In this document: positions 1 to 64,000 of the stretch, piece by piece | How the letters are laid out: each line of letters opens with the position of its first letter | Position numbering within the stretch: position 1 is the first letter of the stretch | DNA from: Candidatus Poribacteria bacterium | Lineage (GTDB): Bacteria > Poribacteria > WGA-4E > WGA-3G | Direction: 5' to 3' | Length of the DNA stretch: 64,000 nucleotides | NCBI GenBank assembly: GCA_965205015.1 | Contig: OZ242029.1 | Coordinates: 384,001 to 448,000, forward strand | Translations under genes and position numbers: made by a program | Notes under the pieces: generated by a model | Told to the model about the DNA's origin: nothing | Seen by the model: only the letters and a program-made list of their open reading frames with translations | Databases searched by the model: none

Positions 1-82
1 TTCCAGTTGCCTGAGGGGGAACTTTCGGTAAGACTCCCTGGAGATGATGATGACATAGAACTCGTTACAGATGAAGAACTAG

Positions 83-565
83 CTACAGATGGACCATAGC
101 GACAGAAGGACGTTCCTGCATCACGGGGATGACATAACTCCGAATCTTCACGTCGTCTATTGTTTCTGTCTCTACCCGAGACGCTGGATGCTGGCGGTGA
201 TCGAAAACAACATAATACCCTTCTTGCGCACCTTCTAATTTCAGATATGCTGCAAGTTGTGCTTTGCCCGATTGATAATATCGGTCGCCTTCCCATATCT
301 TCGTCTCAACGATGTATTTTCGCTGGTTATGGAGAATCAGGAGGTCTATTCTGCCGCGTCCCGTTTGGACTTCAAGAAACATATCCGCCCCTACAATACG
401 GACAAAATGGTCAAGATACGCGTAAAGCAGGTATTGCCCGACATATTCTTGCGGGGTATCCGGCACTTGTAAGAGGCGGCACCCGGCGCGAGCGATGAAC
501 GCTTGGAAGTTATCAAGAAGTCGTTCTATTTCATGGAGTATAACATTTTCCATGAGGGATGTCAA
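83..565 (-). pseudogene. C-terminal PD-(D/E)XK nuclease-like part of an AAA-ATPase/nuclease family gene; N-terminal ATPase missing
   Basis: GRGRIDLLI...YIVETKIW...QLAAYL nuclease-like motifs; no good start or RBS and no ATPase domain upstream in frame. Confidence 0.6.
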
Positions 566-645
566 ACCGATTCAGAGAAGCCCACTTGTAAACACAATTG
601 ACCGTGCCAACGTTTAAGAGTCCAATCCCAAAAAGGAGTAGAAAC

Positions 646-2151
646 ATGACGCGAAAAACGCTCGTTAGAACCCTAATCCTCACACTCTGCGCGATCGTTT
701 TGATGAGTTCCGAAGTCGCTGAGACACGAGAATCTCCAACAGTACACAACGGAGAAGCACACACCCACGCCTCCGATTACGTCCAGCACGGAAGGCAGCA
801 TTTCGCGGTAGGTGACTATGCGGGTGCGATTGCCGATTTTGACAAAGCCCTCCAGATAAACCCCGAGTCCCCCGCAGCCTATTACCATCGCGCAACAGCG
901 AAGTTTGAATGGGGCAAATCTGAACAGGGGACCGGAAATACCGAGCACGCCAAACGCCTCTATCACGCCGCGATTGAAGACTATACCCAAGTGACGACCT
1001 TAGACCCAGAGAACCCCGGTGCGTATATCTTCGGAGGAACGGTGCACCTTCGGCTTGCTGACTTGGAACGCACTGTAGGCAACGCGCAGCAGGCGCGACA
1101 TCACTTTCAGGCAGCCCATGAAATGGGGCGTCAACTCACGGAGTTAGACCCAGGGAATGCCTCAGGCTGGCAGACCCGCGGTGTCGCGAATCACCGACTG
1201 GGGATATTGGCGGCGGACAGCGGCGATCGGGAACAGGCACAACGCCACTATGAAGCTGGCATTGAGGCTTATAATCAAGCCGTTGCTTTCCGTCCAGAGA
1301 ATCCCGCGGTTTATGCTGCGCGCGGGGCGGTGCATATCTCTTTGGGTCTCTTGGAAATGGTGCGGAACACGATCGAACAGGCACAGTTCCACTATCAAGC
1401 GGCGATTGCGGATCATAAGCAAGCCGTGCACCTATCCCCTCCCGAGTATGCCACGTTCTTTTCGGGGGGACTCAGTTGGGCGCGGGTCCGGTTGGGTGAA
1501 TCTGAAGTGGCGCTTGGAAATATTCCAGCAGCACAGCACCAGTATCGGTCAGCGATTGGGGGTTTTAATGAAGCGATAGGTATAGGCCCAGGGGAGAGTC
1601 TCGTTGGCATCGCCCCAAGGGATGTTTTCACTGCCCTCGCCTATAATGATCGTGCCGAGGCGAAACTCAGGCTCGGTGAATCTGAAGGCCTCCTGGGAAA
1701 TGTTCAGCAAGCCGAGCAATACTATCGTGAAACGATTGCCGATTGCGATCAAGGACTCGCTTCAGGGATGGGGACGGTGCGAGTGCTCTACACGCGGGGT
1801 CGCGCGAAGGCGGCACTCTCAGACCACACGGGCGCGATTGCCGACTTTAACTCGGTGCTTCGTATCCGATCCAACTATGCCCTGGCGTATTATGCACGAG
1901 GACTCGCGAAACAGGCACGAGGAGAATCCGACACCGAAGATGACATAGCCCTGAATTTAGGGGATTTAGCGGACCTGCTTGAACAAAACGTGGGTGAGAT
2001 CCTGGAGCAAGATGTCACAGTAGAAATTGAACAGGACGGGCATCGGGTGTCGGCGCAAGACACCTCAGCAGCAGCCGACTTTCAGAAGGCGAAGGCACTC
2101 AACCCGGATGTCGAGCAGTTATACCCGTTCAGCGTCGGCGGCGAAGAATGA
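646..2151 (+). CDS. Secreted tetratricopeptide-repeat protein
   Basis: AGGAG RBS before ATG 646, N-terminal hydrophobic signal, repeated TPR motifs (AIADFDKALQINP, AYYARGLAK). Confidence 0.85.
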   Translation: MTRKTLVRTLILTLCAIVLMSSEVAETRESPTVHNGEAHTHASDYVQHGRQHFAVGDYAGAIADFDKALQINPESPAAYYHRATAKFEWGKSEQGTGNTEHAKRLYHAAIEDYTQVTTLDPENPGAYIFGGTVHLRLADLERTVGNAQQARHHFQAAHEMGRQLTELDPGNASGWQTRGVANHRLGILAADSGDREQAQRHYEAGIEAYNQAVAFRPENPAVYAARGAVHISLGLLEMVRNTIEQAQFHYQAAIADHKQAVHLSPPEYATFFSGGLSWARVRLGESEVALGNIPAAQHQYRSAIGGFNEAIGIGPGESLVGIAPRDVFTALAYNDRAEAKLRLGESEGLLGNVQQAEQYYRETIADCDQGLASGMGTVRVLYTRGRAKAALSDHTGAIADFNSVLRIRSNYALAYYARGLAKQARGESDTEDDIALNLGDLADLLEQNVGEILEQDVTVEIEQDGHRVSAQDTSAAADFQKAKALNPDVEQLYPFSVGGEE

Positions 2152-2321
2152 CGTTAAAAACAATCCGAAAATTCTTAGTCTTCTCTAACCGCCCACCGAT
2201 GCATCCCAGAATTCCGTAGAAGATATGTAAACCGCATCGACCTCTCCAACGTTTGTATGATAGATTTTACAAGGGTTCGATGGCTCAATTTCTCTTCAAC
2301 GACGCAATGGAGGTAGAGAGT

Positions 2322-3299
2322 GTGCCCTTAAAGAAACTCCAGATTTATATGGCTTTGATGATGGTCACGGTATTCCCTGCATGTGCGGGTCCCGCCCTTT
2401 TTGAAGGAGACCTTTTGACCGTGGATGAAGCCATAGGATTGAAGCTGCCTGTTGTTTCGGAGCCGTCCCCCTGGATCCCTATAATCTGGCGGCTCCCGAG
2501 TATCGTGGATCCTTATATGAATGACGGTCAGCGCGGCTCGTCGCCTGTCATAGCGTGGCTTCCGAACCCCTTTATGGAGGATCTATCCTTCTCCTGGGAA
2601 AGTCCCCTGAACCTGAAGAATCGCTCCGCGTTCGCAAAATGGCAGGAAAAGAAGGGCGTGGCGGCTGCGGGGTACACTGCCAGTGGAAGGGATAAATTAT
2701 TCAGACTGAATGCATACCCAGCGGCAATAGCGGATTTTGATAAAGCGTTATCCCTAACCCCGGATGCCCCGCGTGTCTATGGCGCGCGCGCAACTGCGAA
2801 ACTTCAGTTCGGAAATGCTGAAGCCGCCGGGGGCAACACTGCGCAAGCCCAACGTCTCTATCATGCAGCGATTCAAGACTATACCCAGGTCATCACCCGG
2901 TCCCCAGAGAGGACCGATGCTTATCTCTTCCGCGGTTATGCGGCATTCAAACTCGGGACATTGGAATCTGCTGGAGGCAATGCCGAGCACGCGCGACACC
3001 ACTATCACGCCGCGATTGCGGATGTTAACCAGGCGATGGCACTCTCCCGAAAGAATGCGTCTGTCCTAAAGGAAGCACTTGCGCTCCACACCGATCTCGG
3101 CGTTGCCTCTAAGGAGGCTATGGAAATCAGAGGCAGTTATGCGTTTGCCCACTATGTGCGGGGTCTTGCGAAGAAGGCACTCGGGCACCACACCGCAGCC
3201 GCCGACTTTCGGAAGGCGAAGGCACTCCGGCTGGTGCCAGAAGGGCGTCCATGGACTTTCCTGGTGGAATCGAAATTTGGGCGTGTAAATCTCAGATGA
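2322..3299 (+). CDS. TPR protein, probable lipoprotein; paralogue of the upstream gene
   Basis: GGAGG RBS before GTG 2322, hydrophobic stretch ending in PAC, TPR motifs AIADFDKAL and AAADFRKAK shared with 646..2151. Confidence 0.75.
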   Translation: MPLKKLQIYMALMMVTVFPACAGPALFEGDLLTVDEAIGLKLPVVSEPSPWIPIIWRLPSIVDPYMNDGQRGSSPVIAWLPNPFMEDLSFSWESPLNLKNRSAFAKWQEKKGVAAAGYTASGRDKLFRLNAYPAAIADFDKALSLTPDAPRVYGARATAKLQFGNAEAAGGNTAQAQRLYHAAIQDYTQVITRSPERTDAYLFRGYAAFKLGTLESAGGNAEHARHHYHAAIADVNQAMALSRKNASVLKEALALHTDLGVASKEAMEIRGSYAFAHYVRGLAKKALGHHTAAADFRKAKALRLVPEGRPWTFLVESKFGRVNLR

Positions 3300-3604
3300 C
3301 GATCCCTAACAAACTGACGCCGGATACCCTCACCGTCGGAACAGCGCGACGGCTGCCAGAGGCTTCCGTGTGGGGCTATGATGTCCTGGATCTCGCCAAT
3401 GCCCTTGGCTGCCAAACGGCACGGGGGTCACCTGTGGCAAACCTTCCGTGAGGAACTGCCCGATATGGTTCGCGAGGGCCAAATTTTGGTGATTATCAGT
3501 CGTCTCCAAGCTTTGAATACAGAGATCTAACACAGGTTGCTCGCTTGTAGCATAATCTCTTAGATTGTGCCTGCGAGGGGTAATATTCATTTTTTCCAAG
3601 CCCG

Positions 3605-3713
3605 GTAGGCGCGGAATGTAATACAAGGAATGGAAATGTAATACAAGGAACGGATTTAGTCTATTCCCAGACTAAATCCAGTCTATTCCCAGACTAAATC
3701 CCCTAACCGCACC
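3605..3713. repeat. REP-like palindrome interrupted by two short tandem duplications
   Basis: GTAGGCGCGG...CCTAACCGCACC flanks; AATGTAATACAAGGAA x2 (3615, 3635); AGTCTATTCCCAGACTAAATCC x2 (3658, 3680); 11-bp inverted repeat 3652-3679. Confidence 0.7.
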
Positions 3714-3778
3714 GCTTGTGGAGTAATGGCGTAATTCCGTAATTTTGCGTGAGTCCTGCAGAAGAAAGGGTACCTCTT

Positions 3779-5347
3779 ATGAAAACCACAGTGATGTTGA
3801 GTCTAATGCTCTTGATCGTTACAGAATTTTTGCTTATACCGGACACCGCCGCCGACTATACAGCCGAGACGCAATGGCGTTTACCCGAAGGTGCGAAAGC
3901 CCGTCTCGGTAAAGGGAGTATACAAGAAATAAAGCTTTCTCCTGATAGGACTCGGCTTGCGGTCGCGAGTAGTATCGGTATTTGGCTCTATGATGCGCTG
4001 ACCGGCGAAGTACTTGACCTGCTCACAGGGCATACAGGGAAGGTTTGGAGCGTCAGCTTTAGTCCCGACGGGCAGACGCTTGCGAGTGGAAGTTCTGACC
4101 GCACGGTTCGTCTATGGGATGTAAACACAGGCGAACATCTTCGCACCCTCACGGGGCATGAGACGTGGGTCAGGATGGTCATTTTTACTCGGGAGGGTGA
4201 GATGCTTGCGAGCGGGAATTCGGAGGGCACGGTTCGTCTATGGGATGTGAACACAGGTGAACACCTCCAAACCTTCACGGGGAATATAGGGGATATCGAG
4301 GTCATGTCTTTTAATTGGGAGGGTGAGATACTTGCGAGTGGGAGTTCGGAGGGCACGGTTCGTCTACGGGATGCGACTACAGACGAACACCTCTGCACGC
4401 TAACGGGGCATACGCTTTTTGTCAATAGCGTATCCTTCAGTCCGGATGGGCAGCTGCTCGCAAGCGGGAGTACGGGCGACGGGATTCGCCTATGGGATGT
4501 GACCACAGGTGAACACTTTCGCACCCTCCAGGGACATATCGGGCCGGTCTATAGCGTCAGTTTTAGTCCGGATGGACAGAAACTTGCCAGTGGCGGCGGA
4601 GACGGCGCGGTTCGTCTCTGGGATGTGAAGACGGGTAAACATCTTCGTGCGCTCATAGCGCGTCCGGGGGGTGTTGGCACTCCCGTAGAGTGGCCGCGGT
4701 ATGTTCAGAGTGTCAGTTTTAGTCCGGAGGGTCAAACGCTTGCCAGTGGGGCGGAGGAAAACATTTATCTATGGGATGCGACCACAGGTGACCCGCTCCG
4801 TATTCTCATAGGGCATACGGGAGCTGTTGAGAGTGTCAGTTTTAGTCCGGATGGGCAGCTGCTCGCAAGCGCGGGTGGGTATGACGACGGGTCGGTTCGT
4901 CTCTGGGATGTGAACACAGGCAAACACCTTCACACCCTCACAGCGAATTTCGGGAACAACTACAGTGTCAGTTTTAGTCCGGAGGGTCAGACGCTTGCCA
5001 GCGGTAATCTGGGGGATGCCGATGTGGTTCGTCTCTGGGATGTGAACACAGGCAAACACATCCGCACACTCAAAGCGCGTATGCAGAGTGTTGATACGCT
5101 CTTCATGGGACCCCAGGTTATCTATAGTGTCAGTTTTAGTCCGGATGACCGGACGCTCGTCGGTGGGCATTCAGAAGGAACCATTTGGTTCTGGAATGTG
5201 AAGACGGGCAAACACCTTCACACCCTCACAGGGCATACGGGGGATGTTCAGAGTGTCAGTTTTAGTCCGGATGGAGGGACGCTCGCGAGTGGAAGTGAAG
5301 ATGGCACAATACTTCTGTGGAAACTGGCACCTTTAACACCGCAATAA
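3779..5347 (+). CDS. Secreted WD40-repeat protein
   Basis: Signal peptide, then about 10 repeats of GH..V.SVSFSPDG..LASGS.D..VRLWD. Confidence 0.92.
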   Translation: MKTTVMLSLMLLIVTEFLLIPDTAADYTAETQWRLPEGAKARLGKGSIQEIKLSPDRTRLAVASSIGIWLYDALTGEVLDLLTGHTGKVWSVSFSPDGQTLASGSSDRTVRLWDVNTGEHLRTLTGHETWVRMVIFTREGEMLASGNSEGTVRLWDVNTGEHLQTFTGNIGDIEVMSFNWEGEILASGSSEGTVRLRDATTDEHLCTLTGHTLFVNSVSFSPDGQLLASGSTGDGIRLWDVTTGEHFRTLQGHIGPVYSVSFSPDGQKLASGGGDGAVRLWDVKTGKHLRALIARPGGVGTPVEWPRYVQSVSFSPEGQTLASGAEENIYLWDATTGDPLRILIGHTGAVESVSFSPDGQLLASAGGYDDGSVRLWDVNTGKHLHTLTANFGNNYSVSFSPEGQTLASGNLGDADVVRLWDVNTGKHIRTLKARMQSVDTLFMGPQVIYSVSFSPDDRTLVGGHSEGTIWFWNVKTGKHLHTLTGHTGDVQSVSFSPDGGTLASGSEDGTILLWKLAPLTPQ

Positions 5348-5443
5348 GCATCATGACCGAATCCTTGAATTAAGGGATATGTTGTCCGTAGGGGATATTT
5401 TTAGCAGGGCTCCACTTTTAGTGAACACAGCAGGAGCGTTTGT

Positions 5444-6229
5444 ATGAAAAGATGTTTCGCGATCTTCTTAATAGGGCTAATGAACGTGCCCATCTTTTCT
5501 CTCAGCGGCTGCCACAAGTTCGGGACACGCCAAGAAGCGACAGGAGACGATTTACGGACATCTCCTAAAGGCATGGTGCTCATCCCCGCAGGTGAGTTTC
5601 AAATGGGAAGCAACGATGATGATGACGATGAAAAACCTATGCATTCCGTTTATGTGGATGCCTTTTATATGGACAAACATGAGGTGACGAATGCCCAATA
5701 TAAACGTTTTATTGATGCTAACCCGACATGGCGAAAAGACCGCATCGACCCGAAATTTCACGATGGAAATTACCTGAACTTGTGGAGCGGCAATAACTAT
5801 CCACAGGGTGGAGGCGACGACTCTGTTGTCTATGTGAGTTGGTATGCGGCGATGGCATACTCGGTGTGGGCGGGTAAACGTTTACCGACGGAGGCGGAAT
5901 GGGAGAAAGCAACGGAAGCAGGTATGTATTATATAGGGCGTGACCTGTGGGAGTGGTGTCTGGATGCGTATGATAGGGATTTCTACGTTCATTCACCAAA
6001 CAGGAATCCATTAGCAGGGGGCAGGAGTATCAAGTGGTTATTAGACAACGCTACAGAGATTCATTCTGACCGTGCGCTGCGCGGTGGTGGTTGGTTTCGT
6101 AATACGGAATACATTCGGGCCTCTCGCCGCGACAGTGCTGCATCTACGCGCGCGTCCGTCGACATCGGTTTTCGGTGTGTGTGGTCTGTAACCGACGGCG
6201 TTTCCGCAGGACAGTGCTCGAATCGGTAA
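5444..6229 (+). CDS. Formylglycine-generating enzyme (FGE/SUMF1)-family domain lipoprotein
   Basis: LSGC lipobox; MVLIPAGEFQMG, KRLPTEAEWEKA, WEWC, LRGGGW and IGFRC motifs. Confidence 0.85.
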   Translation: MKRCFAIFLIGLMNVPIFSLSGCHKFGTRQEATGDDLRTSPKGMVLIPAGEFQMGSNDDDDDEKPMHSVYVDAFYMDKHEVTNAQYKRFIDANPTWRKDRIDPKFHDGNYLNLWSGNNYPQGGGDDSVVYVSWYAAMAYSVWAGKRLPTEAEWEKATEAGMYYIGRDLWEWCLDAYDRDFYVHSPNRNPLAGGRSIKWLLDNATEIHSDRALRGGGWFRNTEYIRASRRDSAASTRASVDIGFRCVWSVTDGVSAGQCSNR

Positions 6230-6362
6230 AAAGGCAGGAAGCCAGAAGTACGCCGCGCCGTAAAATTCAGTCGCGCGAAAATCGCTTGACCTCCGATACA
6301 AAGGTGTGCTACGCTATAAGTTGCCAATAGAAGGTGATGCCCTCTTTCCTAAGGAGAAAAAG

Positions 6363-6830
6363 ATGAGATCCTTTGAAACGCGTGGACCCGTCTATCCCGA
6401 AGATAACTACGTCGTTGCCCGCACGGATGAACTGTCCGATTTTGTCAATCGACTGGAAAGGGGACGATACGTTGTCCTCTTTGCCCCCCGGCAGACGGGG
6501 AAAACCACGTTCTTTCGCCGCGCCTTAGACACACTCGCAACCGATGCGTATCTCCCGATCCAACTCGATTTTCAGGCATCTAACAGCCTGGAGCCTGCTG
6601 AGTTTTATGAAGGCGTTTACGAAGATATTCGCGAGGCAATAGAAGCGGTCTTCCAAAACCACAGTTCCCCATCTGCTGAGGCTTTAGCGCGATTTCTCGA
6701 TAACACACAGATCACCAATCAACGCACGTTGCGAAGGTTCTTTCGGCAATTTTCAAACTTTGCTGAAAAATCTCACGTCCTTTTTTTTGAATCCCCCCAG
6801 AGTTCCTCCGTTTTATCAAAAAAGCGTTGA
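6363..6830 (+). pseudogene. Truncated AAA-like ATPase, N-terminal fragment only
   Basis: AGGAG RBS, MRSFETRGPV start, Walker A APRQTGKT; runs into AT-rich non-coding-like sequence near 6770 before any Walker B. Confidence 0.7.
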
Positions 6831-6856
6831 CACCCCGAAATAAATTGTGCTATAAT
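6827..6856 (+). promoter_or_regulatory. Sigma-70 promoter for lolA-pgsA-thpR-recA
   Basis: TTGACA-18 nt-TATAAT with extended -10 TG. Confidence 0.75.
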
Positions 6857-6911
6857 ATTTGGAGTAAAAATCAGTTTTCCGAAAGTAATTTGGCAAAGCA
6901 GGAGATGGATA

Positions 6912-7649
6912 ATGATCCGACGAACCCTTTGGATCACTACACTGGGAAAGTTCGCACGCCTCCAAAATTCACTCTTAATAGTAATGTTCTTCTCAGTGTT
7001 GTTTGTTAGCACAGCACACCCACAAACCGTTGATGAAATTTTTCAGAATTTCAAAACGGCGTACGAAAAATCTAATAATTTCAGCGCGAACTTCGAGGAG
7101 ACGACGCTCTTCGCGAATAAGAAAAGTGTCGCTCGTGGACGGTTTATATTCGGGAAACCGAATTTGCTCCGTAAGGAGTATGTCGACCGGAACAACGCCT
7201 CAAAAGTCGTCCAACTCACTGTTTTGGACGGCGAATACGGCTGGACATATACCCCCATACTCAATCAAGTCAATAAGATGAAGTGGAATAATCCAGAACG
7301 TCGGGAACTGTTGCCGGGTATCGGTGCCTCACTTGAAGATGTCCAGAAAAACTACACTATGGCTCTGATTCCCGACGAATTTGCGAATCCAAAAGGTGTA
7401 CACCAAATTGAGTTGGCTCCTAAAATTCACATGGTGAACACGAATGCAAAGGAAACACTTCAAATCTGGGTGAAATCCGGTGAGTGGCTCCCTGTGCAAT
7501 TTGGCTATAAAACCGAATTCGAAGACGGTACGCGTCAAAGTGTGATTGTTACACTCACACGGATTGAACGAGATAAAGAACTCGCACCGGATCTTTTCAA
7601 GTTTGTGGTGCCTAAAGATGCCGAGGTAATAGATCTCTCCGAAAATTAG
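6912..7649 (+). CDS. lolA: Outer-membrane lipoprotein carrier protein (LolA family)
   Basis: Signal peptide; FSANFEET, GRFIFGKPNLLRKEY, DGEYGWTY and FKFVVPKDAEVID LolA-like motifs. Confidence 0.75.
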   Translation: MIRRTLWITTLGKFARLQNSLLIVMFFSVLFVSTAHPQTVDEIFQNFKTAYEKSNNFSANFEETTLFANKKSVARGRFIFGKPNLLRKEYVDRNNASKVVQLTVLDGEYGWTYTPILNQVNKMKWNNPERRELLPGIGASLEDVQKNYTMALIPDEFANPKGVHQIELAPKIHMVNTNAKETLQIWVKSGEWLPVQFGYKTEFEDGTRQSVIVTLTRIERDKELAPDLFKFVVPKDAEVIDLSEN

Positions 7650-7699
7650 TAATCGATCTCTTATAACGAGATAATTCCTATTCTTTCCGAGAATACATT

Positions 7700-8320
7700 A
7701 TGAATTTCGGTACCCTTTTGCGGTTGGCAAATCTCCTAACCCTTTTACGACTTTTCCTAATCCCCCCGTTCATATACTGTTTTCAGGCTGATAGGATGGG
7801 GGCTGCGCTCACTATTTTTGCCGTCGCAGCACTGACCGACCATTTTGATGGCAAAATCGCACGAAAACAAGGCGTGACGGGCTTCGGAAAATTCATGGAC
7901 CCGCTCGCTGACAAATTGTTAATCGGTGCTGCTTTAATCTGTTTAGCCCTCTTCAAACACGTTGACAGTGGACTCATCCCAGCATGGATGGTTTTTGTTA
8001 TCATCGGTCGTGAAGTTCTCGTTACATCCCTGCGCATTGTTTTCATCGCAAAGTACGGGCAAGTTGTTTCGGCAAACCAGTGGGGAAAATACAAGATGAC
8101 CTCACAACTGATTGCAATCATTATCGGGCTAACTTTACTCGCCTTTCAAGACCATCTAAACGCTGCACTCATTGTGCAAAGCCGGGGTCCCATCTATTTT
8201 ATGATGTATATCCCCTTAGTACTCACAGTCGGATCCGGTCTGGAATTTCTGGTTAACAATCGCAAACCTTTATTCGCGCTGGTTCATGCAACCCGTTACG
8301 ATCCAAAAGCAGGTGCGTGA
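7700..8320 (+). CDS. pgsA: CDP-diacylglycerol--glycerol-3-phosphate 3-phosphatidyltransferase
   Basis: ANLLTLLR, TDHFDGKIARK..FGKFMDPLADK CDP-alcohol phosphotransferase motif; next to thpR-recA. Confidence 0.9.
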   Translation: MNFGTLLRLANLLTLLRLFLIPPFIYCFQADRMGAALTIFAVAALTDHFDGKIARKQGVTGFGKFMDPLADKLLIGAALICLALFKHVDSGLIPAWMVFVIIGREVLVTSLRIVFIAKYGQVVSANQWGKYKMTSQLIAIIIGLTLLAFQDHLNAALIVQSRGPIYFMMYIPLVLTVGSGLEFLVNNRKPLFALVHATRYDPKAGA

Positions 8321-8901
8321 TGGACACAGTTAAAAGCGGCGTTATTCGCTGTTTCGTAGCAATTGAGATCCCAGAACCGATACAAGCCTTGCTGAAGATA
8401 GTGCGAACACACCTTCAGCCGCAGATTCACAGGGCTTCGTGGACAAAACCCGGAAATTTTCACCTCACCTTGAAATTCCTCGGCGATGTCCACCCTGAAG
8501 CAATCAGTGATATCAGCGAAGCCGTCCAGCGCGTGACAGATACACATCCGCCATTCTCCATTGACTTCGGAGGCATCGGGGCGTTCCCGAATCTCGCGCG
8601 TCCGCGTGTCATTTGGATGGGCATAAATCAGGGCGCGTCAAGGGTGACACGTCTTGCAAAAGCCGTGAACCTTGAATTGACACACCTCGGTTTCTCAGCA
8701 GACAATCGGTTTCATCCACACCTAACGCTCGCGCGACTGAGAAGCGCGACAAATCTTGAACCGTTAAAGAATATTCTACGTAAATATGATACAATTGTTG
8801 GTGGGTCCATGCGTGTAAACGAAATCACACTCATGCAGAGCCAACTTCACCCAAACGGGGCGATCTATACGCCTTTAAGCGTATGTCATTTTTCCGCGTA
8901 A
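8317..8901 (+). CDS. thpR: RNA 2',3'-cyclic phosphodiesterase (2H family)
   Basis: RCFVAI start and two HxT motifs (FHLTLKFLG, FHPHLTLAR). Confidence 0.9.
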   Translation: MMDTVKSGVIRCFVAIEIPEPIQALLKIVRTHLQPQIHRASWTKPGNFHLTLKFLGDVHPEAISDISEAVQRVTDTHPPFSIDFGGIGAFPNLARPRVIWMGINQGASRVTRLAKAVNLELTHLGFSADNRFHPHLTLARLRSATNLEPLKNILRKYDTIVGGSMRVNEITLMQSQLHPNGAIYTPLSVCHFSA

Positions 8902-8960
8902 CGCGATGCCCGCAGCACCTATCCCTGATCGCAGGTGCACTATAAGGAGAACCTGAAAAA

Positions 8961-10016
8961 ATGCAAGATGAACAGAAACAGAAAGCCATTGACGATGCGA
9001 TTTCACAGGTCGAGCGTGAATTCGGTAAAGGCGCTATTATGCGCTTCACAGATAACGAAGTTGTGCCTGTTGAAGCCATTCCGACTGGGTCTCTCGCCCT
9101 TGACCTCGCGCTCGGTGTAGGCGGCGTCCCGCGCGGCAGAATCATCGAAATCTTTGGACACGAAGGCACTGGAAAAACTACCTTGGCACTCCATATTGTC
9201 GCCGAAGCACAAAAGTTAGGCGGAACGGCTGTTTTCATTGATGTTGAACACGCCTTGGATACCTCCTACGCTCGAAGTATCGGAGTCAACATGGAAAACC
9301 TACTGATCGCGCAACCCGATGCCGGCGAACAAGCCTTAGAAATCGTCGAAACGCTCATCCGTAGCGGCGCGATTGACCTGGTCGTCGTTGACTCGGTAGC
9401 CGCGTTAACCCCGCAAGCCGAAATCGAGGGTGAAATGGGCGACGCACACGTCGGCTTGTTACCCCGTCTCATGTCAAAAGCATTACGGAAATTGTCGGGC
9501 GTTACGAACAAATCCCAAACCTGTGTTATCTTCACAAATCAGATTCGGCAGAAAATCGGGATTATGTTCGGGAACCCAGATACAACACCCGGTGGACTCG
9601 CGCTCAAGTTCCACGCGTCCGTCCGCTTAGAACTCCGACGCGGTACCCAGATCAAAGATGGCACCGAAATTCTTGGGAGTAGTGTCCGGGCAAAAGTGGT
9701 GAAAAATAAAGTGGCACCGCCTTTTAAAGAGGCAGAATACGACGTTACTTTCGGGAAAGGCATCTCTAAAGAAGGAAATCTCTTGGATATCGCCGTTGAT
9801 AATGAATTCATTCAAAAGAGTGGGTCCTGGTTCGCCTACAACGGCGAACGAATCGGTCAGGGGAGAACGAATGCCAAAAAATATCTCGAAGAGAACCCAG
9901 ACGTGACAGCCGAAATCGAGGCGAAGATACGGGAAGCCCTGAGTGTGTCTCCAGATGCCGGGGCTGGTGCGATTCCTGAAGACGAAATCGACGATTCCGT
10001 TGAAATTGTGGAGTAA
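8961..10016 (+). CDS. recA: Recombinase A
   Basis: [44 protein letters not shown]. Confidence 0.98.
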
Positions 10017-10058
10017 GAGGCAAGGTTCCACCCTTTAGCACGCCTGAGGGACGCATCG

Positions 10059-10094
10059 TTTCTATAGCGAGGTACGCACGCCTCGCTATAGAAA
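10059..10094. terminator. Perfect 14-bp hairpin after recA (terminator or REP)
   Basis: TTTCTATAGCGAGG-8 nt-CCTCGCTATAGAAA. Confidence 0.6.
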
Positions 10095-10136
10095 ACCTGT
10101 GAAAAGTCCCTCAAAAAACAAAAATATCAATTTTTC

Positions 10137-10165
10137 TTGACACAATTTTTTCGGTACGCTATACT
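10137..10165 (+). promoter_or_regulatory. Sigma-70 promoter for the Pup-proteasome operon
   Basis: TTGACA-17 nt-TATACT, followed by leader hairpin GGATGGG...CCCATCC. Confidence 0.75.
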
Positions 10166-10286
10166 CTAAATATAAAGGGATGGGTCTATAAAGCAACAAC
10201 CCATCCGAACACAGTTATCCGCGTACTTGACTTTCACCGCTACGAGTGGAGTCGAAAAATCGTTTTGGAAAGTGAGAACTTCACGT

Positions 10287-12071
10287 ATGGCTATCAAAAG
10301 AGGAAATTCCACGGATTCCTTTGAGGAGCAAAAAAACGGCGATGCTGTTTGGTATCAACAGCAAATTCGCACACTCCAAGGGACCATTGACATGCTCGAA
10401 GACGAACTTGCCAGCATGCGACAACAACAGCGTGCTGTATATGTCAAGGACCTTGAAACTCGACTCTATGAAATGCAGCGTGAGTTAATGACCGCACACC
10501 GGCGGAATAAGAAACTCACGAGCACGCTACAAGAGGCGAAAGAGAAACTGGAAATCCTCAAAGAAAAGGTCGCACAACTGAGCGCACCGCCCAATAACTA
10601 CGGAGTCTTCCTCGCTTCAAACGAAGACGGCACCGTCGATATCGACATCAGCGGTAGAAAATGGCGTGTCAATCTCGATCCGTCACTCAGGGATAAAGAC
10701 CTTGCAGTTGGACAAGAAGTTATTGTCAACAGCGGGATGAACGTTGTTAATATCAAAACTGCTGAAAAGCATGGCGATGTCGTCAAAATCAAAGAACGGA
10801 TCGCGACTGAACGTGCCATCGTGAGCCTCCGCACCGATGAAGAACGGGTCGTCAGAATAGCCGAATCTCTCAAAGAGGAACCCCTGAAAGCCGGAGATCA
10901 CGTCCTTCTCAACCATACGACCAGTATGCTGATGGAAAAACTTCCGAAACGAGAAGTCGAAGATCTGCTACTCGAAGAGGTACCAGACATTGGTTACGCC
11001 GATATCGGTGGACTTGATACGCAGATAGAAGCGATTCGCGATGCCATTGAATTACCATACCTGTATCCGAAGGAATACAAAGAATTTAATCTCTCGCCGC
11101 CGAAAGGGGTACTCCTTTACGGACCACCGGGGTGTGGTAAGACTTTGATAGCCCGCGCCGTTGCCAGCAGTATCGCTGAACGTGTCCGAAAAGAAACAGG
11201 CAGAGATGAGGTTCGCGGCTATTTCATTAACATCAAGGGACCCGAACTTTTAAATAAGTATGTCGGTGAAACGGAACGTAAAATCCGAGAAGTCTTCCAA
11301 AAAGCACGCGATAAATCGCGAGAAGGATTTCCGGTTATCATCTTCTTTGATGAAATGGACTCTCTGTTCCGATCGAGAGGCATGGGAATCTCATCGGATA
11401 TGGAATCAACGCTTGTGCCGCAGTTCCTCTCCGAAATTGATGGTGTTGAGAACCTTCGGGATGTCATTGTCATTGGCGCCAGCAATCGACAGGATCTCCT
11501 CGATCCGGCTGTTCTAAGACCCGGCAGGCTTGACGTGAAAATAAAAATTGATCGCCCCAATCTTGACGGCGCTAAAGACATCTTCTCCATATATCTGACG
11601 CCACATATTCCGTTCTCTGAAGAAACTTGTCAGCAGTTCGATGGAGATACCGAGGCGGCCGCGAAACACCTCATCAATGAAGCGGCAAATGACATGTACG
11701 CAACGACTGATGAAAATCGGTTCATCGAGGTAACTTACGCGCGTGGTGAACGGGAAACCCTCTTCTTTAAAGACTTTGTCAGTGGCGCAATGATCGAAAA
11801 CATCGTTTCACGTGCCAAGAAAACAGCAATTAAACGTTTTATCGGTTCTGACGGGATTGACAAAGGGATACGGCTTGAAGATCTCAGAGCAGCCATCCGA
11901 GAAGAATACCACGAAAATGAAGACCTTCCGAATACTACGAATCCTGATGATTGGGCAAAAATCTCGGGTAGGAAAGGTGAAAAGATCGTTAATATCCGTG
12001 CTTTGATTAATGAACCCATACAGGAGAAAAAACAGAATGTCCGGGTGACCCGAGGCGGTACATTCCTTTAA
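10287..12071 (+). CDS. arc: Proteasome-associated AAA ATPase (ARC/Mpa)
   Basis: N-terminal coiled coil, OB domains, GPPGCGKT, IIFFDEMD, NEDLPNTTNPDDWAKISG signature. Confidence 0.95.
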   Translation: MAIKRGNSTDSFEEQKNGDAVWYQQQIRTLQGTIDMLEDELASMRQQQRAVYVKDLETRLYEMQRELMTAHRRNKKLTSTLQEAKEKLEILKEKVAQLSAPPNNYGVFLASNEDGTVDIDISGRKWRVNLDPSLRDKDLAVGQEVIVNSGMNVVNIKTAEKHGDVVKIKERIATERAIVSLRTDEERVVRIAESLKEEPLKAGDHVLLNHTTSMLMEKLPKREVEDLLLEEVPDIGYADIGGLDTQIEAIRDAIELPYLYPKEYKEFNLSPPKGVLLYGPPGCGKTLIARAVASSIAERVRKETGRDEVRGYFINIKGPELLNKYVGETERKIREVFQKARDKSREGFPVIIFFDEMDSLFRSRGMGISSDMESTLVPQFLSEIDGVENLRDVIVIGASNRQDLLDPAVLRPGRLDVKIKIDRPNLDGAKDIFSIYLTPHIPFSEETCQQFDGDTEAAAKHLINEAANDMYATTDENRFIEVTYARGERETLFFKDFVSGAMIENIVSRAKKTAIKRFIGSDGIDKGIRLEDLRAAIREEYHENEDLPNTTNPDDWAKISGRKGEKIVNIRALINEPIQEKKQNVRVTRGGTFL

Positions 12072-12153
12072 TAGTTCTCGGTTCTCGGTCATCGGTTAAG
12101 CGGTTTCCGTTTAACAAATCGCTCTTTAACTGACAACTGATAACTGATAACCC
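12072..12153. repeat. Heptamer-periodic inverted intergenic repeat
   Basis: GTTCTCGGTTCTCGGTCATCGGTT left arm, AACTGACAACTGATAACTGATAAC right arm; related copies at about 14814-14855 and 27385-27510. Confidence 0.7.
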
Positions 12154-12161
12154 ATAAAAAC

Positions 12162-13673
12162 ATGGAAATACCAATCATAATGGGAACAGAGACTGAGTAC
12201 GGTATCTCAGTCAAAAACGCCCGCGAGCAGGATCCGGTTGCTGCTTCCACCTTGGTAGTGAACGCCTATAAAACTTCAAGGGGTGATATTCCGAGCGCGA
12301 GTGCCGCTGTCACGTGGGATTATGAACAAGAAAGTCCGTTGATGGACGCTCGGGGGTTTCTTGCTGAGGCAGAAACACCTATCAGCGAGGCAGACACAAA
12401 TAGCGCCGTCAATGATATATTGATAAACGGGGGGCGTTATTATGTCGACCATGCCCATCCGGAGTATTGCACGCCAGAATGTGCCAACGCCCGCGACCTA
12501 CTTCTCTACGAAAAGGCGGGCGAATTAATATTGGAAGTCAGCAGGGTAACAGCTGAACGGCTTTTGCTTGACAACCAAGAAATTATCATCTATAAAAATA
12601 ATACAGATTACAAAGGGCACAGTTACGGTTCCCATGAAAACTATCTCATGTCCCGTAAAGTGCCGTTTGATGCCATTGTTGATGGGTTAACCCCGTTCCT
12701 CGTTACCCGTATTATTATCACAGGCAGCGGCAAAGTCGGTGCAGAAAACGGAAGTAACGAAACAGATTATCAGATTTCTCAACGCGCCGATTTTTTTGAG
12801 AAAGAGGTAGGCCTCAGCACGATGGTGAATCGGCCTCTGATTAACACGCGCGATGAACCCCATGCTGACGATAAAACCTATCGACGTTTGCACGTCATCG
12901 TCGGCGATTCCAACATGTCCGAACTCAGCATCTATCTCAAAGTTGGCATGACTTCCATCGTGCTTCAGTTGATTGAGAAAGGGGTTGTCGGCAAAAAATT
13001 CAACTTAAAGGATCCCGTCGCGGCGATAAAAAGTATTTCACGAGACCTTTCGTGCAAAAATCAGATAGAACTTGCCGATGGAGAGCAGTGGACGCCAATA
13101 CAGGTCCAGCGTGCGTACCTCAAACTCGCGCAACACCATCTCACAGCCGAGGAGCGGACCCCCGTCGTTGAAGATGTCCTCGAAAAATGGCAATATGTGC
13201 TTGACAACTTAGAAATCAATCCGATGCGGCTCAGCCAACACCTCGACTGGGTCATTAAAAAGAAATTAATAGAGGCGTATCGCAAACGACACGGATACCA
13301 ATGGACGGACGCGCATGTCCAGATGCTTGACTTACAGTATCACGATATCCGCCCAGACAAAGGACTCTATATTAGACTGCTGAAAAATGGACATGTGAAA
13401 CGGTTGCTCAGTCATGAAGAAATTGTGCACGCAATGCGCTATCCGCCTGTGGATACCCGCGCATATTTTCGTGGCACCTGTTTACGGAAGTTTCCAAAGC
13501 ACATTTATAGTGCCAGTTGGAACTCAATGATTTTTATCGGTAAATCCGGGGGACTCGATAAAATTATGATGGATCGTCCCCATTTCGGCACACAAAAGAT
13601 CGTTGGCGAATTGCTGAATAACTGCACAGCAGAAGAACTCGTTAAAGAACTCCAAGGCAATTCTTCAAAATAG
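12162..13673 (+). CDS. dop: Pup deamidase/depupylase Dop
   Basis: GTETEYGI, Dop loop WDY, NGGRYYVDHAHPEY, NTRDEPHAD, RRLHVIVGDSN. Confidence 0.93.
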   Translation: MEIPIIMGTETEYGISVKNAREQDPVAASTLVVNAYKTSRGDIPSASAAVTWDYEQESPLMDARGFLAEAETPISEADTNSAVNDILINGGRYYVDHAHPEYCTPECANARDLLLYEKAGELILEVSRVTAERLLLDNQEIIIYKNNTDYKGHSYGSHENYLMSRKVPFDAIVDGLTPFLVTRIIITGSGKVGAENGSNETDYQISQRADFFEKEVGLSTMVNRPLINTRDEPHADDKTYRRLHVIVGDSNMSELSIYLKVGMTSIVLQLIEKGVVGKKFNLKDPVAAIKSISRDLSCKNQIELADGEQWTPIQVQRAYLKLAQHHLTAEERTPVVEDVLEKWQYVLDNLEINPMRLSQHLDWVIKKKLIEAYRKRHGYQWTDAHVQMLDLQYHDIRPDKGLYIRLLKNGHVKRLLSHEEIVHAMRYPPVDTRAYFRGTCLRKFPKHIYSASWNSMIFIGKSGGLDKIMMDRPHFGTQKIVGELLNNCTAEELVKELQGNSSK

Positions 13674-13821
13674 CCATCGGTTTCCGTCAGGATGCTACGC
13701 TTTTAGGGGTCAGCAGAATAGCGGAACCGTTAGCAAGAGACTGGCGTGGAAGAACGGAAGGATGGAAACGTGGGTTCTCACCCTTCCATCTGAAAGTCGA
13801 TAACTATAAAAGGAGAAAATC

Positions 13822-14019
13822 ATGTCTACTGAAAAACGACAAGACCAGGTCAATCACCCTGTCGATGAAACCGAAGAGATTGAACTGAATGTCGAATCGA
13901 GCGAAATGGACGAGGAGTTCGTCGAAGACTTAGACTCACTTCTTGACGAAATCGATGAAATTCTGGAAGAAGATTCACAGGAATTCGTCGAAAACTATAT
14001 CCAACGAGGAGGGCAGTAG
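13822..14019 (+). CDS. pup: Prokaryotic ubiquitin-like protein Pup
   Basis: 65 aa acidic protein, DLDSLLDEIDEILEE..EFVENYIQRGGQ terminus, AGGAG RBS, located between dop and prcB. Confidence 0.95.
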   Translation: MSTEKRQDQVNHPVDETEEIELNVESSEMDEEFVEDLDSLLDEIDEILEEDSQEFVENYIQRGGQ

Positions 14020-14021
14020 GA

Positions 14022-14816
14022 GTGCTTGACCTCGATGATTATGGCACTTCTGACTTTCTCCAAATCCTTCAGCGTCGCCACCCTGAATTATTGGCGATGT
14101 CCAATTCGTCTGAGGCCGTCTCAAGTGCCCACATACCCGAGTCGTCATTGCGTTCTTACGAAGGCACAACCGTTTTAGCGCTTGTTTACAATGCGGGCGT
14201 CATTATGGCTGGCGACCGGCAGGCAACAGAAGGGTATCAGGTCGGAGAGCGGCGAATTCAGAAAGTCTATCCAGTGGATCGGCACTCGGCGATCGCCGTC
14301 GCGGGTGCCGCGGGTCCCTGTATTGAGATGGCGAAGCTCTTCCAAGTTGAGGTCGAATTTTACGAAAAGACGGAAGGGACGAGCCTCAGTCTTGAAGGTC
14401 AAGCAAATTTCCTCTCGCACTTGGTTCGCTCTAACTTAGGACTTGCCATGCAGGGCTTAATTGTCTTGCCACTCTTCGCCGGTTACGACTTGAAACGGCA
14501 ACGCGGTAGAATTTTCAAATACGATGCTGTCGGCGGTCGTTATGAGGAAGACGACTATTACGCAATCGGTTCCGGTGGTAAGGATGCCCGGACAACCCTA
14601 AAAAAACGGTACACCCCAGAGATCACGCGGCAAGCGGCATTAGAGAGTGTCGCGGAAGCACTCTGGGACGCTGCCGATGAAGATATCGCAACAGGCGGTC
14701 CTGATCTCATCCGGAAAATTTTCCCAACGCTTTACACTATTACCGAAGAAGGAGTCGCCGAGATTCCTGAGGCCACCGTAGAAGAACTATACCGGGACCT
14801 CATATCGCGCTTGTAG
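14022..14816 (+). CDS. prcB: 20S proteasome beta subunit
   Basis: Propeptide followed by G|TTVLAL catalytic Thr; AGDRQAT, GSGG, D..TGG. Confidence 0.95.
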   Translation: MLDLDDYGTSDFLQILQRRHPELLAMSNSSEAVSSAHIPESSLRSYEGTTVLALVYNAGVIMAGDRQATEGYQVGERRIQKVYPVDRHSAIAVAGAAGPCIEMAKLFQVEVEFYEKTEGTSLSLEGQANFLSHLVRSNLGLAMQGLIVLPLFAGYDLKRQRGRIFKYDAVGGRYEEDDYYAIGSGGKDARTTLKKRYTPEITRQAALESVAEALWDAADEDIATGGPDLIRKIFPTLYTITEEGVAEIPEATVEELYRDLISRL

Positions 14817-14910
14817 TTATCAGTTATCGGTCTCTGGTTATCGGTCACAAGAGGGTCTTGTTAAACGTAGGACTTACGCAATTTGCTGATGCGTACCTGT
14901 AACTCACACG

Positions 14911-14938
14911 CTGCTGGCGAGGTTTCCTAACCTCGCCA
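14911..14938. repeat. REP-like palindrome, identical to 29652-29679
   Basis: CTGCTGGCGAGGTTTCCTAACCTCGCCA occurs twice. Confidence 0.85.
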
Positions 14939-15011
14939 CATGACAGCGTGTAAACTTAATTATGGATTTACGATAAAAAAACAGTCCAGGAGTTTAATAG
15001 TTTAAAAAAAC

Positions 15012-15731
15012 ATGTCCACACCTTATTATGTTTCACCGGAACAGATCCGTCAGGATAAAGAGGATTTCGTGCATCGCGGCATCGCACAGGCGAAAGAGGT
15101 CGTCGTCTTAGAATTCCGGGATGGACTCCTGATGGTTGCCGAGAATCCACGCAAAACGACCTTTAAAATTTCCGAAATTTATGACAGGATTGCCCTGGCT
15201 GCGGCAGGTAGAATCGCTGAATATGAGGCATTACGCGTCGCTGGCATTCGCGAATCTGAAATTAAAGGGTTCCGCTACTACCGTGAAGATGTCACCGCGA
15301 AATGGCTGACGAACCTCTATTCACAGCACATGGGAGCCGTCGCACAAGCATGGGACGCGAAACCCTTGGAGATCGAACTCCTCGTATGTGAGGTAGGAAG
15401 CACCGATGCCGCAATAAACTCCCAGACGCAGAGAAATCAGATTTACCATATCGCCTTTGATGGCATCTATTCGGAAGAGGAAAAATACGCCGTTATTGGG
15501 GGGCGCGCCACGACGATCACCGAAATTTTGGAGCAGAGATATACAGAGGGTTTGGAGATATCAGCAGCACTGCAATTGGTAACAGAAACCTTTCAAACCG
15601 TTGAAGCAGACACCGAAGATGACTATGAAATCACACCGGAAACGATAGAAGTTGCATGTCTTGAACGAACCGCCGAACGCCGAAAATTTCGACGACTCTC
15701 TACTGAGGCAGTGACAAGGTTGTTATCCTGA
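15012..15731 (+). CDS. prcA: 20S proteasome alpha subunit
   Basis: MSTPYYVSPEQ, KISEIYDRIA, EVACLER..RKFRR actinobacterial-type motifs. Confidence 0.95.
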   Translation: MSTPYYVSPEQIRQDKEDFVHRGIAQAKEVVVLEFRDGLLMVAENPRKTTFKISEIYDRIALAAAGRIAEYEALRVAGIRESEIKGFRYYREDVTAKWLTNLYSQHMGAVAQAWDAKPLEIELLVCEVGSTDAAINSQTQRNQIYHIAFDGIYSEEEKYAVIGGRATTITEILEQRYTEGLEISAALQLVTETFQTVEADTEDDYEITPETIEVACLERTAERRKFRRLSTEAVTRLLS

Positions 15732-15764
15732 TTTTTGCTGTAGGGCTACGCGTAGGGTCCAAAG

Positions 15765-15855
15765 ATCATAAGCCCAAGCAACGCACCGGGCGGATATACG
15801 GAGAGAATATTTCTCGAAAAAAACGGCTGACCGAACCGCAAGGTAAATTAAAAAA
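15765..15855 (+). repeat. Gene-start repeat, diverged copy ending at the pafA ATG
   Basis: CTGACCGAACCGCAAGGTAAATTAAAAAA|ATG matches the reverse complement of 46336-46365. Confidence 0.7.
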
Positions 15856-17214
15856 ATGAAACGTAGAATTTACGGATTAGAAACTGAATTCGGAATCATC
15901 TGGACCCCTGATGCCCCGCGTAGAAAGACACTCACCGTTCAGAACGTCGTGATGTACCTCTTCCGTGAAATCGTTGCTGGGAGAATGTATCCCGATGTCT
16001 TCCTTGAAAACGGTGCAAGGTTCTACCAAGACATCGGATGCCACCCGGAATACGCGACCCCTGAATGCGATGATGTCACCGAACTCGTCGCTCACGATAA
16101 AGCCGGCGAACGCATCATCACACGGCTCGCCAGCACGGCGGAACGGCGCATGCGCAACGACGGGTTCTATGGAAAAATCTCTATCTTTAAAAACAACTTG
16201 GATACCCCCGGAAATACTTATGGATGCCACGAAAATTATTTGATGGAGCGACATGTCGATTTCCGTCAGCTGGCATCTCAGTTGATCCCGTTCTTTGTAA
16301 CCCGACAGGTTTTCGCAGGTGCCGGAAAAATCAAACCGAGTCATCGGGGTTACTACGCAATTTCGCAACGTGCCGAACACATCCGAGAGGAAATTTCTAT
16401 CGGTACCACAACGGCACGCGGGATTATCAACACACGCGACGAACCCCACGCCGACCGAGAGAAATACAGACGCCTACACGTGATCGTCGGAGATTCCAAT
16501 ATGTCCGAATTTTCGACTTTTTTGAAGGTGGGTACAACCGGTATTATCCTCCGCATGATTGAAGACAACTTTATTGAGCAGCGATTCGCGCTCCGCAATC
16601 CCGTCAAAGCGATCCGTGATATTTCCGACGATACGACATGTACACATCCCATCGAACTCCAAAACGGGAAGCGACTCACGGCTGTCGAACTCCAATGGCA
16701 ATATTTAGAATGCGCAAAACGATATCTCGAACACGCGGAATCCGACTCAACGACGAACCAAGTGATGGCACGCTGGGAGTACGTCCTGACATGTTTGGAA
16801 AGCGATCCGATGCAGTTGGACAGAGAATTGGATTGGGTGATTAAGTGGAAGTGGCTGCAGACCTACCTCACAAAGCGTGAACTTGAATGGGATGCCCCGC
16901 AAGTAAAACACTTAGATTTAAAATACCACAACGTGCGTCGGGGGGAAAGTCTCTACTACGCCCTTGAAAATCGGTCAGAAACCGAGCGAATTGTTAGAGA
17001 TGAGCAGATTCGCCATGCTGAGCAATTTCCACCTGAACGGACCCGAGCGAAATTCCGAGGCAAGTTTATCAAGAAAGTTAACGAGGGCAAAGTCCTGTGC
17101 GGTGTCAATTGGAGCTACATTCAACTTTATGAACCGTATCAGATCCTTTACCTCTCAACAGATCCTTTTAAACCCGAGTTTGACGAAGCAAGTCGAACAA
17201 TTTATTCAATCTAA
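15856..17214 (+). CDS. pafA: Pup--protein ligase PafA
   Basis: RRIYGLETEFG, FLENGARFY.D.G.HPEYATPECD, no Dop loop, last gene of the operon. Confidence 0.95.
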   Translation: MKRRIYGLETEFGIIWTPDAPRRKTLTVQNVVMYLFREIVAGRMYPDVFLENGARFYQDIGCHPEYATPECDDVTELVAHDKAGERIITRLASTAERRMRNDGFYGKISIFKNNLDTPGNTYGCHENYLMERHVDFRQLASQLIPFFVTRQVFAGAGKIKPSHRGYYAISQRAEHIREEISIGTTTARGIINTRDEPHADREKYRRLHVIVGDSNMSEFSTFLKVGTTGIILRMIEDNFIEQRFALRNPVKAIRDISDDTTCTHPIELQNGKRLTAVELQWQYLECAKRYLEHAESDSTTNQVMARWEYVLTCLESDPMQLDRELDWVIKWKWLQTYLTKRELEWDAPQVKHLDLKYHNVRRGESLYYALENRSETERIVRDEQIRHAEQFPPERTRAKFRGKFIKKVNEGKVLCGVNWSYIQLYEPYQILYLSTDPFKPEFDEASRTIYSI

Positions 17215-17374
17215 AGGGTTGTCGGTCTTCAATAAGTCTGTAAAGTGTTCTAAAATGCCTAAAGTCTGTAAAGTTTCAAGAGATGTTTGACCATCCAAGT
17301 GCCTTTTACAACTTTAGGCACTTGCAAACTTTCTGATTCACTGAAAACTGATAACCAATAATAGGAGGCTTTTG

Positions 17375-20008
17375 ATGTCACAACCAAAGTATGTCTACTT
17401 CTTTGGAGGCGGTGAAAGCGAAGGTAACGCCACAATGCGCACATTGCTTGGCGGAAAAGGGGCGAACCTCGCAGAGATGAGCAATCTCGGCGTACCTGTC
17501 CCACCGGGTTTCACCATCTCCACTGAGGTTTGCAAATTATACTACGAAAACGATAAACAGTACCCCGCTGGACTCGACGCACAGATCGATGAGAATCTTG
17601 TAAAATTAGAAGCCGCACTCGATGCGAAGTTCGGTGATACCGAAAATCCACTCTTGCTCTCTGTCCGTTCTGGAGCCGCCGTCTCAATGCCCGGTATGAT
17701 GGACACGATTCTCAACCTCGGCTTAAATGATGATGCCGTTCAAGGACTTATCGCTAGATCTGAAAACGAACGTTTTGCTTATGATTCATACCGGCGCTTC
17801 GTCCAGATGTTCGGAAACGTTGTCCTTGATGTCGATCACGATGCATTTGAACATCTACTTGAAGAAAAGAAAAAGGCGAAAGGTGTTACATTAGATACCG
17901 AATTAGAAGCCGACGACTTAGCGGCACTCGTCGATGAATTCAAGAACGCCGTCAAACAGCGGACAGGTAGCGATTTTCCTGATGAACCCCGGAAGCAATT
18001 AGACATGGCACGAGACGCCGTTTTTGAATCCTCTGGAAACCCGCGCGCCATTACCTACCGCCGTCTCAACGATATTTCTGAAGAACTTGGCCGCACGGCT
18101 GTCAACGTCCAAGCCATGGTGTTCGGAAATATGGGCGGAACCTCCGGTTCAGGAGTCGCTTTTACGCGTAACCCCTCGACGGGCGCGAACCAATTTTACG
18201 GCGAATTCCTCATTAATGCCCAGGGTGAAGACGTAGTGGCGGGTATCCGTACCCCGCTGCCAGTCGCCGAATTGAGAAACATCTTGCCGGATGCGTATAA
18301 TGAATTGGTCGATATCGGGTTGCGGCTTGAGAAGCATTACACCGACATGCAGGATGTGGAATTTACGATTCAAGACAGCAAACTCTATATGCTCCAAACC
18401 CGTAACGGAAAACGCACAGGTCAAGCCGCTGTCCGTATCGCTGTTGAGATGGTTGAGGAAGGTTTGATTGACAAACAGACTGCCTTGACACGCGTCCCGG
18501 CGAACGACTTGGATCAGTTGTTGCATCCAAGTGTTGACCCAGCGGCAGAAGTTGAGGTTATCGCCCAAGGCTTACCGGCTTCCCCAGGGGCAGCTGTAGG
18601 GAAGGTCGTCTTCACTGCGCTACACGCCGAAGAACTTGCCGCCGCTGGAGAGAAGGTCATTCTCGTCCGCACTGAAACATCACCGGAAGACATTGGTGGC
18701 ATGGATGCCGCTGAGGGCATACTCACCGCACGCGGGGGTATGACAAGTCACGCCGCCGTCGTCGCACGCGGTATGGGAAAATCGTGTGTTGCAGGTTGCT
18801 CTGCTCTGTTTATCAATGAAGGGGCATTGGAATTTTATGCCGAAGGGAAACGCTACGCTGAAGGCGATTACATCACACTTAACGGATCCACTGGCGATGT
18901 CCTGAGTGGACAAGTGGCACTCATCCAACCGGAATTGAGTGGACAATTCGGAACGCTCATGGAGTGGGCAGACGAAGTCCGATCGTTAGGGGTCCGCACG
19001 AATGCGGATACTCCCGAAGATGCCACAAATGCCAGACAATTCGGGGCAGAAGGCATCGGACTCTGCCGAACCGAGCACATGTTCTTCGGCGCAGGGATTG
19101 ATGCCATCCGTGAAATGATTCTCGCTGATGAGACAGCAGAACGCGAAGCAGCGTTGGCGAAACTGCTCCCGCATCAACGCTCAGACTTCATCGGTATCTT
19201 TGAGGCAATGGCAGGCTATCCGGTCACGATCCGGACGCTCGATCCGCCGCTTCACGAGTTCTTACCAAAAAACGAAGCCGAAATCCTTGAACTCGCAGCG
19301 CGAATTAACATTGAACCCCAAAAACTCCGTGAGCGGGTTGAAGAATTACACGAATTCAATCCGATGCTTGGACACCGTGGATGTAGACTCGGGATTGTCT
19401 ATCCAGAAATCACCGAAATGCAAGCCCGCGCGATCTTTGAAGCCGCTGTTGATGTCTCAAAACGGGGTATCACTGTGTTGCCAGAGATTATGATCCCGCT
19501 CGTTGGGCACATCAACGAATTATCCCTACAGCGCGAAGTCGTCGTGGATACTGCTGAAGCCGTCTTCAAGGAATCAGGCACCCGCGTCGAGTATCTTATC
19601 GGCACGATGATCGAATTGCCCCGCGCAGCACTCACGGCTGATAAAATCGCCGCCGAAGCCGAGTTTTTCTCCTACGGCACCAACGACCTCACTCAGACGA
19701 CCTTCGGGATGAGCCGTGACGACGCAGCAAAATTCCTCGATGACTACGTCAGAAACGGCGTGCTTGAATACGACCCGTTCCAGGTTCTGGACCAAGATGG
19801 TGTCGGTAGTCTCCTGCAAATCGGTTCCGAAAAAGGGCGCGCCACACGTCCCGACCTGAAAGTCGGTATCTGCGGTGAACACGGCGGCGAACCGCATTCT
19901 GTGAAGTTCTGTCACGGATTAGAATTCGATTACGTATCGTGTTCCCCGTTCCGTGTGCCGATTGCCCGTCTCGCTGCAGCACAGGCTGTGATTGAGACTG
20001 ACGCTTAA
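17375..20008 (+). CDS. ppdK: Pyruvate, phosphate dikinase
   Basis: [49 protein letters not shown]. Confidence 0.98.
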
Positions 20009-20019
20009 AGTATCGCGAG

Positions 20020-20045
20020 GGAGGCGCGCTTTAAAGCGCGCCTCC
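20020..20045. repeat. Perfect 26-bp palindrome after ppdK
   Basis: GGAGGCGCGCTTTAAAGCGCGCCTCC. Confidence 0.7.
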
Positions 20046-20077
20046 TTACACAAACTCACAGCGGAAGGAGAAAAAAA

Positions 20078-20392
20078 ATGTCAGATCAGGATTTCCAAGA
20101 GCGAGTTTTTGAATATTTCGCTCGGCTTGAAGAGCAACGCAGGGAAGACAACCAACGGCTTGAAGAGCAACGCAGAGAAGACAACCAGCGAATCGAAAAA
20201 CGACTGGACGCGATAGAGGTACAAGTTTCTGAGAATGCGAAGAGTATCGGTGCCCTGGCGGTTGATGTTGGATGGATCAAAGGGAAACTGGAGGCGAAGC
20301 GCGAAGGCGGGACAGCCCTATTGAGCAAAATTGCAGTCGGAACAGCAATTTGCTCCGCAATTATTGCACTGATCGCTCTTTTCCTCAACTAA
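20078..20392 (+). CDS. Small coiled-coil protein with C-terminal membrane anchor
   Basis: AAGGAG RBS, RLEEQRREDNQ x2, hydrophobic C-terminus. Confidence 0.75.
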   Translation: MSDQDFQERVFEYFARLEEQRREDNQRLEEQRREDNQRIEKRLDAIEVQVSENAKSIGALAVDVGWIKGKLEAKREGGTALLSKIAVGTAICSAIIALIALFLN

Positions 20393-20413
20393 TGGCACCT
20401 TAAAAATAAAAAA

Positions 20414-20983
20414 ATGAATACACAAACAACGCACCAATTCTCGCACGAAGAACTCCCTCCTGAAATCGCTAAGATGACGTTGGAGGAATTCCTGGAAAGC
20501 GATTTAGAGGGATACGAATACATTAAAGGAGAATTAATACCGGTGCCACCTACATCAATGGAACATGGTGATATTAGTGCAGATCTGTTTTGGTTTTTAA
20601 GCCTGCATGTTCGTGAAAATCAATTAGGACGCGTTTATATGCCAGACACAGGTTTCCGAGTTGGTGAACGTGTGCTGATGCCCGATATCGCGTTTCTTTC
20701 AAACGAACATTTACCTGATGATCGGAGCAAAGCATCTCCGGTTCCACCAGACCTCGCCGTTGAAGTGGTTTCTCGAACAGATATAGAATATCAGATTGAG
20801 GAAAAAGCATTTGCTTATCTTGAAGCAGGCACACAGTTGGTATGGGTGCTGAAGCCTGTGTCTAAAACAGTAACAGTTTACCGTTCAGAGGTGGACATCA
20901 CGTTACTTACGCGGAATGATACCCTCACCGGTGAGAACGTTATTGAGGGATTCTCCTGTCAAGTTGCAGAACTTTTTGAGTAG
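20414..20983 (+). CDS. Uma2-family putative endonuclease
   Basis: YEYIKGEL, PDIAF, PPDLAVEVVS, YLEAGTQLVWV. Confidence 0.9.
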   Translation: MNTQTTHQFSHEELPPEIAKMTLEEFLESDLEGYEYIKGELIPVPPTSMEHGDISADLFWFLSLHVRENQLGRVYMPDTGFRVGERVLMPDIAFLSNEHLPDDRSKASPVPPDLAVEVVSRTDIEYQIEEKAFAYLEAGTQLVWVLKPVSKTVTVYRSEVDITLLTRNDTLTGENVIEGFSCQVAELFE

Positions 20984-21038
20984 GACAAAGTAGCAGGCAC
21001 AGTCTCTGTGCCGTCAGCATTGAAAAGGACAACACATA

Positions 21039-21482
21039 ATGCTAATCGCAGACCTAAATGAAATTGAAGGACGCACCTATCCCGCTCGTAGACGCACCAA
21101 AAATCTCGTCGGCGGTGCATCCCCGATCCAGATAGATGAATTCTGTATGGGGTTCGTCGTCTTAGAGCCAAACGGTGGACAAGTGCCGTGGCATAACCAC
21201 GAACAGGAAGAGATCTACTTCATCGTTGAAGGTGAAGGCGAAATGTGCCTCGGAGAGGAACGCCATACCCTCTCCACGGGTCAGACTGTCTTTATTCCGT
21301 CGTGGGTTTTCCACCAATTGACGAACACCAGCGATACACCGATGAAGATGGTCTATTGTTACGGACCCGCAGGCGATGTGGCGCATTGGAAACAGGAGCT
21401 CGCCGGTACACTCCCGAAAGCCGGCGTTGACGCACCCCCACTCCCTGAAGGCGCAGCCCCCCAATGCACTGATAAACCTTAG
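21039..21482 (+). CDS. Cupin-domain protein
   Basis: PWHNHEQEEIYFIVEGEG and IPSWVFHQL cupin motifs. Confidence 0.85.
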   Translation: MLIADLNEIEGRTYPARRRTKNLVGGASPIQIDEFCMGFVVLEPNGGQVPWHNHEQEEIYFIVEGEGEMCLGEERHTLSTGQTVFIPSWVFHQLTNTSDTPMKMVYCYGPAGDVAHWKQELAGTLPKAGVDAPPLPEGAAPQCTDKP

Positions 21483-21522
21483 ACATATCTATCCCTTTTC
21501 ACGTGGACAAGGAGATGCACCC

Positions 21523-21924
21523 ATGAGAAAAATGAGAACGTATCGCGAGTACCTCATTGACATATTCACCGATCGCGATGAAGCGATTGCGCACCTCCAA
21601 GTCGCACTTGAAGATTACCAAACTCACGGGAATACAGACATATTTCTATTCTTGCTCGAAACCGTCGTAGAAGCCCAAGGCGGAATCTCTGAGCTTGCTA
21701 AGCAAACCGATACTAAGCCACACGTTCTTTCAGACGCGCTCACCGGGGACGATCTACCTCTAATTGACAGACTCGGAACGGTTCTTAAAACCCTTGGATA
21801 CCAGCTTTCAATCGAACCGTTAGAAGTGGGAAGCCACAACCTTGAAACTGCTACCACGGCGGGACAAGCTGCAGCAACACCTCTGTCAGAAAATCAAGAC
21901 ACACCACAGCCAGCAGCTAAATAG
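21523..21924 (+). CDS. Addiction-module antidote-like HTH protein, no adjacent toxin
   Basis: HLQVALED..FL..LETVVEAQGGISELAKQT...LKTLGYQL pattern; AGGAG RBS. Confidence 0.7.
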   Translation: MRKMRTYREYLIDIFTDRDEAIAHLQVALEDYQTHGNTDIFLFLLETVVEAQGGISELAKQTDTKPHVLSDALTGDDLPLIDRLGTVLKTLGYQLSIEPLEVGSHNLETATTAGQAAATPLSENQDTPQPAAK

Positions 21925-21934
21925 TAGGAGACCC

Positions 21935-23104
21935 ATGACCAATCATACTCAAAAAACACACCGCGTCGGCATCATCATGAACGGCGTTACCGGCAGGATG
22001 GGAACGAACCAACACCTCATCCGCTCCATCTTAGCAATCGCAGAAGAGGGGGGCATCCCGATTGGGGACGGCGAAGTGATTATGCCCGACCCATTCCTCG
22101 TCGGCAGAAATCCAGCAAAATTAGAGAAACTCTCCGAAACGACTGGTGTTGAGAAGTGGAGCACGGATCTTGACGCCGCTCTCGCCGATGACGCGTATAG
22201 CGTCTATTTCGACGCACAGGTTACATCCCGCCGCGTCGATGCGGTCGAAGCCGCAATATCCGCCGGAAAACACATCTATTGCGAAAAACCGACGGCTACG
22301 ACCACTGCTGATGCGTATCGCCTCTATGAACAGGCGGCAAAAGCAGGACTCAAAAACGGAGTCGTTCAGGACAAACTCTGGCTACCCGGTATCCAGAAAC
22401 TGAAACGCTTGATAGACGCTGACTTCTTCGGACGAATTATCGCCGTCCGTGGCGAGTTCGGCTACTGGGTCTTCCAAGGCGATGCGATCCCCACGCAACG
22501 TCCCTCGTGGAACTATCGGGTCGAAGACGGCGGCGGCATTATCCTCGATATGTTCAGTCACTGGCGATACGTCATCGACAATCTTTTCGGTGCCGTTAAA
22601 GGCGTCTCCTGTATCGCCGCTACGCATCTCCCGCAGCGGTGGGATGAAGAAGGTAAACCTTATGCCTGTACCGCTGAAGATGCCGCCTACGCGACGTTTG
22701 AATTGGAGAACGGAATCATCGCACATTTCAACTCATCTTGGGCAGTCAGGGTCCGCCGCGACGATCTGCTGACGATACACGTGGACGGTTTGAACGGGTC
22801 TGCGATTGTGGGTTTAAGAGATTGCTGGATCCAGCCGCTCTCTGGCACCCCGCGCCCCGTCTGGAATCCCGACATCGAACAACCGATCAAATTCTTCGAT
22901 GGATGGCTCAAGGTTCCCGAGCAGGAGGATTATGAGAACGCCTTTAGAGCGCAGTGGGAACTCTTCCTCCGACACGTCGTCGCCGATGAACCCTTCCCAT
23001 GGACGCTGCTCGCAGGCGCGAAGGGTGTGCAATTAGCAGAAAAAGGCATGGAATCGTGGCAGACCCGCAAATGGGTGGAATTGCCGGAACTCTCGACGCT
23101 CTAA
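21935..23104 (+). CDS. Gfo/Idh/MocA-family oxidoreductase
   Basis: GIIMNGVTGRMG, GKHIYCEKP, GGGIILDM. Confidence 0.9.
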   Translation: MTNHTQKTHRVGIIMNGVTGRMGTNQHLIRSILAIAEEGGIPIGDGEVIMPDPFLVGRNPAKLEKLSETTGVEKWSTDLDAALADDAYSVYFDAQVTSRRVDAVEAAISAGKHIYCEKPTATTTADAYRLYEQAAKAGLKNGVVQDKLWLPGIQKLKRLIDADFFGRIIAVRGEFGYWVFQGDAIPTQRPSWNYRVEDGGGIILDMFSHWRYVIDNLFGAVKGVSCIAATHLPQRWDEEGKPYACTAEDAAYATFELENGIIAHFNSSWAVRVRRDDLLTIHVDGLNGSAIVGLRDCWIQPLSGTPRPVWNPDIEQPIKFFDGWLKVPEQEDYENAFRAQWELFLRHVVADEPFPWTLLAGAKGVQLAEKGMESWQTRKWVELPELSTL

Positions 23105-23170
23105 AGCCTGTTGATGTTTAGTACAAAAAATGGGGAAATCCGCTGAAAAAACCATACACACCCCATACCT

Positions 23171-23199
23171 TTGACAATTGGCTTTTTGCATGATATAAT
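23171..23199 (+). promoter_or_regulatory. Sigma-70 promoter
   Basis: TTGACA-17 nt-TATAAT with extended TG. Confidence 0.75.
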
Positions 23200-23257
23200 T
23201 TCCAATGAATTACTGATTTTAACGCGTCTCTCACAATTCGGCGCAAAGATAGGGCAA

Positions 23258-23522
23258 ATGCAGAAACGCATCTACATTGAAACAACAATTCCAAGTTTCT
23301 ACTATACTTTTTGGAGACGCGTTTCACTTGGCAGTTGCTTCATTTCATAAGGTTGACGCGCTACTCACGTGGAATTTAGCACATCTTGCTAATCCTAATA
23401 AACTGGATCTCATTACGCAAATTAATCAAAAATTCGGATTATCTACACCAGAATTAGTTACACCTCTGGATGATTTAGGAGGCACTGACGCAAATGGCAC
23501 GGACATCTCCGGAAGTAAGTGA
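23258..23522 (+). pseudogene. PIN-domain (VapC-like) gene with internal deletion and frameshift
   Basis: MQKRIYIETTIPSFYY N-terminus joined out of frame to DAFHLAVA..VDALLTWN..HLAN C-terminus; the middle is missing. Confidence 0.75.
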
Positions 23523-23712
23523 AATTATTAAGGAAGTGCGCAGGATTCGGCATGAGATTTCAGCGGAATTTGGACACGATCCCCATAAGTTTGGTGAATA
23601 TTGCCGTGAGCTAGAAAAGGAACTACGCAAATCTGGGAAATATAAGTTCGCTAAGTCTCCCGATCAGAAACCTGAGACGCCAGAATCATCTGGCAATGCA
23701 GCAGCAGATTAA
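23494..23712 (+). CDS. Small protein following the PIN gene, possible antitoxin
   Basis: GGAGG RBS; IIKEVRRIRHEISAEFGHD motif typical of short PIN-associated proteins. Confidence 0.6.
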   Translation: MARTSPEVSEIIKEVRRIRHEISAEFGHDPHKFGEYCRELEKELRKSGKYKFAKSPDQKPETPESSGNAAAD

Positions 23713-23745
23713 CGGATCACCTAAACATGCCGTTGAGGATGGTCC

Positions 23746-24825
23746 ATGAATCTTTCTAAGTTCACCCGGATAGGTGCACTCACTTTAGCAGTTTTGCACA
23801 TTGTCGTCTTCATAAGTGGCTGTGAAGTGGTTACCGAATTCACCAATGACCCCCCTACAATCACCTATTTCACGGTCCCAGCAGAGGTCGAGTACGGTGA
23901 AACCGTCGAATTCAAAGTCGGGGCGTATGATGCGGAAGACGAGCCTTTGACCTATTCATGGGAAGTATCTGCTGGAAGGTTGACGAACCCTGCCGAACCC
24001 GAGGTCGAATGGACGGCTCCTGAACTTCCGCCCGGGGAAGTAGTTCTGTCGGAAGTGGTACGCGTTGATGTCTCTGTACAGGATAGTGGTGAGGAAGAGA
24101 CCTCTCAAACGGGATCAATTACCGTCCTTTCAAAAACATATAGGCTCATTGAAACACTCATTGGCACTTATACCCTCATTTCCAAGCGGGTTCAGGGGGC
24201 TCGGGTCGAAGAAACGGGTGTCTTGCGACTCACGCCCACCACGTTTACACGGGAATTCCGATCTCCCGTAGGCGGTGGCGATCAGGTCATCGCCGGTTCC
24301 TATAAACTTGTTGAACCGTTTGGCATGAAACACGGGAGGATGCATTGGCTTACGCAGGAAGATCCTGCACCTTCTGTCGCGACATATAGTTGGGAGCATC
24401 AACGCTTAGTGATCTTTTTTCCAGCCACCTCTACAGAATACGTTTACATTCGCGCGGGGACGGATCCTGGGGCAGTCGATTCAGAACCGATAAACACCGA
24501 TAAAGCCTCTCTTGAAATCACCGATGAAACATTCGTAAACAAGGTATTGAGTGCGAAATTGCCGGTTGTGGTTGAATTTAGAGCCGATTGGTCTCCTTTC
24601 TGCAAACAGATGAACCCGATCGTTGAGGCAGTCGCAGTGGGCTCCCACGACACTTTCATCGTAGGACGGTTGGATATCGATAAAAACCCTGTGACCGTCC
24701 AAGCCTATAAAGTTGATGATATTCCGACATACCTTGTGTTCCGAGACGGCAAAGAGGTCACCAAGTTCGAAGGCGTGATGCCGAAACCGGTCTTTTTGCA
24801 GAAAATTCTTGATGCGCTCAAATAG
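23746..24825 (+). CDS. Lipoprotein with Ig/PKD-like domain and C-terminal thioredoxin fold
   Basis: ISGC lipobox, DAEDEPLTYSW, VVVEFRADWSPFCK, IPT. Confidence 0.8.
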   Translation: MNLSKFTRIGALTLAVLHIVVFISGCEVVTEFTNDPPTITYFTVPAEVEYGETVEFKVGAYDAEDEPLTYSWEVSAGRLTNPAEPEVEWTAPELPPGEVVLSEVVRVDVSVQDSGEEETSQTGSITVLSKTYRLIETLIGTYTLISKRVQGARVEETGVLRLTPTTFTREFRSPVGGGDQVIAGSYKLVEPFGMKHGRMHWLTQEDPAPSVATYSWEHQRLVIFFPATSTEYVYIRAGTDPGAVDSEPINTDKASLEITDETFVNKVLSAKLPVVVEFRADWSPFCKQMNPIVEAVAVGSHDTFIVGRLDIDKNPVTVQAYKVDDIPTYLVFRDGKEVTKFEGVMPKPVFLQKILDALK

Positions 24826-24908
24826 ATTGCCATTTGTCGTTGGTGTATTCTGACGACTCAGGACAAAATCGTTTTTCATGTGGGCATATACGAGACAGGA
24901 GTTTTCAG

Positions 24909-26963
24909 ATGAAGTCACTCTCGATCGTGATCCTCGTATTTATTACACTAACGTTTGTGCCAAACACTTTCGCACAGGCAGTCCTTCAAACAACTATCCA
25001 ACGATATGAGCGAGAGGTGGTGCGGTTGATTTACTTTCGACCCAGCGATCGCCCAGACCGTGAAGACATCGACACAGAGTTAGACACAGTCATAAAATGG
25101 GCACAGTACTTCTACGCAGAACAGATGCAAACCCATGGAGACCGAAAAACCTTTGCCTTTGAAACCGAAGATACCGGTTACGCCCGGGTTCATCACGTTA
25201 CCGGAAAGTTCACGGATACATATTACCACCAAGACACCTACGACAAGGTGGTCAAGGAAGTTAGCGAGCAGTTTGATACATCAAGCAACGTCTATCTTAT
25301 CGCTGTAGATGTGAGTAGCGAATTCATTAACCATGAAGGCACCTGTGGGATGGGGGGTGGCGGTTGGATCTCATCCGATAACGAACTGTGGCGGCGAAAT
25401 TTTGGGGGCGTGGCAGTCATTCCTGCCTCTGGGATCTGCGTAAATCCGAGTGTTACCGCCCATGAACTCGGGCATGCCTTCGGATTAGAACACGATTTTC
25501 GGGACGATGCTTACCTGATGGCTTACGGGACACAAGAACGTTTGTCGCCGTGTGCCGCGGAATGGCTGGATGCGCATCGTTTCTTCAACCCTGATCCAAC
25601 CTTTTTCAATGCAGCGGCAACGGTTGAGATGCACACCCCGCGCGCTGCAGGACCAGGACCCCTCCATCTCCAATTTGAACTGACCGATGCCGATGGTCTC
25701 CATCAGGCGCAGCTGCTTGTTCCGGCTGCACCTACCGATCCCGCCCCCGGCTTGAAGCTGCATAGCTGCGCGTCGCTAAACGGCAAGGACCAAAGCGTTG
25801 AATTCGCCATGACCGACCTGACAGTTGCATCCGATAGCGAAGTAACACTTCAAGTTATTGATGTGCGTGGAAATATTATCAAACAGACGTTCCCAGTTGA
25901 GACGGATAGCGTAGCGAAGGTGCCAGATGTGTCTTCTGTTGAAGAGGATGTTGCAACAGTCAGTCTCTCGCTTTCGATACCGCCAGCAGCTATAGGGGAT
26001 CGTTTGACGCTGCCAGTCACAATTGCAGGGGGTGTAGATGTTGAGGGATATCAGATAAAAATCGAGTTCGATGTTTCCGCGCTACGGTATATCTCAAGCG
26101 CGAACGCCGATTATCTGCCTGTGGGGGCTTTTGTTGTTCCGGCATCCGTGAATGGCAATCACGTGACACTTGCGGCGACATCTCTGAGCGGTAGTAGTGA
26201 AGGGGATGGGACGCTTGCGACTGTCACATTTGAAGTGATCGCCGCCAACCCTTCACTACCGCGGTTATCAGCTGCGAAGTTGACTGACAGCAATGCCGAC
26301 TTTTTAGAGGTTCGGATTGAAAACCCGGAAGAGGTAGAACCCGCCCGGCTTGCGGGTGATGTCAACGAAGATGGTATTGTAAATCTTGAGGATATGGATG
26401 CAGCCGCGGATCGTCTGGGTCAGACGGGCGAGAATACAGCGGATATGAATGGCAATGGCGTGGTAGATGTGGCGGATTTACTTTTAATTGCAGCAGCGAT
26501 CGAACAGGCGAATGCTGCACCCTCACTGCATTCAGAAACCCTCGCGAATCTGTTCACTGCGACAGAAGTGCGCCAGTGGCTCCAACTTGCACGGCAACAA
26601 GGGCTTACAGGTGCTATGTATGGACGTGGTTTTATGTTGCTGGTGCAGCTCCTTGCGGTCTTAACCCCGACAGAGACGGCAGTATTGCCGAATTATCCGA
26701 ATCCCTTCAATCCAGAGACATGGATCCCATATCAACTGTCGTCTCCAGCAGATGTAACGGTGCATATCTATGCGATAAACGGCAGTCTCGCTCGGACGTT
26801 GGCGTTGGGACATCAGGCTGCCGGAATATATCAGTCTCGGGGGCGCGCGGCGTATTGGGACGGTAAAAACGAACTCGGTGAAACCGTCGCAAGTGGCGTG
26901 TATTTCTACACACTCACAGCAGGCGATTTTACTGCCACCCGAAAAATGTTGATACGGAAGTAA
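24909..26963 (+). CDS. Secreted zinc metalloprotease with cohesin, dockerin and FlgD/T9SS-like C-terminal domains
   Basis: AHELGHAFGLEH, cohesin-like GDGTLATVTFEV, GDVNEDGIVN dockerin, NYPNPFNPETWIPY...SGVYFY...RKMLIRK. Confidence 0.85.
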   Translation: MKSLSIVILVFITLTFVPNTFAQAVLQTTIQRYEREVVRLIYFRPSDRPDREDIDTELDTVIKWAQYFYAEQMQTHGDRKTFAFETEDTGYARVHHVTGKFTDTYYHQDTYDKVVKEVSEQFDTSSNVYLIAVDVSSEFINHEGTCGMGGGGWISSDNELWRRNFGGVAVIPASGICVNPSVTAHELGHAFGLEHDFRDDAYLMAYGTQERLSPCAAEWLDAHRFFNPDPTFFNAAATVEMHTPRAAGPGPLHLQFELTDADGLHQAQLLVPAAPTDPAPGLKLHSCASLNGKDQSVEFAMTDLTVASDSEVTLQVIDVRGNIIKQTFPVETDSVAKVPDVSSVEEDVATVSLSLSIPPAAIGDRLTLPVTIAGGVDVEGYQIKIEFDVSALRYISSANADYLPVGAFVVPASVNGNHVTLAATSLSGSSEGDGTLATVTFEVIAANPSLPRLSAAKLTDSNADFLEVRIENPEEVEPARLAGDVNEDGIVNLEDMDAAADRLGQTGENTADMNGNGVVDVADLLLIAAAIEQANAAPSLHSETLANLFTATEVRQWLQLARQQGLTGAMYGRGFMLLVQLLAVLTPTETAVLPNYPNPFNPETWIPYQLSSPADVTVHIYAINGSLARTLALGHQAAGIYQSRGRAAYWDGKNELGETVASGVYFYTLTAGDFTATRKMLIRK

Positions 26964-26980
26964 GGATCGAGAGATAGGGT

Positions 26981-29545
26981 ATGAAACTGATAAGAAACCT
27001 CTATACCTTTTCTATTCTTACATGGATAGCCGTTGGCTACCTAACACCGGTAACAGCACAGAACACCGCCGAGAACGCAAGCAAGACAGCCGCTCCGACA
27101 GATTATTTTCAACGGGTTACGCTCTTCTCGGACGGTAGAATCACGCGCTTTACACAAATGCCGATTCGCGTGCATATCTCACCAACCCTCAAGGCACTTC
27201 CCTACCTAACAGCAATACGCTACGCTATGAACGCCTGGGAATCCGCGACCGATGGGAAAATCAGGTTTCAAGAGACCGAAACCCCGGAGCAGGCAGACAT
27301 CAGCGTCACTGAAACCTATAGCGGTCGCCTGAGTTTCCTTGATACGCGACTCGGGAGTGCGGAGTTAACGCGGCTTAAAAAGAGGCATCGGCAAGATAGT
27401 TATCGGTCTTCGGTGAACGGTTATCAGTTAAAGACGGATGTGCTACACGAAAACCTCTTACCGACACCTGACGGTTTCCAACAACTGACACCCCTTCCCT
27501 CTGAAAGCCAATTCACTGTAGCGGTTATCCTGGTATTGGAAGGCGACGGCACTATCGGGGAACTGACACCAGAAGAGATGCGGACGGTGTGCCTACATGA
27601 ATTTGGACACGCTATCGGGCTATGGGGGCATAGTCCGGATACCCTTGATGTCTGTCACGCGATGGCGACCGCCCAATACCCAACCCAGCGTGATATCAAC
27701 ACCTTGCTGAAACTCTACAACACACCGCTCCATACATCACAACACGAGATCGCTATTGACCTACTCAAAAAGGAGATCCAAACGAATCCGAGACTTGCGC
27801 GTCCGCACTATCTGCTCGGTACAGTCCATTTCGATAAAGGTGATATGACACCCGCGATCGCCAATTTTCAGAATTGTCTTGGGATCGATCCTAACTTTGA
27901 ACCGGCAAGGGGCAAACTGATTCAAGCGTATGAAAAAACAGGGCAGTCGAACCAAGCGATCCGCCTCGTTGAACAGCGCGTAAAAAGCCAGCAAGGACAC
28001 CGTTCTTTCCGTGAAAGTGCTGATAACTACAACTATCTCGGCACCCTCTATTACCGACAGGGGGACGTAGACAAGGCGATAGAGGCGTTTGAAAATGTCC
28101 TGAAACGCTCGCCGCACCACAAAGTCGCAAAACGAAACCTACATCAACTCTTCCGTCAAAAAGCGTTCAACGCCTTGAAGCGCAACGCTTTCGACGAGGC
28201 AACCACATATTTTCAGAGAGCCATCCCTCTCGACCCGCAAAATGCTACCACCTATCGACTCATGGGTGACGGATATGCCCATGTCTCTCAGTTCTCCAAA
28301 GCGATTCCATACTACCAAAAGGCATTAGAAATCGCACCCGACGATGCGACAGCGCAGAAGAACCTCGTGCAGAGTTATAATAACTACGGCGTGACGCTCA
28401 GAAATAAGGGTGAATGGGACGAGGCGATTCGCGCCTATCGTAACGCATTAGAATTACAACCTGCCTATCAACTCACCAAAACAAATTTGATCGATGCGCT
28501 TTGGCAAAAAGCGAACGCCCACCGGCAATCGGGACGGACCTCCACGGCAATTACGACGTACCTCGAATTGCAGAAACTACATCCAAGCGATACGACTATC
28601 GCGAGCCTGCTTGGGGAACTGTATCTCAAAGTTCGGGACTATCCCGCAGCGATTTCGGCGTTCCACAAGGTCTACACGGAGACCCTGCCCACTGACAAAC
28701 ACGCGCAGCAGAACCTCATCGCTGCGTATCAACAATACGCACGCGCCTTGAGAAACCGGAGAGATTACAGGGCTGCCCTTGGACAACTCCAGAAGGCGGT
28801 AGACCTCTTTCCGACTGACATCAATCTCCGTTTGAACCTATCGCAGGCGTATCAACATGTCGGCAAATATGAACAGGCAGAAAGCGAATTAGAACAGATA
28901 TTGGCGCGAGACCCGGAGAATAAAAACGCAAAAACAGAACTCGTGAACCTCCAGATCCGACGTGGAAATGCCTTGATGAACCGGAAGAAATACGCAGCAG
29001 CAGCGGCTGTCTTTGAGGCGATCCCGGCATCCGAAAAAACGATAGATATGCACAACATGATCGGCTATCTCTATCTTGTGCAGGATCAGCATCTGAAGGC
29101 GTTGTCGACCTTTGAGACCGTCCTCACGAAACAGCCGAGGAATGCCGTCGCATATCAAAATCTGCTCTCCCTTGAATCGCAACTATTGGTGACTGTTGAC
29201 CAAGCGAGAACAGCGGCGCAGTCCAACACCGATACCGGTGAAGCGGCTCCAAACCCCAACACAACGCCGATCCCTCCCGACCCGACTGCGGAGAAGTTGT
29301 CGCGTGTGCAATGCGCTCTTGCAAACTGTCTACTGAATCGCAAACAGCCGAAAAATGCGATGGAGAAATACCGACAAGCGTTAAAAGCCGAACCCTACAC
29401 GCCAGAACTGCAAGCACGCCTTATTGACACCGGCAGGTGGCTCGCCAACTACTTTCAGAAGCAAAACGACACCGAGAGTTATGAGACGATTGTTCGGTGG
29501 GCAACAGCGTTGGATAGCGATTTTAGAGAATCGTTGGAGCCTTAG
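26981..29545 (+). CDS. Secreted matrixin (M10)-like metalloprotease with TPR array
   Basis: Signal peptide, LHEFGHAIGLWGHS, many TPR motifs. Confidence 0.85.
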   Translation: MKLIRNLYTFSILTWIAVGYLTPVTAQNTAENASKTAAPTDYFQRVTLFSDGRITRFTQMPIRVHISPTLKALPYLTAIRYAMNAWESATDGKIRFQETETPEQADISVTETYSGRLSFLDTRLGSAELTRLKKRHRQDSYRSSVNGYQLKTDVLHENLLPTPDGFQQLTPLPSESQFTVAVILVLEGDGTIGELTPEEMRTVCLHEFGHAIGLWGHSPDTLDVCHAMATAQYPTQRDINTLLKLYNTPLHTSQHEIAIDLLKKEIQTNPRLARPHYLLGTVHFDKGDMTPAIANFQNCLGIDPNFEPARGKLIQAYEKTGQSNQAIRLVEQRVKSQQGHRSFRESADNYNYLGTLYYRQGDVDKAIEAFENVLKRSPHHKVAKRNLHQLFRQKAFNALKRNAFDEATTYFQRAIPLDPQNATTYRLMGDGYAHVSQFSKAIPYYQKALEIAPDDATAQKNLVQSYNNYGVTLRNKGEWDEAIRAYRNALELQPAYQLTKTNLIDALWQKANAHRQSGRTSTAITTYLELQKLHPSDTTIASLLGELYLKVRDYPAAISAFHKVYTETLPTDKHAQQNLIAAYQQYARALRNRRDYRAALGQLQKAVDLFPTDINLRLNLSQAYQHVGKYEQAESELEQILARDPENKNAKTELVNLQIRRGNALMNRKKYAAAAAVFEAIPASEKTIDMHNMIGYLYLVQDQHLKALSTFETVLTKQPRNAVAYQNLLSLESQLLVTVDQARTAAQSNTDTGEAAPNPNTTPIPPDPTAEKLSRVQCALANCLLNRKQPKNAMEKYRQALKAEPYTPELQARLIDTGRWLANYFQKQNDTESYETIVRWATALDSDFRESLEP

Positions 29546-29651
29546 TGTTTTATCCATGCAGAACGTCCAGAAACGTCTTCGCTGGCGCGGTTTCATGAAG
29601 ATTAATTTATTCATTCGGTAATTTTCCTGTTCGCACGAGGTGGCTGTACCC

Positions 29652-29679
29652 CTGCTGGCGAGGTTTCCTAACCTCGCCA
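29652..29679. repeat. REP-like palindrome, identical to 14911-14938
   Basis: 28/28 identical. Confidence 0.85.
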
Positions 29680-29884
29680 TATTACCGACCTTCCCGTCTC
29701 CTTCCGTGCCGTTCACAGAAATTAGCACCATCCCTGTCATCCGCGATTCAGACAAAAATGTTGCGTTCCCCAGAAAAAGGCTGTATAATAGAACATAACC
29801 TAAACATTCCATTATCAGCAGGATGTGCATCGAGATTGTAACACCTTCTACACCGGCCAACTTGTTACAAGGGGATTCTCTCAG

Positions 29885-30490
29885 ATGGCGTATAGCAATT
29901 TTACTTTAGACACAGTGCTGGAAGCGTTCGATTTAGAAGAGGTTGATGTCGCCGGTATCTTTTCAGATATAGAACCGATAGCCCCGAGCACACTTCTCAC
30001 CACAGTGTTGGATCGAAACGTCCCATTAGCGTTTGCTATCGGTACTGAGAAGGCAAAATCAGAACTCATTGTTGCCTTCGTTCTGGTTGAGCTCCGGGAA
30101 CACTTTGAGCGACGCATCAGTTTTTTTTCTGGGATTGACTTTAACGTGAATGCCGAAGACGGGCTCACCGGGGTTTGCGATTTTCTGGTAAGTTTATCGC
30201 CGAAGCAATTCTATTTGGAAGCCCCGGCACTCATCCTTGTTGAGGCAAAAAGGGACGATCTGACAGCAGGGCTCGGGCAGTGCGTTGCGGAAATGGTGGC
30301 TGCACAACGTTTTAACGCCGAACAAGGGAATGATATCCCTTGCATCTACGGGACTATCACATCGGGCATAGATTGGCTCTTCCTCAAGTTGGAGGGAAAG
30401 AAACTCTACATTGACATGAGTGCCTATCAAATCGCGCAATGCGATATAATCCTCGGTATCCTCACAAATATGGTTGAACAAAAGGCATAG
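29885..30490 (+). CDS. Hypothetical PD-(D/E)XK restriction-like protein
   Basis: MAYSNFTL, EKAKSE, GVCDF, LVEAK, GQCVAEMVAAQ. Confidence 0.75.
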   Translation: MAYSNFTLDTVLEAFDLEEVDVAGIFSDIEPIAPSTLLTTVLDRNVPLAFAIGTEKAKSELIVAFVLVELREHFERRISFFSGIDFNVNAEDGLTGVCDFLVSLSPKQFYLEAPALILVEAKRDDLTAGLGQCVAEMVAAQRFNAEQGNDIPCIYGTITSGIDWLFLKLEGKKLYIDMSAYQIAQCDIILGILTNMVEQKA

Positions 30491-30532
30491 GGAGAATTCA
30501 TTACCTAATCGAATTTTTAACCTCACAAAACA

Positions 30533-31990
30533 ATGGCACAACAAAACGTAACACTCCAAAAACTTGATGAATATCGCTGGCGGATTCCGAAGAGTTACAT
30601 GAAAGGGATGCGTGTAGATGGCATCATTTATGCCAACGAGAAACTCCTCGAACACGCCAAAAGTGATGAGGCATTGCAACAGGTCGCGAACGTCGCGCAT
30701 CTTCCGGGTATCGTCGGACACTCCCTCGCTATGCCCGATTTGCACTGGGGATACGGCTTCGTCATTGGGGGTGTCGCGGCGACCGATCCACAGGCGGATG
30801 GCGTTGTCTCTCCCGGCGGCATCGGATACGACATCAACTGCGGCGTCCGGCTCATTCGGACCAACCTCAATGTCTCGCAACTTGAAGGGAAGCGGAAAGC
30901 ACTTGTCGCCAAGTTGTTTCAAAACGTTCCGTGTGGCGTAGGCTCAAGTGGCAAAATTCGGCTCACTGTCCAAGAAGAGCGGCAGATGTTAGAGAAAGGC
31001 GCGCGGTGGGCAATCGAACGGGAATATGGTCACGCAGAAGACCTCGACTTCACAGAAGCGACCGGTTTCCTCCAACACGCAAACGCCGACGCGGCGAGCC
31101 AGCGCGCCTTAGAACGCGGGAAAAATCAACTCGGCACCCTCGGTTCCGGCAACCATTTCCTTGAAGTGCAAACCGTTGACCGTATTTTTTACCGAGAAGC
31201 CGCTGACGCCATGGGATTGCGGGAGGGCAATATCTGCGTCATGATCCACACCGGTTCGCGCGGTTTCGGCTACCAGATCTGTGATGAACACGTCAAAAGT
31301 TGGGTCAAAGTCGCTCAGAGATACGGCATAAAGCTCCCCGACCGACAACTCGCCTCCGCCCCGATCAACTCACCAGAGGGACAGGATTACATCACGGCGA
31401 TGGCGTGTAGTGCAAATTACGCGTGGAACAATCGACAGTGTATCATGCACCTCGTCCGCCAGACCTTCATGCAGTTCTTTGAAACGACGGAAGACGAACT
31501 CGGCTTAGAACTCGTCTACGATGTGGCACATAACATCGGAAAGTTTGAGAAACACATCGTCAATGGCAAAGAACGCGAGTTGTTTATCCATCGCAAAGGC
31601 GCGACGCGTGCATTCCCAGCGGGGCATCCTGAGATCCCCGATAAATACCAGAAAGTCGGGCAACCCGTCCTTATCCCCGGCGACATGGGAACCGCCTCCT
31701 ACGTGCTTGTCGGGAATCCGGGCGCGATGGCAGAGACGTGGGGCACAACCTGCCACGGTGCCGGTAGAGTGCTCTCACGGCGAAAGGCGATCGCCTTGAC
31801 GAAAGGACGTTCCATCCAGAAGGATTTGGAGGCACAAGGTATCTACGTCCGAGCAGAAGGCAGACGCACGCTCCAAGAAGAGGTTCCCGAAGCCTACAAA
31901 GACGTTGATGAAGTCGTCCGTGTCGTTGACAAAGCCGGGCTTTCCCGGCGGGTCGCACGCCTCCGTCCCATCGGTGTTGTAAAAGGTTAA
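30533..31990 (+). CDS. rtcB: RNA-splicing ligase RtcB
   Basis: MPDLHWGYGF, GYDINCG, LGSGNHF, HTGSRG, HRKGATR, HGAGR, final KG. Confidence 0.97.
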   Translation: MAQQNVTLQKLDEYRWRIPKSYMKGMRVDGIIYANEKLLEHAKSDEALQQVANVAHLPGIVGHSLAMPDLHWGYGFVIGGVAATDPQADGVVSPGGIGYDINCGVRLIRTNLNVSQLEGKRKALVAKLFQNVPCGVGSSGKIRLTVQEERQMLEKGARWAIEREYGHAEDLDFTEATGFLQHANADAASQRALERGKNQLGTLGSGNHFLEVQTVDRIFYREAADAMGLREGNICVMIHTGSRGFGYQICDEHVKSWVKVAQRYGIKLPDRQLASAPINSPEGQDYITAMACSANYAWNNRQCIMHLVRQTFMQFFETTEDELGLELVYDVAHNIGKFEKHIVNGKERELFIHRKGATRAFPAGHPEIPDKYQKVGQPVLIPGDMGTASYVLVGNPGAMAETWGTTCHGAGRVLSRRKAIALTKGRSIQKDLEAQGIYVRAEGRRTLQEEVPEAYKDVDEVVRVVDKAGLSRRVARLRPIGVVKG

Positions 31991-32107
31991 ACTTTTAACG
32001 AACAACTGACTGTCGACGGCTACCTCTAATGTGCATTTTTTTATCATAGGATGTCCAAAAAATAGGCAATATCCCGCAAAAATTGCCCAAAACACCCCAT
32101 TTTGGAT

Positions 32108-32123
32108 TGGCACGGAAATTGCT
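32108..32123 (+). promoter_or_regulatory. Sigma-54 (-24/-12) promoter
   Basis: TGGCACGGAAATTGCT matches TGGCACG-N4-TTGCW exactly. Confidence 0.8.
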
Positions 32124-32133
32124 TATGTTTATG

Positions 32134-32267
32134 TGAGCCTCCTTGGGTACGCCGGAGCCATAATTCCTATAAGGTGTGACTTGCGAGTTCCTGTTGCATG
32201 CGTTAGTTCAGTTGAAATCCCTGAAACTCCTGGACCGATTAGGAATGTGGTTTCCGGCTCCTTTTTT
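32134..32267 (+). ncRNA. Candidate sigma-54-dependent small RNA
   Basis: About 18-bp closing stem 32151-32169 / 32240-32258, internal hairpin, T6 tract, no convincing ORF. Confidence 0.5.
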
Positions 32268-32461
32268 ATCTTCCTTCCTCACACAATCATCTTTTTTTTA
32301 CTTGGATTCGTAAAAAAATCCACAATTTCAAGCAATTTTTTCATTTTTTTTCCCATTTTGCACCCTTTTTGCCTTAAAATTGTGTCTTTAACAACATCGT
32401 CTTGATTTTGCAAGATATGAAGCTCACAAGTTTTCTCTTTAGACGAGAAAGGAGAGAAAAA

Positions 32462-33319
32462 ATGACACATCGACACATCCTGACATGCCTCTTTTTGCTC
32501 GCTTTAATTCCGCTGAGTGCCAAAGCATTCCCACCCGCTTCACCCGCAGGGGGTAACTATTTAATCCTCGATGGGGTGGACGACTATGCGGTTTTAGACT
32601 TTAAAACCTTCGGTATCCTCTTACCGAAAGGCACGGACGAATTCACCGTTGAAGCGTGGGTATACCCAACCACACCACTGCCTAACATGGATACACACGC
32701 AATGATTCTCAGTCAACAGGTGCGAATGAATGCAGCGGTCGCTGTCGAGGCACGGAGGGACATCAAGAAGGGGGATTTAGTCTTAGCAATGCAAGCACAC
32801 ATTACGGTTGTGGGCAGGCTCGCTACGACCCCGTACCATCCCGTAGTACTTGCCCCGAACCAATGGCATCACATCGCTTATCAGGCGGAAGGGAAAGAGA
32901 CAGTAACCATCGTTAACGATTTCGTAGGCATCTTACCGCAAAGAACAACACTCGCGCACGATCTCGCAGGATTCAAGCGTCCAAAGGATTTTACACTCGG
33001 AGGATTTGGAAAGAAAGTCAAGTTCCACATCGATCACTTTTGGGGACCTTTTGCGGGATATATTGATGAGGTCCGTATCTCGAGAGTCGCTCGTTACAAG
33101 GTCGGCAAAAAAGGGTTCACGCCGCGCGAAAAGTTCAAGGAGGACCCGAAGACGGTTGCGCTGTGGCATTTTGATGAGCCGCACGGAACACAGACATTTT
33201 CAGATGCCTCGGGACATGCACATCATCTGACGGGTAAAAATGGCGCAAGGACCGGCATCCCACTCGCAGTCGAACCCCACGAAAAACTCACCACAACATG
33301 GGGACGACTTAAGCAATGA
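32462..33319 (+). CDS. Secreted LamG/concanavalin-like protein with TWG tail
   Basis: LDGVDDY, FTVEAWVYP, WHHIA, GYIDEVRIS, LWHFDE; C-terminus LAVEPHEKLTTTWGRLKQ. Confidence 0.85.
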   Translation: MTHRHILTCLFLLALIPLSAKAFPPASPAGGNYLILDGVDDYAVLDFKTFGILLPKGTDEFTVEAWVYPTTPLPNMDTHAMILSQQVRMNAAVAVEARRDIKKGDLVLAMQAHITVVGRLATTPYHPVVLAPNQWHHIAYQAEGKETVTIVNDFVGILPQRTTLAHDLAGFKRPKDFTLGGFGKKVKFHIDHFWGPFAGYIDEVRISRVARYKVGKKGFTPREKFKEDPKTVALWHFDEPHGTQTFSDASGHAHHLTGKNGARTGIPLAVEPHEKLTTTWGRLKQ

Positions 33320-33364
33320 AATCTCGAAAAAAGCTTTCGTTATGGGTGTATAGGAGGAAGTCTC

Positions 33365-36256
33365 GTGGAAGTAAAAGAAGATGTTCAGTTGATTCACGAC
33401 ATTTTATCAGGCAACGATGATGCCTTCAGCACGTTAGTGCAAAAATATCAGAAGAGTGTTCACGCGCTCGCTTGGCGAAAGATTAGCGATTTTCACTATG
33501 CTGAAGAGATTACGCAGGACACCTTCCTCCAGGCATACAAAAAACTCTCGACCCTCAAAAATCCGCATCATTTTGCTGGGTGGCTGTATGTCATTGCAAA
33601 TCGGCTTTGCATTAACTGGCTCCAAAGGCACAAATCGGCGATGCAATCGCTTGAGGGTACGCCAGTGCGGGAAATCAATCAACTCACTTATGAACGTTAC
33701 ATCTCCGAGGCGCGCGAATCGGAAGCGACCGAACGCCGGTATGAAATCGTCGAAAAACTTCTCGAAAAACTCCCAGAAAGTGAGCGCACAGTGATGACGC
33801 TCTATTACCTCGGTGAGATGACGGCGAAAGAGATAGGCAACTTCTTAGGGGTGTCAGTGAATACGATTAAAAGCCGGCTTCGGCGAGGGCGAGAACGTCT
33901 ACAAGAAGATCAGGAACTCTTAATTCAAGAGGTCTTCAGTGGCGTCCAAATATCGACGGGTCTGAGCCAGAACATCATGCGGCAAGTCGCTGACTTGAAA
34001 CCCACACCCCCGCCGGCTACGAAACCCTTGATTCCATGGCTGGCTTTGGGAACGGCTGCGGTTTTGGTGCTGTTGCTGGTGGGTGCAAGCGATCGATACC
34101 TCACCCGCTTTCAGAAGCCTTATAGTCTCGATGCGGCATCTGAACCGACAATTGAAATCGTTGATGCCCCTATCGTCCTTGATATTGATGTGAAACCGGA
34201 TGTGCGACATCAAGTTGGACGGATTGTATCCAGAAATAAAAATGGCGACACAGGTTTGCAGGCTTCTGAGAGGATCCGAACATCTAATGCCCAAGCGGGT
34301 TCTTCCAAGTTTTCTATTTCACAGTGGACCCAGACAAATGGACCACCGGCGGGTTACATCCGCAATATCTTCGCTACGCCGGAGGAGGCTGTTTATGCTG
34401 TTGCATCGTCAGGACTATACAGATTAACAGAAGACGCGAGCGCTTGGACACACATCGACGGGAGTGTTCCAATTGACAAATCTCTAATGCCGATGGCAGC
34501 TCACGACGGGAACCTTTATATCGTTTCCGCTGACGAGGTATTCACCTCGACGGATCGGGGTGAAACATGGAATACACTCGGTCCTCGACCGAAAGGGGAG
34601 GCTGTCGGAATTCTCATGACGGATGAGGCACAACCCCGCATTACAATGTACCTCGCCCTGAAAGATGAAGGGGTTTTCCGATCAACAGACGGTGGAACGC
34701 ACTGGCAGCCGCTGCGAGATGGATTAACAAGCAAAAAAATCTCCGCAATTGCCGCTGTTGACAACACAGTGTTTGCTGGAACAGAGAACGGACTCTACCG
34801 TCTTGATTCGGGCATCTGGAATAAGTTGCCCGTGGAGACATCACGAGCCGTCTGTTCCTTGACAGTATCTGGAAATAACCTTTATGTTGGAACGGGTTCC
34901 GATCTATTGGTGACATTAACGCCAACAGAAATATATCAAGTCCATCGGGAGACACGGAACACATGGAATCACTGGAATAACAGGTCGTACCCCGTCAAGA
35001 TTTTCCATTCATCTGACTTGGGAGCCTCGTGGACTGAAATAATGGACGGAAGTGAATACAATTATGAGGGTTCACCATCGGGTATAACAGTTTTAGCCGT
35101 AGGTGAAACGCTCTTGGCATTAGGGGTGTATCAATCCCGTTCAGCAGATGGTGGTAAAACGTGGACCAAACTTGGATGGGACGCGAGTTGGTTGAGGTAC
35201 AGTAGCCGCCCCGCTGTAATGGTGAACGAGAGCACGTTTTACAAAACCAGAGGATTCGGGCTTCACCGCACAACAGATGGCGGCGACTCATGGCACCTCT
35301 TTTTGAACGGAATGACAGGAACACTTCTAATTGATTTGGTTGCGTTTAACAACAGGTTATACGCACATTCCGGCTACGAAGTCTATCAATCCTCCGATGC
35401 CGGAGAGTCTTGGAAAAAAGTTCCCGTTGAGGGACAGGAAACCGCTCTCAACCCGAGAATCAAAATCGCTTCTGAGTCAAAGTTCGTGGTTACCGACAAT
35501 ACGCTTTACCTTCTTTCATCTGAAGCAGAAGACTTCCAAATTTTCCGTTTATCCACAGATGGCGATACGCTCATTCCAGTTCAAGGCGTCCCCATTTTTG
35601 ACCGTCAATCCATTTCTTTTGCCATAGCGCGTCTGCAAACGGAAACGGCTACCGCCAGCCGCGATGCGTTCTATGTGGAATACCAAAGAAAACTTTTCAA
35701 ATGGAAACTGGGGGATCCGACGTGGATAAACACGGGATTGGTAGATACAAGTCAAGTGTCCTATAGCGATTACAGAGGTGGATTCAAAATAGCGGTTTCC
35801 GATGAAACCGTCTACGTCGGTCAACGGGACGGACATCTGTTTCAGTCGCTTGATGAAGGGAAAAGTTGGAAAGACATTACATCGAGTTTGCCGCTTCGCT
35901 TCACCCGTTTCAAAGAGGTAACCTTTGTCGGGCAAACGATCTACGTCGCAACAGACAAAGGCACCTTGGTTTCACAGACTGGGGACCACTGGAGCGTTCT
36001 AACCGATGGGGCTGACAGGCGTCCTATCGTAGACAGATTTGCTACAGATGGCACCAAAGTCTACGGCATCGGTGAAGCAGGGGTCTATCATTTAGATGCC
36101 AGTGGCCAATGGACACAGATTTCGTCAAATGTTCCCGATAAAATTCTCTCCCTCGTCGTCAATAATAACAGGCTTTATAGTGTTACGCAACAAGCTGGGA
36201 TGTTTCATATCCCGCTTGAGGCGGATACCATTGCAGAGAGTAGTTCTCGGTATTGA
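33365..36256 (+). CDS. ECF sigma factor fused to a transmembrane helix and an extracytoplasmic beta-propeller
   Basis: AEEITQDTFLQAY, FAGWLYVIA, EIGNFLGVSVNTIKSRLRR, TM LALGTAAVLVLLLVG, BNR/Asp-box repeats S.D.G..W. Confidence 0.9.
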   Translation: MEVKEDVQLIHDILSGNDDAFSTLVQKYQKSVHALAWRKISDFHYAEEITQDTFLQAYKKLSTLKNPHHFAGWLYVIANRLCINWLQRHKSAMQSLEGTPVREINQLTYERYISEARESEATERRYEIVEKLLEKLPESERTVMTLYYLGEMTAKEIGNFLGVSVNTIKSRLRRGRERLQEDQELLIQEVFSGVQISTGLSQNIMRQVADLKPTPPPATKPLIPWLALGTAAVLVLLLVGASDRYLTRFQKPYSLDAASEPTIEIVDAPIVLDIDVKPDVRHQVGRIVSRNKNGDTGLQASERIRTSNAQAGSSKFSISQWTQTNGPPAGYIRNIFATPEEAVYAVASSGLYRLTEDASAWTHIDGSVPIDKSLMPMAAHDGNLYIVSADEVFTSTDRGETWNTLGPRPKGEAVGILMTDEAQPRITMYLALKDEGVFRSTDGGTHWQPLRDGLTSKKISAIAAVDNTVFAGTENGLYRLDSGIWNKLPVETSRAVCSLTVSGNNLYVGTGSDLLVTLTPTEIYQVHRETRNTWNHWNNRSYPVKIFHSSDLGASWTEIMDGSEYNYEGSPSGITVLAVGETLLALGVYQSRSADGGKTWTKLGWDASWLRYSSRPAVMVNESTFYKTRGFGLHRTTDGGDSWHLFLNGMTGTLLIDLVAFNNRLYAHSGYEVYQSSDAGESWKKVPVEGQETALNPRIKIASESKFVVTDNTLYLLSSEAEDFQIFRLSTDGDTLIPVQGVPIFDRQSISFAIARLQTETATASRDAFYVEYQRKLFKWKLGDPTWINTGLVDTSQVSYSDYRGGFKIAVSDETVYVGQRDGHLFQSLDEGKSWKDITSSLPLRFTRFKEVTFVGQTIYVATDKGTLVSQTGDHWSVLTDGADRRPIVDRFATDGTKVYGIGEAGVYHLDASGQWTQISSNVPDKILSLVVNNNRLYSVTQQAGMFHIPLEADTIAESSSRY

Positions 36257-36283
36257 AATGCATTCTACAAATGGAGGCAAACC

Positions 36284-37402
36284 ATGAAAACCTATTTGAC
36301 TTTTGGAATCCTAATTCTGTGCGCCTTGTTAGTTATCAACGTTGCCAATCTTGGTGCCGAAGAGAATTGGACGCAGAAAGCAGATATGCCGACACAACGC
36401 TCCAGTTTTGATACCTGTATTGTGAATGAAAAGATATACGCAATCGGGGGCGGGATTGAGGGATTTGGAAACTTATCCGTCTCAACGGTAGAGATGTACG
36501 ATCCGACAACCGATACATGGGAACGAAAGGCGGATATGCCGACCGCCCGTTCTAATGCGTCTGTCTCGGTTGTAGACGGAAAAATATATGCGATTGGTGG
36601 AACGGAACTGAAGAGGTTTGAGATGGATGTCCTTATTCAGGGTGAGTTTAGAAAGGTTAAACAGTGGGAGCCCAAAGAACTTCCAACCGTGGAAATGTAT
36701 GATCCAACGACCGACACATGGATGCAGAAAGCAGACATGCCGACACCCAGAAATACTGGCACTTGTGTCGTGGACGGAAAAATATATGCTATCGGTGGAA
36801 TAGCGTTTAATAATGTTAAGAAGAAAAAACCGTGGCGTTTAGATACCGTGGAAGTCTATGATCCAGCAACAGACACATGGGCGAAAGGAAAGAAAATGAA
36901 CCATGCTCGCGATGGTGCCGCAATCAGTGTAGTAGATGGAAAGATCTACGTCATGGGCGGAACGGGTTGGCCCCAACTTCCAAATCGTCCAGGTCCCTAT
37001 CTCTCCAGCATTGAAGTGTTTAATCCAAAAACGAATCAATGGCGTGACATTGGGGAAATGTCTGAGCCAAAATCAGGTCATTCAGCAAGTGTCATCAACG
37101 GAAAAATTTACGTGATAGGCGGTTTTTTCCGAGGCAATGGGTTAGATACGAAATATTTTAAAACAATCGAAATCTATCACCCTGAAACCGGTCGCTGGAC
37201 ACAGAAACCCGACATGCCGGTTGGCAAATCAGGACATGCGGCTGAAGCCATAAATGGGAAAATCTATATCCTTACCGGAGCAGACCCTGATGAGGTTCCA
37301 TTTGCCACCGTTGAAGTCTATGCCCCAGAAGGGTTCCCTCAGAGCGTCGATCCAACCGGGAAACTTTTCAAAACATGGGGTACCCTTAAGAACATACAGT
37401 AA
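36284..37402 (+). CDS. Secreted kelch-repeat protein with TWG tail
   Basis: Six repeats of GKIY.IGG...VE.YDP.TDTW; ends VDPTGKLFKTWGTLKNIQ. Confidence 0.9.
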   Translation: MKTYLTFGILILCALLVINVANLGAEENWTQKADMPTQRSSFDTCIVNEKIYAIGGGIEGFGNLSVSTVEMYDPTTDTWERKADMPTARSNASVSVVDGKIYAIGGTELKRFEMDVLIQGEFRKVKQWEPKELPTVEMYDPTTDTWMQKADMPTPRNTGTCVVDGKIYAIGGIAFNNVKKKKPWRLDTVEVYDPATDTWAKGKKMNHARDGAAISVVDGKIYVMGGTGWPQLPNRPGPYLSSIEVFNPKTNQWRDIGEMSEPKSGHSASVINGKIYVIGGFFRGNGLDTKYFKTIEIYHPETGRWTQKPDMPVGKSGHAAEAINGKIYILTGADPDEVPFATVEVYAPEGFPQSVDPTGKLFKTWGTLKNIQ

Positions 37403-37488
37403 CAGGAAAACTATCTACACACCGCGATGAAATCAAAGCAGAACATTATAACTCACCTTAACATCGGTTCGTTAAGAAGGAGAAATCA

Positions 37489-38634
37489 ATGAGGTTCAAA
37501 ACGTTTCAGTATCTACGATGGGTTGTTGGTTTCGCTGCTGTTGTTCTATTTCATGTAGCCACGGAGAACACTGATGCGGAAAAATGGAAGGTCATCTCCC
37601 AACTTCCAACAGAGAGAACGGGTTTCGCGACCGCAGTCGTTGATAGTAAGATTTATCTTTTCGGTGGCACACTCTTTGAACATGAGCGGGGGGTTCGGCG
37701 TGAAAATGAACCTGGTATTTGGCGGGGTCCTTTTGGGATGTCCTTGGTGGAAGTCTATGATCCACAAACCAACGCTTGGCAGAGACTCGCAGATATGCCG
37801 ACTGCTCGATCCGAACCTCTGACAGCCGTCGTTGATGGCAAGATTTATGTTTTGGCAGGATACGTCGGGAAAGACAACAAGGGAGTGAATCTCAAAAATC
37901 TGAAAGCCGTCGAGATGTACGATCCACAAACCGACATGTGGGTCAAAAAACAGGACATGCCTACCCCCCGCATAGACTTCGGCACTGGTGTAGTGGCTGG
38001 CAAAATTTATGCCATTGGCGGACGTGTCTACTGGAGGGATAGAAAACCTGGGAGTCCAGGACGCATTGATCTCGTGGAAGTCTACGACCCTGCCAGCGAT
38101 ACGTGGACAAAGCGCGCGAAAATGCCAACCAAACGCAATGGCTTCGGAACAGGGGTTGTCAACGATCAGATTTATGCTATCGGGGGGACTGGCTGGCCCC
38201 AAGTAGGCAATCACGGGGGTCCCTATCTTGGAACGATTGAGGTCTATGAACCGAGAATCAACCGATGGACGAAGAGGGCTGACATGCCAAATCCGAGAAC
38301 CGTATTTTCGACAGTTGTTATTTCCGATAAAATCTATCTGATCGGCGGTTCCGATGTGCAAGCGGGGGGTGCTGCGGTGGGTGAGTGGCTTGCCAGCATC
38401 GAAGTGTATGATCCAGCTACCGAGAAATGGCGTGTGGTTTCTGCGGGACCAATCGTAAAGTCGCCATTTGGTGTAACGGCGGTTAATGGTAAGATTTATA
38501 CCTTCGGTGGTTACACAGCAGATTGGGAACTTTCTCCAATCGTCGAAGTCTTTGATACCGGTTTTCGTAATGTCGAGGCGCGTGGAAAACTTCCGACGCG
38601 CTGGGGTGAACTCAAAGCAACACGCCAAAACTAA
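37489..38634 (+). CDS. Secreted kelch-repeat protein with TWG-type tail
   Basis: Kelch repeats; ends VEARGKLPTRWGELKATRQN. Confidence 0.9.
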   Translation: MRFKTFQYLRWVVGFAAVVLFHVATENTDAEKWKVISQLPTERTGFATAVVDSKIYLFGGTLFEHERGVRRENEPGIWRGPFGMSLVEVYDPQTNAWQRLADMPTARSEPLTAVVDGKIYVLAGYVGKDNKGVNLKNLKAVEMYDPQTDMWVKKQDMPTPRIDFGTGVVAGKIYAIGGRVYWRDRKPGSPGRIDLVEVYDPASDTWTKRAKMPTKRNGFGTGVVNDQIYAIGGTGWPQVGNHGGPYLGTIEVYEPRINRWTKRADMPNPRTVFSTVVISDKIYLIGGSDVQAGGAAVGEWLASIEVYDPATEKWRVVSAGPIVKSPFGVTAVNGKIYTFGGYTADWELSPIVEVFDTGFRNVEARGKLPTRWGELKATRQN

Positions 38635-38824
38635 TCTTAACAGCGGTTCGTATTAATAGAAGGGATATGCAATGCGCAAATACCAAACTTACTGAGTGTT
38701 CCCGATAAAACCGTTTCTTTCGTCGTCAATAAAAAAGCCTTTACATTGCTACATGAGTGCGCGGGATGTTCCATATCCCGCCTGAGACGGAATTGTGAAT
38801 TTTACTATAGAATGGAGGCAAACC

Positions 38825-39901
38825 ATGAAAACTTACTTGACCTGCGGAATCCTAATTCTGTGTGCCCTGTTAGTTATCAATGTTGTTAATCTGGTTGCCG
38901 CCGAAGAAAATTGGACGCAGAAAGCAGATATGCCGACACAGCGATCTGATTTTGCTACCTGCATTGTCAATGGAAAAATATACGCTATTGGAGGTGAAGT
39001 TGACAAATTCGGGGACGTATCCATTGCAACAGTAGAGATGTACGACCCGAAAACTGATACATGGACGCAGAAGGCAGATATGCCCACAGCCAGAAGTACC
39101 AGTACCTCCGTCGTCGATGGAAAAATCTACGCCATTGGTGGAGGAAAAACACACAAACGTCGGATTGGTCCCGGTTGGGGATGGGAAACTATAATACTCC
39201 CAACTGTGGAAATGTATGATCCGATTACGGACACGTGGACCCCGAAAGCAGACATGCCTGCGCCAAGAAGTGCCGATACCTGCGTCGTGGGCGGAAAAAT
39301 ATACCTTATCGGTGGCGCGAATAAAAAACAGCATCGATCAGAAATCGTAGATGTGTATGACCCTGCAACTGATACATGGGCAAGAGCCAAAAGCATGAAC
39401 CACGCGCGCTCCGGTGCGGCAATTAGTGTTATGGATGGAAAGATTTACGTCATGGGCGGCACAGGGTGGCCCCAGATTCCATTCCACCCAGGTCCCTTTC
39501 TCTCCAGCATAGAGGTGTATAACCCAAAAACAAATCAATGGCGCGAAATAGGAGATATGCCTGCCGCAAAATCGAGCCATACAGCAAGTGTCATCAATGG
39601 AAAAATTTATGTGATAGGTGGTTTTTTTCGAGGCAATGGGTTAGATCGAAGATATTTTAAAACAATCGAAATCTATCACCCTGAAACCGGTCGCTGGACA
39701 CAGAAACCCGACATGCCGGTCGGCAAATCAGGACATGCGGCTGAAGTCATAAACGGGAAAATTTATATCCTTACCGAAGCAGATCCTGATGATGCCCCGT
39801 TTGCAACCGTTGAAGTCTATGCCCCAGAAGGGTTCCCTCAGAGCGTCGATCCAACCGGGAAACTTTTCAAAACATGGGGTACCCTTAAGAACATACAGTA
39901 A
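38825..39901 (+). CDS. Secreted kelch-repeat protein with TWG tail, paralogue of 36284..37402
   Basis: Kelch repeats; last 100 bp identical to the first kelch gene. Confidence 0.9.
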   Translation: MKTYLTCGILILCALLVINVVNLVAAEENWTQKADMPTQRSDFATCIVNGKIYAIGGEVDKFGDVSIATVEMYDPKTDTWTQKADMPTARSTSTSVVDGKIYAIGGGKTHKRRIGPGWGWETIILPTVEMYDPITDTWTPKADMPAPRSADTCVVGGKIYLIGGANKKQHRSEIVDVYDPATDTWARAKSMNHARSGAAISVMDGKIYVMGGTGWPQIPFHPGPFLSSIEVYNPKTNQWREIGDMPAAKSSHTASVINGKIYVIGGFFRGNGLDRRYFKTIEIYHPETGRWTQKPDMPVGKSGHAAEVINGKIYILTEADPDDAPFATVEVYAPEGFPQSVDPTGKLFKTWGTLKNIQ

Positions 39902-40208
39902 CAGGTGAAGCGGTCGGGAAACTCTCCACACGTTGGGGTGCGTTGAAAATGAAGCACCAAAACCAACCTTAATGCCTTGAAAGATGCCCAACTACCAGAA
40001 TTTGTCCTTCGATCCTCTTCTACTTTCCCGTCGTTATACCATCTACAAAATATTTACACACCCCGAGAGAGATTAGTGCTATAATAAAGGGCGGATCGGT
40101 TTGATCCAATCATTGCCTTACCAGTTTCACCGCAGCCACAATCACTAACAACGACATGCGGAGAAATAGAGACAGAAAACTGAAGTCAGCGTTTTGAAGG
40201 AGTCGATA

Positions 40209-41195
40209 ATGCGAGAAAAGGGTCTACTTGTTTTATGTATGCTAAATGTAGTCGCATTGTGCGCAGGCGTTTGTCCCGTTTTCGCTAAGGCACCCAACAC
40301 AGCAAAAATAGTGTATTCCTCAACCCGCGACGGGAATTGGGAAATCTATACTATGAACACAGACGGCAGTCAGCAAGTGAGATTAACACAAAATTTTGCA
40401 GAGGATTTTACCCCTGTTTGGTCACCTACTGGCGAGGAGATACTTTTTCTATCGGATCGGGACGGAGTTCCTGACCTATACCTGATGGATGCCGATGGGA
40501 AAAATGTTCGACGGGTGTTTAAGAAATCTGCACGTAGAGAACACCCGACCTGGTCACCCGACGGCAAGCAGATTGCTTATGTCCGCAAGTGGTTTATCTA
40601 TATCGCTACACTTGGGAAACAAGAAGAACACCAATTGGTAAACGGCTTCGATCCGACATGGTCACCCGATGGTACCGAGATAGCCTTTGCGAGAGGGGCT
40701 TTCGGAAGCCATCGGTTGACCCTCGTCAACGTTCGGACGGGAAGGCAAAAGCAGGTACTCCCAGAGAATACACTGTCATGGCAGCATTTGCCAGCGTGGT
40801 CTGTGACAGGCGAGCAAATTGCCTTTTCTTGGTTGAATCACGTTCTGCCGAACGGTAAACTTTTTGACCTTGTTGATAAAGAGACCATCTATATTGTGAA
40901 TCGCGACGGTACTGGACTTGCACAAATTGTCTCTGAAGCGGGCAAAGCAGCGATGGATCCCGTTTGGGATCCACGAGGTAATAGCGTTGTTTATGAGCAA
41001 GAAATTGACAATTATTTCCAACTTTTTAAAATTAATCTGGCGAGTCGTGTCCGAACACAACTTACACATATTGCAGTAGGTCCCGGTCGGGGGAATGCAG
41101 ACGCAGACTGGTTTGATCCTATTGTTGCCTTGTCCGTTTCACCGCAACCACAATTGCTAACAACGACGTGGGGAAAAGTAAAGAGAGAAAACTGA
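40209..41195 (+). CDS. Secreted TolB/PD40-repeat propeller with TWG tail
   Basis: P.WSPDG repeats, SDRDG..DLYLM; ends VSPQPQLLTTTWGKVKREN. Confidence 0.88.
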   Translation: MREKGLLVLCMLNVVALCAGVCPVFAKAPNTAKIVYSSTRDGNWEIYTMNTDGSQQVRLTQNFAEDFTPVWSPTGEEILFLSDRDGVPDLYLMDADGKNVRRVFKKSARREHPTWSPDGKQIAYVRKWFIYIATLGKQEEHQLVNGFDPTWSPDGTEIAFARGAFGSHRLTLVNVRTGRQKQVLPENTLSWQHLPAWSVTGEQIAFSWLNHVLPNGKLFDLVDKETIYIVNRDGTGLAQIVSEAGKAAMDPVWDPRGNSVVYEQEIDNYFQLFKINLASRVRTQLTHIAVGPGRGNADADWFDPIVALSVSPQPQLLTTTWGKVKREN

Positions 41196-41220
41196 AGTTG
41201 ATCTTTTAAGGGAGTCGATA

Positions 41221-42180
41221 ATGCGAAAAAAACATCTGTTTGTTTTATGTGTCCTAAGTATCGTCATGTTATGCGCAAACGTTTGTTCGGTCTTTGCCAA
41301 AGCACCCGACACACCGAAAATCGTCTTTACTGGGTGGCGCGGCGACAATCGGGACATCTATCTGATGAATCCGGATGGAAGTGAGCAGGTCAACATTACC
41401 AATCACCGCGCAGATGATGTCTCTCCCATCTGGTCTCCGACAGGCGAACACATCCTTTTCGCCTCTGATCGAGATGGTCCCCGCGACCTGTATTTGATGA
41501 ATCCTGATGGTTCCAATGTGCGGCGCGTTTTTGGGAAATCGGCAACGAGGGGAGGACCGGCCTGGGGTCCCGATGAAAAACAGATCGCCTATGATCACGG
41601 ACCCCCTGGGAACAGGTTCATCTACACCGGAACAATAGACGGTAAGAAAGAAGAACGCATGGCAATTGGAGCACGTCCAACCTGGTCTCCCGACGGCACG
41701 GCAATCGTCTTTACCAGCGGCGCCTTGGGCGAACCGTGGCGCTTCAGTTTACTCAACGTCAAAACGAAAAGGCTAACGTTCTTCCCTTTCCCCAAGGAAC
41801 CCATGTTTGTTCGGGGTCCCGCATGGTCCCCAAGTGGCGACAAACTCGCCTTCTCCTGGCACATTGATGGCTTCAGAGAAGAGGCAATCTACATTGTGAA
41901 CCGAGATGGGACAGATCCGCAAGAAATCGTGGGCGACATTACAACGAGGGCTTCTGATCCGACCTGGTCCCCCGATGGTACCGCACTCCTTTATACACAA
42001 CTTGTTAACAAGAATTTACACATCTTCAAAGTCGCATTGGACGGTGGGAAGCCGGTCCAACTCACCCACGACGGATGGAATTATATGGGCGGTTGGTTTG
42101 ATCCGGCGTATGCCTTGCCCGTCTCACCACAACCACAATTGCTAACAACCCAATGGGGAAACGTAAAGAAAGGAAACTAA
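41221..42180 (+). CDS. Secreted TolB/PD40-repeat propeller with TWG-type tail
   Basis: PD40 repeats; ends VSPQPQLLTTQWGNVKKGN. Confidence 0.88.
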   Translation: MRKKHLFVLCVLSIVMLCANVCSVFAKAPDTPKIVFTGWRGDNRDIYLMNPDGSEQVNITNHRADDVSPIWSPTGEHILFASDRDGPRDLYLMNPDGSNVRRVFGKSATRGGPAWGPDEKQIAYDHGPPGNRFIYTGTIDGKKEERMAIGARPTWSPDGTAIVFTSGALGEPWRFSLLNVKTKRLTFFPFPKEPMFVRGPAWSPSGDKLAFSWHIDGFREEAIYIVNRDGTDPQEIVGDITTRASDPTWSPDGTALLYTQLVNKNLHIFKVALDGGKPVQLTHDGWNYMGGWFDPAYALPVSPQPQLLTTQWGNVKKGN

Positions 42181-42205
42181 AGCAGGATTTTTGGAGAAAT
42201 ATATA

Positions 42206-43183
42206 ATGCGAACTCAGTATCTATTTGTTCTATCTGTGCTAAGTGCGGTTCTGTCATGCGTAAGCGTCTGTCCAGTTCTTGCCAAAGCACCCAATACGGC
42301 AAAAATTGCATTCGCGTCATCTCGTGATGGAAATCGTGAAATCTATCTGATGAATCCGGATGGAAGTGAGCAGGTTAATATCACCAATCATCGCGCAAAC
42401 GATATTTATGCAGTTTGGTCGCCAACAGGTGAACACATTCTTTTCGTCTCTGATCGTGAGCAGAAGGAGAAGGGATGGGGGAATTGGGATTTGTATCTCA
42501 TGGAACCAGATGGCTCTAATGTACAAAAGGTGTTTGACAAATGGAAGATACGAGCAAATCCCACATGGTCTCCCGATGGCAAACGATTTGCCTACAGTTA
42601 TGGAGAAATTGGAAACAATTTGCTCTATATTGGCACAATCGATGGAAAAGAGGAAGAGCGTGTGGCGATTGGTTACTCACCGGCATGGTCTCCAGATGGC
42701 ACGCAAATCATCTTTCGCAGCGGTGCCTTGGACAAACCGAGACGTTTCAGTCTACTCCATGTCAAAACGAAAAGACAAACATTCTTCCCTTTCCCCAAGG
42801 AACCAAAATGGGTTCGGGGTCCCGCATGGTCCCCAAGTGGCGATAAACTCGCTTTCTCCTGGCACATTGATGGCTTCAGGGAAGAGGCAATCTACATTGT
42901 GAATCGCGATGGCACAGATCCCCAAGAGATCGTGGGGGCTCTTACAACACGGGCTGGCAGCCCGATCTGGTCTCCAGATGGCACAGAACTCCTATATACA
43001 CAATTTGTTAACAAGAATTTACACATCTTCAAAGTCGCCTTGGACGGCGGGAAACCGGTCCAACTCACCCACGAAGGATGGAATTATAGGGGTAGTTGGT
43101 TTGATCCGGCGTATGCCTTGCCCGTCTCACCACAACCACAGTTGCTAACGACGACGTGGGGAGACGTGAAAAAAGGAAACTGA
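42206..43183 (+). CDS. Secreted TolB/PD40-repeat propeller with TWG tail
   Basis: PD40 repeats; ends VSPQPQLLTTTWGDVKKGN. Confidence 0.88.
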   Translation: MRTQYLFVLSVLSAVLSCVSVCPVLAKAPNTAKIAFASSRDGNREIYLMNPDGSEQVNITNHRANDIYAVWSPTGEHILFVSDREQKEKGWGNWDLYLMEPDGSNVQKVFDKWKIRANPTWSPDGKRFAYSYGEIGNNLLYIGTIDGKEEERVAIGYSPAWSPDGTQIIFRSGALDKPRRFSLLHVKTKRQTFFPFPKEPKWVRGPAWSPSGDKLAFSWHIDGFREEAIYIVNRDGTDPQEIVGALTTRAGSPIWSPDGTELLYTQFVNKNLHIFKVALDGGKPVQLTHEGWNYRGSWFDPAYALPVSPQPQLLTTTWGDVKKGN

Positions 43184-43196
43184 CATAAGTCTCCAG

Positions 43197-44678
43197 TCAG
43201 CCTGATGGGATCAACTTCCGCAACGTCTGAATCAGTGTGCTTTCTGAGAACCATTTACCTGCCACACGCCACACACTGCTTGAAAACGTCGGGTACACAT
43301 GGATCATCCCGCTCAATTTCCGCAACGGAATTCCTTCTTGCATCGCCAGGATATACTCGTGAATGACCTCACCGGCGTTTGCACCGACGAGATGAACCCC
43401 TAATATCTTTCCAGTCCACCGACTCGCGATGACTTTGCTGAAACCGTGTGTCTCGCCTTCCGCGACGGCTCTGTCAACATCCCCTTGGTCCAGTGTGAAC
43501 ACATCAACGTCCCCATACTTCTCGCGCGCTTCCGCTTCTGTTAATCCGCAACGCGCAACTTCAGGATCACAGAAGGTTGTCCACGGTACGACGGCATAGT
43601 TAATCGTTTGAGAGAGCGGGAAGAAGATATTTCGGAGGAGCAGCTGCGCCTGAAACGCCGCAACGTGCGTGAATAGATAATGTCCGATCACATCGCCTGC
43701 AGCATAGATATTTTTCACGCTTGTTTGAAGTTTACTGTTCACCTCAATCCCACGTGTGCCGATCTGCACTCCGATTTTGTCAAGTGCTAAACCCTCAACG
43801 TTCGGTGCGCGTCCCGCGGCAATCAAAATGTTATCAAAAGACTGCACTACAGTTCCATTTTCACTATCGCTAAACGCGACAGTTGTGCCTTCCTGATTTT
43901 TCACAACGCCTGCGATACCCGTATTCAGTCGGATCGTGATCCCTTCCTCGCGGAGGTAACGCAGCATCTGTTCAGAAACATCGGCATCCTCTTTCGTCAG
44001 AATGCGTTCACTCCGTTGCGCTATCGTCACATCCGCACCGAGGCGATGAAACGCTTGTCCGAGTTCAATACCGATTGGACCCGCACCTACAACGAGCAGC
44101 CGGTTCGGGAACGCTTCAAGATCCCAGACGTTTTCACTGTCAAGATAGCCACAAGATTCTAAACCCGGTATAGGCGGGGCAACGGGACGGGACCCCGTGC
44201 TAATCACGAATTTCTTGCTTTTGAGGGTGCGGGTCTGACCGCTTTCAGTATCCTCCACAACAAAACTCTCAGCGGACTCAAAATGCCCGTTGCCGAAGAT
44301 AACATCAACCCCCATCTCACGGAATCGCTCAGGGTTGTCGTGTTCCTCCTCTATGGCATGTTGGGTACTTCTCACATACGCCATCACACGTTGCCAATCA
44401 GGCGGTGTCGAGGTGCCTGCAATGCCGTATTTCTCAGCGTCTTTGACGTAATTCGCGACCTTCGCTGCCTTCAGGAGTGCTTTGGAAGGCACGCATCCCG
44501 TCCAGAGGCAGTCACCCCCGATACGGTGTTTCTCCACGAGCGCGGTCTTTTTACCCAATTTTGCGCCCGCCACCGCAAGCACGAGTCCGGCACTTCCGCC
44601 GCCGATAATTGTTACATCATTCTTTAATTTTTCCTTGCGGAGTAATTGCGTAGGTTTCATGCTTGAATTGCCTTCCAT
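43197..44678 (-). CDS. Class-I pyridine nucleotide-disulfide oxidoreductase (mercuric reductase/lipoamide dehydrogenase-like)
   Basis: IIGGGSAG, GGDCLWTGCVPSK, GAGPIG.E, HVYPT; lacks the C-terminal Cys pair of MerA. Confidence 0.88.
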   Translation of the reverse strand: MEGNSSMKPTQLLRKEKLKNDVTIIGGGSAGLVLAVAGAKLGKKTALVEKHRIGGDCLWTGCVPSKALLKAAKVANYVKDAEKYGIAGTSTPPDWQRVMAYVRSTQHAIEEEHDNPERFREMGVDVIFGNGHFESAESFVVEDTESGQTRTLKSKKFVISTGSRPVAPPIPGLESCGYLDSENVWDLEAFPNRLLVVGAGPIGIELGQAFHRLGADVTIAQRSERILTKEDADVSEQMLRYLREEGITIRLNTGIAGVVKNQEGTTVAFSDSENGTVVQSFDNILIAAGRAPNVEGLALDKIGVQIGTRGIEVNSKLQTSVKNIYAAGDVIGHYLFTHVAAFQAQLLLRNIFFPLSQTINYAVVPWTTFCDPEVARCGLTEAEAREKYGDVDVFTLDQGDVDRAVAEGETHGFSKVIASRWTGKILGVHLVGANAGEVIHEYILAMQEGIPLRKLSGMIHVYPTFSSSVWRVAGKWFSESTLIQTLRKLIPSG

Positions 44679-44690
44679 CTATTCGCCCTC
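44625..44690 (-). repeat. Gene-start repeat, 3' half, supplying the N-terminus of the oxidoreductase
   Basis: Reverse complement GGAAGGCAATTCAAGCATGAAACCTACGCAATTACTCCGCAAGGAAAAATTAAA resembles 60617-60670. Confidence 0.75.
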
Positions 44691-44787
44691 CAAATGTAAA
44701 GCAAAGACAAATTATGCCATTTAAGGCATAATTTCATTACGGGCTAGGGTTTCGCAGGAATGCCCAGACTAACAGTCTATGCTACGC

Positions 44788-46335
44788 CTAGCGGCGGTGG
44801 CGCAGAACTCTACCGGGGAGCTGCCCCGTCACGTCCCCATTTTCAACAACCGAAACGCCGTTGACGAACACATAGTTTACACCGACGGGAGATTGCACCG
44901 GATCGAACCACGTAGACCTATCTGCGACAGTCGCCGGATCGAAGACGACGATATCCGCCGCAAGTCCTCGATCAATTCTGCCGCGATCGGAGAGTCGAAA
45001 ACGCTCCGCTGGAAAACCGCTCATTTTATAGACGGCTTCTTTCAACGAAATCAACCGGCGTTCGCGAACGAATTTGCCCAGATATTGCACGAAGCATCCG
45101 TAACTCCGTGGATGTGGATGCGGAATGTTGTAGACACCGTCGCTGGCAATCATCATGCGCGGATGGCTCGCAGTACGGTTCAAAATGCGTTCGTTTTCTT
45201 CGGGCGGGGTTGCCCACGGCATCACAAAGGTTTCAATCGCGGCTTCTTCTTGAATGAAATCGAAGGCGAACGCTTCCTGCGACTTCCCTTCGCTTGCAGC
45301 AGCTTCGGCGAGCGTCATCCCGATAAATCTACCCGACCGGTTGTAACCCACGATCTGGTTGCCGTCGCGCAATTCACCGCGCAGATATGCGATCGATTTT
45401 TCTCGGACTTCGGGGTCCTGTAGATGTGCCAACATATCAACGGGTGCGCCGGTCTGATATTCCATCGGGAGCATCATGGCGAGATGCGTCATACCGGCAG
45501 GATAGAGATAGGACTCAAACGTCAAATCTATCTGTTCCCTCTCTACCCGTTCAAGCACGTCCGCGGCTTCATCGTCAACGCGCTCGTGCGAAATATGCAC
45601 AGGAATTTCGGCACGTTGCGCAATCTCGATCGTCTCCTCCCACGCCTGTTTTCTGCCGAGAATGCGGTAGCGGATGTGCGCAGCGTAGATGGCATCATAA
45701 GCCGCCGCAATTTTTGAGAGATACACCAGTTCGTGCAAATCGGCATTCGCGGAGGGTTGATAGTCGAGTCCCAAGCAGAGACAACACGCACCCGCCTCCA
45801 ACCATTCACGCGTTGTGCGTTCCATCACTTTCAACGCATCGGCAGTTGCTGGGCGCGGATCCCATCCCATCGCACCGAGGCGAACCGCACAATGCGGCAC
45901 CTGTGGATAGAGGTTCGCCGGGATTCGTCCTTCAAATATGCTGAGATATTCATCTGGTGTTTGCCAATTGAGTGGGACCTCCGCATCGCCATAAGCAAAT
46001 TGCGTGTAGTGCCACATCTCTTGTGCCTGTTCTGGTGATAAAGGTGCCCATCCGAAACCATCCGGCGCGGCTAAATGCGTCGTCACACCTTGACTGACAG
46101 CGGCGAACTGGTCTCGACCGCCGAGCAGAGCGATTTCAGAATGCACGTGCACATCGACGAAACCCGGGCAGACAACCTGTCGCTCCGCAGAAATTCGACG
46201 CGGTGTCTCCGCTTCCGAGAGGTCCCCGATGGCGGCAATCCGGTCACCCTGAATGCCGACGTCCGCGATAAAGGGGTCCCGCTTACCCGTTCCGTCAACG
46301 ATGTTCCCGCCTGCAATAATTGTATCAAATCTCAT
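44788..46335 (-). CDS. N-acyl-D-amino-acid deacylase (amidohydrolase family)
   Basis: PGFVDVHVH, VHISH, IASDG, HPRSYG, ADIVVFDP. Confidence 0.88.
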   Translation of the reverse strand: MRFDTIIAGGNIVDGTGKRDPFIADVGIQGDRIAAIGDLSEAETPRRISAERQVVCPGFVDVHVHSEIALLGGRDQFAAVSQGVTTHLAAPDGFGWAPLSPEQAQEMWHYTQFAYGDAEVPLNWQTPDEYLSIFEGRIPANLYPQVPHCAVRLGAMGWDPRPATADALKVMERTTREWLEAGACCLCLGLDYQPSANADLHELVYLSKIAAAYDAIYAAHIRYRILGRKQAWEETIEIAQRAEIPVHISHERVDDEAADVLERVEREQIDLTFESYLYPAGMTHLAMMLPMEYQTGAPVDMLAHLQDPEVREKSIAYLRGELRDGNQIVGYNRSGRFIGMTLAEAAASEGKSQEAFAFDFIQEEAAIETFVMPWATPPEENERILNRTASHPRMMIASDGVYNIPHPHPRSYGCFVQYLGKFVRERRLISLKEAVYKMSGFPAERFRLSDRGRIDRGLAADIVVFDPATVADRSTWFDPVQSPVGVNYVFVNGVSVVENGDVTGQLPGRVLRHRR

Positions 46336-46340
46336 TTTTT

Positions 46341-46442
46341 AAATTTTCCTTGCGGTTCGGTCAGGTCGGTTCTATGTTTGAAGTGCCTTTTCGTTTATCC
46401 ACCTGCGCCGTTGTTGCAGGTTTCGTTTTCGTGTTAATTTTC
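46341..46442 (-). repeat. Gene-start repeat, full copy bounded by GAAAATT
   Basis: Reverse complement aligns over about 95 nt with 60565-60668 and ends 5 nt before the ATG at 46335. Confidence 0.8.
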
Positions 46443-46537
46443 AAACTGAAAAGACTCGCTTTCTTATCTATCCTAAGGGTACTTCTCCATTATTGCCACA
46501 ATCTATCACGAAAAAAGAGATATGTCAACACAGACAC

Positions 46538-47884
46538 CAGGGGTATTTAGTTTTAAGTTTTGTCACTGTATGAGTTTAACTGCGAGTTTAGGTTTTGCAG
46601 CGAAAAATCGCAGTGTTTCCGCAATTTTTGTGTGTCCGTCAAAGCGTAAGAGAGCCAGGGCAGTGTTGCGTAGGGCAGCCATGACTTGTGGGAGTCTCCC
46701 TGTTCTTGCTTGTGAAGCGTCCTCCCCGAGGACGACATCTCGCACCCAATGGACTTTGTTTTCTATCGTCCAGTGTTGGCGTCGGAGTTTGAGCAAAGTT
46801 TCTGCGGATGCGTCTTGTGGTGTAAGACTCGTGATGCCATACTGCGTCTGGTAGGTAGTCTCGCCTGTTTTGGTATTCTCCCGCTTGGATTGGTATTGAT
46901 ACACTTGTGCGAGTCCTGGCCAGTTGATATAATCCGTCAAGAGTGTGCTTGCTGTTAGCGTGCGTGTGGTGATAAACCCGTGTGATGTTTCAACGTCTGT
47001 GTGGGTATCAAGGTGTGCGTCTGCCTCGGTGTGTAGGTTCTGAAACCGTCGTGCTTGGACGTGTGGTGTGTCTGTCTCCGAAAGCGGTTCAAAGAGTTCG
47101 CGAATGTCGTGATACATCTGTTTGTGATTCTCTTTGACGGGCATTGCATAGTTTGCGTGATATTTGAGAACCTCTTTACAAAAGGTTCTTTGGGTCAAAA
47201 GTGCATCTGTTGTTATGACTTTCCCGGTGACATCAAAGGTTTTCAGAAGTTGCGTTGAGATGGGGATCTCATTTGTTTTTCCACTGACAGCCCGCTGTGT
47301 AAGGGTAATCCCTAACTCATGAGAGACAGCGGAGAGTAAATGTGTGCGGTATCGGGTTTCTGGGTCTTTGGAGCCACATAACTCTTTGCCATCTATCGCC
47401 ACCCCTTGTAAATCCTGTGTTTTCAAAACTTGAAGACTTTCAAGTTTTGAAAACACCCATTTCGTGAGTAAGGCTTCGAGACTCACGACGTCAAGACGCT
47501 TCAAAAGATTATGAAGCGTTCCAGCACACGGGGTCTTCTCTGATTTGAAACCTAACGCTTTTGCCAGGGCCCCTTGATGCCGTGCCCAAGTCGCTATAGA
47601 CGTATACCCTTTATGATTCGACATTACACCGATGACGAGCAGCGCAAGGATAGACCCCAAGTTGTAGCGTTTCCCTTTTTTATGGCGTGGATCCGGAACT
47701 TCTGCTAATATGTCAAGTAAGTGGCAAGAGGAACTTCTTGTCATGATTCACCTCAAAAAATGTGATGGTTTTTTACGGTGAAGTATAGCAGATACAGCGG
47801 GAAAAGTCACGCTGTATCTGTTTATTTTATAATATTAACAGATGTGAAAAATATTACGAAAAAACCGAAAACTGAATACCCCTG
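46538..47884 (-). mobile_element. ISAs1-family insertion sequence
   Basis: 17-bp terminal IRs CAGGGGTATT(T/C)AGTTTT with one mismatch; 10-bp target duplication ACACAGACAC at 46528-46537 and 47885-47894. Confidence 0.95.
46563..47744 (-). CDS. ISAs1-family transposase
   Basis: VPDPR, AIDGK, KTNEIP, ITTDAL, VKENH, RQHWTIENKVHWVRDV..ED. Confidence 0.95.
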   Translation of the reverse strand: MTRSSSCHLLDILAEVPDPRHKKGKRYNLGSILALLVIGVMSNHKGYTSIATWARHQGALAKALGFKSEKTPCAGTLHNLLKRLDVVSLEALLTKWVFSKLESLQVLKTQDLQGVAIDGKELCGSKDPETRYRTHLLSAVSHELGITLTQRAVSGKTNEIPISTQLLKTFDVTGKVITTDALLTQRTFCKEVLKYHANYAMPVKENHKQMYHDIRELFEPLSETDTPHVQARRFQNLHTEADAHLDTHTDVETSHGFITTRTLTASTLLTDYINWPGLAQVYQYQSKRENTKTGETTYQTQYGITSLTPQDASAETLLKLRRQHWTIENKVHWVRDVVLGEDASQARTGRLPQVMAALRNTALALLRFDGHTKIAETLRFFAAKPKLAVKLIQ

Positions 47885-47953
47885 ACACAGACACCTAAGG
47901 AATAAGAGGCGGGAATCGGAGTTCCCCTCCTACAGAAGCGTCCTAATTTTCCT

Positions 47954-47982
47954 TTGACAAAAAAACCGAGGACGGATATAAT
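47954..47982 (+). promoter_or_regulatory. Sigma-70 promoter
   Basis: TTGACA-17 nt-TATAAT. Confidence 0.75.
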
Positions 47983-48048
47983 GTGAATTGATATTTATAG
48001 CAAATTCATCAACTGGGACCATCCCACCCCAAGATAGGAGAAGAATCC

Positions 48049-48543
48049 GTGCGTCAAGCCCATACTTTCATCAAGACCCTTCTCACAACGCCATATCCCA
48101 CATTCGGGATAGTTCTACTGTCGCTGACGCTTGTCGTGAGCGGTTGTAGTGAAACCGATTCCGGCGGAAGTGGACTCACCGATGTAGGACGGGCCGAACC
48201 GATGATTGTAGATTCTGTCTTGGCACTTGCTGTCTTCGAAGACAGACCCGACGGTATCACGACCACCTTTTCCGCTGAGTTCAACGACCAAGTATTTTTG
48301 TGGATTCTGTGGGCTAACATTACAGAACACCACACCGTTAAAGTCTCATGGTTCTCACCGGAAGACGGTATCGAAGATCCGGCTTTCTGGACAGAGACGC
48401 AAACCCTCACATCAACAACCGGCGATAAAATCACGTGGTTTTACATCGACTTGCCAGAACCAGACATTACAGGCGAGTGGTTCGTTGAAATCCACTTAGA
48501 CGAAGATCTTTTTGAACGGAGTCATATTTTCTGGGTGGAATAA
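48049..48543 (+). CDS. Hypothetical lipoprotein
   Basis: AGGAG RBS, VSGC lipobox. Confidence 0.75.
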   Translation: MRQAHTFIKTLLTTPYPTFGIVLLSLTLVVSGCSETDSGGSGLTDVGRAEPMIVDSVLALAVFEDRPDGITTTFSAEFNDQVFLWILWANITEHHTVKVSWFSPEDGIEDPAFWTETQTLTSTTGDKITWFYIDLPEPDITGEWFVEIHLDEDLFERSHIFWVE

Positions 48544-48585
48544 CAAAGGCGATTCCCGACTCACACCCCTGGGAGGAGAAAAGCC

Positions 48586-49671
48586 ATGGATAAACTCAAA
48601 ATCGCGCATATCGGTACTGGCAGACGCGGTGCCGGAACCTACCTTCCCCTTATCTCGAAATTGACGGATGACCTTGAACTCGTCGCCGTTTGTGATCCAC
48701 GCCAAGAGAGCGTTACGGAACAGGGCGAGAAATACAGTGTCCCCGCCTACACGAATACCGAGCAGATGTTGGAAACAGTGAAACCTGACATCTGCGCGAT
48801 TGTAATTACACCGAGCAACAATCACATTCCAGGACTCCTCTGCTCCGAGCGTGGGATTAGCTACTGCACCGAAACACCGATTGACACCGATCTCGGGTGG
48901 GCAGACAAGATGATCGCGTCTGCACAGGCGAACGGTACAAAACTGGAAGTCAATGAAAATTACTACCGCGTCCCTTCGGAACGGATAAAACGGGAGATGA
49001 TTCTCGCGGGGGTTTTCGGGAAAGTCAACGCCGCCTATAACGACTTTCGAGGACACGGTTATCACGGTATCGGGCTCATCCGTAGTTACGTCGGTTTCGA
49101 CAATGAACCCGTTCAAGTTTACGGCTTCCGAAAAGGATACGACGTCCAGGATCACGTCTGGCGGCAGGGACAACCGAAGCGCGATACCGAGGACTGGCAA
49201 CACGCCGTTATCGAATTCGCAGATGGTGCCGTCGGCATCTTCAATTTCAGTAGCCTCTCCTACGGCTCGCCACTGCGCGGTTTTAACGGGTCAAAGTTCT
49301 ACGCAGAACGCGGGATGTGTTTTCGAGACACCGCCGTTATCTTAACCGAACCCGCCGATGAACAGCGCGCGATTAACATCTCACGCAGAACCAATACCGT
49401 CGATGGCTTCGAAACCTTAGTCGCTCTTGTGGCGGATACGGATCCCGAAGTGGTGTGGGAAAATCCGTTGCACAATTATCCACTCAGCGACGGTGAAATC
49501 ACTGTTGCATCCGAGTTGATGAGTCTCGTAAACGCAGTTCGTAACGACACAGAACCTGAATACGGTGCTTACAACGGTCGCAAGGATCGGGAGATCGATG
49601 TCGCCATGGCACGTTCATGGGCAAACAACGGCGCGCCTGTCACTTTCCCCTTTGAATACGAGGCACGCTAA
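48586..49671 (+). CDS. Gfo/Idh/MocA-family oxidoreductase
   Basis: KIAHIGTG, LVAVCD, ETP, ENY. Confidence 0.85.
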   Translation: MDKLKIAHIGTGRRGAGTYLPLISKLTDDLELVAVCDPRQESVTEQGEKYSVPAYTNTEQMLETVKPDICAIVITPSNNHIPGLLCSERGISYCTETPIDTDLGWADKMIASAQANGTKLEVNENYYRVPSERIKREMILAGVFGKVNAAYNDFRGHGYHGIGLIRSYVGFDNEPVQVYGFRKGYDVQDHVWRQGQPKRDTEDWQHAVIEFADGAVGIFNFSSLSYGSPLRGFNGSKFYAERGMCFRDTAVILTEPADEQRAINISRRTNTVDGFETLVALVADTDPEVVWENPLHNYPLSDGEITVASELMSLVNAVRNDTEPEYGAYNGRKDREIDVAMARSWANNGAPVTFPFEYEAR

Positions 49672-49871
49672 GGGAAACACCCAAGCAAAAACACACCGTT
49701 GTTAGAGAATTTGCCTTGCCGTCTGCTGAGAAATCTTGTATACTTTAATAATTAAATCTGAACTATGATTTTTACGATTCTCAGACTTACCATGATTATT
49801 GGAGGTCCGACCATTCTATCATCTATCGTGGTAAATCACATAAATCACAAACCTTGGAGGAACCTCCCATT

Positions 49872-50795
49872 TTGAAAAACTTTCGGTTCATTCTCGCCAT
49901 TTTGCTTCTCTTCGGTTTCAGCGCGACGTTGATGGGAAATGAATGGGCGAACTACTACTTTCCAGATGCCCCGGGTAATTACTGGGTTTACGAAGACCAG
50001 AACGGTGACGAACTAACGCGCTACGCAATAGAGCCAGAAGAGATTGATGGCGAATTCTATCGCGCCTTTAGTTACGACCCGGCTTTGGAGGACTGGGCAG
50101 ATTTTGAGCATTACACACACCCCTATTTCTACCAAGTCGGTGCCGACTGGGTGGCGTTTTTCGTTGGCACTGAAATCGAAAACGCCCTCAAGGCAGCAAC
50201 GATGCAACAGATGGAAGAAGCAATGGTGCTGATGCGTCAGGCAATGCAAGATCAGATGCCTGAGGGATTAAACATCACATTTGACTTAGATTACGATATT
50301 GAAGTGGATTCCCAAGACTACTTCTACTTCCTGCCGACCCCCGCCACCTTTGGTGAAGAGTGGACAGCCATAGAAATAAACGTCGTCCTCACGCTGACAA
50401 TCGATTTCCAAGGCATGCCTATAGAGATACCGGGTGGCTCAGCGCAGACTGTTAAAACTTACACAACTCTCGTAGAGACAGGAAACGTCACCGGCACGGA
50501 GACGGTGGAAACGGAAGCTGGCACCTTTGAAGATTGCTTGGTAATTGAATATCGAACAGATGCCTCAACAGAGACTGTTATGTCCGTGGAAGTCCCACAA
50601 GCCCCCGGACCGCAAGAACAGCAAGATGTAACCCTAACAACTATCTGGTTGGCACCGAACGTCGGTATCGTCAAATTTGAACACCAACACGAGGCATCTC
50701 CAGAGAATGAAGAAATGGGGCTGGCAACGCCTGAAGACCAGACACTTGAATTAATCAGTTACGAAATCAAATCCTCAAGTTCGGAGAACGAATGA
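49872..50795 (+). CDS. Secreted hypothetical protein
   Basis: GGAGG RBS, signal peptide, [27 protein letters not shown]. Confidence 0.75.
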
Positions 50796-51769
50796 GCACC
50801 TTCCCTGTCTATCGTCCGAGGCGACTTCGCGCAAATGAGAATTTGCGACGATTGGTTCGCGAGACCACGCTCTCTGCTAATGACCTTATCTACCCGATGT
50901 TTGTCGTTCATGGACATAACACCGCGACCGAAATTTCCGCGATGCCCGGGTGCTATCAATACTCGGTTGATACCCTCGTCATCGCCGCAAAAGAACTCGC
51001 CACGCTTGGAATCCCAGGAACAATTCTGTTCGGAATCCCAGAGGCAAAAGACCCACTCGGTTCTGAGGCATACGCCGACGATGGGATCATCCAACAAGCC
51101 GTTCGAGCCATCAAAGACGCTGTGCCCGATCTGCTCGTCATGACGGATGTGTGTCTCTGCGAATACACCGATCATGGACACTGCGGTGTCGTTGCAGCTG
51201 GCGAAGTACAAAACGATCCGACACTGGAACTCCTCGTTAAGGAGAGCCTGTCGCACGCCCGTGCCGGTGCCGATGTCATCGCACCGTCAGATATGATGGA
51301 CGGTCGCGTCGGCGCAATTCGTGACGCGTTAGATGAAAGCGGTTATGAAAACATCCCGATTATGGCATATTCCGCCAAATACGCCTCCGCCTTCTACGGA
51401 CCCTTTCGGGAAGCGGCGGAATCAACACCCCAATTCGGAGATCGACGTGCCTATCAGATGGATCCAGCCAATGCAGAAGAGGCGTTACGGGAAGTCGCAT
51501 TGGATATCCAAGAGGGCGCGGACGTTCTCATGGTGAAACCCGCCCTCTCCTACCTCGACGTTATCCATCGGGTCAAAACAGAATTTCAGGTGCCTGTTGC
51601 GGCTTACAACGTCAGCGGTGAATACGCTATGATTAAAGCCGCCGCAGAAAACGGTTGGATCGATGAAGAGCGGGTCGCTTTGGAGGTCCTCAACAGCATC
51701 AAGCGCGCAGGGGCGGATATAATTTTAACCTACTTTGCGAAGTCCGTTGTCGAGTGGCTCAACGATTAG
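50792..51769 (+). CDS. hemB: Porphobilinogen synthase (Zn type)
   Basis: [40 protein letters not shown]. Confidence 0.97.
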
Positions 51770-51895
51770 GGTTACGGAACATGGGTTCGACTTAGAACAG
51801 ACTTTTCTCTTTCCGCTCAACCTGGGGAAATCCGCAGAAACACCCAAGCAAAAACACCTACGAAAACTAATAACTGACAACTTTGGAGAAATACT

Positions 51896-53179
51896 TTGGA
51901 GAGCAGCAAATCCTTAGCCGCATGGCAGAAATCACAACACGTCATCCCCGGCGGGGTTAACAGCCCCGTCCGAAATTTCAGCAAAGTCGAAGGGCATCCC
52001 CGTTTCATCGAACGTGGCGAAGGCTCGAAAATCTACGACATCGATGGCAACGAATACATTGATTATGTCGCCTCCTGGGGTCCCTTGGTTTTGGGACATG
52101 CGCATCCGAGCGTCATAGAGGCTATCCATTCAGTGGCGGCGAACGGCACGAGTTTCGGCGCGCCGACGACGCGGGAGACAGTGCTCGCTGAAATTATTGT
52201 CAACGCCGTCCCCTCAATTGAACAGGTGCGACTCGTCAATTCGGGCACCGAGGCAACCATGAGCGCAATCCGTGTCGCTCGCGGGTATACCGGTCGTGAT
52301 AAAATCCTTAAGATCGACAGTTGCTACCACGGGCACGTAGACTATCTATTAGCGAAAGCCGGCTCCGGGGTCGCAACCTTCGGACTTTCAGATAGCGGCG
52401 GTGTTCCCGAAGACTTCGCACGGAACACACTCACAGTCCCTTTCAATAATCCTGACGCTGTCCGTGAAGCGATAGAAGCCAATCCAGACGAAATCGCCTG
52501 TCTCATTCTCGAACCGATTATGGGCAATATGGGCATCATCCCGCCGCGTGAAGGCTATCTCAATCAACTCCGTGAGATCACTGAAGAACACGGTATCGTG
52601 CTTATCTTTGACGAAGTTATCACCGGCTTCCGAGTCGCTTACGGCGGTGCGCAATCCTACTATAACGTTACACCCGACATGACCTGTCTCGGAAAAATTA
52701 TCGGTGGCGGGTTGCCCGTTGGAGCATACGGCGGAAAACGGGACATCATGCGATGTGTCGCACCGGAAGGCGATGTCTATCAGGCGGGAACCCTGTCGGG
52801 CAATCCGTTAGCCGTTACCGCAGGTATAGCGACGTTGAAGAAACTCGCTGAACCAGGGGTTTATGAGCACCTCGAAAACAGTGCCGCTGCCCTTGCGGAA
52901 GGTCTCGCCGCGGCGACTCAAAAACATGGGATCGACGCATGGCACAGTCGGGTCGGTTCGATGCTGATGCTCTATTTCACATCGGAAACTGTCACCGATG
53001 CCGATGGGGCACGCACAGCCGATACAGAACGCTTTCAACATTACTTCTGGGGACTTTTGGAGCGCGGGGTCTATGTCGCGCCCTCCCAATTCGAGGCAGG
53101 ATTTGTCTCCTTAGTCCACTCTGAAGAGGACATCAACAACACCATTGAAGCCGCAACACAGGCATTAGCGAATCTCTAA
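51896..53179 (+). CDS. hemL: Glutamate-1-semialdehyde 2,1-aminomutase
   Basis: [37 protein letters not shown]. Confidence 0.97.
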
Positions 53180-53188
53180 ACGGAAAAT

Positions 53189-53292
53189 AAGGGAAGGGCA
53201 GCCACAAGGGCTGCCCCTACATTATGTCCAACCTTGATCAAAGGGAAGGGCAGCCACAAGGGCTGCCCCTACATTATGTCCAATTTCGATCA
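53189..53292. repeat. 52-bp tandem duplication containing a GTAG-type REP
   Basis: AAGGGAAGGGCAGCCACAAGGGCTGCCCCTACATTATGTCCAA(CCTT/TTTC)GATCA x2. Confidence 0.9.
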
Positions 53293-54259
53293 AATTGTTG
53301 AATTAATTGCTGACGACCTCAGTGCCGTTGAGGCGAAACTCACCGAACATACCGCTAGCGAATACACGTTCGTTGACATGGCGGTTCAACACGTTGTGGA
53401 GGGCGGCGGTAAACGGCTCCGCCCGATTCTCGTCGTGCTTTCCGCCAAAGTCTGCGGCTACGAAGGAAGCGATGCACACACCCTTGCCGCTGTTGTTGAA
53501 CTTATCCACGTCGCCTCGCTCGTTCACGACGATGTCCTCGACGAAGCCGCCATCCGCCGTGGACGTGAGACGTTACAGACGAAATGGGGCAACAAAGTCG
53601 CTGTCCTCGTCGGAGATTACTTACACGCACGAGTGCTTTCGATGCTCGTATCTCGTCGTGCGGATGATCCGGCGATGGCGATCCTCGCTGATACCACACA
53701 AGCGATGTGTGAAGGTGAGGTGATACACGCATATAAAAGCGGCGATTTCGACATCTCCGAAGCCGAATACCTCAAAATCATCAGTTTCAAAACCGGCAAA
53801 TTAATCGCGGCGTCCTGCACCCTCGGCGCACATCTCGGAAACCCAACAGACACACAGCAGATTGAGGCACTCACAACCTACGGACAACAGATCGGAACCG
53901 CTTTCCAAATTGTAGACGATTTGCTCGATTTCACAGAAGATTCCGACACATTGGGGAAAGACGCGTTTGGCGACCTCCGCGAAGGAAAACTCACCTTCCC
54001 CATCATCTATGCCCGAACCGTCTGCAATAACGATGAAAAACAGACGCTTGAAAAAGTGCTAAAACCCGACACCAATGAAACGGAAGCGATCGCCTTTGTC
54101 GAGGCTCTGTTCCAACGTTATGGCGTTGAAACCCACTGTTTGAAGGTCGCCCAAGGTTACGCCGAGCGCGCCAAAGCCGCATTGGCACCCTTACCCGAAA
54201 CCCCCGCGCGCATCGCCTTGGAACACCTCGCAGATTACGTCGTCTCCCGCGAGTCATAA
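53276..54259 (+). CDS. Polyprenyl diphosphate synthase (IspB/HepT-like)
   Basis: GGKRLRP, HDDVLD (FARM), DDLLD (SARM), DLREGK.T. Confidence 0.92.
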   Translation: MSNFDQIVELIADDLSAVEAKLTEHTASEYTFVDMAVQHVVEGGGKRLRPILVVLSAKVCGYEGSDAHTLAAVVELIHVASLVHDDVLDEAAIRRGRETLQTKWGNKVAVLVGDYLHARVLSMLVSRRADDPAMAILADTTQAMCEGEVIHAYKSGDFDISEAEYLKIISFKTGKLIAASCTLGAHLGNPTDTQQIEALTTYGQQIGTAFQIVDDLLDFTEDSDTLGKDAFGDLREGKLTFPIIYARTVCNNDEKQTLEKVLKPDTNETEAIAFVEALFQRYGVETHCLKVAQGYAERAKAALAPLPETPARIALEHLADYVVSRES

Positions 54260-54506
54260 AAACAGTTGTCAGTTAATATGTCGCTGTGCGTTGTAGCACA
54301 AACTTTATGGAGTTTCAGAATTTAATTCGGTAGTGTAGGATGGTAATTGCCTGAAGCAGGATTAACAGGATTAAAGAATCTTCAGGATTGGATGTCCGCC
54401 TTGACGGGAACTGTCCGCATAGAATTACCCAATTATTTATTTCCTCTACGCCCGGCAGATGCGGTTTGTCATCACACCATAGGTGTCAATTTAAGAAAAA
54501 TACTAT

Positions 54507-54750
54507 CGTAGGTTGGGTTGAACGGTTACCACCAAACTCGCAGAAATCATAAAAATGCGACATTTTCTCCTGATACATCATATCAGATAAACAGCGAGTG
54601 AAACCCAACACTTTCGCTTTGATGTTCCCGGGGTTCTGTGGGTGTAAAGTTGGGTTTCACTCTGTTCTTGAATATGTTGCGGGATACTGACTTTAGATGG
54701 GTCTGGCATATTAATGCCCACCCTCTCAACGCCGTTCAACCCAACCTACG
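54507..54750. repeat. REPIN/MITE-like element with perfect 19-bp terminal inverted repeats
   Basis: CGTAGGTTGGGTTGAACGG ... CCGTTCAACCCAACCTACG; inner IR GAGTGAAACCCAAC / GTTGGGTTTCACTC. Confidence 0.8.
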
Positions 54751-54883
54751 GGTCAAATTGACTCTTAGCGGGCGGAATCAGGCACAAACTCACAGTTTAT
54801 GCTACAACAACTCTCACAAACTCACAGTTTGTGCTACAAAGAGGCAACTCGCATCATAAATCGACGCATCAGGAGCATCCCTT

Positions 54884-56026
54884 ATGAAATTGCTAAGTAA
54901 AAATTTGCTGCTGACGATGGTTTTCGGAGGTTACTTGTTCTGGAACTTGCCATCCACAACACAGGGATTCATCGCGAGGGCTGGCATATTTAACATGCTG
55001 GTGCAAAAAGTGCATGAACCCCAGTGGCGAATCGGCTATAATTTCATCTTTGGCTGTGCTGCCGCCTTCGAGGTAAAGGGAGAAGACAAACTAAAAGCAG
55101 CAATCACCAAGACCCTGCAGGTTTGGATGCAGCCGTTGCGGGAGCGGTACCCGAACAAGGTATTTACCGATGATTTTATCTTCGTGCGGATGCCGGATAT
55201 GAAAGAACGCTTTGATAACAGGGAGGCACGAGAACAGGTGGACCTGCGTATCACCTTCGATTGTAAACCGGCGGTGGTGGGTGGTACTGGTGTCCTCGTT
55301 TCAAGTATAGTGTCTCCAGATGTATATATGCGAGAGGGGACTGACCTTGATAATAACCGTTTTCTCAGCGTTTTTGCCCACGAGTTAGGGCATGCTTTCG
55401 GACTGGCGGATACCTACGTTCGCGGCAATCGGGTGAGCACAGGGGGGTTGACCAAGACCGAAGGCAAGCAACCGTCATCACTCATGGCAGATGCTCATGG
55501 AGTTTTTCGACTGCGTCAGTTCGCTTACCTCAGGGAAGATGACAAAAACGGCATCATCTATCTCTACAAGTACTATCACGAGGACCACCCCGCAGGTGAT
55601 TGTTTTTTCCCTGATTACGTTTCCGTAGAGGCTCGACTTAAGACCCATCAAGCTTGCGAGCCGCGTTACCCGTTAATTTTTGAGGCAAAGCACGGGACCT
55701 CTAAAACTGTGGAGCAGATACTGAAAGATGATCCAACGCTTGATATAAACGCACGGGATGCCAGCGGGTTTACGGCACTGCATCATGCCGTGCAGCAAGG
55801 AAGTGTCGAGAAGGTGAAGGCATTGTTGGCGAAAACGGGCATCAAAGTCAACCTCCTCAACACACACAAGCGTACACCCGCACAACTCGCACGCATCCTC
55901 AAACAGACCCAGATTGCAAAGATGATCGAGGCGCATCCGAGCAGCAAGCACCCCTCGATCGCATGGGACGTAGCACCCAAAGGCAAATTGACGACGACTT
56001 GGGGACACCTCAAAAAGAAATACTGA
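54884..56026 (+). CDS. Secreted zinc metalloprotease with ankyrin repeats and TWG tail
   Basis: HELGHAFGLAD, INARDASGFTALHHA ankyrin repeat; ends VAPKGKLTTTWGHLKKKY. Confidence 0.85.
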   Translation: MKLLSKNLLLTMVFGGYLFWNLPSTTQGFIARAGIFNMLVQKVHEPQWRIGYNFIFGCAAAFEVKGEDKLKAAITKTLQVWMQPLRERYPNKVFTDDFIFVRMPDMKERFDNREAREQVDLRITFDCKPAVVGGTGVLVSSIVSPDVYMREGTDLDNNRFLSVFAHELGHAFGLADTYVRGNRVSTGGLTKTEGKQPSSLMADAHGVFRLRQFAYLREDDKNGIIYLYKYYHEDHPAGDCFFPDYVSVEARLKTHQACEPRYPLIFEAKHGTSKTVEQILKDDPTLDINARDASGFTALHHAVQQGSVEKVKALLAKTGIKVNLLNTHKRTPAQLARILKQTQIAKMIEAHPSSKHPSIAWDVAPKGKLTTTWGHLKKKY

Positions 56027-56037
56027 AAACTAATAAA

Positions 56038-57213
56038 ATGTTTTATCCTGCACATATCAACCTTCAAGATCGGAAATGCCTTGTTGTTGGTGGCGGGACC
56101 GTCGCCGAGCGGAAAGTCGTCGCCATGCTCGTCAGCGGTGGCGATGTCACCGTAATTAGTCCCGATGCCACGGAATTGTTGACGTTCCTCGCAAATATCG
56201 GTACAATTCGCTGGCACAAGCGGCAGTCGAAGGCAGGCGATACAGATGGCTATTTCCTCGTCTGTGCTGCCACTGATTTCACGGATATTAACACTGCTGT
56301 CTTCACAGAAGCACACGAGAAAAACAAGATACGTTTAGTTAATGTCGTTGATGTCATCCCACAATGCACCTTTGCCGCTGCCTCTGTCGTAACCGATGGT
56401 GAGATCATGTTGAGTATCTCGACAAGCGGTAAAAGCCCCGCGACGAGCCGTCGGATCCGTGAATATTTTGAGAAAGTCTTGAACGCCACTTCGCTATACA
56501 CACTCGGATACGAAAATGGCGAACCCGTACCGATTGAGAATCAAGGACTTCCTTACCCGGTTTATCTCCTGTTGGAGAATCGTCCGTGCGTTGTCCTATA
56601 TGAGCAAAAAACGCCTGAGATTGAACGTCGCATCTCCCTGCTAAACCAGTGCGGTGCCTCTGTGTTATGTATGACGCCCAATGCGGCGAAACCGTATCAC
56701 CTTGAAGACGTATTCCTCATCATTGCAGACAAGGTGTCTGTTGCAGACGTGCCCTGCGGAGATACAGGAGCATTCATTGCGGAATACCTTGATGAATCGG
56801 ATACTGGCACCCACTTCACTCCCGAACTCATCATAGACGACAATCTGATAATTAGCGTATCGGCGCGAAACAGCACAGGTATTGACAAGGCGAAACGTCT
56901 ACATACAAAACTCACGAACCAGTTTGAAAACAACGGCTACGGGGCATTCATTGAATTCCTCGGAACGCGTCGCTCAGAGATCCTCAAGGCGTTCCCGACG
57001 CCTAAAAAGCGTGCCGACTTCTTTGACACGCTCATCGACACTGTCGAAGATGAGGTATCGGGGTTACAAACCCCTCCTACAACATGCTGTCTCGGTCTCA
57101 CAAACCCTGAATGCTCCGCCGAATGCCTCTTCAACTGGGTTCGGCACGGTAAGTTGGAACGCGCCAACGCCTTTACCTCCAAACGACTTGACAAAGCAGA
57201 CGAGGGTTGCTAA
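56038..57213 (+). CDS. sirC: Precorrin-2 dehydrogenase (SirC/CysG N-terminal type) with internal duplication
   Basis: YP..INLQDRKCLVVGGG.VA.RK, VNVVD, ISTSGKSP; second degenerate copy YPVYLLLENR. Confidence 0.8.
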   Translation: MFYPAHINLQDRKCLVVGGGTVAERKVVAMLVSGGDVTVISPDATELLTFLANIGTIRWHKRQSKAGDTDGYFLVCAATDFTDINTAVFTEAHEKNKIRLVNVVDVIPQCTFAAASVVTDGEIMLSISTSGKSPATSRRIREYFEKVLNATSLYTLGYENGEPVPIENQGLPYPVYLLLENRPCVVLYEQKTPEIERRISLLNQCGASVLCMTPNAAKPYHLEDVFLIIADKVSVADVPCGDTGAFIAEYLDESDTGTHFTPELIIDDNLIISVSARNSTGIDKAKRLHTKLTNQFENNGYGAFIEFLGTRRSEILKAFPTPKKRADFFDTLIDTVEDEVSGLQTPPTTCCLGLTNPECSAECLFNWVRHGKLERANAFTSKRLDKADEGC

Positions 57214-57334
57214 AATTGCAGGGAAATAAAAATAATGTACCCTTTTTCAAGACCTCCAAGACAATTGAGAATTGCTTTAACGATCTCACGCGGATAAGAG
57301 ACATGCCTGCCTTGATACGCAAAGGAAGAAAATC

Positions 57335-58156
57335 ATGAAGACGCTACATGATTTTGAATTGAAGCAAAGAAAATATATGCCTGTCTTTCCAAAAGCGATC
57401 GGAAAACCGACCGTTTACATCGAAGGCTACCCTTCCGAGGACGAAAACCCCATGCCAGCAGGTGAATTTCACGGGATGCAGATGCAGAGCTTATTTGACC
57501 AGTTTTTACGATATTTTCAGGCACACCCTTATGTCCATGTCAGTATGGACAATTTTATCTATTATCGCGAAGGCGATATCAGAAAGGTCGTTGGTCCCGA
57601 TGTGTATGTCGTCTTGGGTGCCGCGAAACTTCCCTTGCGAAGGAGTTTTTACACCTGGGCAGAAGGGACCGTCCCTACAGCAGTTTTTGAGTTTCTTTCA
57701 GATACAACAGCGTCTGAGGATCGGCATGAAAAAGTTGAAGTGTATCTACGGGATATAGGAGTTGCGGAGTATTTCATTCATCAACCCGATATGAATCGCC
57801 CGATAGAATTTCGAGGGTGGCGGCGGGATGCATTGGACAACATCGTTGAGATTGAACCGGAGGCGGATGGCGGCATCTTCAGTGCGTCGTTAAATCTCTA
57901 TTTTCGGTGGGAACTCCATGAGGCGTGGGAGCTGCGGCTTTTACGCCCATATCTCCCTGATGGCACGCCGATTACGACTTCTATGGAAGAACATCACCTC
58001 CGGATAGAAGCAGAAGAACTGGCAGCTGTGGAAACGGAACGACGGCAGGCAGCAGAAAGGCTCGCCAGAGAAGAAGCCGAACGACGGCAGACAATAGAAA
58101 CCGAGTTAGAACGCCTCCGGGCGCAACTCGCCAACAGCGAAAATAAAAGCGAATGA
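57335..58156 (+). CDS. Uma2-family putative endonuclease with coiled-coil tail
   Basis: PDVYVV, VFEFLS, GVAEYF, E/R/A-rich tail. Confidence 0.85.
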   Translation: MKTLHDFELKQRKYMPVFPKAIGKPTVYIEGYPSEDENPMPAGEFHGMQMQSLFDQFLRYFQAHPYVHVSMDNFIYYREGDIRKVVGPDVYVVLGAAKLPLRRSFYTWAEGTVPTAVFEFLSDTTASEDRHEKVEVYLRDIGVAEYFIHQPDMNRPIEFRGWRRDALDNIVEIEPEADGGIFSASLNLYFRWELHEAWELRLLRPYLPDGTPITTSMEEHHLRIEAEELAAVETERRQAAERLAREEAERRQTIETELERLRAQLANSENKSE

Positions 58157-58220
58157 ACACACATAACGGAGAGGCATATCCCCTTACTCTGTGCCCTTCG
58201 TGTCTCGAAAAGCACAGCGC

Positions 58221-59063
58221 ATGATAAATTTTCTATTCCTCATTACCCTTTTAATATACTTAGCAGCAGGCATCTTCCAGACCCTCTCGCTGGCGATTGG
58301 GGCTCGGACCGAAGCATTGGTGATTCGCCCAACAATTGAGCGCATCGCCTTTTGGTGTACCATCATCGGCTTCGCTTTTTTGACCGTTTTTATCGCGCTC
58401 TGGTGGCTCCAGCAGGGGCATTTTCCAATGACCCACTGGACGGACTCTACTGCCTTCTTTTCATGGGCAATCACGCTGATTTATCTCATCATCGTGCGGC
58501 TGACACATCTCCGCACCCTCGGGAGCTTCGTGATGCCGGTTGCGTTTATTGCTATACTCATCTCATATAGTTTCGCCACGCACACGGCTGCGCTCCCAGA
58601 ACCGTTGCAAAATTACTGGCTTCTGGCACACACGACACTCATCTTTCTCGCCTACGCCGCGTTCATTGCTGCCTTCGGGTTCGGACTGATGTATCTCATA
58701 GCAGAACGGAAAATCCGCAGAAAGACGGACACCCTTTTTGATAACCTTCTTCCGTCTCTTGGTACTTCCGATGTCCTCGGGTATCGTTGCGCCATTTTGG
58801 GTGTCATTCTACTGACAATGGGCGTCATTGTCGGGAGCCTCTGGACCCAATATATCCGAGATGTGCCGTGGAGATGGCTTGATGCAAAGGTAATCTCCAC
58901 CTTGGTGACGTGGTTTATCTATATCGCCCAAATCGGTATCCGCCAATTTTGGGGGTGGCACGGACGCAGAGCGGCGTATGCCGCAATCATCGGTCTCGTT
59001 GCTGTCCTCTGCACCTATGTCGGCGTGGATCTTTTCGTAGACAGCATGCATACATACCGCTAA
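58221..59063 (+). CDS. ccsA: Cytochrome c biogenesis CcsA/HemX-like membrane protein
   Basis: Multiple TM helices, WLLAH, GSLW...W.W.DAK WWD motif; upstream of hemA. Confidence 0.85.
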   Translation: MINFLFLITLLIYLAAGIFQTLSLAIGARTEALVIRPTIERIAFWCTIIGFAFLTVFIALWWLQQGHFPMTHWTDSTAFFSWAITLIYLIIVRLTHLRTLGSFVMPVAFIAILISYSFATHTAALPEPLQNYWLLAHTTLIFLAYAAFIAAFGFGLMYLIAERKIRRKTDTLFDNLLPSLGTSDVLGYRCAILGVILLTMGVIVGSLWTQYIRDVPWRWLDAKVISTLVTWFIYIAQIGIRQFWGWHGRRAAYAAIIGLVAVLCTYVGVDLFVDSMHTYR

Positions 59064-59163
59064 GGGGGTTGTAGTCGTGCGATTCATCGCACGTCCTACC
59101 CATGTGTATAATGGGCAATCAATGGTGCCCCTACGACGAACCATCCGAATCGAAACTCTAAAT

Positions 59164-59192
59164 TTGACACAACCCCCGATATGTGATATAAT
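59164..59192 (+). promoter_or_regulatory. Sigma-70 promoter for hemA-hemC-cobA/hemD
   Basis: TTGACA-17 nt-TATAAT with extended TG. Confidence 0.75.
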
Positions 59193-59245
59193 TTAGCAAA
59201 CGTATGAAGGATTTTTCACGTTTTTAGATTTTTTTGGTAACAGGA

Positions 59246-60544
59246 ATGAACCAACTCGTCTCTATCGGAACCAGCCACCACGTCGCGCCCATTGAATTCA
59301 GAGAAAGGTTGGCGTTTTCCGAAGCACAACTCATTGAATCCCATCAGCACCTGCGTGAATCCGATCAGGTCCAAGAGGCGGTGATCCTCTCCACCTGTAA
59401 TCGAGTAGAGGTCTATGCAGTCCTAAATTCAGTGCGGACTGCCGAAGCCGCCGCCAAGGTGTTGGCTGAATTTCTCTCCCGATGCCATCGGATTGATATG
59501 GCATCACTGAAGAAATGGACGTACCTCCACCATAACTTGGAGACGATCCAGCATCTCTTCAGAGTGACATCCAGTCTCGATTCCATGGTCGTCGGCGAGT
59601 CCCAAATACTCGGTCAAGTCAAAGATGGCTACGACGCCTCACGTTCAGCGGGTAGCACAGGGACTATTCTCAATCGTCTTTTCACCAAAGCCTTCAGCGT
59701 TGGTAAACGCATCCGATCCGAAACGACAATCACCACCGGTGCCGTCTCTATTAGTTACGCCGCCGTTGAACTCGCCAAAAAGATTTTCAATACACTCGAA
59801 GGCAAAACCGTCGCGATTATCGGGGCGGGAGAGATGAGCGAACTCACGGCAAAGCACCTCGTTGCAAACGGGGTCTCCAACGTGATTGTCGCAAATCGCA
59901 CATACGAACGGGCAGTCAAAATCGCAGAGAAGTTTAAGGGAACCCCTCTCACCTACGATAGCGATCTCAATTTCCTCATTGATGCCGATATTGTCATTAG
60001 TTCCACCAACGCTCCCGATTATCTCATCAAGCGACAGCCGCTTGCCGACATCATGCGGAAACGGAAACACCGATACATGTTCCTCATTGACATCGCTGTG
60101 CCACGCGACATTGCGCCGGATGTGAACAAACTCGACGCAGCGTTCCTTTACAATATCGATGATCTGGAAACCGTTGTCGCTTCTAACCTCAAAGACCGGC
60201 AACAGGAAGCAGTCCTCGCTGAACAGATCGTCTCTGAAGAGGCGAAACGGTTCTACGACCAATTGCAAATCTTTCAAGTCAATCCTACGATTAAAGCATT
60301 GCACCAGCAGTTTCGACAGATAGCCGACACCGAATTGCAAGCGTGTTTCTACAAAACATCACTCTCCGACCAGCAGGAGGAAGCCATCGCCTCCATGACG
60401 CAGGCAATCGTCAAGAAACTGCTCCATCATCCGATGCAGAACCTCCGAGGGGCTGTTAACGACGGCGATGCCGATCATGGGCAATATGTTCAGTCCCTAC
60501 AGGAATTGTTCGCCTTGGATGTTAATGATGAAAAGCCAGAATAG
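59246..60544 (+). CDS. hemA: Glutamyl-tRNA reductase
   Basis: LSTCNRVE, SLDSMVVGESQILGQ, IGAGEM, DIAVPRD. Confidence 0.97.
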   Translation: MNQLVSIGTSHHVAPIEFRERLAFSEAQLIESHQHLRESDQVQEAVILSTCNRVEVYAVLNSVRTAEAAAKVLAEFLSRCHRIDMASLKKWTYLHHNLETIQHLFRVTSSLDSMVVGESQILGQVKDGYDASRSAGSTGTILNRLFTKAFSVGKRIRSETTITTGAVSISYAAVELAKKIFNTLEGKTVAIIGAGEMSELTAKHLVANGVSNVIVANRTYERAVKIAEKFKGTPLTYDSDLNFLIDADIVISSTNAPDYLIKRQPLADIMRKRKHRYMFLIDIAVPRDIAPDVNKLDAAFLYNIDDLETVVASNLKDRQQEAVLAEQIVSEEAKRFYDQLQIFQVNPTIKALHQQFRQIADTELQACFYKTSLSDQQEEAIASMTQAIVKKLLHHPMQNLRGAVNDGDADHGQYVQSLQELFALDVNDEKPE

Positions 60545-60550
60545 CAATCA

Positions 60551-61603
60551 ATGGTCAGTAAAATGAAAATTAGAAGCGAAAACAAAGCCCGCAACAACGG
60601 CGCGGGCGACTCGTCGGGAAGGCACGTCAAACATGAAACCCACTCAATTGCTCCGCAAGGGAAAATTAAAAAACTTGTAATTGGTACACGCGGCAGTCAA
60701 CTTGCCCTTTGGCAGTCACAATTCGTCAAAAATCAATTGGAACGCCATTTCCCTACCTTGGAAATCTCCCTGAAGACCATCAAAACCACCGGCGATACAA
60801 TCCAAAACCGCTCGTTAGTTGGACTCGGCAAAGGTGTTTTCACCAAAGAGATAGAAAATGCCCTCTTAACCGGCGGCATCGACCTCGCTGTCCACAGTTT
60901 GAAAGACCTCCCGACAGAATTGCCGGAGGGGCTTTGCATTGCCGCCATTCCGACGCGAGAAGACCCACGCGATGTCCTCGTCACAGATACAGGACTCCCT
61001 TTAGAAGACTTGTCGGAAGGGGCGAAGATCGGCACCACAAGTCCACGCCGAAAGGCGCAGCTCCTCTATATCCGCCCAGATCTGCGAGTCGTTGACGTGC
61101 GAGGCAACATCGATACACGGTTGCGCAAACTTCACGAGACCGACCTCGACGGAATCATCCTCGCCGCCGCGGGCATCAAACGCCTCCTCGAACCAGAAAT
61201 TATCACACAATATTTTGACACAGAACAGATGGTCCCGGCAGTCGGGCAGGGCGCGCTCGCGATTGAAATACGGGAAGGTGACGATAGGGTTGAACAGCTG
61301 CTTCTGCCGCTGAACGACCCCGCAGCAACGGTAGAAATCACAGCGGAAAGGACTGTATTGGAAAGCCTCGGCGGCGGATGCCAAGTGCCGATTGGCGCGC
61401 ATGCGAAACATGTCAACGGTGAACTCTCGCTCATCGGCGCGGTTTGTCATCCAGACGGCACGCGACGCATTGTGGCGCGCACCACGGGAACACCAGATAC
61501 AGCACAGCATTTGGGCGAAGGTGTTGCCGAAAAACTTCGGAACAGTGGCGCAACAGAATTGTTGAAGGAACAGGAGAACGATCAGTCAGTGACCCAAACC
61601 TAA
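60551..61603 (+). CDS. hemC: Hydroxymethylbilane synthase with repeat-derived N-terminal insertion
   Basis: IGTRGSQLALWQ, GKGVFTKE, AVHSLKD, RGNIDTRL, GGCQVP. Confidence 0.97.
   Translation: MVSKMKIRSENKARNNGAGDSSGRHVKHETHSIAPQGKIKKLVIGTRGSQLALWQSQFVKNQLERHFPTLEISLKTIKTTGDTIQNRSLVGLGKGVFTKEIENALLTGGIDLAVHSLKDLPTELPEGLCIAAIPTREDPRDVLVTDTGLPLEDLSEGAKIGTTSPRRKAQLLYIRPDLRVVDVRGNIDTRLRKLHETDLDGIILAAAGIKRLLEPEIITQYFDTEQMVPAVGQGALAIEIREGDDRVEQLLLPLNDPAATVEITAERTVLESLGGGCQVPIGAHAKHVNGELSLIGAVCHPDGTRRIVARTTGTPDTAQHLGEGVAEKLRNSGATELLKEQENDQSVTQT
60565..60668 (+). repeat. Gene-start repeat inserted in frame in hemC
   Basis: GAAAATTA direct repeats at 60565 and 60661, 96 nt apart; removing the insert gives MKIKKLVIGTRGS. 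Confidence 0.8.
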
Positions 61604-62065
61604 AGGATTGGGCTTGTCCACTACGCCAACCAAGGCTATAGAGTGGGCAAGGGTAACTCATTGACTACCGTAAAATATCGCAGTTTCTGGAGCGTGGTAG
61701 CTCCAAACAATGGTTAGAGAACGCTATACCGAACTGGTAGTAGGTATAGTTAAGGGTGCTCCCCAAGCCTTAACCCTCTTGGAAACTGTGATCGGGATGG
61801 GGCAACATATACCCGCTTTTGCGGAGAGCCGAAAGGTCATTACCTGTTTTCTTGATAGCACCGGGTCAGGTCTCAGTAGTAAGTGGTGACAGCCTTGTGA
61901 ACCGAAGCAGCCCACTGGAAAGAATCGCCTACTGGATTGTGGCGAAAAAACAACCAGCACTTTTTCTATCGGTTTCTTTTTTTTAACCTGGACCTCTGGT
62001 CCTTTCCAAGAGGGCGGTGTTTCCTCCCAAGCCTAAAAGACTTGGGTCTCCACACCGTAATATAG
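61585..62065 (+). mobile_element. Non-autonomous IS200/IS605-family element with HEARO/omegaRNA-like RNA and no IscB ORF
   Basis: Starts GTCA with hairpin CCCAAACC-TAAA-GGATTGGG; ends with a related hairpin CCCAAGCC-TAAA-AGACTTGGG inside CGGTGT..ACACCG; followed by ATGA; empty site restores the hemC/cobA overlap. Confidence 0.75.
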
Positions 62066-63565
62066 ATGAACAAACCGAGCACAGGTACCGTTTACATCGT
62101 AGGTGCTGGTCCCGGCGACAGAAAACTCATCACGCTTAAAGGTGTGGAGTGTCTGCAGCGCGCCGATGTCGTCATTTATGACCTGTTGCTCAACGACAGC
62201 CTGTTGGAACACTGCCCCGCGCACACCGAAAAAATCCAAGCCCCCGACCCGCGACTCCGAACGACCCGCCAAGATGAACTCAACCACTTGCTGATTGAAC
62301 ACGCCAAAGCCGGGAAAACCGTTGTTCGCCTGAAAGGCGGCGATCCCTATATCTTCGGACGCGGCGGCGAAGAAGCCGTTGCGCTCACGGAAGCCGGTAT
62401 CCCATTCGAAGTTGTTCCGGGTATCACATCGGCGATTGCCGCATCAGCGTATGCAGGCATTCCAGTTACACATCGCGACTATGCCTCATCGGTCGCTTTT
62501 GTGACAGGGCATTCCGCGGCATTACATCCAGATTCAAACATTAATTGGTCACACCTCGCCACAGCCGTTGATACGCTCGTTGTCTACATGGGGGTCGCAC
62601 ACCTTCGCCAGATTGTGGAGCGGCTAACAGCACACGGTAGAGATCCGCAAACTCCTGTCAGTTTAGTCCGTCTCGGAACGACACCGCAACAGCATGTCGT
62701 CCAAGGCACCCTCACCGATATTGTGCAAAAAGTGGAAGCAGTGCAACTCAAAAGTCCAGCGGTTATCGTTGTGGGAGAGGTAAACCGGCTACGTGAGCAC
62801 CTCCGATGGTTTGATACCAAACCCCTCTTCGGAAAGCGGATCCTTGTCACGCGCGCCCGAGCACAGGCAAGCGAATTCGCAGACCTGTTGGAAGCAAACG
62901 GCGCAGAAGTCATTCAATTCCCCACGATACAGATTCAACCGATTGCGGGTGTAGACATACCCCCTCCCAACACATACGATTGGGTCATCTTTACGAGCGT
63001 CAACGCCGTTGAAATTCTCTATGAACGTCTACGAGAAAGCGGAAAGGATGCCCGAGCGTTCGGTGGGAGCCGTATCTGCGCAGTCGGCGCGAAAACGGTG
63101 GAAGCTTTAAACCGCATCGGTATCCATCCCGATTTCGTGCCTTCTCACGCCCGCGGAAGTGCTATTGCCTCTGAAATGACAGACGTGAACGGAAAGAAAA
63201 TCCTCCTACCACGTGCGAAAATTGCCACTGCCGATCTGCCCAACGGTTTGCGCGAGAAGGGGGCACAGGTCGATGATGTGCCACTCTACGATACCCTCAA
63301 AGTGGCAAACGAAAACAGCGATGAAATCGAAGCAGACCTTCTGAACGGTAGCATCGACTTCGTCACGTTCACCAGTTCCTCAACGGTTACGAATTTCTTG
63401 GAGATGTTCCGCGCACACGCACCCATGGACTTACTCGCGAATGTCAAGGTCGCCGTGATCGGACCCACAACACAGAAAACGGCACTGGCGCGTGATATAC
63501 GGGTTGATGTGGTTGCGAAGGAGGCATCCGTCGAGAGTCTTGTGGAAGCAATCATTGAGGTATGA
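62066..63565 (+). CDS. cobA: Uroporphyrinogen-III C-methyltransferase / uroporphyrinogen-III synthase fusion
   Basis: VGAGPGD, RLKGGDP..FGRGGEE, then a HemD domain (LFGKRILVTR, FTSVNAV, FTSSSTV). Confidence 0.95.
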   Translation: MNKPSTGTVYIVGAGPGDRKLITLKGVECLQRADVVIYDLLLNDSLLEHCPAHTEKIQAPDPRLRTTRQDELNHLLIEHAKAGKTVVRLKGGDPYIFGRGGEEAVALTEAGIPFEVVPGITSAIAASAYAGIPVTHRDYASSVAFVTGHSAALHPDSNINWSHLATAVDTLVVYMGVAHLRQIVERLTAHGRDPQTPVSLVRLGTTPQQHVVQGTLTDIVQKVEAVQLKSPAVIVVGEVNRLREHLRWFDTKPLFGKRILVTRARAQASEFADLLEANGAEVIQFPTIQIQPIAGVDIPPPNTYDWVIFTSVNAVEILYERLRESGKDARAFGGSRICAVGAKTVEALNRIGIHPDFVPSHARGSAIASEMTDVNGKKILLPRAKIATADLPNGLREKGAQVDDVPLYDTLKVANENSDEIEADLLNGSIDFVTFTSSSTVTNFLEMFRAHAPMDLLANVKVAVIGPTTQKTALARDIRVDVVAKEASVESLVEAIIEV

Positions 63566-63709
63566 TTTATAGCAAAACCCACAATTAAATTTACACTCTG
63601 TTTTGAATTTTAGGGTAGATTCATAGTCCTGTGATTTATCGCATGTTACCCGTCCTGAACGAGCAATGAATTGTTCAGTCTATCCCAATTTCAAGGTGGA
63701 CAAAACAAG

Positions 63710-63770
63710 TTGTAGCGCAAACTGTTAGTTTGCGACACATGCAGGCACAAACTAACAGTTTGTGTTACAA
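63710..63770. repeat. Inverted REP doublet of the TGTAGCRCAAACT family
   Basis: TTGTAGCGCAAACTGTTAGTTTGCG ... GCACAAACTAACAGTTTGTGTTACAA; related copies at 54291, 54783 and 54815. Confidence 0.75.
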
Positions 63771-63785
63771 AAAGGAGATTACATT

Positions 63786-64000
63786 ATGAAAAACCGAATT
63801 TTCTATTATAGCGCGCTCGTTTGCTTACTCATGTTCAGCATTGTCTGTATAGCAAACGCCGCAAACGAATCCTTCGGGGATCCCTTCGAGAAGGGGAAGT
63901 TGCAAAACCCGAATTGGAAATGGCAAAACGAACCCCCGGATTGGGATATCGGGGACACCCGTGAGGATTACCTGTATATTGACAGTGAAACCAACCGAAA
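63786..64000 (+). CDS. Secreted protein, partial (runs off the window)
   Basis: AGGAG RBS, MKNRIF..., signal peptide ending ANA, open to the window end. Confidence 0.75.
   Translation, partial: MKNRIFYYSALVCLLMFSIVCIANAANESFGDPFEKGKLQNPNWKWQNEPPDWDIGDTREDYLYIDSETNR

Follow-up and report, generated by a model that had tools for sequence, protein, structure and literature searches.

A portable C-terminal TWG tail on Sec-exported proteins of Poribacteria and its possible tie to a type IX-style surface apparatus

Exported proteins of Poribacteria end in a short conserved peptide, the TWG tail, which behaves as a portable C-terminal sorting tag, as had been proposed for the window (the whole stretch of DNA that was analysed, 64,000 nucleotides from the sponge symbiont Candidatus Poribacteria) in a preliminary description: its passengers are unrelated to one another, it is confined to the very end of the chain, and it goes together with N-terminal signal peptides. 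In some cargo the same motif stands directly ahead of the type-A C-terminal domain (CTD) of T9SS substrates. We favour, with evenly balanced confidence, the reading that the tail is a flexible address or docking tag on Sec-exported poribacterial proteins which is tied to a T9SS-type surface apparatus.

An ORF scan of the window recovered all eight tails at the ends previously given for them, and all eight ORFs were located on the plus strand (Table 1). Their consensus is L-A-V-[ED]-P-x-G-K-L-x-T-T-W-G-x-[LIV]-K plus 1-5 residues, the number of residues after the invariant Lys being 1, 3, 5, 3, 3, 3, 3 and 3 in coordinate order. In agreement with the signal peptides assigned earlier, a hydropathy heuristic identified hydrophobic, signal-peptide-like N-termini in 8/8 of these proteins, that of the LamG protein beginning after an internal Met. 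The LamG, kelch, PD40 and HExxH-ankyrin passengers were also recovered, but kelch and PD40 domains, two of the four unrelated folds of the former description, are both beta-propellers. The first and third kelch proteins possess identical tails and 293 identical positions in a global alignment (373 vs 359 residues). Ten WGx[LIVMF]K-coding sites were present in the window as compared to 1.0 +/- 1.0 in 100 shuffles, none of which reached 10; eight of the ten are the tails themselves, and no further window ORF of at least 60 aa ends in the motif. Two short antisense ORFs containing TWGPCG were caught by a loose regular expression and do not represent the motif. The tail is absent from the cytoplasmic proteins and lipoproteins of the window, as had been noted, and the other signal-peptide proteins and lipoproteins that were examined likewise lack it (Table 1). 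The one window protein ascribed a different, FlgD/T9SS-like CTD was assigned as such by a TIGR04183 score above the cut-off, and inspection of its junction sequence established that the TWG motif is absent ahead of this CTD.

Table 1. Tailed proteins, tail-less exported proteins and lipoproteins, and the CTD-bearing comparator in the window
Feature	Position	Strand	Tail position	Domain matches and remarks
Tail-less exported/lipoprotein ORF, TPR	598-2151
Tail-less exported/lipoprotein ORF, WD40	3749-5347
Tail-less exported/lipoprotein ORF, FGE-sulfatase	5444-6229
Tail-less exported/lipoprotein ORF, LolA-like	6912-7649
Tail-less thioredoxin lipoprotein	23746-24825
Comparator without tail: metzincin, dockerin and T9SS type-A CTD cargo	24834..26963 (alternative start 24909)	+		TIGR04183 34.9 bits (cut-off 23); FlgD_ig 32.4 bits; Dockerin_1 24 bits
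Tail-less exported/lipoprotein ORF, TPR	26981-29545
LamG-domain exported protein	32402..33319	+	33263-33319 (LAVEPHEKLTTTWGRLKQ)	Pfam Laminin_G_3 30.9 bits
Kelch beta-propeller exported protein	36284..37402	+	37340-37402	Kelch_1 239 bits
Kelch beta-propeller exported protein	37489..38634	+	38566-38634	Kelch_1 202 bits; tail is variant RWGELK + 5 residues
Kelch paralogue of 36284-37402	38795..39901	+	39839-39901	Kelch_1 235 bits
PD40/TolB-like propeller	40194..41195	+	41133-41195	PD40 95.5 bits; TIGR02800 152.9 bits, below cut-off 343
PD40/TolB-like propeller	41221..42180	+	42118-42180	PD40 75.1 bits; tail is variant QWGNVK
PD40/TolB-like propeller	42191..43183	+	43121-43183	PD40 111 bits; AF2-modelled
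HExxH zinc-protease-like domain and ankyrin repeats	54884..56026	+	55964-56026	Ank_2 37.7 bits; HELGH zinc motif at residue 166; metalloprotease Pfam matches below cut-off

Genome-scale counts were obtained from complete Poribacteria relatives of the window. Across 1.395 Mb of one complete genome, 90 of the 95 in-frame TWGx[LIVMF]K sites lie 1-10 residues from the stop, and the residues that follow the Lys (1-10 in number, most commonly 3) are variable and mostly polar or basic, which bears out the earlier statement that the tail lacks a transmembrane helix. When an HMM was built from the tails and scanned for end restriction over 10,880 ORFs, 213 matches of at least 10 bits were situated at the C-terminal end and 2 elsewhere (overlapping loci counted separately). 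A search of 1.84 billion representative proteins yielded 771 tail matches; among the best 150 of these, 141 lie at most 12 residues from the end and 5 are followed by a further 13-24 residues, while the other four comprise one terminal K-to-R variant and three repeat proteins that are unrelated. A signal-peptide-like N-terminus was present on 81/82 tail ORFs of at least 200 aa as compared to 318/746 other ORFs under the same liberal rule, this call being a hydropathy heuristic and not SignalP. The passengers of 84 tail proteins from one genome comprised Laminin_G_3 (41), 3-keto-disaccharide-hydrolase-like (9), PD40 (8) and LTD (5) domains, with single instances of Kelch, CBM9, F5/8-C and RhaB_D2, and 17 were without a family assignment.

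In an alignment of 38 TolB-like homologues of the third PD40 protein (42191..43183), with a mean column identity of 48%, the columns of the tail show little or no variation, and the DNA of tail sites varies at synonymous positions. The tail thus appears to be under selection as a protein sequence, its DNA not being conserved. In the AF2 model of the same protein (mean pLDDT 87.1) residues 318-330, representing the tail, fall below 50; low pLDDT is weak evidence, yet it is consistent with a tail that is intrinsically flexible and unpacked against the propeller, and with the previous view that the tail does not fold into its passenger. No Pfam or NCBIfam model covered the tail in searches with the eight whole proteins and with the tails, and it is thus not an already described domain in these libraries, and full-text literature searches returned no paper on the tail.

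The tail is phylum-wide, as TWGx[LIVMF]K-coding sites were present in 120/120 sampled Poribacteria genomes (range 4-142, median 70.5) as compared to 0-10 sites for a reversed-pattern control, and all sites in the two poorest genomes, with 4 each, are genuine tails. About 100 exported binding proteins per genome carry the tail; tail genes occur at approximately 1 per 50 kb and frequently in tandem clusters. A similar ending, TWGx[IV]KxLYR followed by a stop, was found in metagenomes of uncultured soil and sediment bacteria and was absent from the curated libraries; of 55 complete ORFs with this ending, 53 begin with a signal-peptide-like segment. Both kinds of tail have a terminal T-W-G-x-[IV]-K core and, a few residues upstream of it, a Pro, but the metagenomic tails differ in their upstream context (..C..A-T-P-[TV]-x-x-[ST]-TWG), in a fixed x-L-Y-R end as opposed to the 1-5 variable residues of Poribacteria, and in the GC content of their DNA (53-74% vs ~50% for the window). 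Homology between the two is plausible. That the LYR ending of these tails from other phyla might be the start of a CTD (..LYQ|NYPNPF) was ruled out by spacing, K-x-LYR vs K-xxx-hYQ.

Internally, the sole true position of the motif is directly ahead of the T9SS type-A CTD, so that the confinement of the tail to the ends of non-cytoplasmic proteins stands with this one qualification. Of 22 distinct ORFs with a CTD, 3 have a TWG-like motif at a fixed distance ahead of it, and in the L045 family the junction reads V-E-P-x-G-K..T-x-W-G-[KR]-[IV]-K, then 6 residues and NYPNPF, in 80/80 cluster representatives, the W being conserved in 78/80 and the G in 76/80. In the AF2 model of L045 the motif belongs to a linker of low confidence and not to the CTD sandwich (CTD pLDDT 84-97), this pre-CTD linker being modelled from a shallow alignment of 24 rows. 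Tail-only proteins end within the 6-residue spacer, where the CTD would start. The remaining 19/22 CTD cargo junctions are without the motif, and therefore T9SS processing does not in general require the TWG motif. Among 120 homologues of the TWG- and CTD-bearing protein there was no tail-only form, so no direct interconversion was seen; the PD40, LTD and RhaB_D2-like (45% identity) passenger types are common to tail-only and CTD-bearing proteins. In the preliminary description a protein had either the tail or a T9SS-type CTD, but the two can occur in tandem, and this arrangement connects the tail with a T9SS-type apparatus and not with a pathway entirely of its own.

Candidate parts of such an apparatus are encoded by Poribacteria. 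PorV/PorQ-family ORFs scored above the cut-off in 120/120 genomes, with 5-12 copies each, and one genome (G003) harbours an ORF assigned as SprA-like at 141.6 bits, below the curated cut-off of 200, and three assigned as PorU-like at 357-395 bits, below the curated cut-off of 420; the SprA-like and PorU-like assignments are accordingly best regarded as putative. GldK gave partial FGE-sulfatase-like matches only, and searches for GldL and GldM were silent, as were their controls. Passages of a 2014 report describe Poribacteria as lacking Por structural genes (PMC3909097). The dedicated export or surface-attachment pathway that had been suggested for the tail did not acquire a machinery gene from these searches, and no candidate gene's copy number clearly co-varied with tail number. 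PorV-family copy number, considered as a candidate reader, did not track tail count (Spearman 0.10, p 0.29; 120 genomes). The median number of tail sites was 78 in genomes with three PorU-like copies (n=80) vs 42 in those with two (n=39; Mann-Whitney p 8e-6, kinship ignored); the third PorU-like paralogue is associated with tail number but is not required, since 7 two-copy genomes have at least 90 sites (up to 142), and it represents a weak lead. In G003 tail genes adjoin the SprA-like gene and lie 2.5 kb from one PorU-like gene (C). This neighbourhood was discarded as evidence, not being significant: at approximately one tail gene per 50 kb, frequently in tandem clusters, and with tail genes absent from 2 of 4 machinery windows, the adjacency could be due to chance.

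According to the reading favoured here, the tagged cargo would be Sec-exported and would consist mostly of lectin-like and repeat binding proteins, while the T9SS-type parts in question would be the SprA-like translocon, the PorU-like C25 sortases and the PorV-family barrels. Some T9SS cargo has the tail peptide as its last residues ahead of the cleavable CTD, so that CTD-trimmed cargo and tail-only proteins would end alike. The most probable reader of the exposed peptide would be a receptor in the envelope or at the surface, which would retain the protein there, with binding being either non-covalent (strand or hairpin docking) or covalent following cleavage behind the invariant Lys. Tail-only proteins may be just periplasmic, because they possess no known outer-membrane-crossing signal. 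It is rather improbable, in our estimate, that the tail acts as a minimal sortase-type signal at which a PorU-like C25 peptidase cleaves behind the invariant Lys and joins the new C-terminus to a surface glycolipid, the cleavage taking off the 1-10 residues behind the Lys or, alternatively, the complete CTD. If this were the case, a branch of type IX-style sorting that dispenses with the CTD would display approximately 2% of the poribacterial proteome on the cell surface, for the most part lectin and repeat proteins of eukaryote-like character, and the motif would represent the long-sought 'attach versus release' determinant at the PorU step.

A T9SS-independent role in the periplasm is unlikely: a periplasmic reader, such as a chaperone or protease with a PDZ domain or an outer-membrane protein of the inner leaflet, would bind the tail and the proteins would stay in the periplasm, for the purposes of retention, quality control or timed degradation. 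Tail-only proteins with a Sec-type signal and without a folded CTD would suit such a role, as would a tail that is exposed and flexible in the AF2 model, the variable 1-10 residues after the Lys, which are better matched to a peptide-binding reader than to a strict end rule, and the lack of a T9SS gene clearly co-varying with tail number. The conservation of the same motif directly ahead of the CTD in cargo expected to be exported argues against it, as do the passenger types common to tail-only and CTD proteins and the difficulty of accounting for about 100 lectin-like binding modules as periplasmic residents. We similarly consider it rather doubtful that the tail is a minimal T9SS-type export signal for which one of the 5-12 PorV-family barrels serves as dedicated carrier. 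PorP/SprF-like barrels act as carriers for type B CTDs. The many PorV-family paralogues per genome and the position of the G003 tail genes beside machinery genes are in keeping with a carrier of this type, and a review states that GFP can be secreted with no more than the last 22 residues of the HBP35 CTD and assigns specific substrates to PorV-like barrels (PMC10202324). The HBP35 result is a precedent for the favoured reading as well. The tail is, however, unlike any CTD motif and is matched by no CTD model, a tail and a full CTD in tandem would be redundant, PorV-family number does not follow tail number, and the machinery adjacency is possibly fortuitous, with none in 2/4 windows. Finally, the tail could be a functionless relic of CTD loss or a structural element of each passenger, and both are disfavoured as highly improbable: although the CTD would start just where tail-only proteins end, hundreds of diverged paralogues with unrelated folds have kept the motif throughout the phylum, its conservation is at the protein rather than the DNA level, and in the AF2 model it is unpacked against the propeller.

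The way in which a bacterium builds its surface is defined by C-terminal sorting signals, of which, to our knowledge, every well-understood example either folds as a domain or is a motif with a membrane anchor after it; here, a bare 17-residue peptide tags about 100 exported proteins in each genome of a whole phylum. Its bearers are the 'eukaryote-like' proteins (lectin-like, kelch, ankyrin and propeller) that are thought to be mediators of life inside sponges, and the tail furnishes a simple sequence rule for the annotation of exported binding proteins of uncultured symbionts. Its location at the CTD edge provides a handle on how CTD cargo is handled in organisms described, in passages of the 2014 report, without Por structural genes (PMC3909097), and on the choice of PorU-type enzymes between release and attachment, which is called unknown in passages of the review (PMC10202324).

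In common with LPXTG, PEP-CTERM, GlyGly-CTERM and MYXO-CTERM, the TWG tail is a short motif near the C-terminus of exported proteins with unrelated folds and is present in many copies per genome. Sortase- and exosortase-type signals continue beyond the motif with a transmembrane helix and a basic cluster, whereas the tail has no hydrophobic segment or basic cluster but 1-10 mostly polar residues after the Lys (90/95 sites), and NCBIfam sorting-domain models did not match the tails. It differs from the beta-signal of outer-membrane beta-barrels, which has an aromatic end, in that its passengers are soluble LamG, propeller and ankyrin proteins and its post-Lys residues are variable and mostly polar or basic, and from type I secretion signals, which function without an N-terminal signal peptide, in that 81/82 tail ORFs have signal-peptide-like N-termini. 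The T9SS type-A CTD (TIGR04183/PF18962) is a folded Ig-like beta-sandwich of 70-100 residues, whereas the tail comprises 17-22 residues modelled as unstructured (pLDDT < 50). The curated TIGR04183 model starts at the Y of NYPNPF, which leaves the tail outside it; TIGR04183 and PF18962 gave no match on the eight whole proteins, nor did CTD models on the last 40 residues of 6/8 tailed proteins at E<=10. The resemblance between the two lies in their setting: both are found at the very end of Sec-exported proteins with many different folds, they share genomes and kinds of passenger, and in some cargo the tail abuts the N-terminal edge of the CTD.

The eight proteins credited with a common C-terminal peptide are all encoded on the forward strand, and their ends, read in the window, bear the peptide out: anchored on the tryptophan, the tail comprises some 11 conserved residues followed by [T/Q/R]-W-G-x-[L/V]-K and a final 1-5 residues. 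All eight N-termini are hydrophobic and signal-peptide-like, as the preliminary description had stated, and the remaining exported proteins and lipoproteins of the window lack the tail. DNA coding for WGx[LIVMF]K occurs 10 times in the window as compared to 1.0 ± 1.0 in 100 shuffles, and 8 of these 10 sites are the tails. The view that the tail is not an already described domain likewise held, as Pfam and NCBIfam scans of the eight proteins placed nothing over it; for six of these proteins the 40 C-terminal residues, run against the same libraries at E ≤ 10, returned nothing except one spurious hit of 0.17. Full-text literature searches with motif strings retrieved no relevant paper, those on Poribacteria and type IX secretion (T9SS) and those on PorU2/PorV2 retrieved nothing relevant to the tail, and the public names of homologues are just 'LamG domain-containing', 'PD40 domain-containing' or 'hypothetical'.

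Features of the window and of one complete Poribacteria genome (G003; L114-L117 are its loci)
Feature	Position	Strand	Family or motif
LamG tail protein	32402-33319	+	Laminin_G_3 (Pfam)
Kelch tail protein 1	36284-37402	+	Kelch (Pfam)
Kelch tail protein 2	37489-38634	+	Kelch (Pfam)
Kelch tail protein 3	38795-39901	+	Kelch (Pfam)
PD40 tail protein 1	40194-41195	+	PD40 (Pfam)
PD40 tail protein 2	41221-42180	+	PD40 (Pfam)
PD40 tail protein 3	42191-43183	+	PD40 (Pfam)
Ankyrin tail protein	54884-56026	+	Ankyrin repeats; metzincin matches sub-threshold (Pfam); HELGH motif
Proteasomal AAA ATPase with OB domains	10227-12071	+	
Pup-ligase family genes, two	12162-13673, 15856-17214	+	
Proteasome subunits, two	14022-14816, 15012-15731	+	
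SprA-like ORF, three PorU-like C25 peptidases and a PorV-family gene next to one of these, G003	L114:7224-14732, L115:7873-14733, L116:7550-14059, L117:7407-12611		

Kelch tail proteins 1 and 3 have identical tails and, aligned globally, agree at 293 positions; the more diverged gene of kelch tail protein 2 sits between these paralogues, which suggests a recent tandem duplication. A DDE transposase gene (DDE_Tnp_1 and DDE_Tnp_1_assoc; 46563-47744, reverse strand) splits the propeller genes from the ankyrin-protease gene, and the window also carries a complete Pup-proteasome cluster (10227-17214, forward strand).

A TolB-like query retrieved 15 loci at up to 88% identity, 14 of them from Candidatus or uncultured Poribacteria and several from complete 5.4-5.9 Mb chromosomes. 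Counts of the TWGx[LIVMF]K pattern in three complete genomes were 131, 102 and 118, against 7, 3 and 8 for a reversed-pattern control. For one genome, a census covered 72 stretches, 1.395 Mb in total, that surround the first 100 sites listed; it gave 95 in-frame sites within ORFs of at least 50 aa, 90 of which lie 1-10 residues ahead of the stop (mode 3). Of the others, one is extended by 17 residues, one is inside a 57-aa junk ORF, two without the upstream context lie far from the end (650 and 674 residues), and one is followed by 91 residues constituting a T9SS-type C-terminal sorting domain (CTD). A tail HMM run on 10,880 ORFs of at least 60 aa (1.78 Mb; counts include overlapping loci) gave 213 C-terminal hits of at least 10 bits and 2 elsewhere, namely a case with 16 further residues and the pre-CTD case. 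When 1.84 billion representative proteins were searched exhaustively with a profile, 771 hits were obtained (E ≤ 0.001). In 141 of the best 150, no more than 12 residues separate the motif from the C-terminus; another 5 are extended by 13-24 residues, 1 has a terminal motif with K replaced by R, and 3 are unrelated long repeat proteins. With its upstream context the motif is terminal apart from a few extended cases, and the internal occurrence that the preliminary description had named as refuting was seen only directly before a CTD. As 13-24 residues follow the lysine in a few tail proteins (L074:7199-8179, reverse strand, and proteins P0176, P0257 and P0265), either a free end near the motif is not strictly required or these extensions are recent stop-codon losses. 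The expected association with Sec signal peptides was also recovered: under a liberal hydropathy rule applied to both sets, 81 of 82 tail ORFs of at least 200 aa have signal-peptide-like N-termini, as compared to 318 of 746 other ORFs.

The pattern was present in all 120 sampled Poribacteria genomes (median 70.5, range 4-142; controls 0-10), with at least 20 sites in 114 of them. In each of the two poorest genomes all 4 hits are genuine tails, as are 7 of 12 in a third. On this distribution the tag is ancestral to the phylum and was greatly expanded in most lineages. An alignment of 38 TolB-like homologues has a mean column identity of 48%, with the columns of the tail invariant or nearly so, and the DNA of tail sites differs at synonymous positions. 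In an AF2 model of PD40 tail protein 3 the propeller has a mean pLDDT of 87.1 and residues 318-330 fall below 50, so that here the tail is predicted not to fold into its passenger. Among 84 tail proteins the passengers were Laminin_G_3 (41), 3-keto-disaccharide-hydrolase-like (9), PD40 (8), lamin-tail-domain proteins of about 1050 aa each (5), Kelch, CBM9, F5/8-C and RhaB_D2 (1 each) and 17 without a family; passenger modules are common to tail-only and CTD-bearing proteins.

The different CTD noted on one window protein was confirmed (24834-26963, forward strand; TIGR04183, 34.9 bits against a cut-off of 23). This protein consists of a metzincin, a dockerin repeat, a helical linker and the type-A CTD, and its junction, L-x-x-L-x-P-x-E-T-x-L-L-x-NYPNPF, is of the common type among 22 CTD junctions. 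A TWG-like motif directly precedes the CTD, at the same spacing, in 3 of 22 distinct CTD-bearing ORFs of the DNA analysed, most clearly in the VCBS/ASPIC protein of locus L045. In all 80 cluster representatives of its orthologues (identity down to about 59%) the junction V-E-P-x-G-K..T-x-W-G-[KR]-[IV]-K, 6-residue spacer, NYPNPF is kept, with W in 78, G in 76 and the final basic position in all 80; distant homologues have looser versions, and many CTD homologues lack the motif. In an AF2 model of the last 150 residues the CTD has a pLDDT of 84-97 and the motif lies in a linker below 50. The curated CTD model begins at the Y of NYPNPF, so tail-only proteins stop within the spacer that separates the lysine from the CTD.

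Kamke et al. (2014; PMC3909097) described CTDs in Poribacteria and found no Por structural genes. Poribacteria encode putative outer-membrane parts of a T9SS: complete genomes contain a SprA-like ORF about 2300 aa long, which scores 141.6 bits against a cut-off of 200, and 2-3 PorU-like C25 ORFs (1735-2170 aa), which score 357-395 bits against a cut-off of 420. Each PorU-like ORF bears its own CTD, and one is immediately followed by a PorV/PorQ-family gene. At E ≤ 1e-20 a genome has 5-12 PorV-family ORFs, and every one of the 120 genomes has one or more above cut-off. Searches for GldK gave partial matches only, and those for GldL and GldM no match, with their controls silent too. No candidate reader of the tail clearly co-varied with tail number across the 120 genomes: PorV-family ORFs showed no relation to it, PorU-like ORFs a weak one. 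Genes with the tail variants TVWARVK and TIWGHLK, in which the 'invariant' core is substituted (L115:15896-16732 and L117:15145-15918, both forward), adjoin the SprA-like gene and sit near a PorU-like gene. Between tail genes of the window lies an ECF sigma factor fused to a BNR/Sortilin-type beta-propeller (33365-36256, forward strand; 963 aa); a similar 1024-aa fusion in G003 (L114:4065-7136), of which the ECF sigma region is the sole part identified, adjoins the PorV-family/PorU-like operon.

Similar, perhaps related tails occur in metagenomes, where TWGx[IV]KxLYR-stop matched in at least 125 stretches, against a few chance matches as estimated from base probabilities, not a control search. 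These give at least 83 distinct ORFs; among the matches listed, source DNA has 53-74% GC and 53 of 55 complete ORFs have a signal-peptide-like N-terminus. For the listed loci, each of 90 distinct [ST]WGx[IVL]K sites was terminal, 83 by construction.

The findings fit a peptide that is portable, exposed at the C-terminus and used as an address or for docking; the conserved position next to the CTD ties this tail, at sequence level, to a putative T9SS-type sorting apparatus. The tail may be bound non-covalently, undergo cleavage and attachment by a PorU-like enzyme, or act in the periplasm. Were the CTD removed as in known T9SS cargo, CTD-bearing and tail-only proteins would end alike. In a review (PMC10202324), PorU's choice of cargo for release or attachment is called unknown, and a 22-residue C-terminal piece can be enough for T9SS secretion of GFP.

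What the first reader, a model, noticed from the sequence alone, without database searches (positions are those of the whole stretch)
61585..62065. ORF-less omegaRNA/HEARO-like element inserted exactly into the hemC-cobA ATGA overlap
Seen: the element starts GTCAGTGACCC with a hairpin (61593-61612) and ends with a sister hairpin (62026-62046), followed by ATGA at 62066. Deleting 61585-62065 gives CAGGAGAACGATCA|ATGAAC. That restores hemC ending GAT CAA TGA overlapping the cobA ATG, with AGGAG 9 nt upstream. The interior is hairpin-dense (CTTGTCCACT/AGTGGGCAAG, TGGAGC/GCTCCA, CTATACC/GGTATAG, TTAAGG/CCTTAA) and includes GGGTGCTCCCCAAGCC, and it has no long ORF. Established: IscB-type IS200/IS605 elements have subterminal hairpins, a 5' omegaRNA guided by the flanking sequence, and a 3' TAM; ATGA is a known TAM. 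Inference: a stand-alone guide RNA whose guide is the hemC 3' end, which could direct an IscB acting in trans against the empty allele.
Basis: partly seen in the sequence, partly recalled or inferred. Interest (0 to 1): 0.8.

Follow-up and report, generated by a model that had tools for sequence, protein, structure and literature searches.

The report
Gene-less guide-RNA transposon at cobA start
A 481-base mobile element with no gene of its own, carrying only a folded guide RNA of the kind used by Cas9's small transposon ancestors, sits exactly between two haem-pathway genes of a sponge symbiont, and a nearly identical strain still has the empty site.

Summary
Window 61585-62065 is a 481-nt ORF-less insertion between hemC and cobA-hemD of a Poribacteria-like genome. 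A contig in another sponge metagenome joins 61584 directly to 62066, which is the empty allele. Relatives also have the stop/start overlap.

It belongs to a multi-copy ORF-less family found in 35 of 175 Poribacteria genomes. Its first ~255 nt are homologous to the RNA region directly upstream of IsrB genes in relatives. IsrB is the HNH-less, nickase form of IscB. The Rfam HEARO match is weak, 29.8 bits against a threshold of 83. Copies whose end was resolved are followed by ATGA, IsrB's known NTGA motif.

The family's secondary structure covaries strongly. G-U outnumbers A-C on the + strand, which points to selection on an RNA.

- A conserved, pseudoknotted ~120-nt 3' RNA domain stands where the nuclease gene would be.
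- In 45 of 60 copies the flanking ATG opens an ORF of 80 aa or more.
- A Shine-Dalgarno-like motif sits in front of the terminal hairpin.

Guidance of IsrB in trans is inferred, not shown.

The parts
60551..61603 (+). hemC (porphobilinogen deaminase). Its natural stop is lost, and it now runs 5 codons (SVTQT) plus TAA into the element.
   Evidence: PF01379 E = 3.2e-82, PF03900; empty allele
61565..61584 (+). Flank that would serve as the guide of the omegaRNA: the last 20 nt of hemC, including the AGGAG that was cobA's Shine-Dalgarno.
   Evidence: Position directly 5' of the scaffold start. The guide role is inferred from IscB/IsrB biology (PMC9581776).
61585..62065 (+). The whole 481-nt ORF-less IS200/IS605-type (ISC1/PATE-like) element.
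   Evidence: Precise empty allele in run X5; family copies
61585..61839 (+). IsrB-type omegaRNA scaffold (element 1-255). It has an outer stem 1-8/74-81, SL1, SL2, a long stem 61677-61687/61782-61792, and further hairpins.
   Evidence: HEARO hit 61585-61727. Pieces 1-33, 64-128 and 170-231 lie directly upstream of IsrB ORFs in relatives. Covariation is shown.
61593..61612 (+). Subterminal hairpin at the omegaRNA end. In TnpA-centred terms this is the transposon's right end. It doubles as SL1 of the RNA.
   Evidence: An identical 20-mer sits at both ends of a tnpA+tnpB element in a relative.
61629..61698 (+). Loop-loop pseudoknot: ACCA 61629-61632 pairs with TGGT 61695-61698. Most copies have GCCA/TGGC here.
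   Evidence: 97.5% paired; 4 of 50 sequences, the window among them, carry G-C changed to A-U on both sides
61723..61750 (+). Extra hairpin (element 139-166), present in the ORF-less family and absent from IsrB-linked omegaRNAs.
   Evidence: query positions 129-174 skipped in IsrB loci; helix 8: 8 of 8 pairs with compensatory changes
61840..61959 (+). Conserved 3' RNA domain (element 256-375) in place of the nuclease gene. It has long-range helices 61849-61853/61920-61924 and 61863-61866/61910-61913 and a hairpin 61879-61898. An H-type pseudoknot is formed by CGCC 61926-61929 with GGCG 61941-61944 and by hairpin 61932-61957.
   Evidence: 35 of 175 genomes; helices 13, 14, 16-19; (73% mean identity, G-U:A-C = 135:58); no Rfam match
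61960..62009 (+). Variable, A/T-rich linker.
   Evidence: 32% mean pairwise identity; indels
62010..62065 (+). Other transposon end. GAGG 62010-62013 comes first, then an outer stem 62015-62020/62052-62057 and an inner hairpin 62026-62046, then an 8-nt tail before the ATG.
   Evidence: (helices 20, 21)
62066..62069 (+). ATGA. It is the insertion target and TAM, the cobA start codon, and in the empty allele also holds the hemC stop codon.
   Evidence: 61 family copies are followed by ATGA and one by ATGG.
62066..63565 (+). cobA-hemD fusion (uroporphyrinogen-III methyltransferase/synthase).
   Evidence: 91% identical to Candidatus Poribacteria MAG proteins

Best explanation
Window 61585-62065 is a non-autonomous, gene-less transposon of the IS200/IS605 superfamily, of the ISC1 or 'PATE' type.

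Shown:
- It entered N|ATGA without target duplication, exactly where the hemC stop overlapped the cobA start.
- The insertion is polymorphic among near-identical strains.
- The element belongs to a multi-copy Poribacteria family.
- Its 5' 255 nt are a homologue of the omegaRNA that precedes IsrB genes in relatives.
- Its structure has been kept by compensatory changes within the ORF-less lineage.

Inferred:
- A Y1 TnpA encoded elsewhere moves it, as single-stranded DNA, by recognising the two subterminal hairpins.
- Read-through transcription from hemC yields an RNA whose 5' guide is the hemC 3' end.
- An IsrB encoded elsewhere loads this RNA and nicks the empty allele (guide match followed by ATGA). 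This favours repair from an occupied copy and so keeps the element in place.
- The occupied allele escapes, because GTCA stands in the TAM position.
- The GAGG/GGAG in front of the terminal hairpin, brought to within 7-10 nt of the ATG when the hairpin folds, replaces the displaced Shine-Dalgarno so that cobA is still translated.

The role of the conserved 3' pseudoknotted domain is open. My guess is that it stabilises or processes the free-standing RNA.
For: Insertion and mobility:
- Empty allele in run X5 and empty sites in L002, L008, L013 and L014.
- A copy with 0 substitutions and 1 indel in a different flank in run X4, and loose ends at 61585 and 62071 in run X1.
- Matches in 5 of 5 relatives. 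The 3' domain is found in 35 of 175 genomes.
- 61 copies are followed by ATGA and 1 by ATGG.

omegaRNA identity:
- HEARO hits start at the first base of the window copy and of 5 other copies.
- Element pieces 1-33, 64-128 and 170-231 lie directly upstream of RRXRR ORFs.
- Those ORFs align colinearly with DtIsrB, E = 3.9e-37.

RNA-level selection:
- 88.5% of cells are paired, against 77.4% in shuffles and 38-45% when partners are slid.
- 75 of 112 pairs carry changes on both sides, against 49.4 in shuffles (0 of 500 shuffles reach the observed value).
- G-U:A-C is 336:104 in the omegaRNA part and 135:58 in the 3' domain, but 6:16 and 16:19 in the two terminal hairpins.
- The window copy departs at 6 of 187 conserved columns, which ranks it 32nd of 51.

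Partners:
- TnpA is present in 5 of 5 relatives.
- A tnpA+tnpB element carries the identical 20-nt hairpin.
- 31 of 35 genomes with the 3' domain have an RRXRR protein, against 62 of 140 without it.

Literature (passages seen):
- NTGA TAM, ~300-nt omegaRNA and stand-alone omegaRNAs: PMC9581776.
- N|ATGA target and 5'-GT termini: PMC4810608.
- PATEs encoding omegaRNAs that act in trans: 10.1101/2023.03.14.532601.

Shine-Dalgarno: 47 of 51 copies have GGAG/GAGG/AGGA just before the end stem, and the tail is 9 nt in 39 of 51.
Against: - No RNA data exist for this locus, so transcription, processing and guide length are unknown.
- No IsrB or TnpA lies in the 64-kb window (one search covers IsrB only), and the window's own genome could not be searched.
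- The Rfam score is far below the family threshold (29.8 against 83). IsrB-linked copies L119 and L122 gave no HEARO hit at E <= 1.
- IsrB is a nickase. The 2026 review passages I saw list restorative homing as shown for TnpB and IscB, not for IsrB.
- 4 of 35 genomes with the family show no RRXRR match (G080, G087, G126, G168). They may be incomplete.
- The structure was derived from these same sequences, which inflates the comparison with slid controls. Copies are related, so shuffle counts are not probabilities.
- The GGAG before the end stem is also present in 13 of 14 IsrB-bearing elements, where it overlaps the end of the ORF. It is therefore ancestral and may be kept for another reason.
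- The regular expression used to find element ends contained ATGA, with up to 6 errors allowed. This favours that reading, although the ends are also plain by eye.
Confidence: 0.7

Rival explanations
1. A passive hitch-hiker. The element is mobilised by TnpA through its hairpins only, and its RNA features are inherited from an IsrB-bearing ancestor without present function.
For: It has no ORF and there are no expression data. ORF-less deletion derivatives do arise: L096 keeps the omegaRNA, a tail of the IsrB coding region and the end. 4 of 35 genomes with the family lack an RRXRR match.
Against: All 51 sequences in alignment A2 are ORF-less, yet 75 of 112 pairs show compensatory changes. The bias of G-U over A-C is specific to the + strand and is absent from the DNA hairpins. 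The 3' domain is better conserved (73%) than the linker (32%). The window copy keeps the loop-loop pseudoknot through a double change.
Confidence: 0.13
2. A co-opted regulator. The RNA, with or without IsrB, controls the gene it sits in front of, acting as a 5' leader or as an RNA-guided repressor. It would not serve transposon retention.
For: In 45 of 60 copies the flanking ATG opens an ORF of 80 aa or more, against 131 of 658 control ATGA sites. There is a Shine-Dalgarno-like motif and an unexplained conserved 3' domain. The listing shows titles on TnpB relatives domesticated as RNA-guided transcription factors; I saw those titles and abstracts only.
Against: The downstream genes are unrelated to one another. 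The insertion is polymorphic and near-identical copies sit in different flanks, which is the behaviour of an active transposon. The guide matches sequence upstream of the element, not a distant target.
Confidence: 0.1
3. The partner is a full IscB with an HNH domain that cuts both strands, not IsrB.
For: Relatives also hold larger RRXRR proteins with a split domain. One example is L111, a 652-aa open frame preceded by a 68-bit HEARO match. PF14239 does not tell the two apart.
Against: The sequence similarity of the window RNA is to regions upstream of ~340-aa, HNH-less proteins. L111's RNA is not among the blastn matches of the element.
Confidence: 0.07

Closest known systems
IsrB omegaRNA (OMEGA nickase system, e.g. 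DtIsrB; PMC9581776, passages seen)
   Same: A large structured RNA that begins at the transposon end with GUCA. It has a 5' stem enclosing two stem-loops, loop-loop pseudoknots, a guide taken from the flank, and an NTGA TAM (here ATGA). Proteins next to homologous RNAs in relatives align with DtIsrB at E = 3.9e-37.
   Different: No IsrB gene follows it. It has an extra hairpin (element 139-166) and a ~120-nt conserved 3' domain not seen next to IsrB genes. Its Rfam HEARO score is only 29.8 bits.
ISC1/ISC transposons with N|ATGA target (Kapitonov et al. 2016, PMC4810608, passages seen)
   Same: 5'-GT(CA) terminus, subterminal imperfect hairpins, insertion just upstream of ATGA without duplication, ends shared with IS605 tnpA/tnpB elements lying in the opposite orientation, and dependence on a transposase supplied in trans.
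   Different: Those elements encode IscB or IsrB and this one encodes nothing. Its hosts are Poribacteria. 'Start codon' does not occur in that paper's main text.
PATEs and stand-alone omegaRNAs (Meers et al. preprint 10.1101/2023.03.14.532601; statement in PMC9581776)
   Same: Protein-less IS200/IS605 derivatives that keep the ends and a guide RNA, and that need a nuclease from another element.
   Different: Here the gene-less form is a long-lived, diversified lineage with an RNA domain of its own, not just a deletion product. The passages seen concern TnpB PATEs and IscB stand-alone RNAs. I did not see an IsrB case.
IStrons (group I intron plus IS605; preprint 10.1101/2023.11.20.567912, abstract seen; review passage)
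   Same: An IS200/IS605 relative carrying an added RNA function that lowers the cost of sitting inside a host transcription unit.
   Different: No group I intron or any ribozyme family matched. The proposed cost-saving device here is a carried ribosome-binding site, not splicing.

Membership tests
IS200/IS605 superfamily, non-autonomous (ISC1/PATE type) | Subterminal imperfect hairpins at both ends, no terminal inverted repeats | tested here: met
   61593-61612 and 62026-62046. Both hairpins covary across copies (helices 2 and 21).
IS200/IS605 superfamily, non-autonomous (ISC1/PATE type) | Site-specific insertion next to a 4-nt motif, without target-site duplication | tested here: met
   The empty allele joins 61584 to 62066 with no extra or missing base. 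61 copies are flanked by ATGA and 1 by ATGG.
IS200/IS605 superfamily, non-autonomous (ISC1/PATE type) | Several copies with unrelated flanks | tested here: met
   other flanks for near-identical copies in runs X1 and X4
IS200/IS605 superfamily, non-autonomous (ISC1/PATE type) | Mobilised by a Y1 (HUH) TnpA that recognises the hairpins | tested here: inconclusive
   PF01797 is found in 5 of 5 relatives. A tnpA+tnpB element in G003 carries the identical 20-nt hairpin at both ends. There is no assay, and no TnpA is known from the window's own genome.
HEARO / IscB-IsrB omegaRNA (Rfam RF02033) | Score at or above Rfam's gathering threshold (83 bits) | tested here: not met
   29.8 bits, E = 0.001; no match at the gathering threshold anywhere in the window. 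[quoted passage not shown]
HEARO / IscB-IsrB omegaRNA (Rfam RF02033) | Homology to the RNA region directly upstream of IscB/IsrB genes, starting at the transposon end | tested here: met
   blastn places element pieces 1-33, 64-128 and 170-231 just 5' of RRXRR ORFs in L112, L113, L115, L116, L119 and L121-L130.
HEARO / IscB-IsrB omegaRNA (Rfam RF02033) | Conserved secondary structure with pseudoknots, kept by compensatory change | tested here: met
   A second candidate pseudoknot (CCCC/GGGG, helix 10) is 90.5% paired but never covaries, so it says nothing either way.
HEARO / IscB-IsrB omegaRNA (Rfam RF02033) | An IscB/IsrB ORF immediately downstream | tested here: not met
   No ORF and no tblastn match to IsrB bodies. 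The RNA is therefore a stand-alone form.
HEARO / IscB-IsrB omegaRNA (Rfam RF02033) | Target-adjacent motif 3' of the guide match (NTGA for IsrB) | tested here: met
   ATGA follows the guide-equivalent sequence in the empty allele. The NTGA motif is from PMC9581776.
HEARO / IscB-IsrB omegaRNA (Rfam RF02033) | Binds the nuclease and guides DNA nicking or cleavage | not testable with these tools
   Needs biochemistry.
IStron / self-splicing intron or known ribozyme | Match to a group I/II intron or self-cleaving ribozyme model | tested here: not met
   Nothing at E <= 10 in 60500-63000 and nothing at E <= 1 in nine family loci other than HEARO.

The most novel reading that the evidence does not exclude
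The ORF-less lineage is not debris but a specialised 'RNA-only' transposon that lives off IsrB and TnpA made by other elements.

- It lands on the ATG-A of start codons, including ATGA stop/start overlaps inside operons.
- It lets the host gene's own promoter transcribe its guide RNA.
- It brings a Shine-Dalgarno that its terminal TnpA hairpin folds into register with the ATG, so the host gene stays expressed.
- It has evolved a new pseudoknotted RNA domain in place of the nuclease gene, perhaps to stabilise or process the free RNA, or to compete for IsrB.
Probability: 0.35. Interest if true: 0.75.

Novelty: new variant of a known kind. Interest (0 to 1): 0.58.

Why it matters
Guide-RNA transposons are the ancestors of Cas9 and Cas12. 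How their RNA and protein parts can separate, and what it costs the host, is an active question.

This locus offers a natural, datable case. An occupied and an empty allele exist in near-identical strains. The guide and TAM can be read directly from the sequence. The element sits inside an essential tetrapyrrole operon.

The family also shows that the gene-less form can persist and diversify, being found in 35 of 175 Poribacteria genomes. It keeps its RNA fold and has gained a domain of unknown role. If the carried ribosome-binding site and the start-codon niche hold up, they describe a second way, besides IStron splicing, for IS200/IS605 elements to be harmless inside transcription units.

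The compact IsrB proteins (~340 aa) and their free-standing RNAs from an uncultivated sponge symbiont may also interest people who develop nickase tools.

Tried and rejected
**Searches that gave nothing or could not run**
- The window's own genome is not held. Copy number, IsrB and TnpA of this strain therefore stay unknown.
- A phage collection blastn gave no match.
- The consensus scan found 0 promoter-like sites and only weak terminator-like sites in 61300-62300, so I make no claim about promoters or terminators.
- No Rfam family matched the 3' domain.
- No RNA holder was listed among the sequencing runs, so expression is untested.

**Ideas rejected**
- Element positions 232-412 as a remnant of the nuclease gene. 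tblastn with IsrB frames hit only stretches where the frames overlap the shared RNA region, at E >= 2.75e-4, and never IsrB bodies. blastn of the element found no 232-412 match in any IsrB locus.
- A lower stem for the hairpin at 61869-61903 (helix 15) is only 54.5% paired.
- Helix ACCTG/CAGGT (61842-61846/61867-61871) is 97.6% paired but has one compensatory case only and clashes with better-supported helices. I leave it open.
- L186 looked like a second hit at the cobA start because it has the same first 12 bases. Its downstream protein is unrelated, 51 of 239 identical.
- The GGAG in front of the end stem is not special to the ORF-less family, because 13 of 14 IsrB-bearing ends have it too.

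**Rows left out of alignments A1 and A2**
- L137 and L149 (5' part missing).
- L146, L158, L189 and L198 (nested insertions; 567-607 nt).
- L091, L143, L153, L182, L195, L200, L204-L206 and L208 (an end not resolved, or cut by a contig end).
- L141 and L147 (the same places as L086 and L081).

**Caveats on counts**
- Some copies are orthologous insertions in different genomes, for example L146/L158/L189 and L133/L174. Counts are therefore not counts of independent events.
- The cross-tabulation was done by hand.

**Literature limits**
- The original HEARO paper is not held. What I say of it rests on later papers' passages.
- Two searches listed no paper on start-codon targeting or a carried Shine-Dalgarno in IS200/IS605 elements. 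That is not proof that none exists.
Those of PMC4810608 and of the Meers preprint may list gene-less omegaRNA elements and target contexts that bear on novelty.
- The idea that a hairpin can bridge a Shine-Dalgarno and a start codon (phage T4 gene 38) is recalled from memory and comes from no call.
Full report
**1.

The stretch 61585-62065 lies between a porphobilinogen deaminase gene (hemC, 60551-) and a fused uroporphyrinogen methyltransferase/synthase gene (cobA-hemD, 62066-63565).
- It begins GTCAGTGACCC.
- It carries a hairpin at 61593-61612 and an 80%-alike sister hairpin at 62026-62046.
- It is followed by ATGA.
- It holds no ORF above 59 aa on + or 78 aa on -.
- It folds better than all 100 shuffles, z = -3.06.

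The CobA-HemD protein is 91% identical to those of Candidatus Poribacteria MAGs, so the window comes from a sponge-symbiont relative. Its own genome is not held.

**2. It is an insertion, and a recent one**

In 80 related loci the hemC end mostly abuts the cobA start. L002, L008, L013 and L014 read ...AAATGAAC..., with the hemC TGA overlapping the cobA ATG.

Laying public contigs on 61385-62265 gave the decisive result.
- In run X5, a sponge metagenome, a 2049-nt contig joins 61584 straight to 62066.
- In run X4 a 739-nt contig holds the element with 0 substitutions and 1 indel, but with a different 5' flank.
- In run X1 other contigs break off at 61585 and 62071 into unrelated sequence.

The element is therefore polymorphic among near-identical strains and present in several places. 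These are contigs, so I draw no copy numbers from depth.

With the element in place, HemC gains five residues (SVTQT) and stops inside the first hairpin. The AGGAG that preceded the cobA ATG is moved 481 nt away.

**3. Family**

The element matches all 5 of 5 relatives' genomes searched, including near full-length ORF-less copies. Its positions 232-412 alone match 35 of 175 Poribacteria genomes, with at most 4 candidates scored per genome.

Every copy whose two ends I could resolve is 424-607 nt long and has no nuclease gene.
- 28 of 33 loci resolved.
- 27 of 30 resolved.
- 3 of 7 resolved.

All 58 of these, plus the window, L081 and L143 read by eye, are followed by ATGA. L091 has ATGG. The pattern used to find the ends contained ATGA with up to 6 errors allowed, which leans that way, but the ends are plain in the raw printouts. 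The 5' flanks are unrelated to one another.

**4. What the 5' half is**

Rfam's HEARO model matches 61585-61727, starting at the first base, at 29.8 bits and E = 0.001. That is far below the 83-bit threshold. Five other copies give similar weak hits that also start at their first base.

Stronger evidence comes from relatives.
- PF14239 (RRXRR) proteins occur in 4 of 5 genomes.
- Element pieces 1-33, 64-128 and 170-231 lie directly upstream of these ORFs, and piece 430-473 lies directly downstream.
- The proteins are about 340 aa and match RRXRR only.
- They align colinearly with the solved IsrB of 8DMB at E = 3.9e-37, and with IscB structures only over the N-terminal part.

The partner family is therefore IsrB, the HNH-less nickase.

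Passages of PMC9581776 state that IsrB uses a ~300-nt omegaRNA and an NTGA TAM, and that stand-alone omegaRNAs working with IscB are known. PMC4810608 describes ISC elements with 5'-GT termini inserted at N|ATGA, sharing ends with oppositely oriented IS605 elements. The Meers preprint notes that the HEARO region is bounded by the transposon's right end, that PATEs often encode omegaRNAs needing a nuclease in trans, and that RF02033 lacks downstream structure.

**5. Who could move it**

Y1 transposase genes occur in 5 of 5 relatives. In G003, two copies of a tnpA (155 aa) plus tnpB (410 aa; PF07282, PF01385) element carry the 20-mer of the window's first hairpin at both ends, exact at three of the four ends and with one mismatch at the fourth. 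The genes lie on the opposite strand, as the literature describes. The flank there is ATAA rather than ATGA.

**6. The RNA is under selection in the gene-less lineage**

On 51 ORF-less copies (alignment A2; median pairwise identity 70%), a 112-pair structure gave these figures:

| Measure | Observed | Shuffled | Partners slid |
|---|---|---|---|
| Cells paired | 88.5% | 77.4% | 38-45% |
| Pairs with changes on both sides | 75 | 49.4 (0 of 500 shuffles reach the observed value) | 31-41 |

RNAalifold on the first 26 copies had found 52 of 81 pairs with compensatory changes.

G-U pairs outnumber A-C mismatches 336:104 in the omegaRNA part and 135:58 in the 3' domain. In the two terminal hairpins the counts are 6:16 and 16:19. 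This is what one expects if the inside works as a + strand RNA and the ends work as DNA.

A loop-loop pseudoknot is 97.5% paired. It reads GCCA/UGGC in 45 sequences and ACCA/UGGU in four, the window among them.

The window copy departs from 6 of 187 well-conserved columns, ranking 32nd of 51. It is an ordinary, intact member.

Caveats: the structure was drawn from these sequences, the copies are related, and some are orthologous insertions.

**7.

IsrB-linked RNAs lack the hairpin at element 139-166 and everything from 232 to 412. In the gene-less family, positions 256-375 (61840-61959) are the best-conserved segment, at 73% mean identity against 32% for the following linker.

This segment forms covarying helices:
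- two long-range stems, 98.8% and 99.5% paired;
- a variable-stem hairpin with a conserved GUGNNAG-type loop, 5 of 5 pairs compensatory;
- an H-type pseudoknot in which CGCC pairs with the GGCG of a hairpin loop, 97.5% paired with 3 of 4 pairs compensatory.

No Rfam family matches it. It shows no similarity to IsrB coding sequence. In every context examined, including 6 metagenome contigs and 1 contig of the viral collection, it sits in a gene-less element. Its role is unknown.

**8.

In 45 of 60 copies the flanking ATG of ATGA opens an ORF of 80 aa or more (23 of 30, 19 of 27, 3 of 3). Among all ATGA sites of the same loci the figure is 131 of 658 (binomial p = 3.5e-11 for the first 30, not corrected for relatedness).

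Many 5' flanks carry GGAG-like motifs 8-15 nt upstream of the element. The element therefore often lies between a gene's Shine-Dalgarno and its start codon. The window's case, on an operon ATGA stop/start overlap, is one form of this.

IsrB-bearing relatives do the same in 7 of 14 cases.

Either the target motif plus purifying selection leaves mainly such harmless sites, or the elements are adapted to them. In favour of adaptation:
- 47 of 51 copies have GGAG/GAGG/AGGA, preceded by an A-run, directly before the outer stem of the terminal hairpin.
- The stem ends 7-10 nt before the ATG, and at 9 nt in 39 of 51 copies.

Folding of the hairpin would thus place a ribosome-binding motif at normal distance from the ATG. 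The motif is also present in 13 of 14 IsrB-bearing ends, so it is ancestral and this reading remains an inference.

**9. Co-occurrence**

Of the 35 genomes with the 3' domain, 31 have an RRXRR protein. Of the other 140 genomes, 62 do (Fisher p = 1.2e-6). This is uncorrected for phylogeny, and the MAGs may be incomplete.

**10. Mechanism proposed**

Shown: precise N|ATGA insertion, polymorphism, multi-copy family, homology to IsrB-linked omegaRNA, and maintained RNA structure.

Inferred:
- TnpA supplied in trans moves the element.
- hemC read-through transcription supplies an RNA whose guide is the hemC 3' end.
- IsrB supplied in trans nicks the empty allele next to ATGA. The occupied allele shows GTCA in that position, which differs from NTGA at the third base.
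- Repair from an occupied copy restores the element.
- The carried GAGG plus the terminal hairpin keeps cobA translated.

Points against this mechanism are listed with the best explanation. The main ones are the lack of RNA data, the lack of a partner in the window, and the lack of published homing by the nickase IsrB in the passages I saw.

**11. Verdict**

In kind it is known: ISC/IS605 biology, stand-alone omegaRNAs and PATEs. It is new as a variant: an IsrB-type, gene-less lineage in Poribacteria with its own conserved RNA domain and a start-codon niche.

Noticed in passing
L001, L004-L007, L011, L012 around locus position 3850-4000 (hemC-cobA junction of relatives): The same junction is remodelled in other Poribacteria genomes. 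L004, L007, L011 and L012 have a ~140-nt spacer and a different CobA N-terminus. L001 has a further ~315-nt insert with repeated CCCTACGGGGTG motifs. L005 has a 48-nt tandem duplication. None of these matches the window element.
   Followed up: partly
L096:1501-1854 (G003:C1:2377106-): A different kind of gene-less copy: omegaRNA without the extra hairpin, then the last ~80 nt of an IsrB coding region, then the end, followed by ATGA. It looks like a simple internal deletion of an IsrB element.
   Followed up: partly
L166 and L171 (G003:C1:4379988-4383341 and 4791284-4794637): Two copies of a tnpA+tnpB IS605-type element whose end hairpins match the 20-mer of the window's first hairpin (exact at three of the four ends, one mismatch at the fourth). 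They are flanked by ATAA rather than ATGA.
   Followed up: partly
L111 (G003:C1:1472426-1475794): A larger RRXRR protein (652-aa open frame, split domain, probably a true IscB) preceded by a much stronger HEARO match of 68.4 bits. Both IscB and IsrB systems therefore coexist in these genomes.
   Followed up: no
L146, L158, L189 (G154, G168, G171), element linker region: One family copy at an orthologous site in three genomes carries a nested 110-145-nt insertion in its variable linker, giving element lengths of 575-607 nt.
   Followed up: no
L199:555-993, alignment A2 columns 334-356: One copy has an extra G+C-rich palindrome inserted at the foot of the variable hairpin of the 3' domain.
   Followed up: no
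L208 (IMG/VR contig, 45,789 nt): One family copy lies on a contig filed in the viral collection. I did not check whether that contig is really a phage.
   Followed up: no
L086, L180, L183, L191, alignment A2 columns 30-32: Four copies from different sub-lineages share a small insertion (GAAAC in place of GC) between the first hairpin and the second stem-loop.
   Followed up: no

What the first reader, a model, noticed from the sequence alone, without database searches (positions are those of the whole stretch)
60565..60668. A ~95-bp structured repeat found only at gene starts, with a compensatory base-pair change
Seen: four related copies, all sense to the gene and ending CCGCAAGG(G/A/T)AAA(A)TT(T)AAA at the start codon or first conserved residues. 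They lie at pafA (15765-15855), the oxidoreductase (44625-44690), the deacylase (46341-46442) and hemC (60565-60668). The two full copies are bounded by GAAAATT direct repeats 94 and 96 nt apart. Hairpin CCTGC-AACAACGGC-GCAGG becomes CCCGC-AACAACGGC-GCGGG in the other full copy, and CC-GCAA-GG is invariant. In hemC the 32-codon insert is in frame, and removing it leaves MKIKKLVIGTRGS. Inference: a small mobile or cis-regulatory RNA element that associates with translation-initiation regions and can supply AAGG plus an A-rich spacer. The host genes are functionally unrelated, which favours mobility over a riboswitch.
Basis: partly seen in the sequence, partly recalled or inferred. Interest (0 to 1): 0.78.

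Follow-up and report, generated by a model that had tools for sequence, protein, structure and literature searches.

The report
Repeated leader fused to start codons
A roughly 105-base repeat sits directly in front of the start codon of several percent of the genes in one group of sponge-symbiont bacteria (Poribacteria), where it most likely serves as a ready-made ribosome landing site, and in a few genes it has become the first part of the protein.

Summary
The window has four sense-oriented copies, at hemC, an amidohydrolase ("deacylase"), a pyridine-nucleotide oxidoreductase and pafA. A covariance model finds at least 150 copies in each of five complete Poribacteria chromosomes. That is 18 per 400 kb in an unbiased stretch, or roughly 250-350 per genome.

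In 10 of those 18 copies a long ORF starts exactly at the element's last bases. Among 41 tails in 784 kb, 23 have a start codon 11-13 nt after the invariant CCGCAAGG, and in 8 more an ORF runs through the element.

- **Known families:** there is no Rfam match, no terminal inverted repeats, no transposase partner and no clean empty site with a target duplication.
- **Structure:** only one 6-bp hairpin shows covariation.
- **Conservation:** orthologous copies are 96% identical, against 82% at third codon positions. At pafA, however, the leader has been swapped between lineages.
- **Distribution:** the family saturates 10 of 61 sampled genomes of the phylum and is absent or nearly absent from the rest.

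Best reading (about 0.55): an old, largely domesticated dispersed 5' leader that supplies a weak Shine-Dalgarno sequence and an A-rich spacer. It is sometimes translated; in the window's hemC the native ATG is gone. How it spread is unknown.

The parts
60565..60674 (+). Full element copy between the hemA stop and the conserved hemC body. It is read in frame as the hemC N-terminus.
   Evidence: R1 113.4 bits (it was in the training set). The alignment to relatives shows the insert and the loss of the native ATGCACAACTCG. The same fused form is in G021, with a 3-nt indel.
60563..61603 (+). hemC ORF as it must now be read. The start is the ATG at 60563, which is conserved in G021; the ATG at 60551 is not.
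   Evidence: ORF list. The W/G021 alignment shows the upstream ATG replaced by GCG in G021, while ATGAAAATTAGAAGC is kept.
46334..46442 (-). Full element copy ending at the ATG of the amidohydrolase ('deacylase') gene.
   Evidence: R1 117.2 bits (it was in the training set). The ATG of a 515-aa ORF is at the element's last bases. Pfam Amidohydro_3. Orthologous copies are in G001, G003 and G005, and the 3' half in G002; there is none in G004.
44619..44765 (-). Full element copy before the pyridine-nucleotide oxidoreductase gene. The 3' ATG is out of frame, and the element-internal ATGs at -60 and -42 are in frame.
   Evidence: R1 77.7 bits. An ORF runs through it. The site is filled in W and G003 and empty in G001, G002, G004 and G005, which have a GGAGGG SD and a GTG start.
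44695..44731 (-). A 37-nt secondary insertion in the hairpin loop of the oxidoreductase copy.
   Evidence: Seen in the alignments with other copies. It is shared by the orthologous copies in G003 (L077) and by L005:7746-7885.
15750..15857 (+). Diverged element copy ending at the pafA ATG.
   Evidence: R1 31.9 bits, E 1.6e-4. The tail CCGCAAGGTAAATTAAAAAAATG is followed by MKRRIYG. At the same site other genomes hold differing family members.

Best explanation
The element is a member of a clade-specific family of dispersed 5' leader modules about 90-108 nt long. My reading is that it is transcribed as part of the mRNA and forms the whole untranslated region between the transcription start, or the upstream cistron, and the start codon.

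**Anatomy, 5' to 3'**
- A poorly conserved arm of about 20 nt.
- A short GC-rich hairpin that is kept by compensatory and G-U changes.
- About 45 nt of conserved sequence that shows no pairing (GCGGAT, GAAAGGCAC, TCAAA, AACC).
- An almost invariant tail, CCGCAAGG(T/A)AAAATTAAAAA, that abuts the ATG.

**Proposed function.** AAGG(A) pairs with the canonical anti-SD CCUCCUUU, and the A/U-rich stretch gives an unstructured spacer. The module is therefore a self-contained translation-initiation region.

**Proposed history.** The family expanded long ago in one Poribacteria lineage. Today it is mostly fixed and under purifying selection. Copies are occasionally replaced by other family members at the same site. 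Where the gene's own ATG was lost, an in-frame ATG inside the element has taken over, so the element is translated.

**Shown:** family size, sense orientation, fixed phasing to start codons, hairpin covariation, ortholog conservation, presence/absence between genomes, and the fused ORFs.

**Inferred:** that it is RNA, that AAGG acts as the SD, that it benefits the host, and how it spread.
For: **Copy number**
- 150 of 150 scored candidates match in each of 5 chromosomes. This is a cap, so a lower bound.
- 18 hits in an unselected 400 kb of G001.
- 41 tails in 784 kb.

**Phasing to start codons**
- In 10 of the 18 unselected copies an ATG or TTG opening a 227-728 aa ORF lies at -2/-3 of the model end.
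- A random position has such a start within a 12-nt window 8.9% of the time.
- 23 of 41 tails have the start 11-13 nt after CCGCAAGG, and 8 more have an ORF running through.
- Among 77 unique copies: 38 have the start at the 3' end, 18 are run through, 4 are followed by a tandem copy, 8 have the start 7-120 nt downstream, 7 have none, and 2 lie at a locus edge.

**Leader rather than promoter**
- At the 1224-aa gene the same sigma-70-like promoter is kept in 5 genomes. The stretch from there to the ATG holds 0, 0, 1, about 1.5 or 2 elements.
- At cobA, TTGAGA-17-TATAAT sits at the element's 5' edge, and GGAGGG-N7-ATG lies inside it.
- 12 of 18 copies follow a co-directional gene, 4 of them with a gap of 30 nt or less.
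- Contigs from RNA libraries bridge hemA-element-hemC in a relative. These are contigs only, so this is weak.

**SD plausibility.** The 16S 3' end reads CCTCCTTT. Ordinary genes have GGAGG near -10.

**RNA hairpin**
- 4 of 6 pairs show double changes, 37 such cells in all, and 0 of 500 shuffles reach the observed score.
- Sense-strand G-U pairs number 30, against 5 A-C.
- Two further C-to-T changes in G021 keep pairing as G-U.

**Constraint**
- Orthologous copies are 96.0% identical, against 91.5% for the first 300 nt of the CDS, 81.6% at third codon positions and 87.4% for the 100 nt upstream.
- Constraint rises from the 5' end to the 3' end.

**Translation of the element.** In hemC the native ATG is lost. 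G021 keeps an open 348-aa frame through the element, and the only indel is 3 nt.

**Unrelated downstream genes**.
Against: - No transcription start or ribosome data were available. The only RNA evidence is assembled contigs, which cannot show ends or strand and may contain DNA.
- AAGG lies at -16..-13, upstream of this organism's usual SD peak near -10, and pairs over only 4-5 nt.
- A hexamer close to TATAAT sits exactly at -12..-7 in most copies. A promoter role is therefore not excluded.
- Predicted folding energies of whole sense-strand copies are not below those of shuffles (z -1.05 to +1.38), and no helix other than the hairpin is supported. The reason about 45 unpaired nucleotides are conserved is unexplained.
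- The conservation estimate leans partly on loci chosen because they score high against the model. That favours similar pairs.
- At pafA the leaders of W, the G001 group and G002 are only 58-61% alike, although the CDS is 93-95% alike. One locus (g64) is less conserved than its CDS.
- 10 of 41 tails have no gene start at the expected place.
Confidence: 0.55

Rival explanations
1. The element is a portable promoter. The (T/A)A(A/T)AAT hexamer in the tail acts as a -10 box placed so that transcription starts at or next to the A of the ATG, giving leaderless or nearly leaderless mRNAs. The conserved upstream boxes would then be binding sites for a sigma factor or a regulator.
For: - With the A of the ATG as +1, the hexamer occupies -12..-7. 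It matches TATAAT at 4 or more of 6 positions in 62 of 77 copies.
- The fixed 11-13 nt distance from CCGCAAGG to the start is what a leaderless promoter needs.
- Back-to-back divergent pairs fill whole intergenic regions.
- Some copies begin inside or within 30 nt of the preceding gene's end.
- The conserved sequence shows little RNA structure.
Against: - No -35 box: the best TTGACA match at a 16-18 nt spacing is 3 of 6 or fewer in 75 of 77 copies. The hexamer is preceded by GG, not TG (my reading of the tails).
- This organism clearly uses canonical TTGACA-17-TATAAT promoters, at the rRNA operon and in IS left ends.
- A conserved upstream promoter is retained in front of the elements at the 1224-aa gene.
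- 18 of 77 copies are run through by ORFs that need transcription from upstream.
- In two of the three divergent pairs examined, no ORF of 80 aa or more starts at either 3' end. In the third, only one side has one.
Confidence: 0.15
2. The element is simply a selfish non-autonomous mobile element (MITE-like). It inserts into A-rich DNA just upstream of start codons and is tolerated there because it happens to carry an SD. It has no host function.
For: - All-or-none distribution in the phylum: 10 genomes are saturated, 5 have 1-2 matches and 46 have none, out of 61.
- Presence/absence differs among genomes that are 85-95% identical.
- Tandem copies and duplicated tails occur.
- Secondary insertions inside copies occur.
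- AAAATTA is found at both ends of a subset of copies.
Against: - No terminal inverted repeats in the 4 copies tested.
- The Y1-transposase IS elements in these genomes have unrelated ends. No long form of the element was seen in about 784 kb.
- No polymorphic site shows a clean insertion with a target duplication.
- No non-orthologous pair is 90% or more identical, so there is no sign of recent transposition.
- Orthologous copies change about 4.6 times more slowly than third codon positions.
Confidence: 0.15
3. The leaders form a post-transcriptional regulon. An unknown trans-acting protein or small RNA, specific to this lineage, recognises the conserved single-stranded boxes and co-regulates the translation or stability of several hundred mRNAs.
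For: - About 45 nt of unpaired sequence is conserved between paralogues and orthologues.
- Paired boxes AAGGCACGT and AACCCACGT lie 18 nt apart and co-vary: GG/CC changes to CG/CG in 10 copies.
- The family is restricted to one clade.
Against: - No candidate factor was identified. CsrA, the obvious GGA-binding candidate, is absent from the 5 genomes searched.
- The downstream genes share no theme.
- This reading extends the best explanation rather than excluding it.
Confidence: 0.1

Closest known systems
Putative mobile promoters (PMPs) of Matus-Garcia, Nijveen and van Passel (commentary PMC3575422, whole text read)
   Same: Highly similar non-coding sequence upstream of unrelated genes within one genome. 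Most have no Rfam match, and the mechanism of spread is unknown.
   Different: PMPs were defined on positions -150 to -50 at 80% identity or more, and most families are pairs. This family has hundreds of copies at about 75-80% identity. Its defining part is the last 25 nt, which abut the start codon and include the SD.
Correia elements of Neisseria (named in PMC3575422; properties recalled from memory)
   Same: Dispersed repeats of about 100-150 nt, often next to gene starts. They can be co-transcribed and alter expression, and they have A/T-rich ends resembling -10 boxes.
   Different: As recalled, Correia elements have terminal inverted repeats, a TA duplication and occur in both orientations. 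Here no inverted termini were found, no clean duplication was seen, and every copy with an adjacent gene start is sense to that gene.
Rickettsia palindromic elements (recalled from memory) and pneumococcal BOX elements (PMC3049150, passages read)
   Same: Small repeats that end up inside expressed ORFs. The passages read say BOX elements can supply a start codon to expressed ORFs.
   Different: Those insert within or beside genes without fixed phasing, and the BOX ORFs lacked good SD sequences. Here translation of the element is the minority outcome (18 of 77). It arises when the gene's own ATG is lost.
REP/REPIN elements with RAYT transposases and IS200/IS605-derived elements (recalled)
   Same: A (G)TAG just 5' of a short GC-rich hairpin. 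The genomes hold Y1 transposases.
   Different: The stem is only 5-6 bp. The Y1 genes sit in 1.77-1.88 kb IS elements whose ends and flanks carry no element motif. The conserved tail has no counterpart in REPs.

Membership tests
Classical MITE | Terminal inverted repeats | tested here: not met
   No inverted repeat of 8 nt or more (seed 6) in 4 full copies with 10-nt flanks.
Classical MITE | Target-site duplication visible against an empty orthologous site | tested here: not met
   Seven polymorphic sites were aligned (hemC, cobA, oxidoreductase, deacylase, pafA, site E, the 1224-aa gene). In all of them the filled and empty alleles are unrelated upstream of the ATG, and none shows a single copy of GAAAATTA.
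Classical MITE | Autonomous partner with the same ends | tested here: inconclusive
   Only Y1 transposase loci were examined, and their ends are unrelated. Hairpins without a tail number 4 of 33 and are short forms, not long elements. Other transposase families were not searched.
REP/REPIN-RAYT | RAYT gene flanked by the repeats | tested here: not met
   10 Y1_Tnp loci were scanned with the element profile and motifs. The only hit is one neighbouring copy outside the IS in L090.
Any Rfam family (riboswitch, leader, sRNA) | Match to a curated covariance model | tested here: not met
   0 matches in the window at gathering score. No match at E of 1 or less over the four copies in L062, L069 and L058.
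Structured cis-regulatory RNA | Conserved secondary structure with covariation over most of its length | tested here: not met
   Only one 6-bp hairpin is supported. Scans by mutual information and by diagonals found no other helix. Folding z-scores of sense strands range from -1.05 to +1.38.
Putative mobile promoter / dispersed leader | Similar upstream sequence before non-homologous genes in one genome | tested here: met
   39 distinct downstream proteins among the copies collected. The 20 scanned fall in unrelated Pfam families.
Sigma-70 promoter | -35 and -10 hexamers at a 16-18 nt spacing | tested here: inconclusive
   A -10-like hexamer is present in the tail, but the -35 match is 3 of 6 or fewer in 75 of 77 copies. 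No transcript 5' ends were available.

The most novel reading that the evidence does not exclude
The family is a domesticated, lineage-wide set of interchangeable 5' leaders that an unknown factor reads as one post-transcriptional regulon. It spread, and is still exchanged between sites, by a process that recognises translation start sites themselves rather than a DNA target sequence. The arguments are that homology between filled and empty alleles breaks at the ATG in four independent genes, and that different family members occupy the same site in different lineages.
Probability: 0.2. Interest if true: 0.85.

Novelty: new variant of a known kind. Interest (0 to 1): 0.62.

Why it matters
Small dispersed repeats are common in bacteria, and some carry promoters. 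A family in which most copies are welded to start codons at a fixed distance is unusual, more so when it supplies the ribosome-binding region, evolves more slowly than the adjoining coding sequence, and sometimes becomes the protein's N-terminus.

- It would mean that about 5-8% of genes in a major, uncultivated group of sponge symbionts share one translation-initiation cassette.
- It is a natural example of modular, reusable 5' UTRs, and a possible handle for studying global translational control.
- It also matters for annotation. Start codons and N-termini of genes such as hemC, cobA, tmk and the oxidoreductase will be miscalled unless the element is recognised.

Tried and rejected

- Whole genome of the window: not held. 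I worked from the window, from public MAG chromosomes reached through loci, and from 720 kb that I fetched.

**Ideas tested and dropped**
- **CsrA-type regulation through the two AAGG/GGA motifs.** The CsrA family was not found in any of the 5 genomes searched.
- **IS200/IS605 or RAYT as mobiliser.** Y1 transposases are present, but the IS ends are unrelated to the element.
- **Extended anti-SD complementary to CCGCAAGG.** The 16S 3' end is canonical. The longest complementary words between the family consensus and 16S are 7-9 nt at internal positions, which I take as chance.
- **Conserved upstream ORF.** The internal ATG (CAAACATGAAACC) belongs to a subfamily and is not conserved across the family.
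- **Long-range helices.** GCGGAT with TCCGC, ACGT with ACGT, and positions 55/56 with 73/74 were tested. None is supported beyond invariant or two-base contacts.
- **Insertion into -10 boxes of leaderless genes, as an explanation for the flanking AAAATTA.** The empty alleles have ordinary SD leaders, and the general upstream profile shows no T at -12.

**Searches that gave little**
- **RNA evidence.** Two metatranscriptome runs are held only as contigs. They show no transcript ends. Stretches without cover and the high summed depth over the repeats are not evidence either way.
- **Metagenome scan for the hemC junction.** 0 matches. I did not use the second scan. A protein search over 61 genomes answered the question instead.
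- **Literature.** Three searches aimed at Poribacteria ('Poribacteria' + 'repeat'; 'Poribacteria-1'; 'Poribacteria' + 'transposable' + 'intergenic') found no description of this element, and two general searches found no element of this kind. I read listings and abstracts only, except for PMC3575422 (whole text) and PMC3049150, PMC11602168 and the bioRxiv preprint 10.64898/2026.10.21.760802 (passages). Supplementary files were not consulted. The Rfam motif name 'Poribacteria-1' is recalled from memory; whatever it is, no Rfam model matched.

**Correction to my notes.** While working I counted 11 of 18 start-abutting copies. A recount gives 10 of 18.
Full report
**1. The observation**

The four sequences are real and related.
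- blastn among them gives 74.5% identity over 110 nt for hemC vs deacylase, 86% over 57 nt for hemC vs oxidoreductase, and 94% over 33 nt for deacylase vs pafA.
- A covariance model, R1, was built from ten full copies. Run without filters on the window, it finds exactly these four places and nothing else below E = 1. Two of the four were in the training set.
- All four are sense to the gene.
- The oxidoreductase copy is full length, 44619-44765, with a 37-nt insertion in its hairpin loop. The pafA copy is full but diverged.
- The GAAAATT repeats 96 and 94 nt apart, the compensatory CCTGC/GCAGG to CCCGC/GCGGG change, and the in-frame 96-nt insert in hemC are all as described.

**2. Where it occurs**

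- No genome is held for the window.
- An exact pattern from the conserved 3' half, scanned over one genome for each of about 185,000 species, hit 12 stretches. All of them lie in MAGs titled Candidatus or uncultured Poribacteria.
- In five complete chromosomes of 4.9-5.9 Mb, R1 matched all 150 candidates that were scored per genome. This is a cap, so a lower bound.
- In an unselected 400 kb of one chromosome there are 18 matches at E of 0.01 or less. A motif for the tail finds 41 copies in 784 kb of unselected sequence. By extrapolation that is roughly 250-350 copies per genome.
- In a sample of 61 genomes of the phylum, 10 are saturated (47-63 of the 63 scored candidates match), 5 have one or two matches and 46 have none. 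The family belongs to one sub-lineage.
- Rfam has no match, either at gathering score in the window or at E of 1 or less over four copies.

**3. Position and orientation**

- Of the 18 unselected copies, 10 have an ATG or TTG opening an ORF of 227-728 aa at position -2 or -3 of the model's end.
- A random position has any such start within a 12-nt window 8.9% of the time. For a 3-nt window I take about 2%, which puts 10 of 18 at a chance of the order of 1e-12 (my arithmetic).
- Of the 41 tails, 23 have the start 11-13 nt after CCGCAAGG (4, 14 and 5 at the three offsets), 8 are run through by a long ORF, and 10 are neither.
- Over all 77 unique copies collected, which include orthologues and loci chosen for high score:

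| Class | Copies |
|---|---|
| Start codon at the 3' end | 38 |
| ORF runs through the element | 18 |
| Followed by a tandem copy | 4 |
| Start 7-120 nt downstream (several behind a duplicated tail) | 8 |
| No gene start found | 7 |
| At a locus edge | 2 |

- The downstream genes are unrelated. They include an amidohydrolase, a sulfotransferase, a sulfatase, an ABC transporter, UDP-glucose dehydrogenase, a TPR protein, an E1 beta subunit, tmk, hemC, cobA and pafA.

**4. Anatomy**

- The only helix with support is the 6-bp hairpin. Four of its 6 pairs show changes on both sides, 94.8% of cells are paired, and 0 of 500 shuffles reach the observed score. Slid registers drop to 21-41% paired.
- G-U pairs on the sense strand outnumber A-C by 30 to 5. 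Most of these come from one subfamily, so this is weak support for a sense-strand RNA.
- The CC/GG of CCGCAAGG never varies, so it says nothing about pairing.
- Scans by mutual information and by diagonals found no other helix.
- Whole copies do not fold better than shuffles.
- There are no terminal inverted repeats.
- Conservation between orthologues rises from the 5' arm to the tail. Variable sites per position and locus fall from 0.24 to 0.03.

**5. Leader or promoter?**

The organism uses canonical signals.
- The 16S rRNA ends in CCTCCTTT.
- The rRNA operon has TTGACA-17-TATAAT.
- Ordinary genes have GGAGG around -10.

Points favouring a transcribed 5' leader:
- In the tail, AAGG lies at -16..-13. 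That is a weak SD with a long but workable spacing.
- At the 1224-aa gene one sigma-70-like promoter is conserved in five genomes. The stretch between it and the ATG is either an ordinary SD leader (two genomes, each different) or one, about one and a half, or two elements.
- At cobA a TTGAGA-17-TATAAT promoter sits at the element's 5' edge.
- 12 of 18 copies follow a co-directional gene, four of them with 30 nt or less between.
- ORFs that run through the element need transcription from upstream.

Points keeping the promoter reading alive:
- The tail carries a hexamer close to TATAAT at exactly -12..-7. It matches at 4 or more of 6 positions in 62 of 77 copies.
- It has no usable -35, however: the match is 3 of 6 or fewer in 75 of 77 copies.

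Contigs from two RNA libraries bridge hemA, the element and hemC in a relative. Contigs cannot show transcript ends and may include DNA. I therefore favour a transcribed 5' leader and keep the leaderless-promoter reading as a live rival.

**6. History**

Comparison of the window with syntenic 80-kb stretches of five chromosomes shows presence/absence differences at most sites.

| Site | Filled in |
|---|---|
| hemC | the window only |
| Oxidoreductase | the window and G003 |
| Deacylase and pafA | all but G004 |
| cobA | G001, G003, G004 and G005, but not the window or G002 |

- In every alignment, homology between the filled and empty forms starts at or a few bases before the start codon. Everything upstream is unrelated, and there is no single-copy GAAAATTA.
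- Only a minority of copies have AAAATTA at the 5' end. Where present, it may be the remnant of a preceding tail, because tandem copies share it.
- No two non-orthologous copies reach 90% identity. The four pairs flagged as paralogues with L009 are the deacylase orthologue cut off by the end of the locus.
- Orthologous copies are 96.0% identical (2681 of 2793 positions), against 91.5% for the first 300 nt of the gene, 81.6% at third codon positions and 87.4% for the 100 nt upstream.
- That estimate comes from 26 pairs at 10 loci. The pairs are not independent, and six of the loci were picked by score. Among the four syntenic, unselected loci, 13 of 14 pairs have the element at least as conserved as third positions.
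- The counter-example is pafA. The leaders of the window, of the G001 group and of G002 are only 58-61% alike, while the gene is 93-95% alike. Different family members occupy the same site.

So the family is old and mostly under constraint, with occasional replacement. I found no mobilising gene. The Y1 transposases present belong to IS elements with unrelated ends.

**7. The hemC copy**

- Four relatives have the hemA stop, six A's, and then ATGCACAACTCG..GTAATTGG, reading MHNSLVIGTRGS.
- The window has the element instead and lacks those 12 nt. The conserved hemC body can only be reached from the ATG at 60563, through the element.
- Of 58 genomes with a hemC match, one (G021) matches the window's protein from residue 1, at 89% identity with an open frame of 348 aa. 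In the other 57 the match begins between residues 8 and 38; in 51 of them it begins at 31-38, and five of the six earlier starts contain stop codons.
- Between the window and G021 the element differs by several substitutions, which by my reading are mostly amino-acid-changing, and by one 3-nt indel. The frame is kept but the peptide is not conserved. Two C-to-T changes keep the hairpin as G-U pairs.
- Similar takeovers by element-internal ATGs occur in other genes:

| Gene | What has taken over |
|---|---|
| Oxidoreductase (window and G003) | In-frame ATG at -42 inside the element |
| tmk | In-frame ATG at -42 inside the element |
| A sulfotransferase | In-frame ATG at -42 inside the element |
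| A SIS-domain gene | In-frame ATG at -42 inside the element |
| cobA (four genomes) | GGAGGG-N7-ATG inside the element |

**8. Verdict**

This is a genuine, abundant, lineage-specific dispersed repeat. It matches no Rfam family, and I found no description of it in the literature I could search. It is best described as a portable translation-initiation leader.

It resembles the 'putative mobile promoter' class and Correia-type repeats in concept. It differs from them in four ways: it lacks inverted ends, it is strictly sense to the gene, it is phased to the start codon, and it is constrained. Its function as RNA, the role of the conserved unpaired boxes, and the way it spread remain inferred or unknown.

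Noticed in passing
window 61585-61970 (+), between hemC and cobA: A non-coding stretch of about 390 nt that matches several other places in each related chromosome at 73-75% identity. Its first 143 nt give a weak match to HEARO RNA (RF02033, 29.8 bits against a gathering score of 83, E 3e-4). It may be a relic or relative of an IscB-type guide RNA.
   Followed up: partly
window 49747-49849: In RNA-library contigs of a close relative this 103-nt segment is replaced by 24 other letters (joint 49746-49850). It lies in a 5' region and does not belong to the element family.
   Followed up: partly
window about 51763-51862 (-): Looks like a decayed copy: CGTAG, GCGGAT, GAAAG, AACCCATG, and a tail eroded to CCGTAACCC. 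It contains the short module GTTTTTGCTTGGGTGTTTC, which also occurs as a secondary insertion after the hairpin in other copies. R1 does not detect it.
   Followed up: partly
L043:2399-2502 (G004, hemA-hemC junction): G004 has a different 104-nt insert at the place where the window has the element. It also ends in an A/T-rich tail before the hemC ATG, and it has 7 matches in G004, 1 in G001 and 0 in G005. It is a second, low-copy leader-like repeat.
   Followed up: partly
L087, L092, L093 (1765 nt) and L088-L090, L094 (about 1.88 kb): Two groups of IS200/IS605-like elements with a Y1 transposase, 3-8 matches per genome. The left ends shown for L087, L092, L093 and L090 carry a near-consensus promoter: TTGACA, TTTACA or TTGATA, 17 nt, TATAAT or TATACT.
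   Followed up: partly
G001, G004 and G005, upstream of the gene at window about 56043 (site E): Two or three tandem units of about 35 nt (CACAAACTGAAAGTTTATGCTACAA...) with a -10-like TGCTACAAT. They are absent from the window, G002 and G003, which each have a different upstream region.
   Followed up: no
L067, minus strand, offset 11949 of the reverse-complemented locus: A short form of the element: a 5' arm and hairpin followed directly by AGGAGG, an A-rich spacer and the ATG, without the central 45 nt.
   Followed up: no
L031:1405-1609, L033:1403-1608, L012:5497-5721: Back-to-back divergent pairs of elements sharing their 5' ends. In two of the three pairs no ORF of 80 aa or more starts at either outer end.
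   Followed up: partly
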